DNA of 47,923 nucleotides from Verrucomicrobiota bacterium (GCA_028873295.1 JAGWKO010000004.1:1-47923), one strand, 5' to 3'; positions 1 through 47,923 are shown, counted from the first letter of the stretch. The notes: generated by a model not told the origin, from the letters alone. Translations and numbers: made by a program.

Positions 1-69
1 ACCGACGAGCTTTTCAAGTTGAGCTTTTTCTTCAACGGACGCTTCTATTTTTATCGCTATTCTGGGCAT
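1..69 (-). CDS. IS630-family transposase, N-terminal fragment (partial)
   Basis: Hand translation MPRIAIKIEASVEEKAQLEKLVG resembles the IS630 N-terminus pattern 'M.R.A..I.L..EE...LE.LV'. Confidence 0.6.
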   Translation of the reverse strand, partial: MPRIAIKIEASVEEKAQLEKLVG

Positions 70-148
70 ATGCTCTCCAAATCATAATGAAGGAAGCATC
101 TTACCAGAACAAAAAAATACTTTAACGAATTTAGTTAACTAGACACTA
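1..148 (-). mobile_element. Left end of IS630-family insertion sequence (runs off window)
   Basis: Minus strand reads CTAGTGTCTAGTTAACTAAATTCG from 149, a terminal-repeat-like end at a CTAG/TA target (TA at 147-148). It is followed by a transposase-like ORF start at 69. Confidence 0.6.
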
Positions 149-165
149 GTTCTTGCTGTCAACTC

Positions 166-399
166 TTGAGGTTGTTTGTGTATACCGGCCCTATATGTCA
201 ATACTATAAAGGCGTTTTTATAGAGCAATGGGATGGGGCAGATTTTTTCTTCCCTGAAAATAATTTCCATATTTTTATCACTCAAAGAGCAGCTAGTATA
301 CTAAAAGAAGAAAAAATCACTAACCTGGAGTTAGAAAATTCTTCTGAATATGAGATCGAGGTTCGTTATGTAAACAGGAGGTATCTTCCGGGTACTTGA
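166..399 (+). pseudogene. C-terminal remnant of an Imm11/DUF1629-like protein
   Basis: TGPICQYYKG...WDGADFF...IFITQRAASILKEEKITNLELEN resembles the C-terminus of this family. There is no good start or RBS, and the 5' part is replaced by the IS end. Confidence 0.45.
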
Positions 400-425
400 C
401 TTCTGGATTTTTCCTCTTCTATAAT
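396..425 (+). promoter_or_regulatory. sigma66/sigma70-type promoter for htrA
   Basis: TTGACT (396-401), 18 nt spacer, TATAAT (420-425), 22 nt before the ATG. Confidence 0.65.
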
Positions 426-447
426 TTCCAGAAAAAGTGAGTGTCCC

Positions 448-1893
448 ATGGTAAAAACGAGATCTCTACTCTTCTCTGCTCTCAGCCTTGTTTCTCTTGC
501 AGCTGCTCCCCTTTACAGCGAGCAGGCAGCAACTCTTTCTCCCCTTACTCTGTTAGAGCAAACATCGCAAGCCTTCACAAGTATTGCCGAGCAGGCGATG
601 CCAGCCACTGTCTACATCAAATCAGAAATCCAGCAGCAACAACAGGAAGGGCTCTCTTTTGACCCCTTCCAGGATGACTTTTTTCGCCACTTTTTCGGAG
701 GCGGTGGTCCCTTTCCCTTTCACCAACAGCAGCCACAACAAAATCCCCCGCAACCTCAACTTGCAGGAGGCTCCGGTTTTCTCATCACAGCAGATGGCTA
801 TCTTGTGACAAACAACCACGTCATCAAAGATGCAACGCACATTACCGTCATCTTGAACGATGGAAGAGAATATGAAGCGACAGTAAAGGGAAGCGATCCG
901 CGCACCGATCTTGCAGTGCTTAAAATTGAGGACAAAAATCTCCCCTTCCTCACCTTTGGAGATTCCGACCAACTCAAGATTGGAGAACTTGCGATTGCAA
1001 TTGGCAACCCCTTTGGCATTGGCGCTACGCTGACTATGGGAGTCATCAGTGCAAAGGGAAGGCAGGATCTCGGCATTGCAGCCTATGAAGATTTCATTCA
1101 GACAGATGCAGCGATCAATCCTGGTAATTCAGGAGGACCTCTCCTCAACATTCGCGGCGAAGTGATCGGAGTAAATACTGCAATCTATACGCGCAGTGGC
1201 GGCTATATGGGCATTGGCCTCTCCATCCCGAGCCAAATGGCGCAAAACGTCATTGATCAGATTCTGGACCATGGCACCGTGCAACGCGGCTATCTCGGCA
1301 TCAGACTCCAACCGGTCGACAAAGATTTGGCAGAAGCTCTTGGACTTGAGAGTCAGGAAGGAGCTCTAGTCTCTGATGTTCTAAAGGACTCCGCAGCGAG
1401 CAAAGCCGGTCTGCAGGCAGGAGACGTGGTTCTGCAGTGCAATGGCAAAACAGTAAAAAATGTATCAAAGCTGCGCAATGACATCGGCATGATGAGCCCT
1501 GGCCAGGAAATTGCACTCGTAATCATGAGAGATGGAGAAAAGGTAACTCTGAAAGCTACCCTTAGCGCTCTTGATGGTGCAGAAATTGCTTCTGCCGAGA
1601 CATTACAAAAACTTGGCATTGAAATTGAAGACCTCTCTGTCGAACAGGCCGAGCGCGTTGGCTACAACGGCGTCCTCATCACTCAAGTGAAGAATGGATC
1701 ATCCGCTGCTGCCGCAGGCCTCAGAAAAGGCCTCATCATCACAGGAGTTGCTGTAAAGGGCAATCAGCAAAAAAGCGTGAAAAATGTGTCAGAACTGGAG
1801 GATGCTCTCAAGGGAGTCGCGGGAAATAAATACCTGATCCTCATTATCCGTCAGCAAAACTTCCAGCGCTACTACACCCTTAAGTTACAATAA
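448..1893 (+). CDS. htrA: HtrA/DegP periplasmic serine endoprotease with two PDZ domains
   Basis: Signal peptide; TNNHV, DLAVLK and GNSGGPL catalytic triad motifs; two PDZ domains. Confidence 0.97.
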   Translation: MVKTRSLLFSALSLVSLAAAPLYSEQAATLSPLTLLEQTSQAFTSIAEQAMPATVYIKSEIQQQQQEGLSFDPFQDDFFRHFFGGGGPFPFHQQQPQQNPPQPQLAGGSGFLITADGYLVTNNHVIKDATHITVILNDGREYEATVKGSDPRTDLAVLKIEDKNLPFLTFGDSDQLKIGELAIAIGNPFGIGATLTMGVISAKGRQDLGIAAYEDFIQTDAAINPGNSGGPLLNIRGEVIGVNTAIYTRSGGYMGIGLSIPSQMAQNVIDQILDHGTVQRGYLGIRLQPVDKDLAEALGLESQEGALVSDVLKDSAASKAGLQAGDVVLQCNGKTVKNVSKLRNDIGMMSPGQEIALVIMRDGEKVTLKATLSALDGAEIASAETLQKLGIEIEDLSVEQAERVGYNGVLITQVKNGSSAAAAGLRKGLIITGVAVKGNQQKSVKNVSELEDALKGVAGNKYLILIIRQQNFQRYYTLKLQ

Positions 1894-1909
1894 GGTATTC
1901 ATCATTCAC

Positions 1910-1970
1910 ATTGACGGTTAATTTAATATGTGAAATTATGTTACTCACATAAATAACATAAACCGTCAAT
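1910..1970. repeat. Nested inverted repeats in AT-rich region upstream of F-box gene
   Basis: ATTGACGGTT (1910-1919) pairs with AACCGTCAAT (1961-1970); inner TATGTGA (1927-1933) pairs with TCACATA (1945-1951). Confidence 0.7.
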
Positions 1971-1973
1971 AAT

Positions 1974-3818
1974 ATGAATAATTTGACAAACATCACATCG
2001 TCTCATAACCTGACATTGCGTCTGCCGGTAGAATTGGAATATCCGGCAGACCAACCCGAACAAAAGAGGATAGATCTACTCAATATCCTGTCTATTAATC
2101 TTTTCAACAACATTTTCAGCTACCTGACAACCTCCGATCTTGCCCGCTGGGGAGTAGGTTGCAAGGAGATGCATGCACATGTCTCCTATTACACAAAGGG
2201 CTACACCAATATCTGGAGAGAGACTCTCCTCTCCACGCTGGAAATCAGGCGCCTCACTCCGGAATCGGCAATAACTCCAGAGGGGTTGGGGTCAGCCATC
2301 ATCAATACACCACTCCTGAAGCGTCTGGAAGTCACCAGGATCGTAGCCGGCATTCCTCCAGAATTAAAAAATGAGGTGGCTTTCCAGATATGCAAGGGAT
2401 CTGTCTCAAGAGAGAAAGTTAAGGCATTGCTACTCCTCGGAGCATTTGAGAAGGCATTCCAGGCCGCAAAAGAGTTACCGGAAGACAAGAGTTGGACATC
2501 TCTGGAGACCATAGTTCTTGCAATGGCATATACAGGCCGCAATCTGGAAGAGCAATTCCTGATTGCAAAAGCGCTGGAAGTTCATATACGTGGCGATTTT
2601 GCCAGGGAAGATATCATCGACGCAATGGCTGGAGCGGAGGACCTAGGCCTGATACAGCTGTTTGGCATGGTAAAAAGAATACAAAGTACTGACTCCCGCG
2701 ATAGAATTTTGGACAAAGTCGCACGAAGACTAAGTGAAAAAGGCGCAAGTTTGGAGGATCTGCTTGCAATCACATATAGGATCAACGAGAGAGATACATA
2801 CAACATGGTTCTGCGCCGCATCCTTGACGTAATGGCTCAAAGAGGTGCAGGGTTAGAGGACCTGGTTGCAATCGCAGGTCGAATGCAAGACAGGAGTAGT
2901 TGCAATTCAGCGTTGGTCAAAATCGCTGACACAATGTCTCAAAGAAGCGCAAGTCCAGAGGATTTGCTTCAATTCATTACGGACAGGATAGAGGATGAGC
3001 TCTATCGCAATGAGGCCTTAGTTTGCGTTGCTTGTGCGAAGGCTCAAAGAAGTGCAACTCCAGAGGAGTTGTGTCGGTTCATCAAAGACAAGATCCGGAA
3101 CACGCAGATTCGTGACCAGGCCTTATCTGAGGGTATCTGCACGATGGCTCAAAGAGGCGCCAGCGCACCACGATTGCTTGCATTCATCAAGAGTAGTATA
3201 CAAAACCAATACGAGCGTGACTCTCTTTTGTATAATCTCTCTAAAATAATAGCAGCCCGAAGCGAGAGTGCACAGGAGCCGCTACTCATTGCAGCAGAGA
3301 TCAAGAGTGACTATTTCTACCATGCTGCGTTACGCGGCATCGCAAGAGAAAGAGCGGCAAGAGGCGCGACCTCAAGGGGACTGTTGCAGATCGCAAATGC
3401 GATCAACAATCCGACACTACGCGAGGAGGCTTTGAAGGATGCTGCCACGGAAATAGCCGGACGAAGCGCAGACGTAGCAGAATTATTCACTATTACAGAT
3501 GAGATAGGAGACCCGGTAACACGCGACATGACTTTCAGAAACGCCGCGATACAAAGAGCTATCCACAACGAGAACCCGAAAGATCTGCTTTCTATTGTAA
3601 CCAGAATCTCAGATGAAAACCGGCGCAACAACGCTCTATGCGATATTGTACAGAAAATGGCGGGGCAGGGCGCGAGCTTGGAAAACCTATTTATCGTCGC
3701 AAGTGAGATACAGGATGAAGAACGGCGCAGTTTTACTTTGAGCAACAGAATTGCAAGAGAGATGTTCTTCTCAAAGCGCTATAGTAAAGAAGAGCTTCTA
3801 AGCGTCCTGACCTCGTAA
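1974..3818 (+). CDS. F-box-like protein with ~38-aa helical (TPR/HEAT-like) repeats; putative effector, paralog 1
   Basis: LNILSINLFNNIFSYLTTSDLARWGVGCKEM is F-box-like. About 11 repeats of RDxALxxIAxxMAxRGASxEELLxIAxxIxD follow. Confidence 0.8.
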   Translation: MNNLTNITSSHNLTLRLPVELEYPADQPEQKRIDLLNILSINLFNNIFSYLTTSDLARWGVGCKEMHAHVSYYTKGYTNIWRETLLSTLEIRRLTPESAITPEGLGSAIINTPLLKRLEVTRIVAGIPPELKNEVAFQICKGSVSREKVKALLLLGAFEKAFQAAKELPEDKSWTSLETIVLAMAYTGRNLEEQFLIAKALEVHIRGDFAREDIIDAMAGAEDLGLIQLFGMVKRIQSTDSRDRILDKVARRLSEKGASLEDLLAITYRINERDTYNMVLRRILDVMAQRGAGLEDLVAIAGRMQDRSSCNSALVKIADTMSQRSASPEDLLQFITDRIEDELYRNEALVCVACAKAQRSATPEELCRFIKDKIRNTQIRDQALSEGICTMAQRGASAPRLLAFIKSSIQNQYERDSLLYNLSKIIAARSESAQEPLLIAAEIKSDYFYHAALRGIARERAARGATSRGLLQIANAINNPTLREEALKDAATEIAGRSADVAELFTITDEIGDPVTRDMTFRNAAIQRAIHNENPKDLLSIVTRISDENRRNNALCDIVQKMAGQGASLENLFIVASEIQDEERRSFTLSNRIAREMFFSKRYSKEELLSVLTS

Positions 3819-4961
3819 AGTTCTCCGCATATCGCGGACAAATTCCTGAAACTCGGGCGCCTGCTGCAAGCTGGCAAAAGCGCTTTCCCCCAAAAGAGCA
3901 TCCAACTCAAGTCCCCCATACTGCCATGCTGTTTGCAGCCAGCCTCCGGCGGGCTTTGCCTGGCCCAAATGCGCAAAAGCGCGCGCATTGCGCAAAGCGA
4001 CCTCTTGTGTTGCCTGGAGTTGATAGCAATCGCTGGAGAGGCGCGCGATCAGAGCATAGTTCTCCGCCTTCTCTGCCAACCTGTGCAAAAGAGGAAGTCC
4101 CTCAGGAGAAAGGCGATCCTGTAGCGCAAAAAGCCTTTCATAAGCCTTTTTATGATCCCCCTCCTCTTCGTCAAGAAAGGCGAGGTAGTGCGCAGCGCCT
4201 GTTGCAAAAACACCCTCATCCCCTTTTTTTAAAATTTCTTCAAAAAAAGCTCTTGCCTCCTCTTTTTTCCCCTCTTTAAGGGCCTTTTCCCCCTTAATCA
4301 TCTCTCCTTGCAAAAGATCATCGCGATCTTCCTTCTTGACAAAACGGCTCTTTCGCCAGGCGTCAAAGCTCTCAAAAGCAAAGAGAAAAAAGATGGCTCC
4401 TGCAAGAAATGCGCGAATGACAAAGCAACCGAGGGCAAGAACAGTTGCAAGAATAGCCCCAATCAAAAGAGAGGCTTTAAACCCCTTCACTCCAAAGGCA
4501 GCTTCAAGAGCAATGCGCAAAAGCTGCCCTCCATCCATTGGAAGGATGGGGAGAAGGTTGACAACTGTCCAAAAGAGGTTTGCCACCTGGATGGCGCGCA
4601 GAATAGCCGTAAAGGGAGGAGTAGCAACATGGAGAGAAAGAAGAAAGGTCGCTCCGAGAAAAAGAAAAAAACCGAAGAGCGGGCCGTTAAAAGTGATCAG
4701 GAACTGCTGCCAAAAACGAAGGCGCGGTCCTTCATAAGAGGTAAGACCTCCAAGGGCAACGAGGCGAATCTCCGTCTTTTGTCGAAAGAGAAGAGCAGTG
4801 AGAGCATGGCCAAATTCATGAATAAGAACGGAGATAAAGACAATGCCAATCCAGATCAGGGTGCCCACAAGAGTGTAGCTGAAGGTCCACCCGATCAGAG
4901 CAGCAACAACCCAGAAGAGAGGGTGTATCGAAATAGGTATCTTTCCAGGAATAACGATCAC
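3798..4961 (-). CDS. Site-2 protease (peptidase M50) with TPR-like C-terminus
   Basis: HEFGH zinc motif, [11 protein letters not shown] motif and multiple TM helices; 4-nt overlap with the sucD stop. Confidence 0.9.
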
Positions 4962-5842
4962 TTGACCTCTTTTAATAGAGCCTCTTGCACAGCCTTGCCC
5001 ATCTCTGCGGGATTTTTCGTGACTACAGCGCCGATCTTGCGAAACGCCGCATATTTTTCATCCGCTCCGCCCTGACCTGCTGCAATGATAGCGCCTGCAT
5101 GTCCCATTCGTTTGCCTGCTGGCGCAGAGCTCCCTGCAATAAAAACGGCAAGAGGCTTTGTTCCATGAGCGCGCATCCACTCGGCTGCCTCTTCCTCAGC
5201 GCTGCCTCCGATCTCGCCAATCAACAGGATCGCCTTCGTCTCTGGATCGTTTTCAAATGCCTGAAGCACATCGATAAAATTGGTGCCATTCAGAGGGTCC
5301 CCTCCAATGCCAACACAGGTAGACTGCCCAAACCCCAGCTCTGTTGTTTGCCAAACCGCCTCATAGGTTAAAGTTCCAGATCGGGAGACAATACCTACCG
5401 AACCTTTTTTATGGATATAGCCAGGCATAATGCCAATCTTACACTCTCCTGGAGAGATGATGCCAGGACAGTTTGGTCCAATAAGGCGGGACTGTTTTGA
5501 GCGCCCCAGAACCTGCTTTACTTCCAGCATATCGCGAATCGGAATTCCTTCGGTAATGCAAATGATCAGGGGGATTTTCGCATCTTCTGCTTCCAAAATG
5601 GCATCAGCTGCAAAAGGAGCTGGGACAAAGATCACAGTAGCATCCGGATGCACGGCCTTTTGCGCTTCCTGGACTGTATCGAATACAGGGACGCCAAGTA
5701 GCTCTCCCCCTCCTTTTCCGGGAGTCACTCCCCCTACGAGTTTTGTACCATAGAGTTGGCACTGCTCTGCGTGAAACCGCCCCGCATGACCAGTCAATCC
5801 CTGAACAATGAGCCTTGTCTCTTTCCTTACCCAGATTGCCAT
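4958..5842 (-). CDS. sucD: Succinyl-CoA synthetase alpha subunit
   Basis: [15 protein letters not shown] and RMGHAGA (phospho-His) motifs. Confidence 0.98.
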
Positions 5843-5852
5843 TTACGACCCC

Positions 5853-7022
5853 TTATGCTGACCTCTTTGCAGCCTTTACGGAAAATTCTGCAGCTTCCTG
5901 AAGCGTTGTTGCAGAGTGAATAGGAAACCTGCTCTTTTGAAAAAGAGCTCGCCCCTCCTCTGCATGTGTCCCCTCAAGTCGAACAACTAAAGGGAAATCG
6001 ATCTTTTGCTCTTCTGCGGCCTGCAGCACTCCCGCCGCAATAGTGGCGCAATTCATAATCCCGCCGAAAATATTGATAAGAATGACCCGCACTTTTGGAT
6101 CTGAGAGAATGATACGGAACCCCTCTGCCACCCTCTCTTTGGAAGCGCTCCCCCCCACATCGAGAAAATTGGCGGGTCTTCCTCCCAACAGTTGAATGAT
6201 ATCCATCGTGGCCATTGCAAGGCCTGCCCCATTCACCATGCATCCGATATCGCCCTCCATTGCAATGTAGGCAAGATCATATTCCCTTGCCTGAGCCTCC
6301 CCACGACTCACCTGGGTAGGATCAAAGAGCACACCAAAATCTTTGTGGCGAAAAAGAGCGTTATCATCGACAGAAAGTTTCGCATCGAGCGCAAAAAAAG
6401 CCCCCTCTTTTGTGCGCACTAACGGATTAATCTCCAAAAGGGAAGCATCTGTTTCCACAAAAGCTCGCGCCAGGCTCTGAATCAACTCCGTTCCCGCTCG
6501 CGCCTCCTCCCCATGCCAACCCAAAAATTTTGCAATCGCCACCCGATGATAGGAGCGCAGCCTGCCATCAAAAGAGAAGGGAATTTTCATGATCTTCTCA
6601 GGTCTTGTCTGGGCAATCTCCTCGATCTCCATCCCCCCCTCCGCAGAGACAATAAGAAGAGGAGTGCCGCGACTGCGATCGATCAAAGCGCTGACATAGT
6701 ACTCATTTGCAATCTCAAGTGGTTTGCTGATAAGAAGCTTATGAGCAACAACTCCTCCAGGGCCTGTCTGCGCATTAATAAGGCGCATTCCGAGCAGCTC
6801 CTTTCCCTTCGCTACAATCTCTGCAGGGCTTCTGGCAAACTGTACACCGCCTCCCTTTCCCCTACCGCCAGCATGAACCTGGATTTTGAGAACCGCCTCA
6901 GAAAGTCTCAAGCGATCAATGCACTCTATAAGCTCCTGAACAGTACCCGCAACTGCAAATTCTGGCACTGAAACCCCATAGGATTCTAAAATATTCTTCG
7001 CCTGATATTCGTGAAAGTTCAC
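5853..7022 (-). CDS. sucC: Succinyl-CoA synthetase beta subunit
   Basis: MNFHEYQAK, HAGGRGKGGGV, NGAGLAMATMD and NIFGGI motifs; GTG start. Confidence 0.98.
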   Translation of the reverse strand: MNFHEYQAKNILESYGVSVPEFAVAGTVQELIECIDRLRLSEAVLKIQVHAGGRGKGGGVQFARSPAEIVAKGKELLGMRLINAQTGPGGVVAHKLLISKPLEIANEYYVSALIDRSRGTPLLIVSAEGGMEIEEIAQTRPEKIMKIPFSFDGRLRSYHRVAIAKFLGWHGEEARAGTELIQSLARAFVETDASLLEINPLVRTKEGAFFALDAKLSVDDNALFRHKDFGVLFDPTQVSRGEAQAREYDLAYIAMEGDIGCMVNGAGLAMATMDIIQLLGGRPANFLDVGGSASKERVAEGFRIILSDPKVRVILINIFGGIMNCATIAAGVLQAAEEQKIDFPLVVRLEGTHAEEGRALFQKSRFPIHSATTLQEAAEFSVKAAKRSA

Positions 7023-7118
7023 ATCTCTCTCCGCAAGGGAACTCCTCTTGAACCTATCCTTGAATTTCCCTTTTTTTGCAATCCCCTTAAAAAAATAACA
7101 CCATACAACACATTAACA

Positions 7119-7158
7119 TTTACAAATATAAACACATAAGATATAATTTATTTGTAAA
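7119..7158 (+). promoter_or_regulatory. sigma66-type promoter bracketed by a 10-bp inverted repeat
   Basis: TTTACA (7119-7124), 17 nt spacer, TATAAT (7142-7147). TTTACAAATA (7119-7128) pairs with TATTTGTAAA (7149-7158). Confidence 0.6.
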
Positions 7159-7173
7159 ACATCAACATCCAAT

Positions 7174-8988
7174 ATGAACCTGTCTACAGCCATCATTTCA
7201 TACCCAAATCCAGCAAATGAGATCATGAGCGCGAAAAAAGAGGAGAAAAAGAGGGGCGTTGACAGACTCAGCAATCTGGACAGAGCCATCTCAACCATTA
7301 TTTTCTCCTATCTGGGGACTACCGACCTCGCTTGCTGCGAAAGGAGTTGCAAGACATTGAAGGCAAACATATTATACCATTCAAATGTCTATACAAAAAT
7401 CTGGAAAGAAACTCTTCTTCCAATGATGGGGGTTGAAAAGCCCATAATCGCTTCAGAGGAATTGGGGGCAACCATTCTGAACATGTCGACTCCGAATCGA
7501 GCCGCCATCTCCAGGATAGCAGCAAGCATTCCTCCAACATTGAAAAAAGAGATAGCCGACTGGATGACCGAAGATCCAGCATCGGAACTGAAAGTAAAAA
7601 CATTGACCTTTCTGGGGGCCTTTGATCAGGCAAGCCAGGTTGCAAACAGATTGCCGGAAGAGAAACGTCTCTTGTGTTTTTCAATCATAACGCTGGGGAT
7701 GACATATGCAGGCCGTGGCCCAAAGGAGCTGCTCGCAATCGCAAACAGATTAAAAAACAAGCTCCATCGCGAGCACGTGTTGGACGGAATCATAGAGGCG
7801 ATGCTTATAAGAGGCTCCAGGTTAGGGAATCTAATTACCATCGCAGAGAAGTTGCTGAACGGAGAGCTGCGCAACGCAAAATTACGCAACATTGTAAGAG
7901 TGATGAGTGCAAAGAGCATAAGTCCATGGAAGCTACTTGCGATTGCAGAGATGCTACGCAATGAGGTAATGCAGAATGAGATTTGGGGCGGTATTGCCAG
8001 AGGGATGGCCGAGGAAGGAATGTACCCAGAAAAACTGCTTGCGATCGTAAATAAGATACAAGACATAAGGCATCGCGACAATACCTTGCATGAGATCGTC
8101 AAGGTGATGGGCACAAAATGCGCGAGTGTAGAAGAGCTGTTTGCAAGCGCAGAAAAGATAGTGGATCAGGAAAAACGCGGTCTTGCTTTGTGCAAAGGCA
8201 TCAAAGAGATGGCCGCAAGAGGCAAAAATCCAGTAGAGCTTCTTGAATTCATCAAAACCAGGACAACAAGCAAATGGATTTATGCAGAGGTTTTGACCGG
8301 CATTATAGAGGCGCTGGCTGCAAGAGGGGATGAGTTGGAGTGGTTATTTACAATCGCAAAGACAATACGAAGCGGGTCTACCTATGATGCGCTCCTTTTC
8401 AGAACTGCCCGTGCAATGCTTACAAGAGACGCGAGCTCAACGGAGCTGCTTGCGATTGCAAATAGAACACAAAATACAAACTCCCGCGATACAGTTTTGC
8501 GCGACATCACAAATGCGATGACCACAAGTGGCTCGCGGCTGGAGGAGATATGGGCAATTGCACATGAGATACAGGACCCTGCGTATCGCGATTGCGCTTT
8601 AGGCTACATTGCAAAAGCGATGGCCACAAAAGGCTCGCAGCTGGAAGAGTTGCTTGGCTTCATGACAAATTCAATCCAAACTCCATTGCAGCGCAATGAG
8701 GCCTGGATCGAAGTTGCCCACGTAATGGCTGCAAGAGGAGAAAGACCGGAAAAGCTGCTTGAAGCCACCAATAGGATAAACCCAAGCCCAGGCCAGCGCT
8801 ACCGCGCTTTACAGAGAATTGTTCAAGCAATGGCCGGAAGAGGCGCCTCTCAGGAGGAGCTCCTTGTGATCGCAAATGAGATAACAGACAAGGGACAACT
8901 CCAGGAGACTATGCGCAGAGTTGCAAGCAAAATAGCCTCTTTGGACTGCTACAGCAAAGAGGACATTCTGAGCATCCTGACTATGTGA
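7174..8988 (+). CDS. F-box-like protein with ~38-aa helical repeats; putative effector, paralog 2
   Basis: LSNLDRAISTIIFSYLGTTDLACCERSCKTL is F-box-like. Alignable end to end with 1974..3818 (IWKETLL, IPP.LK.E, LGAF, C-terminal YSKE.IL). Confidence 0.8.
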   Translation: MNLSTAIISYPNPANEIMSAKKEEKKRGVDRLSNLDRAISTIIFSYLGTTDLACCERSCKTLKANILYHSNVYTKIWKETLLPMMGVEKPIIASEELGATILNMSTPNRAAISRIAASIPPTLKKEIADWMTEDPASELKVKTLTFLGAFDQASQVANRLPEEKRLLCFSIITLGMTYAGRGPKELLAIANRLKNKLHREHVLDGIIEAMLIRGSRLGNLITIAEKLLNGELRNAKLRNIVRVMSAKSISPWKLLAIAEMLRNEVMQNEIWGGIARGMAEEGMYPEKLLAIVNKIQDIRHRDNTLHEIVKVMGTKCASVEELFASAEKIVDQEKRGLALCKGIKEMAARGKNPVELLEFIKTRTTSKWIYAEVLTGIIEALAARGDELEWLFTIAKTIRSGSTYDALLFRTARAMLTRDASSTELLAIANRTQNTNSRDTVLRDITNAMTTSGSRLEEIWAIAHEIQDPAYRDCALGYIAKAMATKGSQLEELLGFMTNSIQTPLQRNEAWIEVAHVMAARGERPEKLLEATNRINPSPGQRYRALQRIVQAMAGRGASQEELLVIANEITDKGQLQETMRRVASKIASLDCYSKEDILSILTM

Positions 8989-9925
8989 TCACGGAAGGTT
9001 CATACTCAAATCTTTTACGAGCCGCTGTCATGCGAGCCTTCAGCTCTTCACCGCATGCCGCAGTAATGCAGTTGCCCCGAAGATCGAGTTTCCAAAACTT
9101 TGGTTTTGTAATCACGGCATTCACAAGGGCCGTTGCAGCCGCATCATCAATCTTGTTGAATTGCCACGAGAACACGTTCCTTTTGTTTTGATGAGACGTC
9201 TCCACGAACCAGTTTTCCATAGCATTGGGATTTGAAAGATCGATTTGCTTTACGGCGCTATTTTCCTGATGGGTCAGAGCTGTTGCAAGATGCGCGGCCT
9301 CTTCGCTTGTTATGCAATTATGAGGGAAGTACAGCTCAGAAACTGTTGTATTGCTGTGCAAAGCATTAGCGATGCGTTCCATTGAACTGTGCATCTTGCG
9401 ATTGCAAATAGAAATCGAGCTCAGATTCGCATCGTTATTTTGCAAGAATTCCTCTATGAGTTGAGTGTTTTCTTCTGTAAGGTTCACGCCGCTTCTCCAC
9501 GGCTCAAGGCGATGAAAAAAAGCGCACAGACGTAGATGACCCCCTCGAATTGTGGGAACTTCTGTCCTCGACCACTCGCTCTCACCGATTTCACTACGCC
9601 AGTCATCAAACTGGGACTCAAATCTGCGCTCAATAATTCCCTGCGCAACACTCCAGTTTCTATTGGTGAGGGACTGTCGCATCGTTCCCCAATGCGCTTG
9701 GGCAACTTCGTACAAATACCTGCAAGTCGTAGCAAGCTCCCTGAAATGTTTCGGAGGAGAAAATGTACCACGTCCCCAACTATAGCCTATCTCCCGTCCC
9801 AAAGCTAGGAGATCCGCCTCTTCGTCAAGCCGCAAAAAACAACGACAGTCTTCCTCTGAAACCAAAAAACTATACACAGAACGCAGACAGTCTGCGCTGA
9901 GACTTAATAAAGATGATGACGCCAT
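8981..9925 (-). CDS. F-box-like plus RNI-type leucine-rich repeat protein; putative effector
   Basis: N-terminal LLSLSADCLRSVYSFL; LRRs ALHSNTTVSELYFPHNCITSEEAAHLATAL, NKIDDAAATAL and LDLRGNCIT. Confidence 0.65.
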   Translation of the reverse strand: MASSSLLSLSADCLRSVYSFLVSEEDCRCFLRLDEEADLLALGREIGYSWGRGTFSPPKHFRELATTCRYLYEVAQAHWGTMRQSLTNRNWSVAQGIIERRFESQFDDWRSEIGESEWSRTEVPTIRGGHLRLCAFFHRLEPWRSGVNLTEENTQLIEEFLQNNDANLSSISICNRKMHSSMERIANALHSNTTVSELYFPHNCITSEEAAHLATALTHQENSAVKQIDLSNPNAMENWFVETSHQNKRNVFSWQFNKIDDAAATALVNAVITKPKFWKLDLRGNCITAACGEELKARMTAARKRFEYEPSVIT

Positions 9926-10184
9926 AAAAAAAAATACTCCATACTATTAATATAACGCATTAATTATACACAAATTGAAAATAAAATAATATTAGAAATA
10001 TTGTTTTATCAATAAAAAATTCGTAACTAATTTATAATAAAGAACTTGATTGCAACGATCGACTTTCGGCACATTTCTTCCAACTCGGCATTTTTTGAGC
10101 TCCACCTTGAATTCTGGAGCGTTTCCCTGATACACTCCTCCGACTGGAACTTGTGAATCTGTTCCTAACGATCTTGAGTATACC

Positions 10185-11084
10185 ATGCTGCAATTCTTCA
10201 AAAAACTGATCCGTCCCTTTTCCAAAATGCGCTGGGCTATCGGCGCCAAGTTGCGAGCGCTTTTTGCGCGCCCTCTTGATCGCGCGACCTGCGATGCCCT
10301 GGAACAACTCCTCTATGAAGCGGACTTGGGCCCCAAGGTGACAGCGGACCTCGTGGAGGCATTGCGCATCCATGCAAAAGAGCATCCTGACCCTGCAGGG
10401 TTCATACCCTTCCTGAAAACAGAGATTCGAGCTCTTTTTCCTGAAAGAAAAGTCTCTTCCCTAACCTCTCCTCCCCACGTCATTCTCGTCACAGGAGTCA
10501 ATGGTTCTGGCAAAACAACTTCGATCATTAAACTGGCGCATCGCTATCAGCAAGAAGGCAAGAGCGTACTGCTTGCAGCCGCGGACACCTTTCGCGCAGC
10601 AGCCAGTCAGCAGCTCGCGACATGGGCAGAGCGGATTCAGGCTCCCATCATTCGATCACAAACAGGAAGCGATCCCGCGGCCGTTGTCTTTGATGCTCTC
10701 AACAGTGCCAAAACGCGAAAATCTGACCTGCTCATTATCGATACAGCAGGGCGTCTGCAAAACAAAACAGCTCTGATGCAGGAACTTGCAAAAATGCGAC
10801 GCGTTCTAACACAGCAAGTTCCTGGTGCTCCGCACGAGACCCTTCTCATTCTCGATGCAACGATGGGGCAAAACGCCCTTGATCAGGCGCGCGCCTTTCA
10901 TCAGTTCACACCCATTACCGGCATTATCCTCACCAAACTCGACGGATCTGCAAAAGGGGGGATTGCTGTTGCTATTCAGAAGGAGCTCGGCATCCCTATC
11001 CTCTGGGTGGGTACAGGGGAAACAATGGAAGATCTCATCCCCTTTGACCCCGCCTCTTATGTCGATGCGCTCTTCAATGATTAG
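10185..11084 (+). CDS. ftsY: SRP receptor FtsY (NG domain only)
   Basis: GVNGSGKTT, DTFRAAA, DTAGRLQ and TKLDGSAKGG motifs. Confidence 0.97.
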   Translation: MLQFFKKLIRPFSKMRWAIGAKLRALFARPLDRATCDALEQLLYEADLGPKVTADLVEALRIHAKEHPDPAGFIPFLKTEIRALFPERKVSSLTSPPHVILVTGVNGSGKTTSIIKLAHRYQQEGKSVLLAAADTFRAAASQQLATWAERIQAPIIRSQTGSDPAAVVFDALNSAKTRKSDLLIIDTAGRLQNKTALMQELAKMRRVLTQQVPGAPHETLLILDATMGQNALDQARAFHQFTPITGIILTKLDGSAKGGIAVAIQKELGIPILWVGTGETMEDLIPFDPASYVDALFND

Positions 11085-11109
11085 ACCTCTTGCGTACGCA
11101 AGAGGTCTA
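11082..11109. repeat. Perfect 28-bp palindrome overlapping the ftsY stop
   Basis: TAGACCTCTTGCGT/ACGCAAGAGGTCTA. Confidence 0.85.
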
Positions 11110-11145
11110 TTGATTTTTTCTCACAACCAGATCTACCATTGAGCT

Positions 11146-11553
11146 ATGACGAAAGTGCTTATTCGTTACCGAGACCCTTTAGGGACAGAATCCGAGCAGC
11201 TTGATTCGGGCGCGCGTGTTATCATGGAAGCACCAAAAGAGATCGGTGGCAAAGGTGGGGCCTTCTCTCCTACCGACATGATCGGAACGAGCCTTGCCTC
11301 ATGCATGCTGGTGATGATGGGTCGTCTTGCCGCAAAGCTCAAAATTTCTCTAGAAGGAGCAACCGCTGATGTAGAAAAAGAGATGGCGCAAACAACTCCT
11401 CGTCGCATCGCAAAATTGACCATCCATTTTCGTTTCAGAGTCACTCCACCAGCAGAAGTGCAGAAACAGCTGGAAAAGGAAGCCATGAACTGCCCTGTTC
11501 ACTTCTCCTTGCATCCTGATGTACAGCAGGAGATTCAGTTCTTTTGGGGCTAA
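11146..11553 (+). CDS. OsmC/YhfA-family protein
   Basis: APKEIGGKG..FSPTD, LASCM and NCPV two-cysteine pattern. Confidence 0.9.
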   Translation: MTKVLIRYRDPLGTESEQLDSGARVIMEAPKEIGGKGGAFSPTDMIGTSLASCMLVMMGRLAAKLKISLEGATADVEKEMAQTTPRRIAKLTIHFRFRVTPPAEVQKQLEKEAMNCPVHFSLHPDVQQEIQFFWG

Positions 11554-12617
11554 AAATTTCTCTTTTAGAACTGATTGAGGGGACTCGGTTTTATCTACAG
11601 GAAGAGAGTTCTCTCCTTGCGTCCCCTGAGGAAGCCGCCTATTTTCGCACATTTTTTTCTTCCAGGAATGCCGAAAAAGCCTTTACGCCTCCGCCCTCAG
11701 AGCGGGCCGTAGAGAAGAGACCTGAGAAGAGTGCTGCCGTAGAAAAGCCGGTAGAGAGACTTCTTCCGCGTCCGCTCTCAGAAAAAAAAACCGAAAGCAC
11801 TGCTATTGCAGCAAAGCCGGCAGAAAAACTCCTGCCACCGCCCCTCTCAGCAAAGCCAGAAGAAAAACCGGCAGAAAGATTGCTCCCGCCTCCGCTTTCA
11901 GCGCAACCCGTAGAAAAGAGATCTGAGAGCACTGCTGTTGCAGAAAAACCGGAGGAGAGACTTCTTCCACCTCCAGAACAACCCGAAGAAAAGAAATCCG
12001 AGAATGCCGCAGTCGCAGAAAAGCAGTCAGAAAGCAAGCGGGAACGCCCTGCTGTCGCAGAAAAGCCGGTAGAGAAACTGCACCCGCTCTCCCCACCACC
12101 GATGCAAATAGGGCGCCTGAAGGGGATCGTGCAAAAGGTACTCCCCCATCTTGCGATCATAGAGCAAATTCCAAGTGATGCGATGGCAAAGAAAATTGCA
12201 AATCTCTGGAAAGCACATGCCCTTGCAGCCCCCATTTCGATTCTCTTCGGAGAAGAGCCTCCGCAACATCAATTCTTCTTAAAAGAGTTAGCCAGCGCTC
12301 TTACAGTCTACTATGGAGAAGCTACGCTTGTTTCTGCAGAAGCGCTAGAAAAAGAAAAAGAGTGGGAACATTTTCTCACAACAGACTCCCTGCGTTTCAT
12401 TTTGCTCTCTCACACCACATTATGGCAGCTGACAGGGCTACGCTCTTTTTATAAAGAGATGCCCGGCTCGGGCGTGCGCCTGCTCCACAAAACTCCCCTC
12501 TTTCTTCTTCCAGATCTTTCTCTCTACTTCAAAGACCCTCTTTTAAAACAAACCCTTTGGGGCGCAATCAATGCGGCCTTTTATAAGGAAAATATATGCC
12601 CTGTATTGCCGAAGTAG
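11544..12617 (+). CDS. Chlamydial conserved hypothetical protein (CT779-like by position next to priA) with Pro/Glu/Lys-rich repeat insert
   Basis: Long ORF overlapping the priA start; C-terminal LFLLPDLSLYFKDPLLKQTLW; TTG start uncertain. Confidence 0.65.
   Translation: MGLKISLLELIEGTRFYLQEESSLLASPEEAAYFRTFFSSRNAEKAFTPPPSERAVEKRPEKSAAVEKPVERLLPRPLSEKKTESTAIAAKPAEKLLPPPLSAKPEEKPAERLLPPPLSAQPVEKRSESTAVAEKPEERLLPPPEQPEEKKSENAAVAEKQSESKRERPAVAEKPVEKLHPLSPPPMQIGRLKGIVQKVLPHLAIIEQIPSDAMAKKIANLWKAHALAAPISILFGEEPPQHQFFLKELASALTVYYGEATLVSAEALEKEKEWEHFLTTDSLRFILLSHTTLWQLTGLRSFYKEMPGSGVRLLHKTPLFLLPDLSLYFKDPLLKQTLWGAINAAFYKENICPVLPK
11736..12094 (+). repeat. Five imperfect coding repeats (A/E)KP(V/A/E)E(R/K)L(L/H)P(PP)
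   Basis: DNA units such as gcagaaaaaccggaggagagacttcttcc recur at about 11736, 11808, 11858, 11940 and 12057. Confidence 0.8.
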
Positions 12618-14599
12618 CAGTTGAGCGCAGAAAAGCGCTTCGTTTTGACTACTCTATCCCTGAAGAGTGGAGAGAAGCGGCGCAGGTGGGCGTCCGTGTT
12701 GCCATCCCCCTGCAAGGAAAAACAGCCAAGGGGGTCATCGTCGCCCTGAAAGAGAGCTCTCAGTTTGAAAACCTGCTCCCCATCACCGAACTGCTCTCCC
12801 CTACTTCAGAGTTAAGTGCTGCGCAATGGCGCCTTGCTGGCTGGATGGCGCGCTACTATGCCACTCCTTTAGAGCTTGTTTTACGCCTTTTTATCCCCGC
12901 CCCCATCCGCCAGGATGTAAAAAGCAGAAAAGGCAAAGAAGAGACGCTTCTTTTGGAAGCCGATTTTTTTCAAAGCCTCCCTAAAACGTTGAATCCGGAA
13001 CAGAAGGCTTGCCTTGATCATATCAAGGCCTCCCTACAGAGCGAAAAGTTTAAAGTGCATCTGATCCATGGCATCACGGGAAGCGGGAAAACAGAAATCT
13101 ACCTCCAGGCCATAGAGGAGGCAAGAAGACTTGGCAAAGCAGCTCTCTTTCTTGTCCCGGAGATCTCCCTCACCTCACAAACACTGGAGCGCATCAGGGC
13201 GCGCTTTCAGGAACCGGTCGCTCTTTTGCATCATAGGCGCAGCCTCGGAGAGAGAAACGCAGCCTGGCGCAAGCTTGCAAGCGGCGAGATCTCTATTGCC
13301 ATCGGCGCACGCTCTGCACTTTTTGCCCCCATACCGCGCCTTGGCGTCATCATCCTCGATGAAGAACACGACTCTTCCTACAAACAAAGTGAAGAGGCTC
13401 CCTGCTACCATGCCCGAAGCGTCGCCATCATGCGCGCCCACATGGAGTCAGCAACCGTGCTTCTCGGCAGCGCCACCCCATCGCTCGAATCACGCTACAA
13501 TGCAGAGATCGGCAAATACCAGCTCCATTCCCTCACACGTCGCGCAAGCTCCGCTACGCTCCCTACCATCCAGATCGTCGACATGAAGGCAGCGCACCTT
13601 AGAAACGGCGGATTTACCCACTTCTCCGATCACCTGCTGAAAGCTATCGAAAGCCGCATCAAAAAAGGAGAACAGACCCTTCTCTTTCTCAACCGCAGAG
13701 GGCATCATCGCCTCGGACTTTGCCGAGAGTGCCAGACAGCCATCCAATGCCCGCACTGCGATCTCTCCCTCACCTTTCACAAAGGAGAGGAGCAATTGCG
13801 TTGCCATCTCTGCGGCTTCGAGCGCTCCGCAAATGAGTATTGCCCCTCCTGTGGATCGCGTGGGACCATACAATGCAAAGGCTTCGGAACAGAGCATGTG
13901 GAAAGATCTCTGCATGCCGTTTTTCCGGAAGTGCGCACTCTGCGCATGGATCGCGACACGACGCGAAAAAAAGAGAGCCATGAAGAGCTTTTTCAACAGT
14001 TCCGCGCTCATAAAGCAGATGTTCTTATCGGGACACAGATGATCGCAAAGGGGTTCCATTTCCCTTCTGTTACCCTTGTCGGCATTTTGCACGCAGATGC
14101 ATCCCTGCAGATCCCCGACTTTCGCTCCAGCGAATTTCTCTTTCAACTCCTCATCCAGGTTTCAGGAAGAGCAGGAAGGGCAGACCTCCCGGGCGAAGTA
14201 ATCCTGCAGACTTTCCTCCCGGAGCACCCGGTGATCCTGCTTGGGAAAAACCAGGACTATGATGCTTTCTATACAAGAGAAATGGAGGAGAGAAAGCTCT
14301 TCGGCTATCCCCCCTTTACCCATCTCATTAAATGCCTCTTCTCCTCTAAAAAAAGCGAAAAAGCACTCGAAGCAGCGGAGTGGACCTGGCGCAAGATTCA
14401 GGAGCTCTCCACTCCCGCTCTTCAGATCCTGCCGGTAGGACCCTCAGGTCACCCAAAAATTAAAGACCTCTTTCGATTCCAGTTTCTCATCAAAGCAAAA
14501 GAGCGCAAGGAATGCGAGAGGGTTTCCCTCTTTCTATCATCCCTCTCCTTCCCGGATGCCTATATCAAAGTCGATGTCGATCCATCATCGCTTTGGTAA
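12596..14599 (+). CDS. priA: Primosomal protein N' (PriA helicase)
   Basis: GITGSGKT, DEEHD, GSATPS, four CxxC zinc pairs and QVSGRAGR. Confidence 0.96.
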   Translation: MPCIAEVAVERRKALRFDYSIPEEWREAAQVGVRVAIPLQGKTAKGVIVALKESSQFENLLPITELLSPTSELSAAQWRLAGWMARYYATPLELVLRLFIPAPIRQDVKSRKGKEETLLLEADFFQSLPKTLNPEQKACLDHIKASLQSEKFKVHLIHGITGSGKTEIYLQAIEEARRLGKAALFLVPEISLTSQTLERIRARFQEPVALLHHRRSLGERNAAWRKLASGEISIAIGARSALFAPIPRLGVIILDEEHDSSYKQSEEAPCYHARSVAIMRAHMESATVLLGSATPSLESRYNAEIGKYQLHSLTRRASSATLPTIQIVDMKAAHLRNGGFTHFSDHLLKAIESRIKKGEQTLLFLNRRGHHRLGLCRECQTAIQCPHCDLSLTFHKGEEQLRCHLCGFERSANEYCPSCGSRGTIQCKGFGTEHVERSLHAVFPEVRTLRMDRDTTRKKESHEELFQQFRAHKADVLIGTQMIAKGFHFPSVTLVGILHADASLQIPDFRSSEFLFQLLIQVSGRAGRADLPGEVILQTFLPEHPVILLGKNQDYDAFYTREMEERKLFGYPPFTHLIKCLFSSKKSEKALEAAEWTWRKIQELSTPALQILPVGPSGHPKIKDLFRFQFLIKAKERKECERVSLFLSSLSFPDAYIKVDVDPSSLW

Positions 14600-17497
14600 A
14601 GAAAATTGAGCTCTCATCTCTTCCAACATCTTCTCTGCCCGTTCTAAAACAAGAAATATCTCGGGATAGGTCGGAAAAGTCCCCTTTTTTTCTTTAAGAG
14701 GCGCATCTGCCCGCAAGGTACGGACAAGAAGATTCATCCCCTCTGACATCCATTGAGACTTTATGATAAATCGCTCGACAGAACTTGCCTCATTCTTATC
14801 TCCCCCCAATAACCGCCTGTTCCTCACTTCATTAATCAAAGAAGCGACCTGTTCATTTTGCAACCTGCAATCAACACCAGCTTTTTTAAAGAAATCAAAG
14901 CGATTAATCTGAGGAAAGCCAGGAATTCGAGAACGGAGTGTGTTCACAAGTCTGCCGCGTAACTCTTCTTCCACTCCAATGGGAGTGTTACGAATCCGCT
15001 CTAAAAAGAGAAGGGTATCCCCCTCATTATACGGATTTAAACCGGCACAGAGCAAACGAGCAACAAGGAGCGTCCAAGCATAAAGATCTGTCTTTTCCGA
15101 AACAATACCTCGCTCTCTGCGATCGCGATCCCATAAATAATAATCATGAGGCGTTTTATAAACCCCAAAAGGAAGAGTCCAATCATAATCTGAAATTAAT
15201 GGATTAACTTTACCATTAACAACTTGCAACAAAACGTTGTCCGGTTTCAAGTCTCCATGGCTGATTCCCTCGCGCGCAATGAGTTCAAGCCCTTCCCCTA
15301 CACGGCGTAGAATAAAAAGCATGTCGGACCAAGATATGACAGTGGATCCAATTTTGTTGTTGCCGAAGAGGTCTGCAAAAGATCCTTCACAAAGCAGCAT
15401 GTTCCCCTCCCATTTTACCTTACCGGGAACCTCATAACCGCTATGGCGCTGGGAAAGTGGCATAAAATAGGCATCTGCGCCAGGAATCTGCAAAAGACGC
15501 TCATGCATCTTATAGGCGTTCCGACATTGAGAATCCTCATAATTACCCTTACTGCGATAAAGAGCGATCGGACGCGTCGCTGTAATCTGCGCATCTGCTC
15601 CCTCAAAAGTAAGTTGCCACGCCTGCTTTACCTTGCGATAAGAACCAGCTCCAAGAAGAAGACTCGGACAGGAGAGCATTTCCAACTCTACTCCATTAAA
15701 AGTGGGAGATACCCTGAAAGAAGCTGGCACTTGGTCTACTCCCTGAAACTCTCCCTGATGAAATCTCCGAGCCCTACCTACATGCGCATCTTTTTGCAAA
15801 GCAGAGACGACAATGCGCGATATCGCTATCGCTTTAGGTTGTGCTTCGCTCGGCCAAAACTGACTTGTAACCCATTGCATACTGGGGAGGTCTATTGTTG
15901 TAGTAGGACTTGAAGCTCTTGATTCTTGCAGCAACCGATACTCCTCTTGCACACTCCGGAGTTCATCTTCAATAAACGGGGAGACTTCTCCTCCGGCAAT
16001 TACCTGTTGGAGTTGAGAGGAAAGCCATGGAAAAAGCAGCATCTTATAGGCAAACTCCTCCAAAAGCATTTGAGCAAATCCATCGATTTTCCTCTCTTTG
16101 AGCCTCTCTTGTACAAAAGCAATAAGAGCAGATGAAAAATCGCTGCCGAACCCATTCTTCTCTGCATGCAGGGCGCGCACTTCGTTCATAAGAAGTTCTG
16201 GCAAAAAAGAGTCAAGGCGCAGCAGCGCCTCTTCTTCCCAGGAAATAGAAGCCGGCATCTTTTTTACGTCAAAGAAAAGAAGCTCTGAGAGCCAAAGAAT
16301 CCAGGCATGGCGGGGAGAGGGCTCGACCAGACGGCCCCTTTCTCCTGAAGGGGCATAGAGCAGAGGAATCTCCTCAAGTTGTACTGCATAGGAGTCTTCT
16401 CCCTGCTTTGCAACAAGAATCGACAAAGAAGAAAAAGAGCGATAGTGCGGCCAGGACTCTTGTAGAACCCAACTCTTTTGTGCCACGGAGAGAAGAGCTC
16501 GCATGGGCCATTGAGGACCATGCTCGCGAAGCATCATTGCCAGGCTGCAATACCCGGCAGGCCTGCAAACATAAAGAGACTCCGCATTGCGCAACTGTAT
16601 TATCCTCTCAGGCACCTGGATAGCATGACTATTCTCATAAACGTTTACTATTGATGAGCACGTACAAGAGATGGCGCCATCATCTCGAATAAAGAGCTCC
16701 CAGGAGGTCTGCTCAAAATATTTGGCGGGGCAGTTAAAATATTCCTCTCCACTAAAAGCATCATATTTGGGGGAAACCCCGATGAGAAGGAGCTCGCCTC
16801 TCTTCTGTATCCCAAAAACAGGTAATGACAGCTCTTCAAATATCTCCTCTGGAAGCTCCCGGGTTAAGAACCAACCACAGCATCCGGTAAAAAGAGATCT
16901 TTCATAGCGCCTCGTTATCTCGGAATAGACAACCTCCAACAGAGGCCCAAAGAGCTTACTTGGTACATGTTTGGGAAGAAGTTTACGCAGCCATGTCGCA
17001 AGATCACCTCGCATAATCTGAAGCAGAGGTCGCTGCATAGCGCGCTGAACGATCCCGTCCATTGTCTCTAATTTGTGAAGAAGGGACTCTTTTGAATAGT
17101 CTCCCTCAGGAACTCTCAGGAGCTCCCGTAGAAGAGCAAAACGAACGGCATATTCTTTGAGCGTAGCGCGATCCCCTTCGTGAAAACTCTGTTTGGCAGC
17201 TTCAATAAGACCATCACTCCACATCTGATGAGGAGAAAACTGTATCTCCTGATGCATCGAGGCGAGGCGGTTTACCATCGACCGATCACGGAGTCGATAC
17301 AAAAGCCGGCTGAAAAGTTGTTGATAGGCTTGCAAATGATCTCTAGTAAGCGGCAAATCAACGCAAAAACTCCATGCATCATTAGGAGAAAGGGTTCCTC
17401 CTCTTCTAAGACATTCGCGCAAATTTTCTAAAGAAAGAAATGGCGATCCAAGAGCAACACCAGGTAAGGAATGGAAATAGGAAAAAATCGCATTCAT
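14585..17497 (-). CDS. Large protein with C-terminal eukaryotic-like Ser/Thr kinase domain (atypical); paralog B
   Basis: LGAGSYRKVK, HGDLKPDNVLL, ISDYDW and EKTDLYAW; alignable with 17494..20226. Confidence 0.8.
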   Translation of the reverse strand: MNAIFSYFHSLPGVALGSPFLSLENLRECLRRGGTLSPNDAWSFCVDLPLTRDHLQAYQQLFSRLLYRLRDRSMVNRLASMHQEIQFSPHQMWSDGLIEAAKQSFHEGDRATLKEYAVRFALLRELLRVPEGDYSKESLLHKLETMDGIVQRAMQRPLLQIMRGDLATWLRKLLPKHVPSKLFGPLLEVVYSEITRRYERSLFTGCCGWFLTRELPEEIFEELSLPVFGIQKRGELLLIGVSPKYDAFSGEEYFNCPAKYFEQTSWELFIRDDGAISCTCSSIVNVYENSHAIQVPERIIQLRNAESLYVCRPAGYCSLAMMLREHGPQWPMRALLSVAQKSWVLQESWPHYRSFSSLSILVAKQGEDSYAVQLEEIPLLYAPSGERGRLVEPSPRHAWILWLSELLFFDVKKMPASISWEEEALLRLDSFLPELLMNEVRALHAEKNGFGSDFSSALIAFVQERLKERKIDGFAQMLLEEFAYKMLLFPWLSSQLQQVIAGGEVSPFIEDELRSVQEEYRLLQESRASSPTTTIDLPSMQWVTSQFWPSEAQPKAIAISRIVVSALQKDAHVGRARRFHQGEFQGVDQVPASFRVSPTFNGVELEMLSCPSLLLGAGSYRKVKQAWQLTFEGADAQITATRPIALYRSKGNYEDSQCRNAYKMHERLLQIPGADAYFMPLSQRHSGYEVPGKVKWEGNMLLCEGSFADLFGNNKIGSTVISWSDMLFILRRVGEGLELIAREGISHGDLKPDNVLLQVVNGKVNPLISDYDWTLPFGVYKTPHDYYLWDRDRRERGIVSEKTDLYAWTLLVARLLCAGLNPYNEGDTLLFLERIRNTPIGVEEELRGRLVNTLRSRIPGFPQINRFDFFKKAGVDCRLQNEQVASLINEVRNRRLLGGDKNEASSVERFIIKSQWMSEGMNLLVRTLRADAPLKEKKGTFPTYPEIFLVLERAEKMLEEMRAQFSLPKR

Positions 17498-20226
17498 TTC
17501 AGGTCCACCTCATTGGTTCTTTTCAATATCTTTTGCGCCGCCTCTAAAACAAGAAATACATCAGCATAGGTCGGAAACGTTTCCTTTCTTTCTGAAAGAG
17601 GTGCATCTGCATTCAAAGTGCGCACAAGAAGACCTAACCCTTCAGTCATCCACAGGGCTCTTACATGCTGCTGGTTGCTGTCCTTATTGGCTGAGTTTGC
17701 AAGTCTGCTGCGCAAACTTACCTCTAACCCAATAGGATCCCTACGAACTTTTTCTAAAAACTCGGCATGATTGCGCCTTCTTTCTGGCTTAAAATCGAAG
17801 CAAAGCACGCTAGCAACCAGTAAAATCCAGGCATACAGATCTGTCCTTTCAGAGATAATACCCCTTTCTCTGCGATCTCGATCCCATAGGTAATAGTCAG
17901 AAAGATGTTTGTCTGTACCGAACGGAAGAGTCCAATCATAGTCTGCAATTAATGGGGTAATTTTCCCATCGACAACCCGCAACAAAATATTGCACGGTTT
18001 CAGATCCCCATGACTGATCTTTTCACGCGCAATGAGCTCAAGCCCCTCTCCTATGCGGCGCAAGATAAAAAGCAGATCAGAATCAGATAATGGGACCGAT
18101 CCAACCTTGGATAAGGAGACTGCCTTGTCCAAATCACTTTCGCAATAGAGCATGCTCCCTTCCCATTTCAGTTTACCTGAAACCTCATAGCCGCTATGAC
18201 GCCGGGGAAGAGGCAGAAAATAGGCATCTGCGCCAGAAATCTCCAGAAGACGCACATGCCCCGTATAGAAATGCTCATCAATGTCCTCAACCCCATAGTT
18301 ATTGCGATAGAGCGCAACCGTCTTGATTGCTGCAAGCCGCGCCTCTTCTCCTTCAAAAGTAGCTTGCAACGCCTTCTTTACCTTGCGAAAACCACCTTTT
18401 CCAAGAGAATAAGAAAGCACTTCCAACTCTATACCGGTAAAAGTAGGGGACAATCGGAAGGAAACTGGCACTTGATCTCCTCCCTGCATCTCTCCCCGAT
18501 GGAATCTCCGCGCCCTACCTACAAGTGCATCCTTTCGCAAGGCGAGAGTGACAATGCGTGAAATAATCTCTGCTTTAGATGCCGCTTCCTGAGTCCAAAA
18601 ATGATTTGTCAGCTGTTGTATGCCTAGAGGCGCTACCGTTTTCACAGGAGTTGAAGCCATCGATCCCTGCAATAACTTATATTGCTCTTCCACATTTGCA
18701 AGTTCTTCTGCAATAGAGCAATCAATCTCTCTTCCCTCAATTACATACTGGAGCTGACTGGAAAGCCAAGGGAATAGCAGCATCTTACAGGCGAACTCTT
18801 CCAAAACGATCTGAGAACATTCATCAATTCTCCCTCTCCTGGCCTTCTCCTGCGCAAAAGCAATAAGAGAAGATGAAAAATCGCTGCCAAATCCCCCCTT
18901 CTCCTTATGCAAAGAGCGCACTTCATCAATAAGAGGCTCTGGCAAAGAAGAGCAAAGGCGTGAAAATGCCCCCTCTTCCCAAGAACTGGAAGAGGGCATT
19001 TTTTCCACATCAAAGAAAAGGAGTTCTGACAGCCAAACAATCCAGGCATGGGCAGGAGAAGGGGTAACCAGCCCAGCCCTTTTTTTTGAAGGGGCATAGA
19101 GTGAGGGGATTCCCTCAAGTTGTACCTCATAAGAATCTTCTTCCTGTTTTGCAACAAGAATCGACAAAGAAGAAAAGGAGGAATAGTGCTGCCAGGACTG
19201 TTGTAAAGCCCAACTCTTTTTCGCTACGGAAAGAAGATCTCGCATAGACCATTGTGGACCATGCTCGTGAAGTACAAATGCCAGGCTGCGATATCCAGCG
19301 GGTCTGCGAATATAAAGACACCCCAAACACCTCAGCTGTTCTATTTCCTTGGGCGCCTGAAATTTGACCCCATCTTCATGAATGCGCAGCATTGATGAAC
19401 AAATGCAGGAAGAAGATCCATCCTCTCGAATCAAAAGCTCCCAACTGGTGAACTCACGCACTGTCGGGATAGGCCCATTAAAACGATTATATTTGGGGGA
19501 AATTCCGATAAGAAGGAGCTCGCCGTTCGTTTGCTTTCCTAAAACAGCCATCCGCTCCCCTCTGAATTCTTTTTCCGGTAGCTTCTGCTCAAAGGCCAAA
19601 CGGTTATTTCCAGTGAAAAAAGCTTTTCCACAGAATCCCTTTACATTGAGATGGACTGAATTCAACGAAATAGAAAACTCATAAGGTCCTATGTGTTTGG
19701 GGAGAAGTTTTTTCATCCACTCCTTGAGATGGTCTGGCTCAATCGGAAGCAAGAACGGCTGCATGACTTTCTGATCAGCCTCCTCCACTGTCTCTAAGGC
19801 GCAAAGGAGGGACTCTGTTGAATAGTCCCCTTCAAAAACTCCCAGAAGAAGCTCTTTTAAAAGAGCGAAACGAACAGCATACTCTTTGAGTGCATTGCGA
19901 TCTCCTTGCAAAAGACTCTGCCTGGCAGCTTCCATAAGACCATCGCCCCAGAGCGGACGGGGGTAATGTTGTATCTCTTGCTGTACAAACAAAAGCCATT
20001 GTTTCATCAATGGATCATTGAGCCGATCGAAAAGCCGGTCAAAAAGTTGTTTGTACGCTTGTGTAGGATCTCCTGTAATCGGCAAATTAACGCAAAAATT
20101 CCATGCGTCGCCGGGAGAAAGAGTTTTTCTGCTACTAAATAGTTCGCGCAAATCTTGTAAGGAAAGGGCAGAAGGTTCTATTGCAGCAACATTTACAGAA
20201 TAATAACGAGGAGAAATCGCATTCAT
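17494..20226 (-). CDS. Large protein with C-terminal eukaryotic-like Ser/Thr kinase domain (atypical); paralog A
   Basis: LGKGGFRKVK, HGDLKPCNILL, IADYDW and ERTDLYAW; starts 1 nt after the def stop and has an ATGA overlap with paralog B. Confidence 0.8.
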   Translation of the reverse strand: MNAISPRYYSVNVAAIEPSALSLQDLRELFSSRKTLSPGDAWNFCVNLPITGDPTQAYKQLFDRLFDRLNDPLMKQWLLFVQQEIQHYPRPLWGDGLMEAARQSLLQGDRNALKEYAVRFALLKELLLGVFEGDYSTESLLCALETVEEADQKVMQPFLLPIEPDHLKEWMKKLLPKHIGPYEFSISLNSVHLNVKGFCGKAFFTGNNRLAFEQKLPEKEFRGERMAVLGKQTNGELLLIGISPKYNRFNGPIPTVREFTSWELLIREDGSSSCICSSMLRIHEDGVKFQAPKEIEQLRCLGCLYIRRPAGYRSLAFVLHEHGPQWSMRDLLSVAKKSWALQQSWQHYSSFSSLSILVAKQEEDSYEVQLEGIPSLYAPSKKRAGLVTPSPAHAWIVWLSELLFFDVEKMPSSSSWEEGAFSRLCSSLPEPLIDEVRSLHKEKGGFGSDFSSSLIAFAQEKARRGRIDECSQIVLEEFACKMLLFPWLSSQLQYVIEGREIDCSIAEELANVEEQYKLLQGSMASTPVKTVAPLGIQQLTNHFWTQEAASKAEIISRIVTLALRKDALVGRARRFHRGEMQGGDQVPVSFRLSPTFTGIELEVLSYSLGKGGFRKVKKALQATFEGEEARLAAIKTVALYRNNYGVEDIDEHFYTGHVRLLEISGADAYFLPLPRRHSGYEVSGKLKWEGSMLYCESDLDKAVSLSKVGSVPLSDSDLLFILRRIGEGLELIAREKISHGDLKPCNILLRVVDGKITPLIADYDWTLPFGTDKHLSDYYLWDRDRRERGIISERTDLYAWILLVASVLCFDFKPERRRNHAEFLEKVRRDPIGLEVSLRSRLANSANKDSNQQHVRALWMTEGLGLLVRTLNADAPLSERKETFPTYADVFLVLEAAQKILKRTNEVDLK

Positions 20227-20227
20227 T

Positions 20228-20746
20228 TTATGGAATCTTCATCCGACGCAGCTGCTCTTCTACTTTTTGGCGATCCCTGGGATCTGTACGGTCGATATAG
20301 AGAACTCCATTGAGATGATCGTTCTCATGCATATTGACGCGTGCAAGCAATCCTTCAAAATCAGCATCTATCCAGGTCCCTTCCAAATTTTGGTAGCGCA
20401 CATGAATCTTGCGCGGACGGGAAACAGATGCTCGAACTCCGGGCAGAGAAAGACAGCCCTCGACCATCTCCACACTCTCTCTGGAAGGAGAAGAGAGCTC
20501 TGGATTGATCGCAACTTGCGGCTCTCCAAGGTGATACTCGCCCTGCTCATCCTGCCACTCATCGCGGAAAATATAAATGCGCAGCAGCTTGCCCACTTGA
20601 GGTGCTGCCAGGCCAACTCCATTGTGCGCGATCATGGTCTCTATCATATCCTGAGCGAGCTTCACAATGTCTGGAGTAATTTCGGCTATCTTTTCAGCGC
20701 GCGTACGGAGAACCGGATCGCCGTAGTATCGAAGGAGCATTTTCAC
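20228..20746 (-). CDS. def: Peptide deformylase
   Basis: GVGLAAPQVG, EGCLS and HENDH motifs. Confidence 0.97.
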   Translation of the reverse strand: MKMLLRYYGDPVLRTRAEKIAEITPDIVKLAQDMIETMIAHNGVGLAAPQVGKLLRIYIFRDEWQDEQGEYHLGEPQVAINPELSSPSRESVEMVEGCLSLPGVRASVSRPRKIHVRYQNLEGTWIDADFEGLLARVNMHENDHLNGVLYIDRTDPRDRQKVEEQLRRMKIP

Positions 20747-21048
20747 GTCTCTTTCGGAGCCTCTTGCGTCTTTTCTGTTGAAACAGGAGTGGGCAGAGCA
20801 CTTTTTCTTCCTAAAGAAGCGCTCATCACAGAGAGAAGAAGGCAGCCTGCAAGAAAGATCCCGGAAAGATAGGCGGTAAATTTTTTAAGCACAAAAGCAG
20901 TTGAAGTGCCAAAAAGCGAATCCCCCGCATCACCGCCAAAAGAAGCTCCAAGCCCAAGGCTCTTTGCCTCCTGAATCAGGATCACAAAGCAAAGGATTAC
21001 AGAGAGGAGAAAAAAGAGTGAAAGAAGAAAATAAAAGAAAATAGTCAT
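20743..21048 (-). CDS. secG: Preprotein translocase subunit SecG
   Basis: Two TM helices flanking ILIQE..SLGLGASFGG; lies between tpiA and def. Confidence 0.92.
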   Translation of the reverse strand: MTIFFYFLLSLFFLLSVILCFVILIQEAKSLGLGASFGGDAGDSLFGTSTAFVLKKFTAYLSGIFLAGCLLLSVMSASLGRKSALPTPVSTEKTQEAPKET

Positions 21049-21815
21049 GGAGATGTCCTTTCAATAGATTGATGTGCAATAGCTGCGAAAGTTTCCGGAC
21101 TTAAAGAGGCGCCTCCTATCAAAAGCCCTCCCACCTCAGCTTCCCCCATCAACTCCGCAACGTTCTGAAGTTGTACCGATCCTCCATAAAGGATCGAAAT
21201 TTGAGACCCAAGAGCCTCTCCAAACCGGGTACAAAGAAGAGCTCGCAGATGGCGATGCATCTCTCCCACAATCGCTGGCGTCGCCGCCCGACCTGTTCCG
21301 ATCGCCCAAACTGGCTCATAGGCAATCACCAGCTGATCCGCTCTTTGAAGAGAGATCCCCTCCAAGCCGGCGAAAATCTGTTTTTCAAGGACCTCGCGCT
21401 CTCTTCCCGCTTCGCGCTCCTCTGCAGTTTCCCCTACACAAAGAAGCGGCGTCAATCCCGCAAAAAGAGCCGCCACCACTTTGCGATGAATGAAGGCATC
21501 AGTCTCATGAAAAAGACGCCGTCTCTCCGAATGTCCAAGAAGAACAAAAGAGGCGCCCGCTTCCTTAAGCATCTCTGCCGCAATTTCCCCTGTAAAGGCA
21601 CCCTCTGTAGCATCATGCATGTTCTGTGCGCCAATCGCCACTCTCTCTTCTGCAAAGCGCACCGCCGACTGAATTGCCGTATAAGGCACCGCCAGCATGA
21701 GACGCGCTCTGCTTCTGTCGATATCTTCCACAAGAGGCAACAGCTCTTCGAGATACTGCGCTGCCTGCATGCCCGTTTTATACATTTTCCAGTTGCCCAC
21801 AATGTAGAAAATCAT
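21045..21815 (-). CDS. tpiA: Triosephosphate isomerase
   Basis: GNWKM, LGHSERR, AYEPVWAIGTG, LYGGS and LIGGASL; ATG at 21815 preferred over the TTG at 21851. Confidence 0.97.
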   Translation of the reverse strand: MIFYIVGNWKMYKTGMQAAQYLEELLPLVEDIDRSRARLMLAVPYTAIQSAVRFAEERVAIGAQNMHDATEGAFTGEIAAEMLKEAGASFVLLGHSERRRLFHETDAFIHRKVVAALFAGLTPLLCVGETAEEREAGREREVLEKQIFAGLEGISLQRADQLVIAYEPVWAIGTGRAATPAIVGEMHRHLRALLCTRFGEALGSQISILYGGSVQLQNVAELMGEAEVGGLLIGGASLSPETFAAIAHQSIERTSP

Positions 21816-21889
21816 GATGCGAAGTATATCACAGGAAAGAGGAACTGACAACCTGGAGTTTCTTGGAAATATATGATATATGTTCGGCT

Positions 21890-22312
21890 ATGATTTGGAT
21901 TACCCCTCTCACACTTCAGGAAATTAATGAACGCGCTCGAGGCTCTCTCTCAGACCACCTCGGAATAGAATTCACCGCAGTCGACGACAACTCCCTTACG
22001 GCTACCATGCTCATTCGCCCACATACCATGCAGCCGATGGGCATTGTACATGGCGGCGCATCCGCCGCTCTTGCAGAAACAGTAGGCAGCGCGGCAGGCA
22101 ACTACTGCGTTGATCAAAAAAAGGCAGTTTGCGTAGGAATAGAGCTTAACATTAACCACTTACGAATGATGCGCTCTGGGCTTGTCAAGGCCACGGCATC
22201 TCCGCTTCATCTGGGAAAACAAACGCAAGTCTGGGATATTCGTATCACCGAAGAGAGTGGCAAGCTCAGTGCGATTGCACGACTTACGCTGATGGTGATT
22301 CTTAAAAAATAA
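21890..22312 (+). CDS. Hotdog-fold thioesterase (PaaI/MenI-YdiI family)
   Basis: QPMGIVHGGASAALAET, GIELNINH and HLGKQTQVW motifs. Confidence 0.9.
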   Translation: MIWITPLTLQEINERARGSLSDHLGIEFTAVDDNSLTATMLIRPHTMQPMGIVHGGASAALAETVGSAAGNYCVDQKKAVCVGIELNINHLRMMRSGLVKATASPLHLGKQTQVWDIRITEESGKLSAIARLTLMVILKK

Positions 22313-22339
22313 AAAAGCCCAGGCTGAAAGTCCTGGGCT
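22311..22339 (-). terminator. Rho-independent terminator of the RRM gene (possibly bidirectional)
   Basis: AGCCCAGG..CCTGGGCT stem with an A6 run (U-tract on the minus strand) between convergent genes. Confidence 0.75.
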
Positions 22340-22357
22340 CAAGAACAAGAGAAGAGA

Positions 22358-22747
22358 TTAGTTGTAGTAGTTATCGCGATCTCCGCCGCGTCCACCACTA
22401 CGTCCGCCTCCGCCCCACTCACGACGTGGACGGAATTCACCGCCTCCTGAAGGTCCGCGTCGCTCTCCCATTGGAGGACGATCGGTGCGCTGTTCTGCGC
22501 GTGCCCAGTCAATCACGAGAGCTTTACCTTGGAAAGGTTGACCATTGAGAGCATCTTTTGCCTTGCCAGCAGAGTCAGCTGAGTCCATGCGTACGAAAGC
22601 AAAACCGCGAGATCTGCCAGAAAAACGGTCCATGACAATCTTTACATCTTCAACTCGTCCATAGCTACCGAACAGCTCACGAACTTCATCTTCGTTTGCA
22701 TCGTAATTAAGATTGCCTACATATAATTTTTGATTTTGTTGATTCAT
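22358..22747 (-). CDS. RRM (RNP-1) RNA-binding protein with Gly/Arg-rich tail
   Basis: KLYVGNL (RNP2), RGFAFV (RNP1) and RGG tail; GGAG RBS before the ATG at 22747. Confidence 0.95.
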   Translation of the reverse strand: MNQQNQKLYVGNLNYDANEDEVRELFGSYGRVEDVKIVMDRFSGRSRGFAFVRMDSADSAGKAKDALNGQPFQGKALVIDWARAEQRTDRPPMGERRGPSGGGEFRPRREWGGGGRSGGRGGDRDNYYN

Positions 22748-22879
22748 TAAAAAATTCTCCAAAAAAACTAAAAAAACCCTCCAAGAACTCCCTTCACTGA
22801 AATAGCTGCACGGACTTTCTTAAAAAGATTTACACATTACATACGTAAAAAGGGAGATATCCCCCTTTTGACGTCTGTC

Positions 22880-22908
22880 ATTTTACCTTTATGAACAGGA
22901 AAAGTCAA
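22880..22908 (-). promoter_or_regulatory. sigma66-type promoter for the RRM gene
   Basis: Minus strand TTGACT (22908-22903), 17 nt spacer, TAAAAT (22885-22880). Confidence 0.65.
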
Positions 22909-22918
22909 TGAATTTTGA

Positions 22919-23545
22919 CTATGAGCCCATGAATCCCTTAATCCCCTTGGCAATAGTTTGGATTGCCATTGCAGCAAGAATGAGGCCTCCAATTCGATTA
23001 ATCACATTGATGCGATTTTCTCCAAGCAACCTTTCAAGAGGGCTGGCAAAGTAGAGGAGAGCTCCCATTACAATGGAGACCAGAAGAGACATCGCGCTTA
23101 TAATAAGCAAATTAAGAAATCCAGGAAATTGGCTGACTTTGACAATGATTTCGCTCATTGCCCCAGGACCTGCGATGAGTGGGATTGCAAGAGGGACAAT
23201 GGCTCCTGTATCTTGGCGTTTTACTCCTTCTTGTGGAGATTGTTTGATCGTACTCTCTTCTGCCTGTAACATAGAGAAGGCCATCATCAGGATAACGAGC
23301 CCCCCTGCTACCTGAAAAGCTGCGATTTGAATGCCAAGGATAGTTAGCAGGATTGACCCAACCCAGGTGGTCCCAATGAGAATGATCAGAACGGCAAAAG
23401 CAGAAACAAGCCCTGTACGCCTCTTTTCTGCCAGAGTCTGATGCTGCGTAATGCGAAGTACAGCTGGCAATACCGAAAGAGGATTGCAAATCACAAGAAG
23501 AGCGACAAAGCTATTGATAAACTGAATGAAATCCATCAAATTCAC
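22919..23545 (-). CDS. MarC/YhgN-family membrane protein
   Basis: NPL, FQVAGG, VPLAIPLIAGPG and RIGGLILAAMA motifs. Confidence 0.93.
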   Translation of the reverse strand: MNLMDFIQFINSFVALLVICNPLSVLPAVLRITQHQTLAEKRRTGLVSAFAVLIILIGTTWVGSILLTILGIQIAAFQVAGGLVILMMAFSMLQAEESTIKQSPQEGVKRQDTGAIVPLAIPLIAGPGAMSEIIVKVSQFPGFLNLLIISAMSLLVSIVMGALLYFASPLERLLGENRINVINRIGGLILAAMAIQTIAKGIKGFMGS

Positions 23546-24390
23546 CTTATTTTAAGAGGAACAATAGAAGAAAAAGAGGGGGGAAGCGGAGAGTGCAAGG
23601 AGAGACTTTTACCCGTAAAAGGATGAATTAACTCAAGTTTTTCTGCATGCAGAGCAAGACGCCTGATTGAATTTTCCAGGGCGCCATAACGCTTATCTCC
23701 AAGAATAGGATGTCCAGCCTGCTGGCAGTGAACGCGGATCTGGTGTTTCTTTCCTGTTTCCAGCACAAGGCGGAGGTAGCTATATTTCGCTGAGCGGTGA
23801 AGCACCTGAAAATGCGTTACAGCCATCTTACCCTCAGAAGAAGGAATCACATCGAATGAGGGAAGTTCAAGGAGAGGATTTTCCCAGGCACCGGCATCCT
23901 GAGACATGCGCCCTTCCACAACAGCAAAGTATTGACGATGGAGTGCATGCTCTTTAAAGAGCTCTTTTAACCTTTCACGGGACTCCAAACCTCGAGCAAA
24001 GATGAGAAGACCGGACGCCTCTCTATCAATGCGATGCACAGGGAAAATTTGATCCGTTTTGTACCAGGCGCGAAGAAGGCCCAATGCATGGCGATGGGGT
24101 CCTTCGTCATCCAAAGGAACGGAGAGGAGTCCACTCGGTTTTTCGATCGCAATGAGCGCTCGATCTTGATAGAGGATGGACACCCCGGGAAGATGCGCTG
24201 GGACAAAGGTCTCTAAAGCGGTGACAAGAGCTCCTTCCTGGAGTTCTTCATCCTCTCTTTGCAATTTTCTTCCATTCACCAGAAAACGGCCTGATGCAAG
24301 CCAATTTTTTAATGTACGCCGTGAACTGTCGGGGTAAAGGGAAGCTAAAACTTCCTTCGCCTGCATAGGATGAGGTACTCGATACTCCAT
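23542..24390 (-). CDS. RluA-family RNA pseudouridine synthase
   Basis: KPSGLL, VHRIDREASG (catalytic Asp), TGKKHQIRVH and GDKRYG; ATG at 24390 preferred. Confidence 0.93.
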   Translation of the reverse strand: MEYRVPHPMQAKEVLASLYPDSSRRTLKNWLASGRFLVNGRKLQREDEELQEGALVTALETFVPAHLPGVSILYQDRALIAIEKPSGLLSVPLDDEGPHRHALGLLRAWYKTDQIFPVHRIDREASGLLIFARGLESRERLKELFKEHALHRQYFAVVEGRMSQDAGAWENPLLELPSFDVIPSSEGKMAVTHFQVLHRSAKYSYLRLVLETGKKHQIRVHCQQAGHPILGDKRYGALENSIRRLALHAEKLELIHPFTGKSLSLHSPLPPSFSSIVPLKIR

Positions 24391-24538
24391 GACGACGCCA
24401 TGGTACAGCAAGCCTTGGTAAAAGAGCAAATTCGCGATTTTTTTTCGGCATTGCAAAAAAAAGAATTGTCGGTTTATATATCGAAAATGGTTCAAGAGTT
24501 GACAACTCTTCATCTTGTTTGGGTATAGCAAAAGAAAT

Positions 24539-25597
24539 ATGCAACATCAGTACTACTTTTTATCAGCTCTTCTCTTCCTCTCCAGTGGGAATGCCTTTTT
24601 CACAACTGAAAACAATGAAAAGATGCCGGAAGCTCCTCCGCCTTTCGATGCAGACCTCTACAGAAAAGATGTGCAGGTTTTTTCTTTTCACGGCGATTTC
24701 CTCTACTGGTCAGCGCAGGAAGGATCTCTTGACTATGCGCTCAGGATGGCACAGGATGCTTGGGGGCCTGACTTGAATTATGCACAAGGAAGCTTCCAGA
24801 ATGCAGAATTTAACATGGACCCTGGATTTCGCATTGCTGCAAGTTATTTCCGCGCTCCCCACTATTGGGAAATTTGGGGCCAGTATACGCGACTGACTGT
24901 AAGAGGAAACAACAGCACCACAGCTCCCGGAGAAAGCGATCAGTTTCTCACAGGCACCTGGCCGCAAATTTTTGACACCCCCGTCTCTCGAGCAACGAGC
25001 TACATCCATATGAACTACAACGTCGCAGACTTTTGGTTTGACCGCGTTTTCCTTCCCAATCCTCACTTGCGACTTCGCTTCCTCGGAGGTTTTACCGGGG
25101 CCTGGATTCAACAGTTCTGGAAAATTTTCTATAAGGATGGAGAAGGGAAAAACACCACTCTAAGCAATCGCTGGAGTTTCGGTGGCGGGGGGTTGCGTAC
25201 AGGAACGATTGTTGACTGGTACTGGTTTGAAGATATCTATATGACAGCAGGAACAACTTTTGCGACTCTATTTGGCAATTACAACAATACCGCCAAACAG
25301 TGGGCGAACTTTAATCCAACTCCAGCCTACAACTCATCACTTCCCTTGCGCGATGCGCACTTCAAAGATGCGCGCATGACTTTTACAGGACAATTTCTCA
25401 TTGGCCCCTCCTACCAGAAAAACTTCACCAATTCCCGCCTGGAGATTTTCTTTGGGTATGAACTGACTTTCTGGTCCAATCTCCAGGAGAGCTATCGCTC
25501 CACCGATGGGATCCCAAGCAAGGCTAAACAGAGCTGGATTAACAGCTCTCTTCTTGCCTTTCAGGGAATCACCACCGGGGGAACCATCGATTTTTAA
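24539..25597 (+). CDS. MOMP-like / Lpg1974-family outer-membrane beta-barrel protein
   Basis: Signal peptide, GDFLYW, PGFRI, aromatic-rich beta strands and a terminal Phe (GTIDF). Confidence 0.75.
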   Translation: MQHQYYFLSALLFLSSGNAFFTTENNEKMPEAPPPFDADLYRKDVQVFSFHGDFLYWSAQEGSLDYALRMAQDAWGPDLNYAQGSFQNAEFNMDPGFRIAASYFRAPHYWEIWGQYTRLTVRGNNSTTAPGESDQFLTGTWPQIFDTPVSRATSYIHMNYNVADFWFDRVFLPNPHLRLRFLGGFTGAWIQQFWKIFYKDGEGKNTTLSNRWSFGGGGLRTGTIVDWYWFEDIYMTAGTTFATLFGNYNNTAKQWANFNPTPAYNSSLPLRDAHFKDARMTFTGQFLIGPSYQKNFTNSRLEIFFGYELTFWSNLQESYRSTDGIPSKAKQSWINSSLLAFQGITTGGTIDF

Positions 25598-27381
25598 TTC
25601 TTCTTCGGCGTCGCAGAAAAAGTTCCATAAGGGAGTGAGAGCGTAATTTTTTCAACCTTTTGCGACGCGTTGATTTCGAAGCGGAGAAGATATCCCATCG
25701 ATTTGATGACAAAACAATTTTCCCCCTGAGGAACAAGCTCATAGGTGGGCTGACCGGGAATGATGCCGCAAAGAACTCCATCGCGCAGCGCTATCTCCAC
25801 AGTATGTCCCTGAAACTCATAGAGCCCGGTGAAACGCAGCAGATAGGAGCGCAGAGTCTCTTCAAACTGAGTCTCCTTTACAAAGACAATTTCCTTTGTA
25901 GCGGGCTCCAAAGTAGCAGAAACGCTCTTGATCTCTCCATCATTTGTTGTCTGAAAAGAAAATTTCATTCCCTTTCGCGAACGAATAAGATCCTGCAGCT
26001 CCTGGGAAAGAATGAAGGTATCGTAATGCCAGGGCTCTAAAATGGCAGCAAGTCCATTGTGCTCCATACGCAACTTTCCCTCTTCAATCACCTGAATTTT
26101 AAGAGTGCCATATCCTGGATGGCTATAACTTCCCGCATAGTGAGAAATCGGATGAGAAAGGGCCGTTCCTTGCTTTCTTCCGGAGATATCAGTCGTCTGA
26201 CTCTCCAGCTTCCAGCTCGTTTGCACCTTTTCAAGCCCCTCTTGCAGCCAATCCTTCGGAGGCAACAAGAGCAGGCGATCCATCACAAAGCCGGAAAGAT
26301 AGCGCGCAAGAGGCGTCAGGTTGGAGTTGGTGAGGACAATGATCCCGATTTTCTCTTCAGGCAAAAGATTGACCACCGAGGTAAAGCCATCGACACCTCC
26401 ATCATGGCTCACGTAGTAGTGACCTCGATAGGGAATGATATTCCATCCAAGTCCTGCAAGAGAGATAGCGGCCTCCTTGGCCTGCGGCGCTTCCTGGATA
26501 ATCGCCTGGGGCGAATACATCTCCTGCAAAGTCACGGGACTAATCAGAGAAAGAGATCCGATCTTTCCTCCATGTAAATGCATAGAGACCCATTTGGAGA
26601 GATCATTCACTGTAGAGTGAAGCCCACCTGCTGGAGCGATGAGCTTAAAATCGCGAAAAGCCATACGCTGTATCTTTCCTGCCTTCACCTGATAGGGCAG
26701 CGCTATATCGTTTTTTTTCTCCATCTCCTTCAAAGAGACGCCCGTTCTTGCCATCTTGAGTGGCGCGAGAACGCGCTCCTTAATCTGTTCCTCCCAGGAC
26801 TTTCCTACCACCTTTTCCATTGCAAGAGCGGCAGCGATGTACAGGAGATCTCCGTAGTGATGTCTTTCGCGAAAGTCTGTAGAAAAGTCGAGATAACGCA
26901 GTTTTTGCACGAGTTCTTCGCGATTCATATCGGAAGCTCCATACCAAACCAGTGGATGGCGAGGGAATCCCGATCGATGAGAGAGGATATCGCGCATCGT
27001 CATATGCAACGTGGCGTAAGAGTTTTGAAGTCGAAATTGCGGCAGGAGATCGATCAGAGGTTGATCCCAGGAGATCTTCCCCTCCTCCATGAGAAGTCCC
27101 GAGAGAAAAGAGGTGAATGCTTTACTGCACGAGCCAATTTGAAAGATCGTATCTGCGGAAACAGAGAGCCCCTTTTCAAGATCGCTTTTACCAAATCCCT
27201 TCGTATAGACAAGCTCTCCATCAAGAAGAATGCCAAGAGCAAGTCCTGGGACTCGATAATCTATCAGTGATTGAGCAATAAGAGGCTCAGATTCCTTGAT
27301 TTGTTGAATAAGAGCTGTTTGTTGAGGAGAGGCAGCAAAGAGGAAAGAGATCGATAAGAGAGGCAGAAGCAGAATACGCAT
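25594..27381 (-). CDS. Secreted serine hydrolase (AmpC/beta-lactamase-like) with DUF3471-like C-terminus
   Basis: Signal peptide, IGSCSK (SxxK), LSHRSG, PAGGL, HDGG and YSHPGYG motifs. Confidence 0.88.
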   Translation of the reverse strand: MRILLLPLLSISFLFAASPQQTALIQQIKESEPLIAQSLIDYRVPGLALGILLDGELVYTKGFGKSDLEKGLSVSADTIFQIGSCSKAFTSFLSGLLMEEGKISWDQPLIDLLPQFRLQNSYATLHMTMRDILSHRSGFPRHPLVWYGASDMNREELVQKLRYLDFSTDFRERHHYGDLLYIAAALAMEKVVGKSWEEQIKERVLAPLKMARTGVSLKEMEKKNDIALPYQVKAGKIQRMAFRDFKLIAPAGGLHSTVNDLSKWVSMHLHGGKIGSLSLISPVTLQEMYSPQAIIQEAPQAKEAAISLAGLGWNIIPYRGHYYVSHDGGVDGFTSVVNLLPEEKIGIIVLTNSNLTPLARYLSGFVMDRLLLLPPKDWLQEGLEKVQTSWKLESQTTDISGRKQGTALSHPISHYAGSYSHPGYGTLKIQVIEEGKLRMEHNGLAAILEPWHYDTFILSQELQDLIRSRKGMKFSFQTTNDGEIKSVSATLEPATKEIVFVKETQFEETLRSYLLRFTGLYEFQGHTVEIALRDGVLCGIIPGQPTYELVPQGENCFVIKSMGYLLRFEINASQKVEKITLSLPYGTFSATPKKN

Positions 27382-27443
27382 GAGATGTTTTTCTCCCTGT
27401 TTTTCGGACAGCGATGATAACCCGAAAATGGGAAAAAAACAAT

Positions 27444-27575
27444 TTAGTAAACACTAAGAGTTAAGAGTCCTGTGAGGATCAAATAGATAGCGACAACATA
27501 ATTGAGAATTTTAGGATAGACGAGAATCAGAATCCCTGCGGTGATCGCGATGAGAGGATGAACAAACATTACCAT
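27444..27575 (-). CDS. Small membrane protein, DUF3096-like (43 aa; not in ORF track)
   Basis: MVMFVHPLIAITAGILILVYPKILNYVVAIYLILTGLLTLSVY, with an AGGAG RBS at 27585-27589. Confidence 0.85.
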   Translation of the reverse strand: MVMFVHPLIAITAGILILVYPKILNYVVAIYLILTGLLTLSVY

Positions 27576-27608
27576 ACGAGCAAGCTCCTATATTTTGGGT
27601 ATAGCGTC

Positions 27609-28781
27609 TCAAAGAGAAGTCTGCAAGTAGAAACGGACGCTCCCGAAAAGAAGGGCTGCAAATACTGGTATTTTCAGAGAAACAGCGGGGTAACGGATGC
27701 GAATAAAATGGCAAAGGCAGAGAAGAGTCAGTGCGGGATAGAGCAGATCCAGAACGATTCCCATCCAATGAAGAATCACTCCAAAGTCGACACTGGCAAC
27801 TCCAGCTGCAAGAAGGAGAGTGATCACAAGGGCTGGGGGAAAGGGGATCTTTTTCGCAGAAATCTCCTGATGTATGTAGTTTGCAAAAACAGTAGCAAGA
27901 GCTACGGCTGTTGTCAGACAGGCAAAAAAGACGATTACTGCAGAAAGAAATGCGCCTTCTGCTCCAAGAATTTTTTGAGCAAGGCCTTGAAGCAGCTCTT
28001 CTGGACGAGTAGAGAGAGTTTGTCCGTGGTGCGCTGCGACAAGAGTCAGGCCAAGATAGGCCAGTAGAAGTAGAAACGCCGCCACGCAACTTGCCCCGAA
28101 CATTCTGCGCTTACTCTCCTGTACCGAAATCCCTCCTGCCATAAATTGAGGAATGACCACTGTAGCAAAAAGGAGGGCAGAGATCAGATCCATTGTCATG
28201 TACCCCCCCTTAAGACCTTGAGAGAAGTGAAAAAAGGCACTCTCTGCAGAGACGGGAAGCGGTGGCGCCGAAAAGAGCCCTGCGACAATAAGGATGACCA
28301 AAGAGAGGATGAAAAAAGGAGTAAGCACCTTGCTAAGCCATGGAATCAGCCGATGGGAGCGATAGGCAATCAGATAAAAAAGAGCAAGCATACAGAGAAC
28401 AAAAAAGGGAAACGGGGCGGGAAAGTAGGGCTTGAGGCTCGCGTACATGAGTTGAATCAATCGCGCAAGACAAATGGGTCCCTGAATAATCTGCAAAACA
28501 GAAAGCAAAAAGAAAGAAGGACCTTTGCCAAGACCTTCCAGAAAAGATTTGATGTTCCCATTAAAGAGCCTCATCGTCATGAGGCCGAGAATAGGGAAGA
28601 GAATAGCAGAAATCGAAAGACCGAAAAGAGCCGGCAGGATGCCACTTCCAGCCTTCTGACCGATAAGAAGGGGGAAAATAAGGTTCCCGGCTCCAAAGAA
28701 CATTGAAAAAAGAGCCACACCTGTAATCAGGATACCAGGAGCACGCCTTGCTGGCGCTTGAGCGACAACTCTACTCGACAT
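27609..28781 (-). CDS. brnQ: Branched-chain amino acid:cation symporter
   Basis: FSMFFGAGNLIFP, GYMTMD, ACLTTA and LYP motifs; ATG at 28781 preferred. Confidence 0.93.
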   Translation of the reverse strand: MSSRVVAQAPARRAPGILITGVALFSMFFGAGNLIFPLLIGQKAGSGILPALFGLSISAILFPILGLMTMRLFNGNIKSFLEGLGKGPSFFLLSVLQIIQGPICLARLIQLMYASLKPYFPAPFPFFVLCMLALFYLIAYRSHRLIPWLSKVLTPFFILSLVILIVAGLFSAPPLPVSAESAFFHFSQGLKGGYMTMDLISALLFATVVIPQFMAGGISVQESKRRMFGASCVAAFLLLLAYLGLTLVAAHHGQTLSTRPEELLQGLAQKILGAEGAFLSAVIVFFACLTTAVALATVFANYIHQEISAKKIPFPPALVITLLLAAGVASVDFGVILHWMGIVLDLLYPALTLLCLCHFIRIRYPAVSLKIPVFAALLFGSVRFYLQTSL

Positions 28782-29727
28782 GCCCGCGGAGTGTACCAGA
28801 GCGAAGCGTTTCCCGGAAGAACTCTCTTGCGAAATAGGTCGTTTCCCCCCGAACCTTCTCCCCTTCCTTTCCTCCAGGGGGGCGAGCAAGGAAAACGTAA
28901 TGAGAGACCTCTTCACGCAATACTTTTAATTTTTGAGGCGCCAGATACCGAATCAGGCGGACAGCGTGATCCTGAAAGGGCAGAACCTCATCGCCTACGG
29001 AGATTACAAGGCCCACGGGCTTTGCCACTTTCTTTAAAGATTCCGTAGAATAGGAATAGGCGGCGGGACAGAGCAGACAAAATGATTGAATCCTGGAATC
29101 GACAAAAGAGCCTTCTGCTCTTGCAAAGTCGAAGCGGTCAAAAAGTTCTTGCGGCCACTGCCTTTCTCCAAACAGCTGAGTAAAAGTTTCCTTTACCTTT
29201 GATGCCGTGGCTCCTGCAAGGCAGAGTCCCGTCATGCCTCCCATAGAATAGCCAACAAACCCCACCTTCTTGAAATCAATATGAGGAGCAACAGATGCTT
29301 CCTTTTCCCATTGATTCAAAAGAAAGGTGAAGTCAAGAGCGCGATCCCAAAAACAAAGGCTTCTGGGGAGGTCAAAATTCTGATGCGTATCACCAAAATG
29401 ATCGATCGCAGCAACGAGATATCCTTCAGTTGCTACCAGCTCTTCTGCAAGCCAGTCGAGATCGCTTCTCGTCCCTCTATGGCCATGAGAGAGCAGTATC
29501 AGGGGCTTTTTCGACTCTGTCTGAAAAGAGGCATTGCGGCCCTCGATAGCTGGGCTTTTCCCTGAAGATTTGGCTGGATACCAGAGTTCAACGACAACAG
29601 GGCGCTCACGGCTCTCATCGTAATAGGTAAATGTCTGAATGCCGATTGCCTTTCTCTCTGGCCCAGTGGGGGTATGCATCCCAAAAAGGAAAGAATAAGA
29701 AGCAATAAAGAGAAAAAAGAGTCTCAT
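28771..29727 (-). CDS. Alpha/beta-hydrolase (predicted dienelactone hydrolase/PAF-AH-like)
   Basis: Signal peptide, LWYP, LLSHG, GYSMGG nucleophile elbow and a late D...H pair. Confidence 0.85.
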   Translation of the reverse strand: MRLFFLFIASYSFLFGMHTPTGPERKAIGIQTFTYYDESRERPVVVELWYPAKSSGKSPAIEGRNASFQTESKKPLILLSHGHRGTRSDLDWLAEELVATEGYLVAAIDHFGDTHQNFDLPRSLCFWDRALDFTFLLNQWEKEASVAPHIDFKKVGFVGYSMGGMTGLCLAGATASKVKETFTQLFGERQWPQELFDRFDFARAEGSFVDSRIQSFCLLCPAAYSYSTESLKKVAKPVGLVISVGDEVLPFQDHAVRLIRYLAPQKLKVLREEVSHYVFLARPPGGKEGEKVRGETTYFAREFFRETLRSGTLRGHVE

Positions 29728-29791
29728 ATCTTCAACAGGAGAGACGAGATTACCAGAGTGCCAAGCCAAAATTCAAGTTCATTATCAGCGA

Positions 29792-29843
29792 GAGACAAGG
29801 ACGAACGGGGCCCCCACGCAGTGGGGGCGATCCGCCTTGTCTC
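29792..29843. repeat. Two-stem GC-rich hairpin (REP/MITE-like or terminator)
   Basis: Outer GAGACAAGG/CCTTGTCTC and inner GCCCCCAC-GCA-GTGGGGGC. Confidence 0.7.
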
Positions 29844-29887
29844 CGACATGTCATATAGAGGCCATCACAACATGTCATTACTTCAAA

Positions 29888-31036
29888 TTAAATACACATG
29901 CTTTTTGGGTGCCTTTCAAGTGGAACGGGTATATACCGAAAAATTCGAGGCAACCGCTTTCCAAGTCCACACAGAACCTCATAAGGATTCGTATTGGACT
30001 TGCGAGCAATCTCCCAGAGAGGAATCTCCCCCTCTCCCTGCCTGCCAATTAATGTGACCTCTTCCCCTACATATGCTTCAGAATTTTTGAGATTCACCAT
30101 GAACTGGTCCATGCAAATTCTCCCTGCGATAGGGAATCTTTGACCGCGAATCAACACTTCTGCCTGATTATCCCATAGCGCTCTTCGATACCCATCCCCA
30201 TAGCCGACAGGAATGGTAATAATACGGCTTCTCTCTTGAGTCGTATACTCATGCCCATAGCCAATCCCCTCTCCAGGCTCTACCACCTTGAAATAGGAAA
30301 TATGAGCGCGAAGAGAAAGAAAAGGAGATATCTCTCCTGGCAGACGATCATTCTCATTTGGGCAATATCCATAGGAGAGAAGTCCTGGACGAACCATATC
30401 GAACCATGAATCGGGATAGTGCAGCACACCTCCCGAATTGGCAAGATGAGCTATACCCTTCCATCCGCGCAACTTTTCAAGAAGATTATAAAAACATTCG
30501 ATCTGACGTAAAGTAGACGCATCTTCAGGAACGTCGGAAGAGGCCAGGTGAGAGTAGATCCCGACCTGCTCAAAACAGCCGAGCTGCTCCAGACGATCGA
30601 TCAATGAAGGCAAACTCTCCGGTCGAACACCGGTCCTTTGCATGCCTGTATCTACCTCTACATGAACGCGGCATTTTGAACTACCTGGGCAAACTCTCTT
30701 TGCAACAAGCTCAGCCTTATACTGGGAGCTGATCGTAAATTCTATGCCACTTGCTAAAAGCGCATCGATCTGTCCCTCATGGATCGCCCCAAAGAGGAAA
30801 ATAGGGATCTTCACTCCCTCTTTTTTGAGTTCTTCTGCCTCTTGGAGGGTCGCAACCCCCAAAAGATCCACCCCCTCCTCCCCGGCAACCCTTGCAATCG
30901 CGCCTGCCCCGTGTCCATAGGCATCCCCTTTTACAGGAAGACAAAAGAGCCTCTTTCCTATACGGTTACGTATTGCCCGCAAATTTTTTCTGAGCTGACT
31001 CTCATCGATCTCTATCCAGGCGGGATATCGCTCCAT
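29888..31036 (-). CDS. alr: Alanine racemase
   Basis: VKGDAYGHG (PLP Lys), VDTGMQRTG, YSHLA, VRPG, GYGDG and GRICMDQ motifs. Confidence 0.96.
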   Translation of the reverse strand: MERYPAWIEIDESQLRKNLRAIRNRIGKRLFCLPVKGDAYGHGAGAIARVAGEEGVDLLGVATLQEAEELKKEGVKIPIFLFGAIHEGQIDALLASGIEFTISSQYKAELVAKRVCPGSSKCRVHVEVDTGMQRTGVRPESLPSLIDRLEQLGCFEQVGIYSHLASSDVPEDASTLRQIECFYNLLEKLRGWKGIAHLANSGGVLHYPDSWFDMVRPGLLSYGYCPNENDRLPGEISPFLSLRAHISYFKVVEPGEGIGYGHEYTTQERSRIITIPVGYGDGYRRALWDNQAEVLIRGQRFPIAGRICMDQFMVNLKNSEAYVGEEVTLIGRQGEGEIPLWEIARKSNTNPYEVLCGLGKRLPRIFRYIPVPLERHPKSMCI

Positions 31037-31109
31037 TGGGCTCCCCAAAACTCCAGTCGCAAGGAAAATAATCTTCCAGTATACCGAAAATTGATATACT
31101 GGTGGCCTT

Positions 31110-31724
31110 GTGTTTCTTTTTCTTCAAGGACTTCTTTTCGGTTTCATTGTTGCAGCGCCCATAGGCCCTATTGGCGCTCTTTGTATTCAAAAGACTCTGC
31201 GCTCCGGAAAGTTCGCAGGTCTCTGTGCAGGACTTGGAGCTGCTACAGCAGATCTTCTCTATGCAGTCACAGCCGCTTTCGGGTTTTCTCTTCTCTCGGA
31301 TTTTTTTCTCAACGAACATGTCTGGATTCGCATCGCAGGCGGTGCTTTCCTCTGCTATTTCGGAGTAAAGACTCTGATCTCTCCCCTACCGACCTCTCAT
31401 CACTCCGGGAACTCTTCTCCTCTTGCCGCTTTTTTATCGACCTTCTTCCTTACACTTGCAAGCCCCCTGACCATCCTGGCCTTCTTTGCTCTTTTTGCCA
31501 GCTTCAATGTCTCTCATTTGGAGGGAGAATCAAACACGCGCATCGTTTTTCTCTTCCTGGGCGTCTTTCTAGGCTCCAGTTTTTGGGGAGTTCTTCTTAG
31601 TGAGGGAATTCACTTCTTTCGAAAGAGAGCGGGCGCTCCCCTACTGCACTGGATTCACCGTATAGTAGGGGCCGTCCTGCTTACCTTCGGCCTTTTGACC
31701 TGGATAAGTCTCTTATTTAATTGA
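31110..31724 (+). CDS. LysE/RhtB-family translocator
   Basis: AAPIGP, GLGAATAD and LTLASPLTIL motifs; six TM helices. Confidence 0.92.
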   Translation: MFLFLQGLLFGFIVAAPIGPIGALCIQKTLRSGKFAGLCAGLGAATADLLYAVTAAFGFSLLSDFFLNEHVWIRIAGGAFLCYFGVKTLISPLPTSHHSGNSSPLAAFLSTFFLTLASPLTILAFFALFASFNVSHLEGESNTRIVFLFLGVFLGSSFWGVLLSEGIHFFRKRAGAPLLHWIHRIVGAVLLTFGLLTWISLLFN

Positions 31725-31737
31725 TCCTGTACGAATA

Positions 31738-32055
31738 CTAGATTTTTTTGAGATGTTTGTTGAGAAGCCCGGACATTTTCAGCATATCCACAGGCTTTGT
31801 TCCTAAAACTTCTGCAAGATCGCGATCTGGAACAATCAACCTACGGTTCTTTACATCCTGGCACTTCTTGCTCTTGATATAAGCCCACAGCTTTTTCACA
31901 ATCTCTGGTCTCGTCAGTTTTTTCCCTCCCACAATCTTTGCAAGAGAATCTGAGAGAGCATACTGAATCTGTGTCAATCCGGCCTTCGGTCTAGCTGTCT
32001 TTTTTGCGGGCGCTTTTCTTTTTGGCGCACTCTTCTTTTTAACCACCTTTGCCAT
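31738..32055 (-). CDS. SWIB/MDM2-domain protein with Lys-rich N-terminal tail
   Basis: LSDSLAKIVG..LTRPEIVKKLWAYIK...QD.KNRR.I.PD..L; GAGG RBS before the ATG at 32055. Confidence 0.92.
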   Translation of the reverse strand: MAKVVKKKSAPKRKAPAKKTARPKAGLTQIQYALSDSLAKIVGGKKLTRPEIVKKLWAYIKSKKCQDVKNRRLIVPDRDLAEVLGTKPVDMLKMSGLLNKHLKKI

Positions 32056-32155
32056 ACATCCTCTGTTGTCTGAAATTCCAAGCGGGACCATCCCGCTATC
32101 TATTCTTAGAGATGTATGAACTTTTAGGGATTTCTGCAAGAAAATTCTTTACAAC

Positions 32156-32647
32156 CTATTTCACTGCGTGAATCACAGGAACAAAATCCTTCGTTTTTGG
32201 CATCACAAACCCTTTGGGAAAATCTGACTTGCCTGCAGGTAACCACTCCTGACTTCTGCCGAAGAAGAGCAGTTTACCGCGCACCACCAAGTTACCATTC
32301 TCACCAACCCAAAGCTCTGCGTTGTAGATTTTCCCATGCTCGGGATCGACAATTTTTCCCTTGCACTTTGCTCCAGAGTCCACAAGAAACCAGATCAGAT
32401 CAAGACCGCTATAATAGGGATCTCCCTCCATTCCCGGCGCGCGCTTTTTGGGCGCCCAGATCGTATCGCTGAACTTTCCATTCTCATCATAACTGCCGAT
32501 GATACGTCCATAGTGCATCCCATCATAGGAATAGACCGCAACAACGCACTGCGTTACACCCTCTTCATTCACAGTCTTCCAAAACCCGTCAATATCCGTA
32601 CTCTCTCTTGCAAAACAAGAGACTGCCAACAAAAGAAAAAAAAGCAT
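32156..32647 (-). CDS. DUF2147-family exported protein
   Basis: G.WKT, GKIVDPEHGKIY, LVVRG and GRSQEW motifs. Confidence 0.85.
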   Translation of the reverse strand: MLFFLLLAVSCFARESTDIDGFWKTVNEEGVTQCVVAVYSYDGMHYGRIIGSYDENGKFSDTIWAPKKRAPGMEGDPYYSGLDLIWFLVDSGAKCKGKIVDPEHGKIYNAELWVGENGNLVVRGKLLFFGRSQEWLPAGKSDFPKGFVMPKTKDFVPVIHAVK

Positions 32648-32704
32648 AATACCCCTAGACGTATCTCTGTTTTTTAACTATATAGTAAAAATAGTTAATT
32701 ATCC

Positions 32705-35071
32705 ATGGATCCATCAGACCTCTACCAAAAGACCATCGAAGAACTCTTTCACACTCTTGGCACAAGTGCAAATGGGCTCTCCTCTTCCGAAGCGGGGAGG
32801 AGGCAGGAACAATTTGGCCCTAATGCCATTGAAGAAAAGGAGGGCTCACCACTTTTAAAACTCCTTTTCTACTTCTGGGGTCCAATCCCCTGGATGATCG
32901 AAATCGCCGCCCTTCTCTCTTTTTTTCTGCGCCACTTTGCAGATTGCATTCTCATCTCATCCCTTCTCTTCATCAATGGGCTGATTCGCTATTTTGAAGA
33001 AAAACAGGCGGGAAATGCCCTGCAGGCGCTGCGCAGAAATCTCGCCTTGCGCGCTCTTGTCAAAAGAGATGGGACGTGGCAGGAGATAGAAGCGACTTTG
33101 CTTGTCCCGGGAGATATCATCCGCCTGCGCATCGGCAATCTCATTCCTGCCGACGCAAAGCTCATCTCCGAAGGCGCTCTTTCCGTCGATCAATCCACAG
33201 TAACGGGAGAATCGCTCCCTGTCTCAAAAGAAAAGGGCGATCTTCTCTACTCCGGATCTGTTGTAAAGCGCGGAGAGATGGAGGCGCTGATTGTCGCTAC
33301 AGGGAAAAAGAGCTTCATGGGGAAAACTGCAGAGCTTGTCCTCAAAGCGGGAGCTCCTTCCCACTTTCAAAGAGCAGTTCTTCAGATCGGCAAGTTTCTT
33401 ATCTTGCTCTCTCTTAGCCTTGTTTTTCTCATTATCGCCATCCAACTCTCGCGTGGGGAGTCTTTTTTTATCATAGCAGAATTTGTCCTTGTCCTTCTCA
33501 TCGCCTCAATTCCAGTCGCCCTCCCGGCGATTCTTTCGGTCACGATGGCACTTGGCGCGCTGCGCCTCTCGCGCATGCAGGCGCTTGTCACAAAACTGGA
33601 ATCAATCGAGGAGATGGCAGGCATCGACACACTCTGTTCAGACAAAACCGGCACTCTTACTGAGAATCGCCTGCAGTGGATCGATACTTTTCTCTCCCCT
33701 TCTGCAACAAAAGAGGAGCTCTCCACAGCAGCAGCAGGTAGCTGCAGAAAGGAAGATAAGGATCCTATCGATCTTGCCATTCTCGAATATGCAAAAGAGC
33801 CAAGGCAGATCCGCTTTACTCCCTTTGATCCCACAGCAAAGCGCGCAAGCGGCACGATTCTTACCGAAGAACAGAGGGAAGTCGAAGTCACCAAGGGCGC
33901 ACCCCAGGTCGTGCTCACTCTCTCTCAACCGGGCAAAGAAGAGAGAGCCACAATGGAAAGAAGGATCGACCTATGGGCAGAAAAGGGCTATCGAACCCTC
34001 GGCGTCGCACGCAAAGAAAATGAGCAGTGGAAACTCCTTGGCCTCATTGCTCTTGCAGATCCTCTGCGTGCCGATGCCAAAGAGACCATCGCGCGCGCAA
34101 AAGAACATGGCATTACAATCAAAATGGTAACAGGAGACCATAGCGCCATTGCAAAAGACACACTGGAAAATCTCGGACTCGGCACGAAAATTATCACTGC
34201 AGCAGGGCTTCAGGAAACGGAAATCGAAAAAATAGACGGCTTTGCAGAGGTTGTCCCCGAACACAAGCTGCAGATCGTTGATGCGCTGCAAAAACGCGGG
34301 CACCTTGTAGGGATGACAGGTGATGGCGTCAACGATGCTCCCGCGCTAAAACAGGCCGATGTTGGCATCGCCGTTCACCCTTCCACAGATGCGGCCAGAG
34401 CTGCCGCCGCTCTTGTGCTTACAAAACCGGGACTCTCCGTTATCATCAAAGCAATCGAAGAGGCTCGATGCATTTTCGAGCGCATGCAGAGTTATGCCAT
34501 CTACAGAATCGCAGAAACAGTACGCATCATCTTCTTCATCACAAGCTGTATTCTTATTTACAATTTCTACCCCATCACTCCATTGATGATCATCATGTTA
34601 GCTCTTCTAAACGACATTCCACTTCTTTCGATTGCCTATGACAACACCTCGATCGATCAAAATCCTGTTCGCTGGAAAATGCAACAGATCATCATCATTG
34701 CGGCTCTTCTTGGCGCTCTTGGTGTTATCGAATCTTTTCTCCTTCTCTTTCTCCTGAAGAGCTTTACTTCCCTTACTCTTTCCGCGCTTCAATCGGCCTT
34801 TTTTCTGAAACTCTCCGTAGCCGGCCATCAGACCCTCTTTGTCGCAAGAACAAAAAATGCCTTCTATCGCCCTCCCTATCCCTCTCTTATTCTCTTGATA
34901 GCCATTCTCGCAACGCAGACAGTTGCAGCTCTTATCACGGGATTTGGACTTCTTATTACAGCGCTTCCCTGGCATCTCATCGGCCTCATCTGGATCTATA
35001 CCCTCACTTGGATCTTCTTTATCGACCGCCTCAAAATCCTCACATGGAAAAAAATAGTTGACACTCCCTGA
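32705..35071 (+). CDS. P-type ATPase, P3A plasma-membrane H+-efflux type
   Basis: FWGPIPWMIE, TGES, IPVALPAILSVTMALGA, DKTGTLT, KGAP, GDGVNDAP, YRIAET and ALLNDIP (H+-site Asp). Confidence 0.92.
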   Translation: MDPSDLYQKTIEELFHTLGTSANGLSSSEAGRRQEQFGPNAIEEKEGSPLLKLLFYFWGPIPWMIEIAALLSFFLRHFADCILISSLLFINGLIRYFEEKQAGNALQALRRNLALRALVKRDGTWQEIEATLLVPGDIIRLRIGNLIPADAKLISEGALSVDQSTVTGESLPVSKEKGDLLYSGSVVKRGEMEALIVATGKKSFMGKTAELVLKAGAPSHFQRAVLQIGKFLILLSLSLVFLIIAIQLSRGESFFIIAEFVLVLLIASIPVALPAILSVTMALGALRLSRMQALVTKLESIEEMAGIDTLCSDKTGTLTENRLQWIDTFLSPSATKEELSTAAAGSCRKEDKDPIDLAILEYAKEPRQIRFTPFDPTAKRASGTILTEEQREVEVTKGAPQVVLTLSQPGKEERATMERRIDLWAEKGYRTLGVARKENEQWKLLGLIALADPLRADAKETIARAKEHGITIKMVTGDHSAIAKDTLENLGLGTKIITAAGLQETEIEKIDGFAEVVPEHKLQIVDALQKRGHLVGMTGDGVNDAPALKQADVGIAVHPSTDAARAAAALVLTKPGLSVIIKAIEEARCIFERMQSYAIYRIAETVRIIFFITSCILIYNFYPITPLMIIMLALLNDIPLLSIAYDNTSIDQNPVRWKMQQIIIIAALLGALGVIESFLLLFLLKSFTSLTLSALQSAFFLKLSVAGHQTLFVARTKNAFYRPPYPSLILLIAILATQTVAALITGFGLLITALPWHLIGLIWIYTLTWIFFIDRLKILTWKKIVDTP

Positions 35072-35094
35072 CCTCTTCCTCAAAATCCGCTTTT

Positions 35095-35985
35095 ATGAGG
35101 GTCTTCAAACCTGTCGTCTCACTCCTTCTTCTCTCTGGTCTGATTCTTCTTGCCATCCTGCTCTTACAATTCTTTGAGCTTTCGCACTTTCAATCCTACA
35201 TCGCAATCCTTTTTCCCAAAGGGATGATCGGGGTTAAAGAAGCCGACCTTCTCCTGATCATTCAGGCGATCATGCTGATTGTGGTCTTCCCCGTCTATCT
35301 CTTTACCTTTCTCTTTTCCTGGCTCTACCGCTCTGACAATCCGCATGGTATTTATGATCCCGACCTCATCGATCACCGCGTCGCGGAATATTTTTGGTGG
35401 GGGACCCCCCTTGTTTTAACAGCAGTGATCTGCTCTATTACTGTGATTCGCACCTATCAACTCGACCCCTTCAAGCCGATTGTCTCTGATGTTCCTGCGA
35501 AAAGAATTCAGGTCGTCGCCCTGCAGTGGAAATGGCTCTTCATTTATCCGGAAGAAAAAATTGCCAGTCTCAACTTCGTCCAACTCCCTCTCAATACTCC
35601 GATTCATTTTGAAATCACCGCAGACGCCCCCATGAACTCCTTTTGGATCCCTCATCTCGGGAGCCAGATCTACGCAATGCCAAAGATGCGCTCTGAGCTC
35701 TACCTGATCGCAGATGCAGAGGGCGATTTTCCCGGCTACTCTGCAAATATCAGCGGAACCGGGTTTTCCGACATGCACTTCATCGCGCGCGTCTCTAACC
35801 AGGAGGCCTTCGAAGAGTGGGTTGCCCTTGCAAAAAAAAGCAGTGAAAACCTCGATATTCCCTCCTTCGAACTTCTGGCCCGTCCACAGGAAGGGTACCT
35901 TGCTCCGAAGACCTATCGTCTCCAGGATGAAACCCTTTTCGACTATGTACTCATGAAATATATGTATCCACAGGCAATACAATGA
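35095..35985 (+). CDS. cyoA: Quinol oxidase (bo3-type) subunit II
   Basis: WKWLFIYP, MNSFWIP.LG.QIYAM and SANISG.GF..M.F; no CuA ligands. Confidence 0.93.
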   Translation: MRVFKPVVSLLLLSGLILLAILLLQFFELSHFQSYIAILFPKGMIGVKEADLLLIIQAIMLIVVFPVYLFTFLFSWLYRSDNPHGIYDPDLIDHRVAEYFWWGTPLVLTAVICSITVIRTYQLDPFKPIVSDVPAKRIQVVALQWKWLFIYPEEKIASLNFVQLPLNTPIHFEITADAPMNSFWIPHLGSQIYAMPKMRSELYLIADAEGDFPGYSANISGTGFSDMHFIARVSNQEAFEEWVALAKKSSENLDIPSFELLARPQEGYLAPKTYRLQDETLFDYVLMKYMYPQAIQ

Positions 35986-37949
35986 ACTGGGCAGGAAAAC
36001 TCACACTCGACGCTTTTCAGCATGAACTCAGCCAAAATATCGCGGTCGTCTCGATGGCACTTGGCGGGATTGCCATCGCAGGACTTCTCTTCTACCTGAA
36101 ACGATGGCGCTGGCTCTGGGACGAATGGCTCACCTCCGTGGACCCCAAAAAGATCGGGGTCATGTACATCATTACTGTTATTCTCATGTTCACGAAGGGC
36201 TTTGCCGATGCTCTGTTGATGCGACTGCAACAGGCCCTTGCTGTTGGAGACAATCAGGGATTTATTTCCGCAGAGCATTTTCAGGAGATCTTTTCTGCGC
36301 ACGGCACGACGATGATCTTCTTTGTCGGTATGGGAGTCATCTTTGGGCTGATGAATCTTATCGTCCCCCTTCAGATCGGCGCCCGCGATGTAGCTTATCC
36401 CTTTTTAAACGCGGTCGGCTTTTGGCTCTTTGCAGCTGGCGCAGTTTTAACCCTCATCTCTCTTGCCTATGGCGGCTTCTCCATCTCGGGATGGCTCTCC
36501 TACCCTCCCCTTTCAGGCCTCGAATATAGCCCGGGAACAGGGACAAATTACTGGATCTGGGCAGTCCAGGTCGCAGGCGTAGGGAGTACTCTTGCAGGAA
36601 TCAATTTTCTTGCGACAATTCTCAAAATGCGCTGCCCTGGCATGACCTTCATGAAAATGCCCATCTTTGTCTGGAGCGTTCTTTGCGCCGTGGTTCTGAT
36701 CGTCTTTGCCTTCCCCATTCTTACAGCCACGCTCTATCTCCTCACCCTCGATCGCTATATGGGCACGCATTTCTTCACCGTAAGCGGCGGAGGAAACTTC
36801 ATGCTCTACATCAACCTGATTTGGGCCTGGGGACACCCCGAAGTCTATATTTTGATCCTCCCCGCTTTTGGCGTCTTCTCCGAAGTGGTCGCCACGTTCT
36901 CGGAAAAACGCCTTTTTGGCTATGCATCAATGGTTTGGGCGCTTATCTTCATCGCCATTCTCTCCTTTATCGTATGGCTTCACCATTTCTTTGTGATGGG
37001 GGCAAGTCCTGCCGTCAACTCCTTCTTTGGCGTGATGACGATGGTGATCGCGATTCCAACTGGGGTCAAGGTGTTTAACTGGCTCTTCACTAAATTTCGC
37101 GGTCGCGTCCATCTCACATCGCCCATGTTCTGGTTTTTTGCCTTCATTCTCAACTTTACAGTGGCAGGAATGACGGGCATGCTTCTCTCCTCGCCTCCTG
37201 TGGACTATCAGGTGCATAATAGCCTTTTTCTCATTGCGCACTTCCATGGCATGGTTATTGGAGGGGTTCTCTTTGGTTTTTTCTGTGCCTTCACCTACTG
37301 GTTTCCCAAATTCACTGGCCTTGCCCTGGATGAAAAGCTCAACCGCTATGCCTTCTGGTGCTGGTTCCTTGGCTTTCTCATCGCCTTTATGCCGCTCTAT
37401 ATGCTGGGGTTCATGGGGGCAACAAGAAGGTTGAGCCACTATGAAGCCTCTACCGGCTGGCATCCTCTCTTTGTTCTTGTGGGCATTGGGGCCCTCATCA
37501 TTCTCGCAGGCGCCCTTATCCAGACCTATGGGCTCTACACGGTTCTGCGCTATCCGGAGCGCCACCGCGTGCGTTCCTCCGATCCCTGGAATGCAAGAAC
37601 ACTGGAGTGGTGGGCCCACTCCCCGCCTCCTGTCTATAATTTTGCGATTCTTCCCATTGTTGGCAGCATTGATCCGCTCTGGGCGAAAAAAAAGGGAGAA
37701 GCGCCTGAGCAATCCGGCATCTATGAGCCGATCCCCATTCCCAACAATACAGGAATTCCTTTCCTCATCGGGGCTTTTGCCCTTGTCTTTACCTTTGCGA
37801 TTACCTGGGAAGTCTACTGGCTCTCTCTTCTTTCCTTTGTAGCGATTGCGATTGCACTCATCGTCCGCCTTTCCGGTCCTGACACACAGGAACACACCAT
37901 GCTCAGCGCAGAAGAAGTTCAAATGATGGAGCAAAAACTTACGTTATGA
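35982..37949 (+). CDS. cyoB: Quinol oxidase subunit I
   Basis: HGTTMIFF, WGHPEVYI, WLHHF and AHFH heme/CuB ligands. Confidence 0.97.
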   Translation: MNWAGKLTLDAFQHELSQNIAVVSMALGGIAIAGLLFYLKRWRWLWDEWLTSVDPKKIGVMYIITVILMFTKGFADALLMRLQQALAVGDNQGFISAEHFQEIFSAHGTTMIFFVGMGVIFGLMNLIVPLQIGARDVAYPFLNAVGFWLFAAGAVLTLISLAYGGFSISGWLSYPPLSGLEYSPGTGTNYWIWAVQVAGVGSTLAGINFLATILKMRCPGMTFMKMPIFVWSVLCAVVLIVFAFPILTATLYLLTLDRYMGTHFFTVSGGGNFMLYINLIWAWGHPEVYILILPAFGVFSEVVATFSEKRLFGYASMVWALIFIAILSFIVWLHHFFVMGASPAVNSFFGVMTMVIAIPTGVKVFNWLFTKFRGRVHLTSPMFWFFAFILNFTVAGMTGMLLSSPPVDYQVHNSLFLIAHFHGMVIGGVLFGFFCAFTYWFPKFTGLALDEKLNRYAFWCWFLGFLIAFMPLYMLGFMGATRRLSHYEASTGWHPLFVLVGIGALIILAGALIQTYGLYTVLRYPERHRVRSSDPWNARTLEWWAHSPPPVYNFAILPIVGSIDPLWAKKKGEAPEQSGIYEPIPIPNNTGIPFLIGAFALVFTFAITWEVYWLSLLSFVAIAIALIVRLSGPDTQEHTMLSAEEVQMMEQKLTL

Positions 37950-38566
37950 CAGTCCACTATACTCCGCCACTTACACCAGACACGCGCTTTCCTGACCCAC
38001 ACCAAGATATGTTCGCGCGAAATATCCTCGGGTTTTGGATCTATTTGATGACCGATTGTCTTATCTTTGCGACACTCTTCATCACACATGCCATTCTAAA
38101 AGCGGAAACGTTCGGGGGCCCTTCAGGACGCGAACTCTTCGATCTGCCCTACACTTTTGCAGAAACAGCGGCTCTTCTTCTCAGCAGCATCACCTGTGGC
38201 TTTGCCATCCTCTCCTCCCTGCAAAAGAAGCTGAAGTCAGTCATTGCCTGGCTAATCGTTGCTTTTCTTTGCGGCGCTCTCTTTGTCGGACTGGAGCTTC
38301 ATGAATTCTCCTCTTTTGTCGAACAGGGGGCGAGCTGGGCCCGAAGTGCCTACCTCTCCTCCTTCTTTGCTCTTGTTGGAACACACGGCCTTCACGTCTC
38401 TCTTGGTCTCACCTGGCTCTCTGTGCTCATAGGGCAGCTGCTTTTCTATGGCATCACTCCCTTTATCTTCAGACGCCTTGTCATCTTTGCCATGTTCTGG
38501 CACTTTCTCGATCTCGTCTGGATCTTTCTTTTTACCTTTGTCTACCTGTTTGGAGTCCTGTTATGA
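37946..38566 (+). CDS. cyoC: Quinol oxidase subunit III
   Basis: GFWIYLMTDC, LVGTHGLHV and FWHFLDLVW motifs. Confidence 0.96.
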   Translation: MTVHYTPPLTPDTRFPDPHQDMFARNILGFWIYLMTDCLIFATLFITHAILKAETFGGPSGRELFDLPYTFAETAALLLSSITCGFAILSSLQKKLKSVIAWLIVAFLCGALFVGLELHEFSSFVEQGASWARSAYLSSFFALVGTHGLHVSLGLTWLSVLIGQLLFYGITPFIFRRLVIFAMFWHFLDLVWIFLFTFVYLFGVLL

Positions 38567-38907
38567 GTCACGAGCCCTCCTTCGAAGATGTAAAAAAGTA
38601 CTACCACGGCACCTTCCGCTCCTACATCATCGGCTTTTTTCTCTCCCTTCTTCTTACGCTCGCTGCCTTTGGCCTTGTCGCTGCCAAATTCCCTCTTGCC
38701 CTTTGGCTTCCCTCAACCATCGCACTCCTTGCGCTTCTTCAAGCCGGCATCCAGGTCCGCTTCTTTCTCAAGCTCGGCAGTGAAGGGAAACCCCACTGGC
38801 AAAGCATTATCTTTGCCTTCCTCATTCTCGTCCTTCTCATCATCACGCTGGGCTCCCTCTGGATCATGTTTGATCTCAATGCTCGCCTTATGGTTATGCC
38901 TGAATAG
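38563..38907 (+). CDS. cyoD: Quinol oxidase subunit IV
   Basis: YIIGF.LS..LT, Q..FFL and GSLWIM..LN motifs. Confidence 0.93.
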   Translation: MSHEPSFEDVKKYYHGTFRSYIIGFFLSLLLTLAAFGLVAAKFPLALWLPSTIALLALLQAGIQVRFFLKLGSEGKPHWQSIIFAFLILVLLIITLGSLWIMFDLNARLMVMPE

Positions 38908-38999
38908 ACCTCTCCATGGACTTTTATTTCTGAATCACATATTCTGCAAACAGAAAGAAAAAAGAAATAATTACTTTGTTTTTAAGTAATTTATAAGTA

Positions 39000-39599
39000 A
39001 TGGAAAACACAAAATCAAATTCCAGACTTTATCTGTGGGCGCAAAACAAAGCGATTTCTACAAAAGCGCCCCTTTGGATAGGAGTTCTCTTTTTTCTGGA
39101 ACTCTTTCTCCTCATTCCCCTTGACCCGATTCTTCTCTTTTTTTGTTTACAGAGGCGCCCCAACATCTTTCTCTATACGATCACAGCGGCGGTTGCATCT
39201 GTTTTAAGCGGAGCCATGGGTTATCTGGTGGGGCGTTTTCTTTGGGATTTGATGGGGCCCTTTGTTCTTACTCACCTTCTTTCACCAGCACAATTTGAAA
39301 AGCTCTCTTACCACCTGCAAACCTATGAGCACCTGGCTGTCTTTGTAGGCATGCTTCTTCCTTTTCCTCTCAAAGCGCTCAGTCTTCTCTCCGGAGTTTT
39401 CCAACTGGGTTTTCTGCCCTTTGCCCTTTTCATGCTTCTGGCGCGTTTGCTCCGGTTTTCCTTAATCGGCGGGGTAAGTGCGGTATGGGGCGAGAGAGTA
39501 CAACCCTTTATCGAGCGTCATTTTCAACATATTCTCCTTGTTATCGGAGCAAAAGTAGCTGTTGTTCTTCTTTGCGCCTGGCTTTTTTCAAGAGGATGA
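39000..39599 (+). CDS. DedA/YqaA (VTT-domain) membrane protein
   Basis: IPLDPIL, SVLSGAMGY, PFPLK and ARLLRF motifs. Confidence 0.88.
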   Translation: MENTKSNSRLYLWAQNKAISTKAPLWIGVLFFLELFLLIPLDPILLFFCLQRRPNIFLYTITAAVASVLSGAMGYLVGRFLWDLMGPFVLTHLLSPAQFEKLSYHLQTYEHLAVFVGMLLPFPLKALSLLSGVFQLGFLPFALFMLLARLLRFSLIGGVSAVWGERVQPFIERHFQHILLVIGAKVAVVLLCAWLFSRG

Positions 39600-42320
39600 C
39601 TGCGGCAATAAAGAAGTTGGCTCACCTGGGCTCTTCGGCATCGGAGGCATCGAAATGGAAGCAGATTCGATATTCCTCTGGAGTTGCTCTGCCTTCTGCA
39701 GTCTCTCCTTCTTCTTTTCTATCTGCCATTCGCCTGCCATGATCTCTTTGATGTCTGTAGAATCAAGAGTCTCAAACTCGATCAGCATGTGCGCCATGAG
39801 ATCGACTTTCTCTTTTCTCTCTTCTAAAATTTTAACTGCCTTTTGATGCGCCTGATCGATCAGGGACTTCACTTCGCGATCAATCTTCTGCGCTGTCTCT
39901 TCTGAATAGTTCTTCTCATGGTATCCAGCAACACCGAGATATTGCCCCGACTCTGTCCTCTCATCATAGGAAACAGCGCCGAGATTATCGCTCATTCCCC
40001 ACTCGCAAACCATACTGCGCGCCATTCGCGTCGCCTGCTGGATGTCATGCTGTGCGCCAGAAGAGAGATCTCCGACAAAGAGCTCCTCGGCAGCTCTGCC
40101 TCCCATCAAAACAATGAGGCGATCGAGAGCTTCCTTGCGCCAAAAACTAAGCCGATTTTTTGTCGGCATAAAATGTGTTGCACCAAGAGAAAAGCCACGC
40201 GGGATAATCGTCACCTTATCTACAGGATCGCTATGCTCTACGATAAGACCTGCAATAGCATGTCCTGCTTCATGGTAAGCTGTCGTTTTCTTCTCATTCT
40301 CATCCATCTCAAGGCTGCGTCTCTCCTTACCATAACGCACCTTATCGCATGCCTCTTTCACCTCAATCGAAGTGACTGCAGACCTGCCGTTGCGTGCTGC
40401 CAAAAGGGCCGCCTCATTCAAAACGTTTTCCAAATCAGCCCCTGAAGCGCCTGGTGTACTGCGAGCGACATCGTTGAGATCGACAGACGGGTCCATCTTG
40501 ATCTTGCGCGCATGCACCTTCAAAATTTCATAGCGCCCCTTAATATCAGGAAGATCAAGAACAACTCTTCGATCGAAACGACCTGGTCTGAGAAGTGCTT
40601 TGTCAAGAATATCGGGGCGATTTGTCGCAGCCATCAGAATAACGCCCTCTTTGGTGTCAAATCCATCCATTTCCACGAGCAACTGGTTCAGAGTCTGTTC
40701 GCGTTCATCATGCCCGCCACCAATGCCAGCGCCGCGGTGACGCCCTACAGCGTCGATCTCATCCATAAAAATGATGCAGGGAGCATTCTTTTTAGCCTGG
40801 TCAAAAAGATCGCGGATGCGACTTGCACCGACACCCACAAACATTTCGACAAAATCAGAACCGGAAATAGAGAAAAAGGGACGATCCGCTTCTCCCGCGA
40901 CAGCCTTTGCAATCAATGTCTTTCCCGTCCCCGGAGGTCCCACGAGAAGCACACCCTTGGGAATTCTTGCTCCAAGAGCTGTAAATTTTTGAGGATCCTT
41001 GAGAAAGTCGACAATCTCTTTCAATTCCTCTTTTGCCTCTTCTGCTCCAGCGACATCTTTAAATGTGAACTTGTTCTGCTCCTTTGTCATCAAACGAGCC
41101 GGCGACTTACCAAAGTTCATTGCAGAACCACCGACACCCTTCATCTGTTTGGAAAAAATCATGTAAAGGAAGAGGAAAATAAGCAGGACAGGAAGAATCG
41201 TAAGAATAAGACTGAAGTAGTTAGGAGAAGGTTCCTGACTTTTAAAGGTCTTTTCCAGCACTGTGGTGCGCGGCTGATCTGGCGCTCGATAGCCAAGGCC
41301 TTTATTTTGGGAAAAATTCTCCCATTCCTCTTTTGCTTGGGCAAACCAGTAGCTGTAGACCTCAGGATCCTGCTTTTCCAAAGCGCGCGTCGAAAGTTCC
41401 TGATTGTTGAAAAACCAGATCACCGAAGCGACCTTCTGGCGTGCCTTGTCCAGGAGCATACGATTCTGTTCCAGAGCTTGAGCCACTCCGGTATAGTTCT
41501 GCAGTACTTCTCGATAGTGCCGCACAGAGCGAAGAGCTGTGAGGCGAACCCCATTCTCCTCTCTTCCGATCTCCGCAATAAAGCCAGCTACCTGTCCTGC
41601 GATCCTGCGCTCTACAAGAAGAGCTGCCTCACCTGTCGGAAGGGCAGAAAGTTCAGTTTCCCAATCCTTTAACTGCTGCTTCATCGCCTCACTGCCAATA
41701 CCCAAAAGGGGAGAGCGCAATGCAGCCACCAGATCGCGCAATTCCCGCCCGGCAGCATCCAGACTCTCAACTGTTGGCATCTGACCTGCAAGCTCAACGC
41801 TCTTCTGAGCAAGAATAATATTCGGAGTTTCCCTATCCGATAGCTTATGAACGACAATCGCGTTGATACGTTCTGATGTATCGTATTGTGGCCCCACCAC
41901 AGTGTACCCAATCCTGGGAAGAGCCTGACCGCGAATATGCAGGTAAAAATCAGCCGCATCCTCCACCTGTTTTTGCAATTGGACAAGCTCCTCATTCAGA
42001 TAGCGGTCCTCTGCTTCGAGTTGGTGATTCTTCTCCAAAAGCTCAAGGTAGCGGTAGCGCTCTACGCTTTCCTCCGAAAGAGCCTGCTGGAATCTTCCGC
42101 TAAAGGTAACGAGATTCTCATTCTGGGCAATTTTACGATTCTCCTCAGGCACGGTCAGACGTAAATTCGTCAGGTGTTCTGCCTGATGACTAAAAGAAAC
42201 TTTCCCAGACGAAGTTGATGTAACAGACTGAACGACAAGAAAAAAGAGGATCCCAATCACAATAAAGAGAAGCCAGCCTCTTGGAAATTTCTTTTTTTGG
42301 TCAGGTTGCATAGATGCCAT
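39588..42320 (-). CDS. ftsH: ATP-dependent Zn metalloprotease FtsH (long chlamydial periplasmic domain)
   Basis: [23 protein letters not shown] and HEAGH motifs. Confidence 0.98.
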
Positions 42321-42427
42321 AACTGTCTGATACTCTTTTAGTTTTAAACAATTGAACGCAGAAGGAGATTAAAACACGTCCCTTGGATAAAGTAAAGTGG
42401 AATCCCTCTGCTCGCCCCTCCTTCAGC

Positions 42428-42478
42428 ATATACCGGGAAAAGCTCCAAAGTCAGACTTTTGAGCTTTTCCCGGTATAT
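42428..42478. repeat. 51-bp near-perfect palindrome with TATA ends (MITE-like)
   Basis: ATATACCGGGAAAAGCTCCAAAGTC-A-GACTTTTGAGCTTTTCCCGGTATAT; 24 of 25 positions pair. Confidence 0.85.
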
Positions 42479-42541
42479 ACCGAAAAAGTCGGGCTCTTCT
42501 TTCCGAATAGCAGAAAAGGAATTATCGCATGCATTATTTTT

Positions 42542-44500
42542 TTAACCGGTTATAACAGCGAGGAGTTCATCTTCGCTGCGACCAGCTCTGGCCATTGCAT
42601 AGGCAGTCTCATTCAAAGTCACTTGGCGCCAATCCAGGCCGGGCTCGGAAGCGCTCTTTTGATTTACGATAGAGAGGATCTCTTCTACGCTACGACCGGA
42701 AGAGCCCATCGCGATAGCAATTTTGTGCAAAGCGTTATTACGGGAGTCCGGATCCTTTATTTCTCCCACAAGCATCACGATCTCAGATACACTGAAACGA
42801 CATGAGCCGACATGACTAATAATGCTATTCATGCCATGCAACGCCTTATTTTCTTTTATTTCATTTGCAATGCGCAAAAACCGACTCACATTTTGATCAA
42901 CCAGCAGGGCTGTACGGGCAACATTCTCCAAAGCAGACATGCATTGGTATCTATCTTTTATTGCTCTTGCGACACGCTCAAGTTCATCTGTTGTTCGAAA
43001 ACAGGACTTTACTTTGAAGAAGACGTGCAATAAAAAATTGTCGCGCTGCTTCCGATCTTGTATTGCGCCTGTAACCCTCAAAATCTCTTTCAGACTGCGA
43101 CCTGCAAAGATCATTGCTGTGAGGATATGGCTTAAAGCATTGCCACGCGACGCTCCCTCTATTTCACTTATGCATCGCAGGCTATCGCTCAGATCGCCTC
43201 CAGCGTGGATCGACTGACAGCAAAGGCCTATTTGCAACGTTCTGTCGCGCAATGTCGAATCCCTGATCTCATTTGTGAAGCGCAACAACTCTCCATCTCT
43301 ATCACAGCCAACTTCAGTCAGTGCTAAAACAGCATCGCTTAATACAAAATCGCGATCAGAGGTCCACTGAGCGCAGAAAATTGTAGGGTGCATTTCTTTT
43401 GCAACAAGCAGGATCTCATCTGCAGTGTAACCAGAAGTGGCCATTTTCAAAACAACATCTCCCAAAAATTTAGTTTGGAGATCTCTACTCTGTTGTATCT
43501 CACCTGCGATACGCAAACATTCACTTGCATTGCAATGGGCATCGACCATCTTTAACACAAAAAATCTCAGCCCTCTAATGTCCGCATATGTGTTCTGCAG
43601 CTCTCTTGCAAAGCATAAAAATTCCTCTCCACTGCGACTTATAACTCCTTTTACTGAAACGATATGCGCTAAAACCTCGTAACGGGTATCAATCCCCTGT
43701 ATCGCACTTGCAATATGTAAAAGATCCTCTTCACTGCGGCTTGTTCTGGCTGCCGTATAAACGATCTGCTCCAAAGAAAGATCTCGAAGATCCTCGCGCA
43801 ATTCCCTTACCACGCTCAAGATCTCGTCTGCACTGCGTCCAACAGAAGTCATCGCAACCGCTATATTGTTCAAACTCCAGCTGCGAGTGCCATTCAATGG
43901 ATCATCTATTTTGACAGACAAAAGCTCTTCGACACTGCGACCTGCGAATACCATCGCAAGAACAATAACGAGCAACTCAGGCTCGCGCTCTTCTGGACCA
44001 GGCATCGTCTTTGCAACTTCAAATGCTGGAGAAAATGCCCTTAGCCGAGAGAGCTCTCTTGACTTCTGCTCAGGTGTCAAACTTCGCTGGCAGACTCTTG
44101 CACTCAACCCAATCTTTTCCCACTCAGGGGGAACGCCAGATGCAATCGCACTCAGCTTGGCAAGCGTCAAATCGGGAGATCCTAAAATGGCCGGCTCTAC
44201 CTCTTTCTCCTGGCCCATTGAAAAGGAAAAATGATCGACAATCCAACGTCGCGCAAAAATCGCCACATCAGATCTCATTTGTCTGGAAACAAGAGAGCAG
44301 AAAAATAGATCCCTTGTTTCCAGAAAGGAATAAATTAGGGAAGAATTGTCTATCGATAATTTAAAAATTAAAGAAATCTTGCTATAAGAATTCGATCTGT
44401 CTTCACCATCACGAACGCTCATATGACGATTGTCCAGAGAAATAAACGTCAAATTATTTGTTGATATAATAGCAGAGTTCATATTATTAATAAGGCACAT
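42542..44500 (-). CDS. F-box-like protein with ~38-aa helical repeats; putative effector, paralog 3
   Basis: KLSIDNSSLIYSFLETRDLFFCSLVSRQMR is F-box-like. Shares the GVPPE, RAF..AF and LAMVFAGRS linker and the repeats; start may be 44482. Confidence 0.78.
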   Translation of the reverse strand: MCLINNMNSAIISTNNLTFISLDNRHMSVRDGEDRSNSYSKISLIFKLSIDNSSLIYSFLETRDLFFCSLVSRQMRSDVAIFARRWIVDHFSFSMGQEKEVEPAILGSPDLTLAKLSAIASGVPPEWEKIGLSARVCQRSLTPEQKSRELSRLRAFSPAFEVAKTMPGPEEREPELLVIVLAMVFAGRSVEELLSVKIDDPLNGTRSWSLNNIAVAMTSVGRSADEILSVVRELREDLRDLSLEQIVYTAARTSRSEEDLLHIASAIQGIDTRYEVLAHIVSVKGVISRSGEEFLCFARELQNTYADIRGLRFFVLKMVDAHCNASECLRIAGEIQQSRDLQTKFLGDVVLKMATSGYTADEILLVAKEMHPTIFCAQWTSDRDFVLSDAVLALTEVGCDRDGELLRFTNEIRDSTLRDRTLQIGLCCQSIHAGGDLSDSLRCISEIEGASRGNALSHILTAMIFAGRSLKEILRVTGAIQDRKQRDNFLLHVFFKVKSCFRTTDELERVARAIKDRYQCMSALENVARTALLVDQNVSRFLRIANEIKENKALHGMNSIISHVGSCRFSVSEIVMLVGEIKDPDSRNNALHKIAIAMGSSGRSVEEILSIVNQKSASEPGLDWRQVTLNETAYAMARAGRSEDELLAVITG

Positions 44501-44512
44501 TGTATTTGATAT

Positions 44513-45442
44513 CTAAATAATTATCAACAAAACAAGAACCCCCTTCCTAACTTGAAAGTAGGGCAGAAAAGCCTTTGTTTTTCTGGAAAAGATAGCAGAG
44601 ACAACCTGATCGAGAAGATCGCGCGACACTCTCATTCCATATTCCTTACTTTTCTTCTGGATCCAGTAGCGCGCCTCAAAGGGGTCGAGATCTTTGAGAT
44701 CGACGCTATAGCCACAAGATTCCCTCTGAGCGACAACCTTATCTATTCTTCTTTCCAGATAAGCGCGAAGAGAAAAGGCGCGCTCAGAAAGCAGAAGGAG
44801 ATTGTCAAAAAAATTCTTCCCGAACCCTTCGCGCAATGTGGGAAAAAGAGTTTGCCTCATTCTTCCCCGTAAATAGGCAGGATCGAGATTGGTTGGGTCC
44901 TGGAAAAAGGGAAGAGAGCGCTTTTTGAGAAAGCTGAGAATCTCCTCCCTTTTCACAGAAAGAAGAGGCCGCCAGAGCGGGGGGCCCTCTTGTTGCAATG
45001 AGACCTCTTCCATCCCGCCAAGAAAGGGGAGATGGGCTCCCTCCAGAAGGCGTTTTAGAACAGTCTCTGCCACATCCTCAGCTCGATGAGCTAGCACAAT
45101 TGCCTGACATCCGAAGGGAGCAACAGTGCGGAAAAATTTAAATCTCTCTACACGCGCCGCCTCTTCTCGATTGCGCAAAGGGACCTCCTGCAGTCGCGTA
45201 CTGTAAAAAGGAATCCCAAGCTTTTGTACCTCAAGGCATAGCGCCTCAGATTCCTGTCTGCTCTCTTCTCTCCACCCATGATCTACATGAGCAACTTGAA
45301 GAGTGTGGCACCCAGCCTCAAGAAGCGCATAAAGAAGCGCTTTGGAGTCAGGCCCCCCGGAATATCCCAGCAGTAGAGGACTTTTGCCATCCCATAATAC
45401 CCGGCACATTTTCTTTACAGCCCAAACTACTTTTTTCCCCAT
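44513..45442 (-). CDS. tilS: tRNA(Ile)-lysidine synthetase
   Basis: YSGGPDS PP-loop, HVDHGWR, AH..ED.AET, WRPLL and DPTN motifs; start uncertain. Confidence 0.94.
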   Translation of the reverse strand: MGKKVVWAVKKMCRVLWDGKSPLLLGYSGGPDSKALLYALLEAGCHTLQVAHVDHGWREESRQESEALCLEVQKLGIPFYSTRLQEVPLRNREEAARVERFKFFRTVAPFGCQAIVLAHRAEDVAETVLKRLLEGAHLPFLGGMEEVSLQQEGPPLWRPLLSVKREEILSFLKKRSLPFFQDPTNLDPAYLRGRMRQTLFPTLREGFGKNFFDNLLLLSERAFSLRAYLERRIDKVVAQRESCGYSVDLKDLDPFEARYWIQKKSKEYGMRVSRDLLDQVVSAIFSRKTKAFLPYFQVRKGVLVLLIII

Positions 45443-45496
45443 GAACAGGTTCTTATACCTCAAAAAAAATCAAAAATCCATTACCAGAAAACGGCC

Positions 45497-45525
45497 TAGC
45501 AATTTACTAGCAAATATGGTATAAT
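45497..45525 (+). promoter_or_regulatory. Extended -10 promoter for the LRR-NEL gene
   Basis: TGGTATAAT with TATAAT at 45520-45525; TAGCAA lies 17 nt upstream. Confidence 0.5.
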
Positions 45526-45536
45526 TTGTATAAAAA

Positions 45537-47636
45537 ATGAATAACACAATAAATTTATTTGACGTCGCGCAAAAAATACCTCACTTTCTATGGCAGGGAT
45601 TCCAATGTTCTGTAGAAGAAGACAGAATACACGTATCGCCTCTCTTCTCATTGGATCCACGTCTACTCGTAACTGCTGCCGATGCCTTAAGAGAGCGCCT
45701 ACACATGGGGGGCTATACCCGGTTTGCCGTATGCTTTTCTTCCACTGGACTGCTTCTCATCGACGGGCGAACTTTTGAACTGCAACTCGCACAATGGGTT
45801 GATCAAGAGGGAGGAGAAGCCATAGAAGCAGCAAGAAGAATTCGATGCGCTTTCTATAGTGGCAGCAGCTCTCTGTCATTAGACGAGCTTGGGTTGAAGA
45901 CCTTACCGCCAGTCTTTGACAGAATGAAAAATTTGAAATCCCTCGACTTATCCATCAATCAATTGACCGATGCTCCGATCTCGAGTCTCGTTAATCTGCG
46001 GGAACTCGACTTGGAAGGCAATCAACTCACTTGCCTTTCTGGGCTGGATGCTCTTGTCAATCTGGAATATCTCGACCTGTCCAGAAACAACTTTGCTGAG
46101 TTTCTGATTCCAGACACTCTCGTCAATCTGCAGCTCCTCAACCTATTCGACAACCTGCTGACCTCCCTTTCAGTTCCACCAACTCTTACCCAATTGCAGA
46201 CACTTGACCTATCTGACAACTTACTAACCGCGCTCCTTGGCCTGGACGCCCTCAGCAATCTGCAGGAACTCTTCCTATGCAGCAACCAGTTTTCTACTTT
46301 TTCACTCCCGAATACTCTTATCAATCTGCAAAAACTCGACCTATCCGGCAACAAGCTGACTGCCCTTTTGGGGTTGGACGCTCTTATCCATCTACGACAA
46401 CTCCTCTTATTTTCCAATCAGTTCCCTATCCTTTCAATCCCGAATACTCTTATCAATCTGCAGGAACTCAACCTATCCAATAACAAGCTGTCTCTCCTTT
46501 CAGTTCCGGATACCCTTGTCAATCTGCAGGAACTCCACTTAGACTGCAACGCCCTCACAGCCCTTTTGGTTCCGGACACCCTCGTCAATCTGCAACAGCT
46601 CGGTCTATGCGATAACGGGCTGACCGACTTTTCGATTCAAGGCATTCTTTTCAATCTAAATGCACTCGACCTCAGCTATAACTCCGATTTGCAAACATTG
46701 CCTCTGGTACTTAGCCAATGTACCAACCTCATCGATCTTTTTATAGAGGGCACTAGCATACCTCCCGAGCTTTGCGAGAGCATTTTGAACATCTGTGAAG
46801 ACCAAAGAGCTGCCGATGCACTACATGCGCTGCCCATGCGCTTAAATAACTGGATTAGCGCATCAAAAGAACCTCTGAATCTTGCATTCATTAACCAATT
46901 GAGTGAGAAAGAGAAATTAACCATTAATGAGTGGCTCGCCCGTCTTGAGAGAACAAATGATTTTACCACCAAACATCAACAGGCGCTAACTCATATTGTC
47001 TGCAAGATGCTCCTGTCGCTTGAAACCAACTCCGCATTTAAAGAGGTCTTCTTTACACAGGTGTCTGTCAACCAGACAGCATGTGGCGATCGCGCTGCAA
47101 TGGCTCTTAATGAGCTCTACCTCTCCTGGACACTCACCGCACTACCAGAAAACAGCACACAGGAAAAAAAGCTGCTCCTCATGGAATCCGCAGCAAAAAC
47201 AGTCGCCTTGCGCAATGCACTTGCACACCTGCTTTCAAACAAAGAGGAGAGGGAAAGCGTAGAAATCTACCTCTACTATGAAGTGACTCTGCAAAAGAGA
47301 CTGAATTTACTCACTGCATTTCAAAGCATGACCTTTACCGATATTGGAAAGCGCGTTTGGATCGATCAAGAGGCACTGGTCCAAACCGTAAATAACACCT
47401 ACCTTGACCAGCTTTGCACCCTTCCCCAGCTTCAGGAATTGGCAAGCAAAGACCCCCTATTTGTGACAGAAAGCAGAGCAATATCCCAAAAATCGTCAAA
47501 TGAGCTGGAAACAATTTCTGACCAACTAACTGATGTTGAGATAGCAAAAAAGGCAGACAGGATATTGGGAAGCAAGAGAAAAGCAGAAGAAGAGCTACTT
47601 CAAGAGTGGGTCCAAAAAAAGCGCAAAACACCCTGA
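45537..47636 (+). CDS. IpaH/SspH-like LRR plus NEL E3 ubiquitin ligase; putative effector
   Basis: Helical cap W...EA.RRI....LSL..LGLKTLP, about 13 LRRs, then a NEL domain with TACGDRA (catalytic CxD) and ESVEIYLYY. Confidence 0.88.
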   Translation: MNNTINLFDVAQKIPHFLWQGFQCSVEEDRIHVSPLFSLDPRLLVTAADALRERLHMGGYTRFAVCFSSTGLLLIDGRTFELQLAQWVDQEGGEAIEAARRIRCAFYSGSSSLSLDELGLKTLPPVFDRMKNLKSLDLSINQLTDAPISSLVNLRELDLEGNQLTCLSGLDALVNLEYLDLSRNNFAEFLIPDTLVNLQLLNLFDNLLTSLSVPPTLTQLQTLDLSDNLLTALLGLDALSNLQELFLCSNQFSTFSLPNTLINLQKLDLSGNKLTALLGLDALIHLRQLLLFSNQFPILSIPNTLINLQELNLSNNKLSLLSVPDTLVNLQELHLDCNALTALLVPDTLVNLQQLGLCDNGLTDFSIQGILFNLNALDLSYNSDLQTLPLVLSQCTNLIDLFIEGTSIPPELCESILNICEDQRAADALHALPMRLNNWISASKEPLNLAFINQLSEKEKLTINEWLARLERTNDFTTKHQQALTHIVCKMLLSLETNSAFKEVFFTQVSVNQTACGDRAAMALNELYLSWTLTALPENSTQEKKLLLMESAAKTVALRNALAHLLSNKEERESVEIYLYYEVTLQKRLNLLTAFQSMTFTDIGKRVWIDQEALVQTVNNTYLDQLCTLPQLQELASKDPLFVTESRAISQKSSNELETISDQLTDVEIAKKADRILGSKRKAEEELLQEWVQKKRKTP
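45985..46680 (+). repeat. Tandem 66-bp (22-aa) LRR-coding repeats
   Basis: Recurrent ctcgtcaatctgcaggaactc-type units encoding LVNLQELxLxxNxL. Confidence 0.85.
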
Positions 47637-47777
47637 GTGCTCTGTCAACATTAATTTTAGGGATTGGGCTGCGTGAAAGCTCCCGCGATTGAGTTGTCGA
47701 AGATGGGGGGTGTATTTTCTAATCTCGACTCTGACCCGATTGTGCAGAACCGCCGATTGTGATGGTTCCTGTAGTGG

Positions 47778-47923
47778 TATACCTTTCGTGAATGAAGAAT
47801 TGACGTGATAAAAATTTCAGTTGACAGCATAATGCTGGCATGAGTTTTTTAGATCCGTTCGAAAAAGAAGAACTTCTGGTTAAGCATAAAAAAGAACGTG
47901 ATGGCCGCGTTCGAGATCGAATC
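47778..47923 (+). mobile_element. Left end of a second IS630-family element (runs off window)
   Basis: TA target at 47778-47779 followed by TACCTTTCGTGAATGAAG, an IS630-type terminus, then a transposase start. Confidence 0.7.
47840..47923 (+). CDS. IS630-family transposase, N-terminal fragment (partial)
   Basis: MSFLDPFEKEELLVKHKKERDGRVRDRI matches the IS630 pattern 'L...HK.ERD.R..DRIKA'. Confidence 0.8.
   Translation, partial: MSFLDPFEKEELLVKHKKERDGRVRDRI

Follow-up and report, generated by a model that had tools for sequence, protein, structure and literature searches.

Bacterial F-box proteins with repeat arrays

F-box effector expansions are among the clearest signatures of host-ubiquitination manipulation by environmental chlamydiae and protist-associated bacteria. 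In Neochlamydia, F-box+LRR and F-box+TPR families have expanded, and a heterologous assay showed that the NEX-type members tested have functional type III secretion signals, as far as described in PMC4209131. According to the same description, NEX2 is specific to its lineage of environmental chlamydiae, in which it has expanded greatly, to 50 copies; these carry an F-box at the N-terminus and a varying number of TPRs at the C-terminus and are proposed to be type III-secreted manipulators of host ubiquitination; NEX1a joins an F-box to a linker of no known family and a repeat array. Legionella pneumophila AnkB likewise couples a bacterial F-box to a repeat-type substrate-binding domain, is active in amoebae and makes use of host ubiquitination (PMC4209131).

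The 47,923-nucleotide stretch of Verrucomicrobiota DNA analyzed here (the window) contains three genes of comparable architecture, i.e., a leader, an F-box-like region, a linker and an array of TPR-like repeats. The first-pass annotation had taken these for a family of three, however, a genome-wide count with the family profile gives 21 paralogous ORFs, which make up 2.5% of the 1.41-Mb genome. One same-genus genome (80% complete) has no family-profile sites, and 4 of 40 relatives give weak matches; with this distribution and a copy number of 21, the family is, judged by its sequences, most likely an F-box + repeat effector expansion of the NEX1/NEX2 type, and the F-box + TPR strategy is one already described in environmental chlamydiae. 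Of the 40 relatives searched, 21 have F-box genes as such. If this reading of the family is true, it adds an F-box effector expansion in a small, 1.4-Mb genome.

Compared by description in PMC4209131, the family differs from NEX2 in having its own linker and repeats that escape the Pfam TPR models, and Pfam finds in it neither DUF294, which sits mid-protein in most NEX2 members, nor OTU, which is present in ten. NEX1a, compared in the same way, has a linker of different length, a conserved ~50-aa region, and LRRs in place of helical hairpins. In AnkB, which is encoded by one gene as opposed to a 21-ORF family, the repeats are ankyrins in place of TPRs. AnkB furthermore uses a different secretion system and carries a C-terminal prenylation motif; inspection of the tail motif revealed no Cys-containing C-terminal tail in the present family.

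Architecture of the window genes

Gene 1 (P0001, 614 aa; 1974..3818, + strand) and gene 2 (P0002, 604 aa; 7174..8988, + strand) are both composed of a leader, a degenerate F-box, a linker and 13 TPR-like repeats, and gene 3 (P0003, a 652-aa ORF; 42542..44500, − strand) was found by the family profile and has the same architecture. All three ORFs are real, intact, and homologous and collinear over their whole length. Gene 1 aligns with gene 2 over the full length (BLASTP, 2e-75) and with gene 3 at 5e-22, and matches the family profile with E=0. The first-pass annotation was correct in placing three ORFs at these coordinates, and the shared architecture that it listed is seen in all three translations: the N/S/T-rich leader, the motif I[FY]S[YF]L..T.DL, the linker blocks ..[GS][IV]PP and K...L..L.AF..A..A..[LM]P, and a C-terminal end in the same repeat phase. 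In gene 3 the conserved MNSAIIS leader opens at Met7 (44482), which is the probable true start, whereas the public gene call for the same sequence (P0013, 578 aa) starts 74 residues further in and loses the F-box; public gene calls can thus hide this domain. Leader residues 2–21 in the family contain 40.5% S+T+N, compared with 16.7% in 830 background ORFs. Upstream of 19 copies the DNA is AT-rich and contains −10-like boxes, and inspection found no motif shared among these regions.

The F-box-like regions comprise residues 34–86 in gene 1 (2073..2231, +), 30–82 in gene 2 (7261..7419, +) and 43–91 in gene 3 (44228..44374, −), where LS, LD and LS, respectively, replace LP; those of genes 1 and 3 are aligned with the paralog F-boxes. 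All Pfam scores are below the curated cut-offs of 24.3 bits for F-box-like (PF12937) and 20.5 bits for F-box (PF00646). F-box-like gives 12.1 bits for gene 1 (residues 46–70, E 0.17), 17.9 bits for gene 2 and 13.5 bits for gene 3, and F-box gives 13.8 bits for gene 2 and 16.9 bits for gene 3; in the whole-genome F-box-like scan, gene 2 reaches 21.7 bits at 7300–7380. In genes 1 and 2, the Pfam match begins only at profile position 11–12, past the LP motif.

At the family level, profile comparison identifies the N-terminal motif as an F-box. At E ≤ 0.1, 15 of 16 paralog F-box pieces match F-box-like and 14 of 16 match F-box (best 7.8e-9), and 10 paralogs pass the curated F-box-like cut-off in the whole-genome scan, compared with none of 14 control genomes in the same search. 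All 15 F-box-like matches in the genome fall within the 21-ORF family. When the family F-box profile is compared with PDB sequences, 15 of 15 matches at E ≤ 1 are F-box proteins (FBXL5, KDM2A/B, FBXO3, FBXW7/8/11, FBXL2, Dia2, cyclin F, FBXO31, FBH1 and beta-TrCP). The best of these, FBXL5 and KDM2B (PDB codes 6vcd_B and 6bva_E), match over LPxxhhxxIFSYLxxxDLxxCxxVC at E-values of 2e-4 to 4e-4 only (FBXL5 2e-4); they are joined to LRR or JmjC domains and not to TPR-like repeats, and the conserved Trp that follows helix 3 in eukaryotic F-boxes is Met in the family.

The proposal that the window genes carry F-boxes therefore holds for the family (10 paralogs above the cut-off, 15 of 15 PDB matches) and is weaker for the three genes taken alone, which score 12.1–17.9 bits and lack the Pro; homology of their F-boxes by descent is nevertheless supported, since they are collinear homologues of paralogs above the cut-off. 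A defining F-box feature is that helix 1 opens with a Leu-Pro dipeptide, and Leu-Pro to Ala-Ala mutations in other F-box proteins abolish Skp1 binding. The Pro is missing in all three window genes and kept in 9 of 19 aligned paralogs, and by these sequence features the window copies are the degenerate end of the family, with the most eroded F-boxes. For gene 2, the F-box helices are modeled at residues 37–46, 49–58 and 60–85 with pLDDT values of 61–76 (25–50 in another model). A Foldseek search with the N-terminal model returned no match at E ≤ 1e-3, and a wide VIA-align search listed no F-box fold, its best match being designed helical repeats (Z 9.1) aligned over residues 92–234 only, such that the F-box region was barely covered.

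The linker occupies residues 104–172 of gene 1 (2283..2489, +), 96–164 of gene 2 (7459..7665, +) and 100–171 of gene 3 (43988..44203, −), as delimited by the linker alignment. It is a helical segment of ~70–85 residues that is private to the family, and in the gene 2 model it forms helical hairpins that run on into the solenoid (pLDDT 65–91). Comparison with PDB sequences gave a HAMP domain at E 0.045 as the best match, Pfam returned nothing below 0.025, and hhalign detected no relation between linker and repeat (probability 0.3%). Two of the three motifs originally ascribed to the linker are indeed shared, i.e., the ..[GS][IV]PP and K...L..L.AF blocks, but the third, [IV].L[AG]M.[YF][AT]GR, is helix A of repeat 1, since the first unit found by the repeat HMM begins at residues 173, 165 and 172 in genes 1, 2 and 3, respectively.

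The repeat arrays extend over residues 173–614 in gene 1 (2490..3815, +; ending EELLSVLTS), 165–604 in gene 2 (7666..8985, +; ending KEDILSILTM) and 172–652 in gene 3 (42545..43987, −; ending EDELLAVITG), and the C-terminal tail is conserved in 15 of 21 ORFs. Repeats had been described as 38 residues long and 11–12 in number. The actual period is 34 residues, which is the strongest autocorrelation signal in 14 of the 18 paralogs computed, and spacings between HMM units are exactly 34 in 89 of 182 cases, 33–35 in 129 and 38 in only 2; the actual number is 13 in genes 1 and 2 and ~14 in gene 3, counted from AF2 helices for gene 2 and from array length divided by 34 for all three. The unit HMM finds 12 units in gene 2, all spaced by 34–35 residues, and 11 in gene 1, where two 69-residue gaps each accommodate one undetected unit. 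The gene 3 array is more degenerate, with 8 units passing the HMM at irregular spacings, and its top autocorrelation peak is still 34. The AF2 model of gene 2 (mean pLDDT 80.3) contains 13 helix pairs of 17 plus 8–10 residues that assemble into a regular helix-turn-helix solenoid (pLDDT 81–95). With the full model, Foldseek retrieves generic α-solenoids only (TM ≤ 0.36), and the Foldseek and VIA matches include HEAT, TPR, PPR and designed repeats, so that structure alone lacks the power to tell TPR from HEAT. Structural neighbors in the Atlas belong to TPR_30, TPR_19 and TPR_12 clusters at TM 0.54–0.58, which serve as a lead only.

Relationship of the repeat to TPR arrays

Across the 15 full-length paralogs, the Pfam TPR models give a single match, to TPR_30 (E 0.052, 14.4 bits; cut-off 29.7), and no other Pfam TPR family matches at E ≤ 0.1. 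An exhaustive search with the repeat profile matched 819 cluster representatives at E ≤ 1e-3, and among 24 non-self matches that were scanned, Pfam assigns TPR families to the same arrays in 21, and 17 have a STAND-type NTPase domain. The two-unit repeat profile matches 14 stretches of one such array protein (P0014, 1603 aa), with an E-value of 2.8e-53; this array scores 1.3e-43 with TPR_12, and its TPR_2 match at residues 997–1027 is in phase with the start of the family unit. A chlamydial ORF (G021) matches the two-unit profile at 3.8e-30 in a small database and TPR_12 at 6.6e-23. In PDB sequences, the best match to the repeat profile is TON_1535 (3zpj; E 0.0045), and no other match is better than 0.1; the literature search turned up no paper on this protein.

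The TPR_12/TPR_30 arrays of STAND NTPases share repeat class and register with the family (R[DS]xALxxIAxxxAxxGxxxEAL/ELLxIAxxIxD) and reach whole-protein E-values down to 8e-57 with the two-unit profile. Their units are mostly 33 residues long with the pattern ...EAL.VA..., as compared with 34 residues and ...EELL.IA.... in the family, and the STAND proteins (NACHT, nSTAND1 or NB-ARC, with TIR, CHAT or trypsin heads) combine the NTPase with effector heads and are without an F-box. By profile relationship, the repeat is a divergent TPR-type hairpin related to TPR_12/TPR_30 and not a new scaffold. The suggestion of an undescribed substrate-receptor scaffold is thus not supported, both because the repeat profile matches TPR_12/TPR_30-positive arrays and because F-box + TPR families have been described in Chlamydiae (NEX2, in the account given in PMC4209131); the repeat largely falls within a named family that is already tied to F-boxes. 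If the family is read correctly here, a substrate-binding module can be a TPR subtype that is invisible to the Pfam models.

Expansion, proposed function and alternative readings

The family is apparently private to one genome, with no close relative among the matches examined and faint traces in related genera. A word-indexed homologue search with gene 2 returned a single protein, which is another copy in the same genome (on C52). A word-indexed search with the N-terminal alignment, directed at longer proteins, gave nothing, which is weak evidence, and the family alignment gave 159 pattern sites in genome contigs, none of which was confirmed by tblastn. No description of this F-box + TPR-like family was found in the portions covered of the literature from 2016 on. 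Within the repeat, the variable positions lie on helix A at i, i+3/4 and i+7 (positions 3, 6, 7, 10 and 14). A crude dN/dS estimate from 35 recently duplicated unit pairs, which are non-independent (28 come from a single gene fragment that lies on a different contig, and the window genes contribute none), is 2.85 at variable positions compared with 1.17 at scaffold positions. The earlier idea that variable positions diversify targets thus gains weak support from the variable face of helix A and from this ratio. Contigs from four DNA runs are near-identical to the window, with two single-base differences in gene 1, and the variation is therefore too scant for a selection test.

We favor, with moderate confidence, the reading that the ~21 effector-type proteins are type III-secreted SCF substrate-receptor mimics of an intracellular chlamydia-like bacterium; they are probably secreted hijackers of the host ubiquitin machinery. 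The disordered Ser/Thr/Asn-rich leader, to judge from its composition, would send the protein into the host cell by type III secretion. The F-box would dock on host Skp1, so that the protein serves as substrate receptor in an SCF ubiquitin ligase, and the TPR-like solenoid would capture host proteins for ubiquitination, with the number of repeats and the solvent-exposed variable positions on helix A governing target choice in each paralog. If the helix-A face does set targets, the paralogs constitute a natural panel for mapping the host proteins attacked by an uncultured chlamydia. One SctV and three full-length TLC nucleotide transporters in the genome fit an obligate intracellular, chlamydia-like lifestyle; Pfam Chlam_OMP6 has no match in this genome, nor in the controls, so that its absence carries no information. 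In the best explanation, the family evolves by birth and death and its repeats are amplified internally; the window copies would be old, diverged paralogs. The published NEX/PEX families, as reported in PMC4209131, are under purifying and not positive selection, which counts against the SCF-mimic reading, as do the F-box scores of the window genes, their missing Pro and the low pLDDT of the modeled F-box region.

A more far-reaching version of the mimicry reading, which we regard as tentative and rather doubtful, is that of a private, still-diversifying library of ~21 SCF mimics in which an F-box was fused to TPRs of the kind that otherwise form the sensors of bacterial STAND immune NTPases, and fresh 34-residue units are amplified in tandem and then altered mainly on the face of helix A that meets the ligand, while about half of the copies, including all three window genes, would lack the Leu-Pro contact to Skp1 and serve, independently of the ligase, as decoys or as regulators of the other copies. 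Loss of Skp1 engagement could also be the whole explanation for the window copies and the other LP-less paralogs, which would then be SCF-independent TPR scaffolds or decoys that, e.g., sequester the targets of F-box-competent paralogs, or whose remnant F-box helices make another contact. The sub-threshold F-box scores of the three genes, their LS/LD/LS dipeptides with Pro in fewer than half of the aligned paralogs, the late start of the Pfam alignments in genes 1 and 2, and the intact, well-modeled repeat arrays all speak for such a loss. We nevertheless consider it unlikely, since the hydrophobic core IFSYL..T.DL...C is kept in all three genes, which suggests that the F-box helices are still under constraint, and F-box proteins with atypical N-terminal motifs exist.

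It is less probable still that the family is largely non-adaptive, i.e., a birth-and-death expansion drifting to pseudogenes with many functionless copies. Terminal branches are very long (median 1.25 changes per column); one copy is a mini version of 253 aa, two at contig ends are truncated at the N-terminus, and the matches on C57, C72, C79 and C71 are interrupted by internal stops. The one same-genus genome has no match, and the authors of PMC4209131, in their discussion of such expansions, hold that chance contributes. However, 16 copies have open frames of 428–910 residues with an F-box, a linker and at least four repeats, and the conservation of scaffold residues, leader and C-terminal tail across very old paralogs requires purifying selection. 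Least probable, and in our view very much so, is that these are non-secreted TPR adaptors of the bacterial cytoplasm that descend from STAND-type sensor arrays and whose F-box resemblance is incidental. The nearest relatives of the repeat do sit on STAND NTPases that work inside bacteria, but Pfam finds no NTPase or other bacterial effector domain in the family, the F-box-like cut-off separates 10 copies from all control genomes, and the Skp1 and cullin partners of F-boxes are not known from bacteria. Families of this kind also break short-read assemblies, and five copies here adjoin contig ends.

A multi-copy family and its genome

The genes at 1974-3818 (+; gene 1), 7174-8988 (+; gene 2) and 42542-44500 (-; gene 3) are intact open reading frames of 614, 604 and 652 aa, and the motifs by which the first-pass annotation had grouped them are all found in the three proteins. 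Their homology is borne out by BLASTP: genes 1 and 2 can be aligned over their whole length with 32% identity (2e-75), and gene 3 is further from gene 1 (5e-22). For gene 3 the likely start is Met7 (44482), since the leader shared with its paralogs (MNSAIIS...) begins there. In public protein data the gene appears as a 578-aa product (P0013) whose start lies 74 residues into the ORF. This call drops the leader along with most of the F-box, and automatic annotation would then miss the F-box of this gene.

Searching the 2,647 ORFs of 100 aa or more in the same genome (1.41 Mb, 97% complete, 84 contigs including the window) with a profile built from the three proteins recovers 21 family ORFs (weakest E 3e-15) in place of the three-gene family originally envisaged. 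Together they sum to 11,879 aa, or 2.5% of the genome. Sixteen are of full length and have an F-box, a linker and four or more repeats; the others comprise a mini copy with just one repeat, two copies at contig ends that lack the N-terminus, one with a degenerate F-box and one without detectable repeats. The count is a lower bound, because five copies sit within 170 nt of contig ends. In a tree of the N-terminal region the branches are very long (median 1.25), and genes 1 and 2 fall inside a supported clade of 10 (98/96) with gene 3 outside; the window copies are therefore old paralogs, not recent tandem duplicates.

Two paralogs bear on how arrays change. The mini copy (L021; C71:1-762, 253 aa) consists of leader, F-box, linker and one terminal repeat ending in ...PEEILNILTV, and looks like the product of inter-repeat recombination that removed the whole array, or of assembly collapse; the opposite end of this 2.4-kb contig carries another piece of repeat. 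A fragment at another contig end (L008; C79:2-988) carries ten near-identical 34-aa units with 71% self-identity at period 34, a sign that 102-bp units have recently been amplified in tandem, which probably breaks the assembly.

The genome encodes one SctV and three full-length TLC-type ATP/ADP (nucleotide) transporters (on contigs C58, C16 and C23), with one further partial match. TLC nucleotide transporters are typical of energy-parasitic intracellular bacteria, and this gene content fits an obligate intracellular bacterium having a type III secretion system.

F-box and linker

In the window proteins, Pfam F-box matches at residues ~32-77 reach 12.1-17.9 bits, under the cut-offs of 24.3 and 20.5. 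Across the paralogs, F-box-like matches 15 and F-box 14 of 16 pieces at E<=0.1 (best 7.8e-9), and a scan of the whole genome with PF12937 yields 15 matches, all in family genes and 10 of them above the curated cut-off. A profile of the 16 pieces finds 15 PDB sequences at E<=1, every one an F-box protein (best FBXL5, 2e-4). These profile matches argue strongly for F-box identity of the family, as had been proposed; the proposal holds less firmly for the window copies themselves, which are sub-threshold and lack the Pro of the Leu-Pro motif in all three genes (LS, LD, LS), a residue kept in 9 of 19 aligned paralogs. The window copies are the eroded end of the family's F-boxes. In the AF2 models this region forms three helices (37-46, 49-58 and 60-85), with low to middling confidence.

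The first repeat unit begins at residue 173, 165 and 172 in genes 1, 2 and 3, so the last motif formerly assigned to the linker belongs to repeat 1 as its helix A. The linker proper, ~70-85 aa between the F-box and repeat 1, is conserved family-wide; it has no significant relative in PDB or Pfam, and no relation to the family repeat is detectable. In the AF2 model it forms helical hairpins that run on into the solenoid.

A 34-residue repeat of TPR type

The repeat period is 34 residues and not 38 as first described: of the 18 paralogs for which autocorrelation was computed, 14 have their highest peak at 34, and among 182 unit spacings 89 are exactly 34, 129 are 33-35 and only two are 38. The genome-wide count suggested in the first-pass annotation, made with an iterated unit HMM, gives 202 units in 20 of 21 proteins. 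Each window protein has 13-14 units instead of 11-12; the AF2 model of gene 2 contains 13 long-helix/short-helix hairpins (pLDDT 81-95). The consensus of 80 clean units is R-D-x-A-L-x-x-[IV]-A-x-A-M-A-x-R-G-A-x-x-E-E-L-L-A-I-[AI]-x-x-I-x-D-x-x-x, in which the high-entropy positions make up a single face of helix A (3, 6, 7, 10 and 14) and the loop (30 and 32-34). The common end phase noted earlier extends to 15 of 21 proteins, whose C-terminus lies one residue past a conserved ...[ILMV][LI]xx[LIFA]T so that all of them stop at one repeat phase, inside helix B of their final unit.

The repeat had been thought a possibly undescribed scaffold. Pfam TPR models match only one of 15 paralogs (TPR_30, E 0.052), and structure alone identifies a generic alpha-solenoid, with protein Atlas neighbours in TPR_30, TPR_19 and TPR_12 clusters (TM 0.54-0.58) serving as a lead only. 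The link to Pfam-positive TPR arrays comes instead from an hmmsearch that covered 1.84 billion cluster representatives exhaustively with a profile of two units (48 segments). Its matches number 819 at an E-value of 1e-3 or better, of which 201 reach 1e-10 and 26 reach 1e-30; among the best 42, compared with the present genome, 12 are its own proteins (99.6-100% identity). Thirty-five of 150 listed matches (P0005-P0040, minus the 3,564-aa P0017) were scanned with Pfam, 24 of them non-self. TPR-clan families (TPR_12, TPR_30, TPR_19 and others) cover the same arrays in 21 of these 24, STAND-type NTPase domains (NACHT, nSTAND1, NB-ARC, NPHP3_N or AAA_16), accompanied by TIR, CHAT or trypsin heads, occur in 17, and an F-box in none. 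The matched unit is plainly alike (RSxALxxIAKSLAEQGKxDEALEVAxRIEDAxx), with a Pfam TPR_2 match in the same register, and a related chlamydial genome encodes a 394-aa protein built of such units that matches both TPR_12 (6.6e-23) and the repeat profile. On these matches the array is a divergent TPR-type repeat, belonging to the class that serves as sensor arrays on bacterial STAND NTPases, and the reading as an undescribed scaffold is not supported.

Kinship, proposed role and neighbouring genes

The family profile has no match in the sole same-genus genome (80% complete), a pattern scan found no relatives among GTDB species representatives, and weak matches in four of 40 related genomes concern the repeat portion only. 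Looser kin comprise a 341-aa F-box-like protein of the same-genus genome (26.7 bits, two weak repeat-like units) and, in another genus, an ORF of 518 aa that has a weak F-box match (family profile E 3e-4) and matches TPR_30 and ANAPC3 above their cut-offs. F-box genes in general are common in the order, occurring in 21 of the 40 relatives with up to 44 matches in one genome; among eight such ORFs scanned, the partner domains are WD40 (two), ankyrin (one) and unrecognised (five).

Compared by published description only, the NEX families of Neochlamydia are the same kind of family in another lineage: NEX1 combines F-box or RING, a conserved ~50-aa unknown region and LRR (138 members), and NEX2 F-box, DUF294/OTU and TPR (50 members; Domman et al. 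2014, PMC4209131). The present family differs from that description in that its linker is private to it, its TPR subtype escapes the Pfam models, and DUF294 and OTU domains are lacking. The same study showed that tested NEX members have functional type III secretion signals, and it found selection to be purifying rather than positive (PMC4209131). Literature listings and abstracts yielded no description of the present family.

With a Ser/Thr/Asn-rich leader (40.5% versus 16.7% background), family-level F-box homology and a TPR-type solenoid, the proteins of this multi-copy family are probably secreted into the host by type III secretion, where they would dock on Skp1 and the solenoid would recruit host targets, the variable face of helix A possibly setting specificity. 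A crude Nei-Gojobori dN/dS (35 unit pairs, >=80% nucleotide identity) of 2.85 at variable versus 1.17 at scaffold positions is a hint only, because the pairs are non-independent (28 of 35 from one fragment on C79, none from the window) and gene conversion may distort dS.

Separated from gene 3 by one gene (tilS), a 699-aa ORF at 45537-47636 (+) has leucine-rich repeats (LRR_4, 2.9e-29) and, at its C-terminus, a NEL 'novel E3 ligase' domain of the IpaH/SspH type (6.4e-12; 45.8 bits, cut-off 24); it is a candidate second ubiquitin-system effector. Tandem ORFs of 970 and 910 aa at 14585-17497 (-) and 17494-20226 (-) overlap by 4 nt and have no Pfam match at E<=1e-5. ORFs without Pfam matches also lie at 11544-12617 (+; 357 aa) and 8981-9925 (-; 314 aa), the latter convergent with gene 2 and overlapping its stop codon by 8 nt. 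A haem-copper quinol/cytochrome oxidase cluster (COX_ARM, COX1 4.4e-140, COX3) occupies 35095-38566 (+), and a 910-aa FtsH at 39588-42320 (-) has a long N-terminal extension without an assigned domain, its AAA and M41 domains beginning only at residue ~457.
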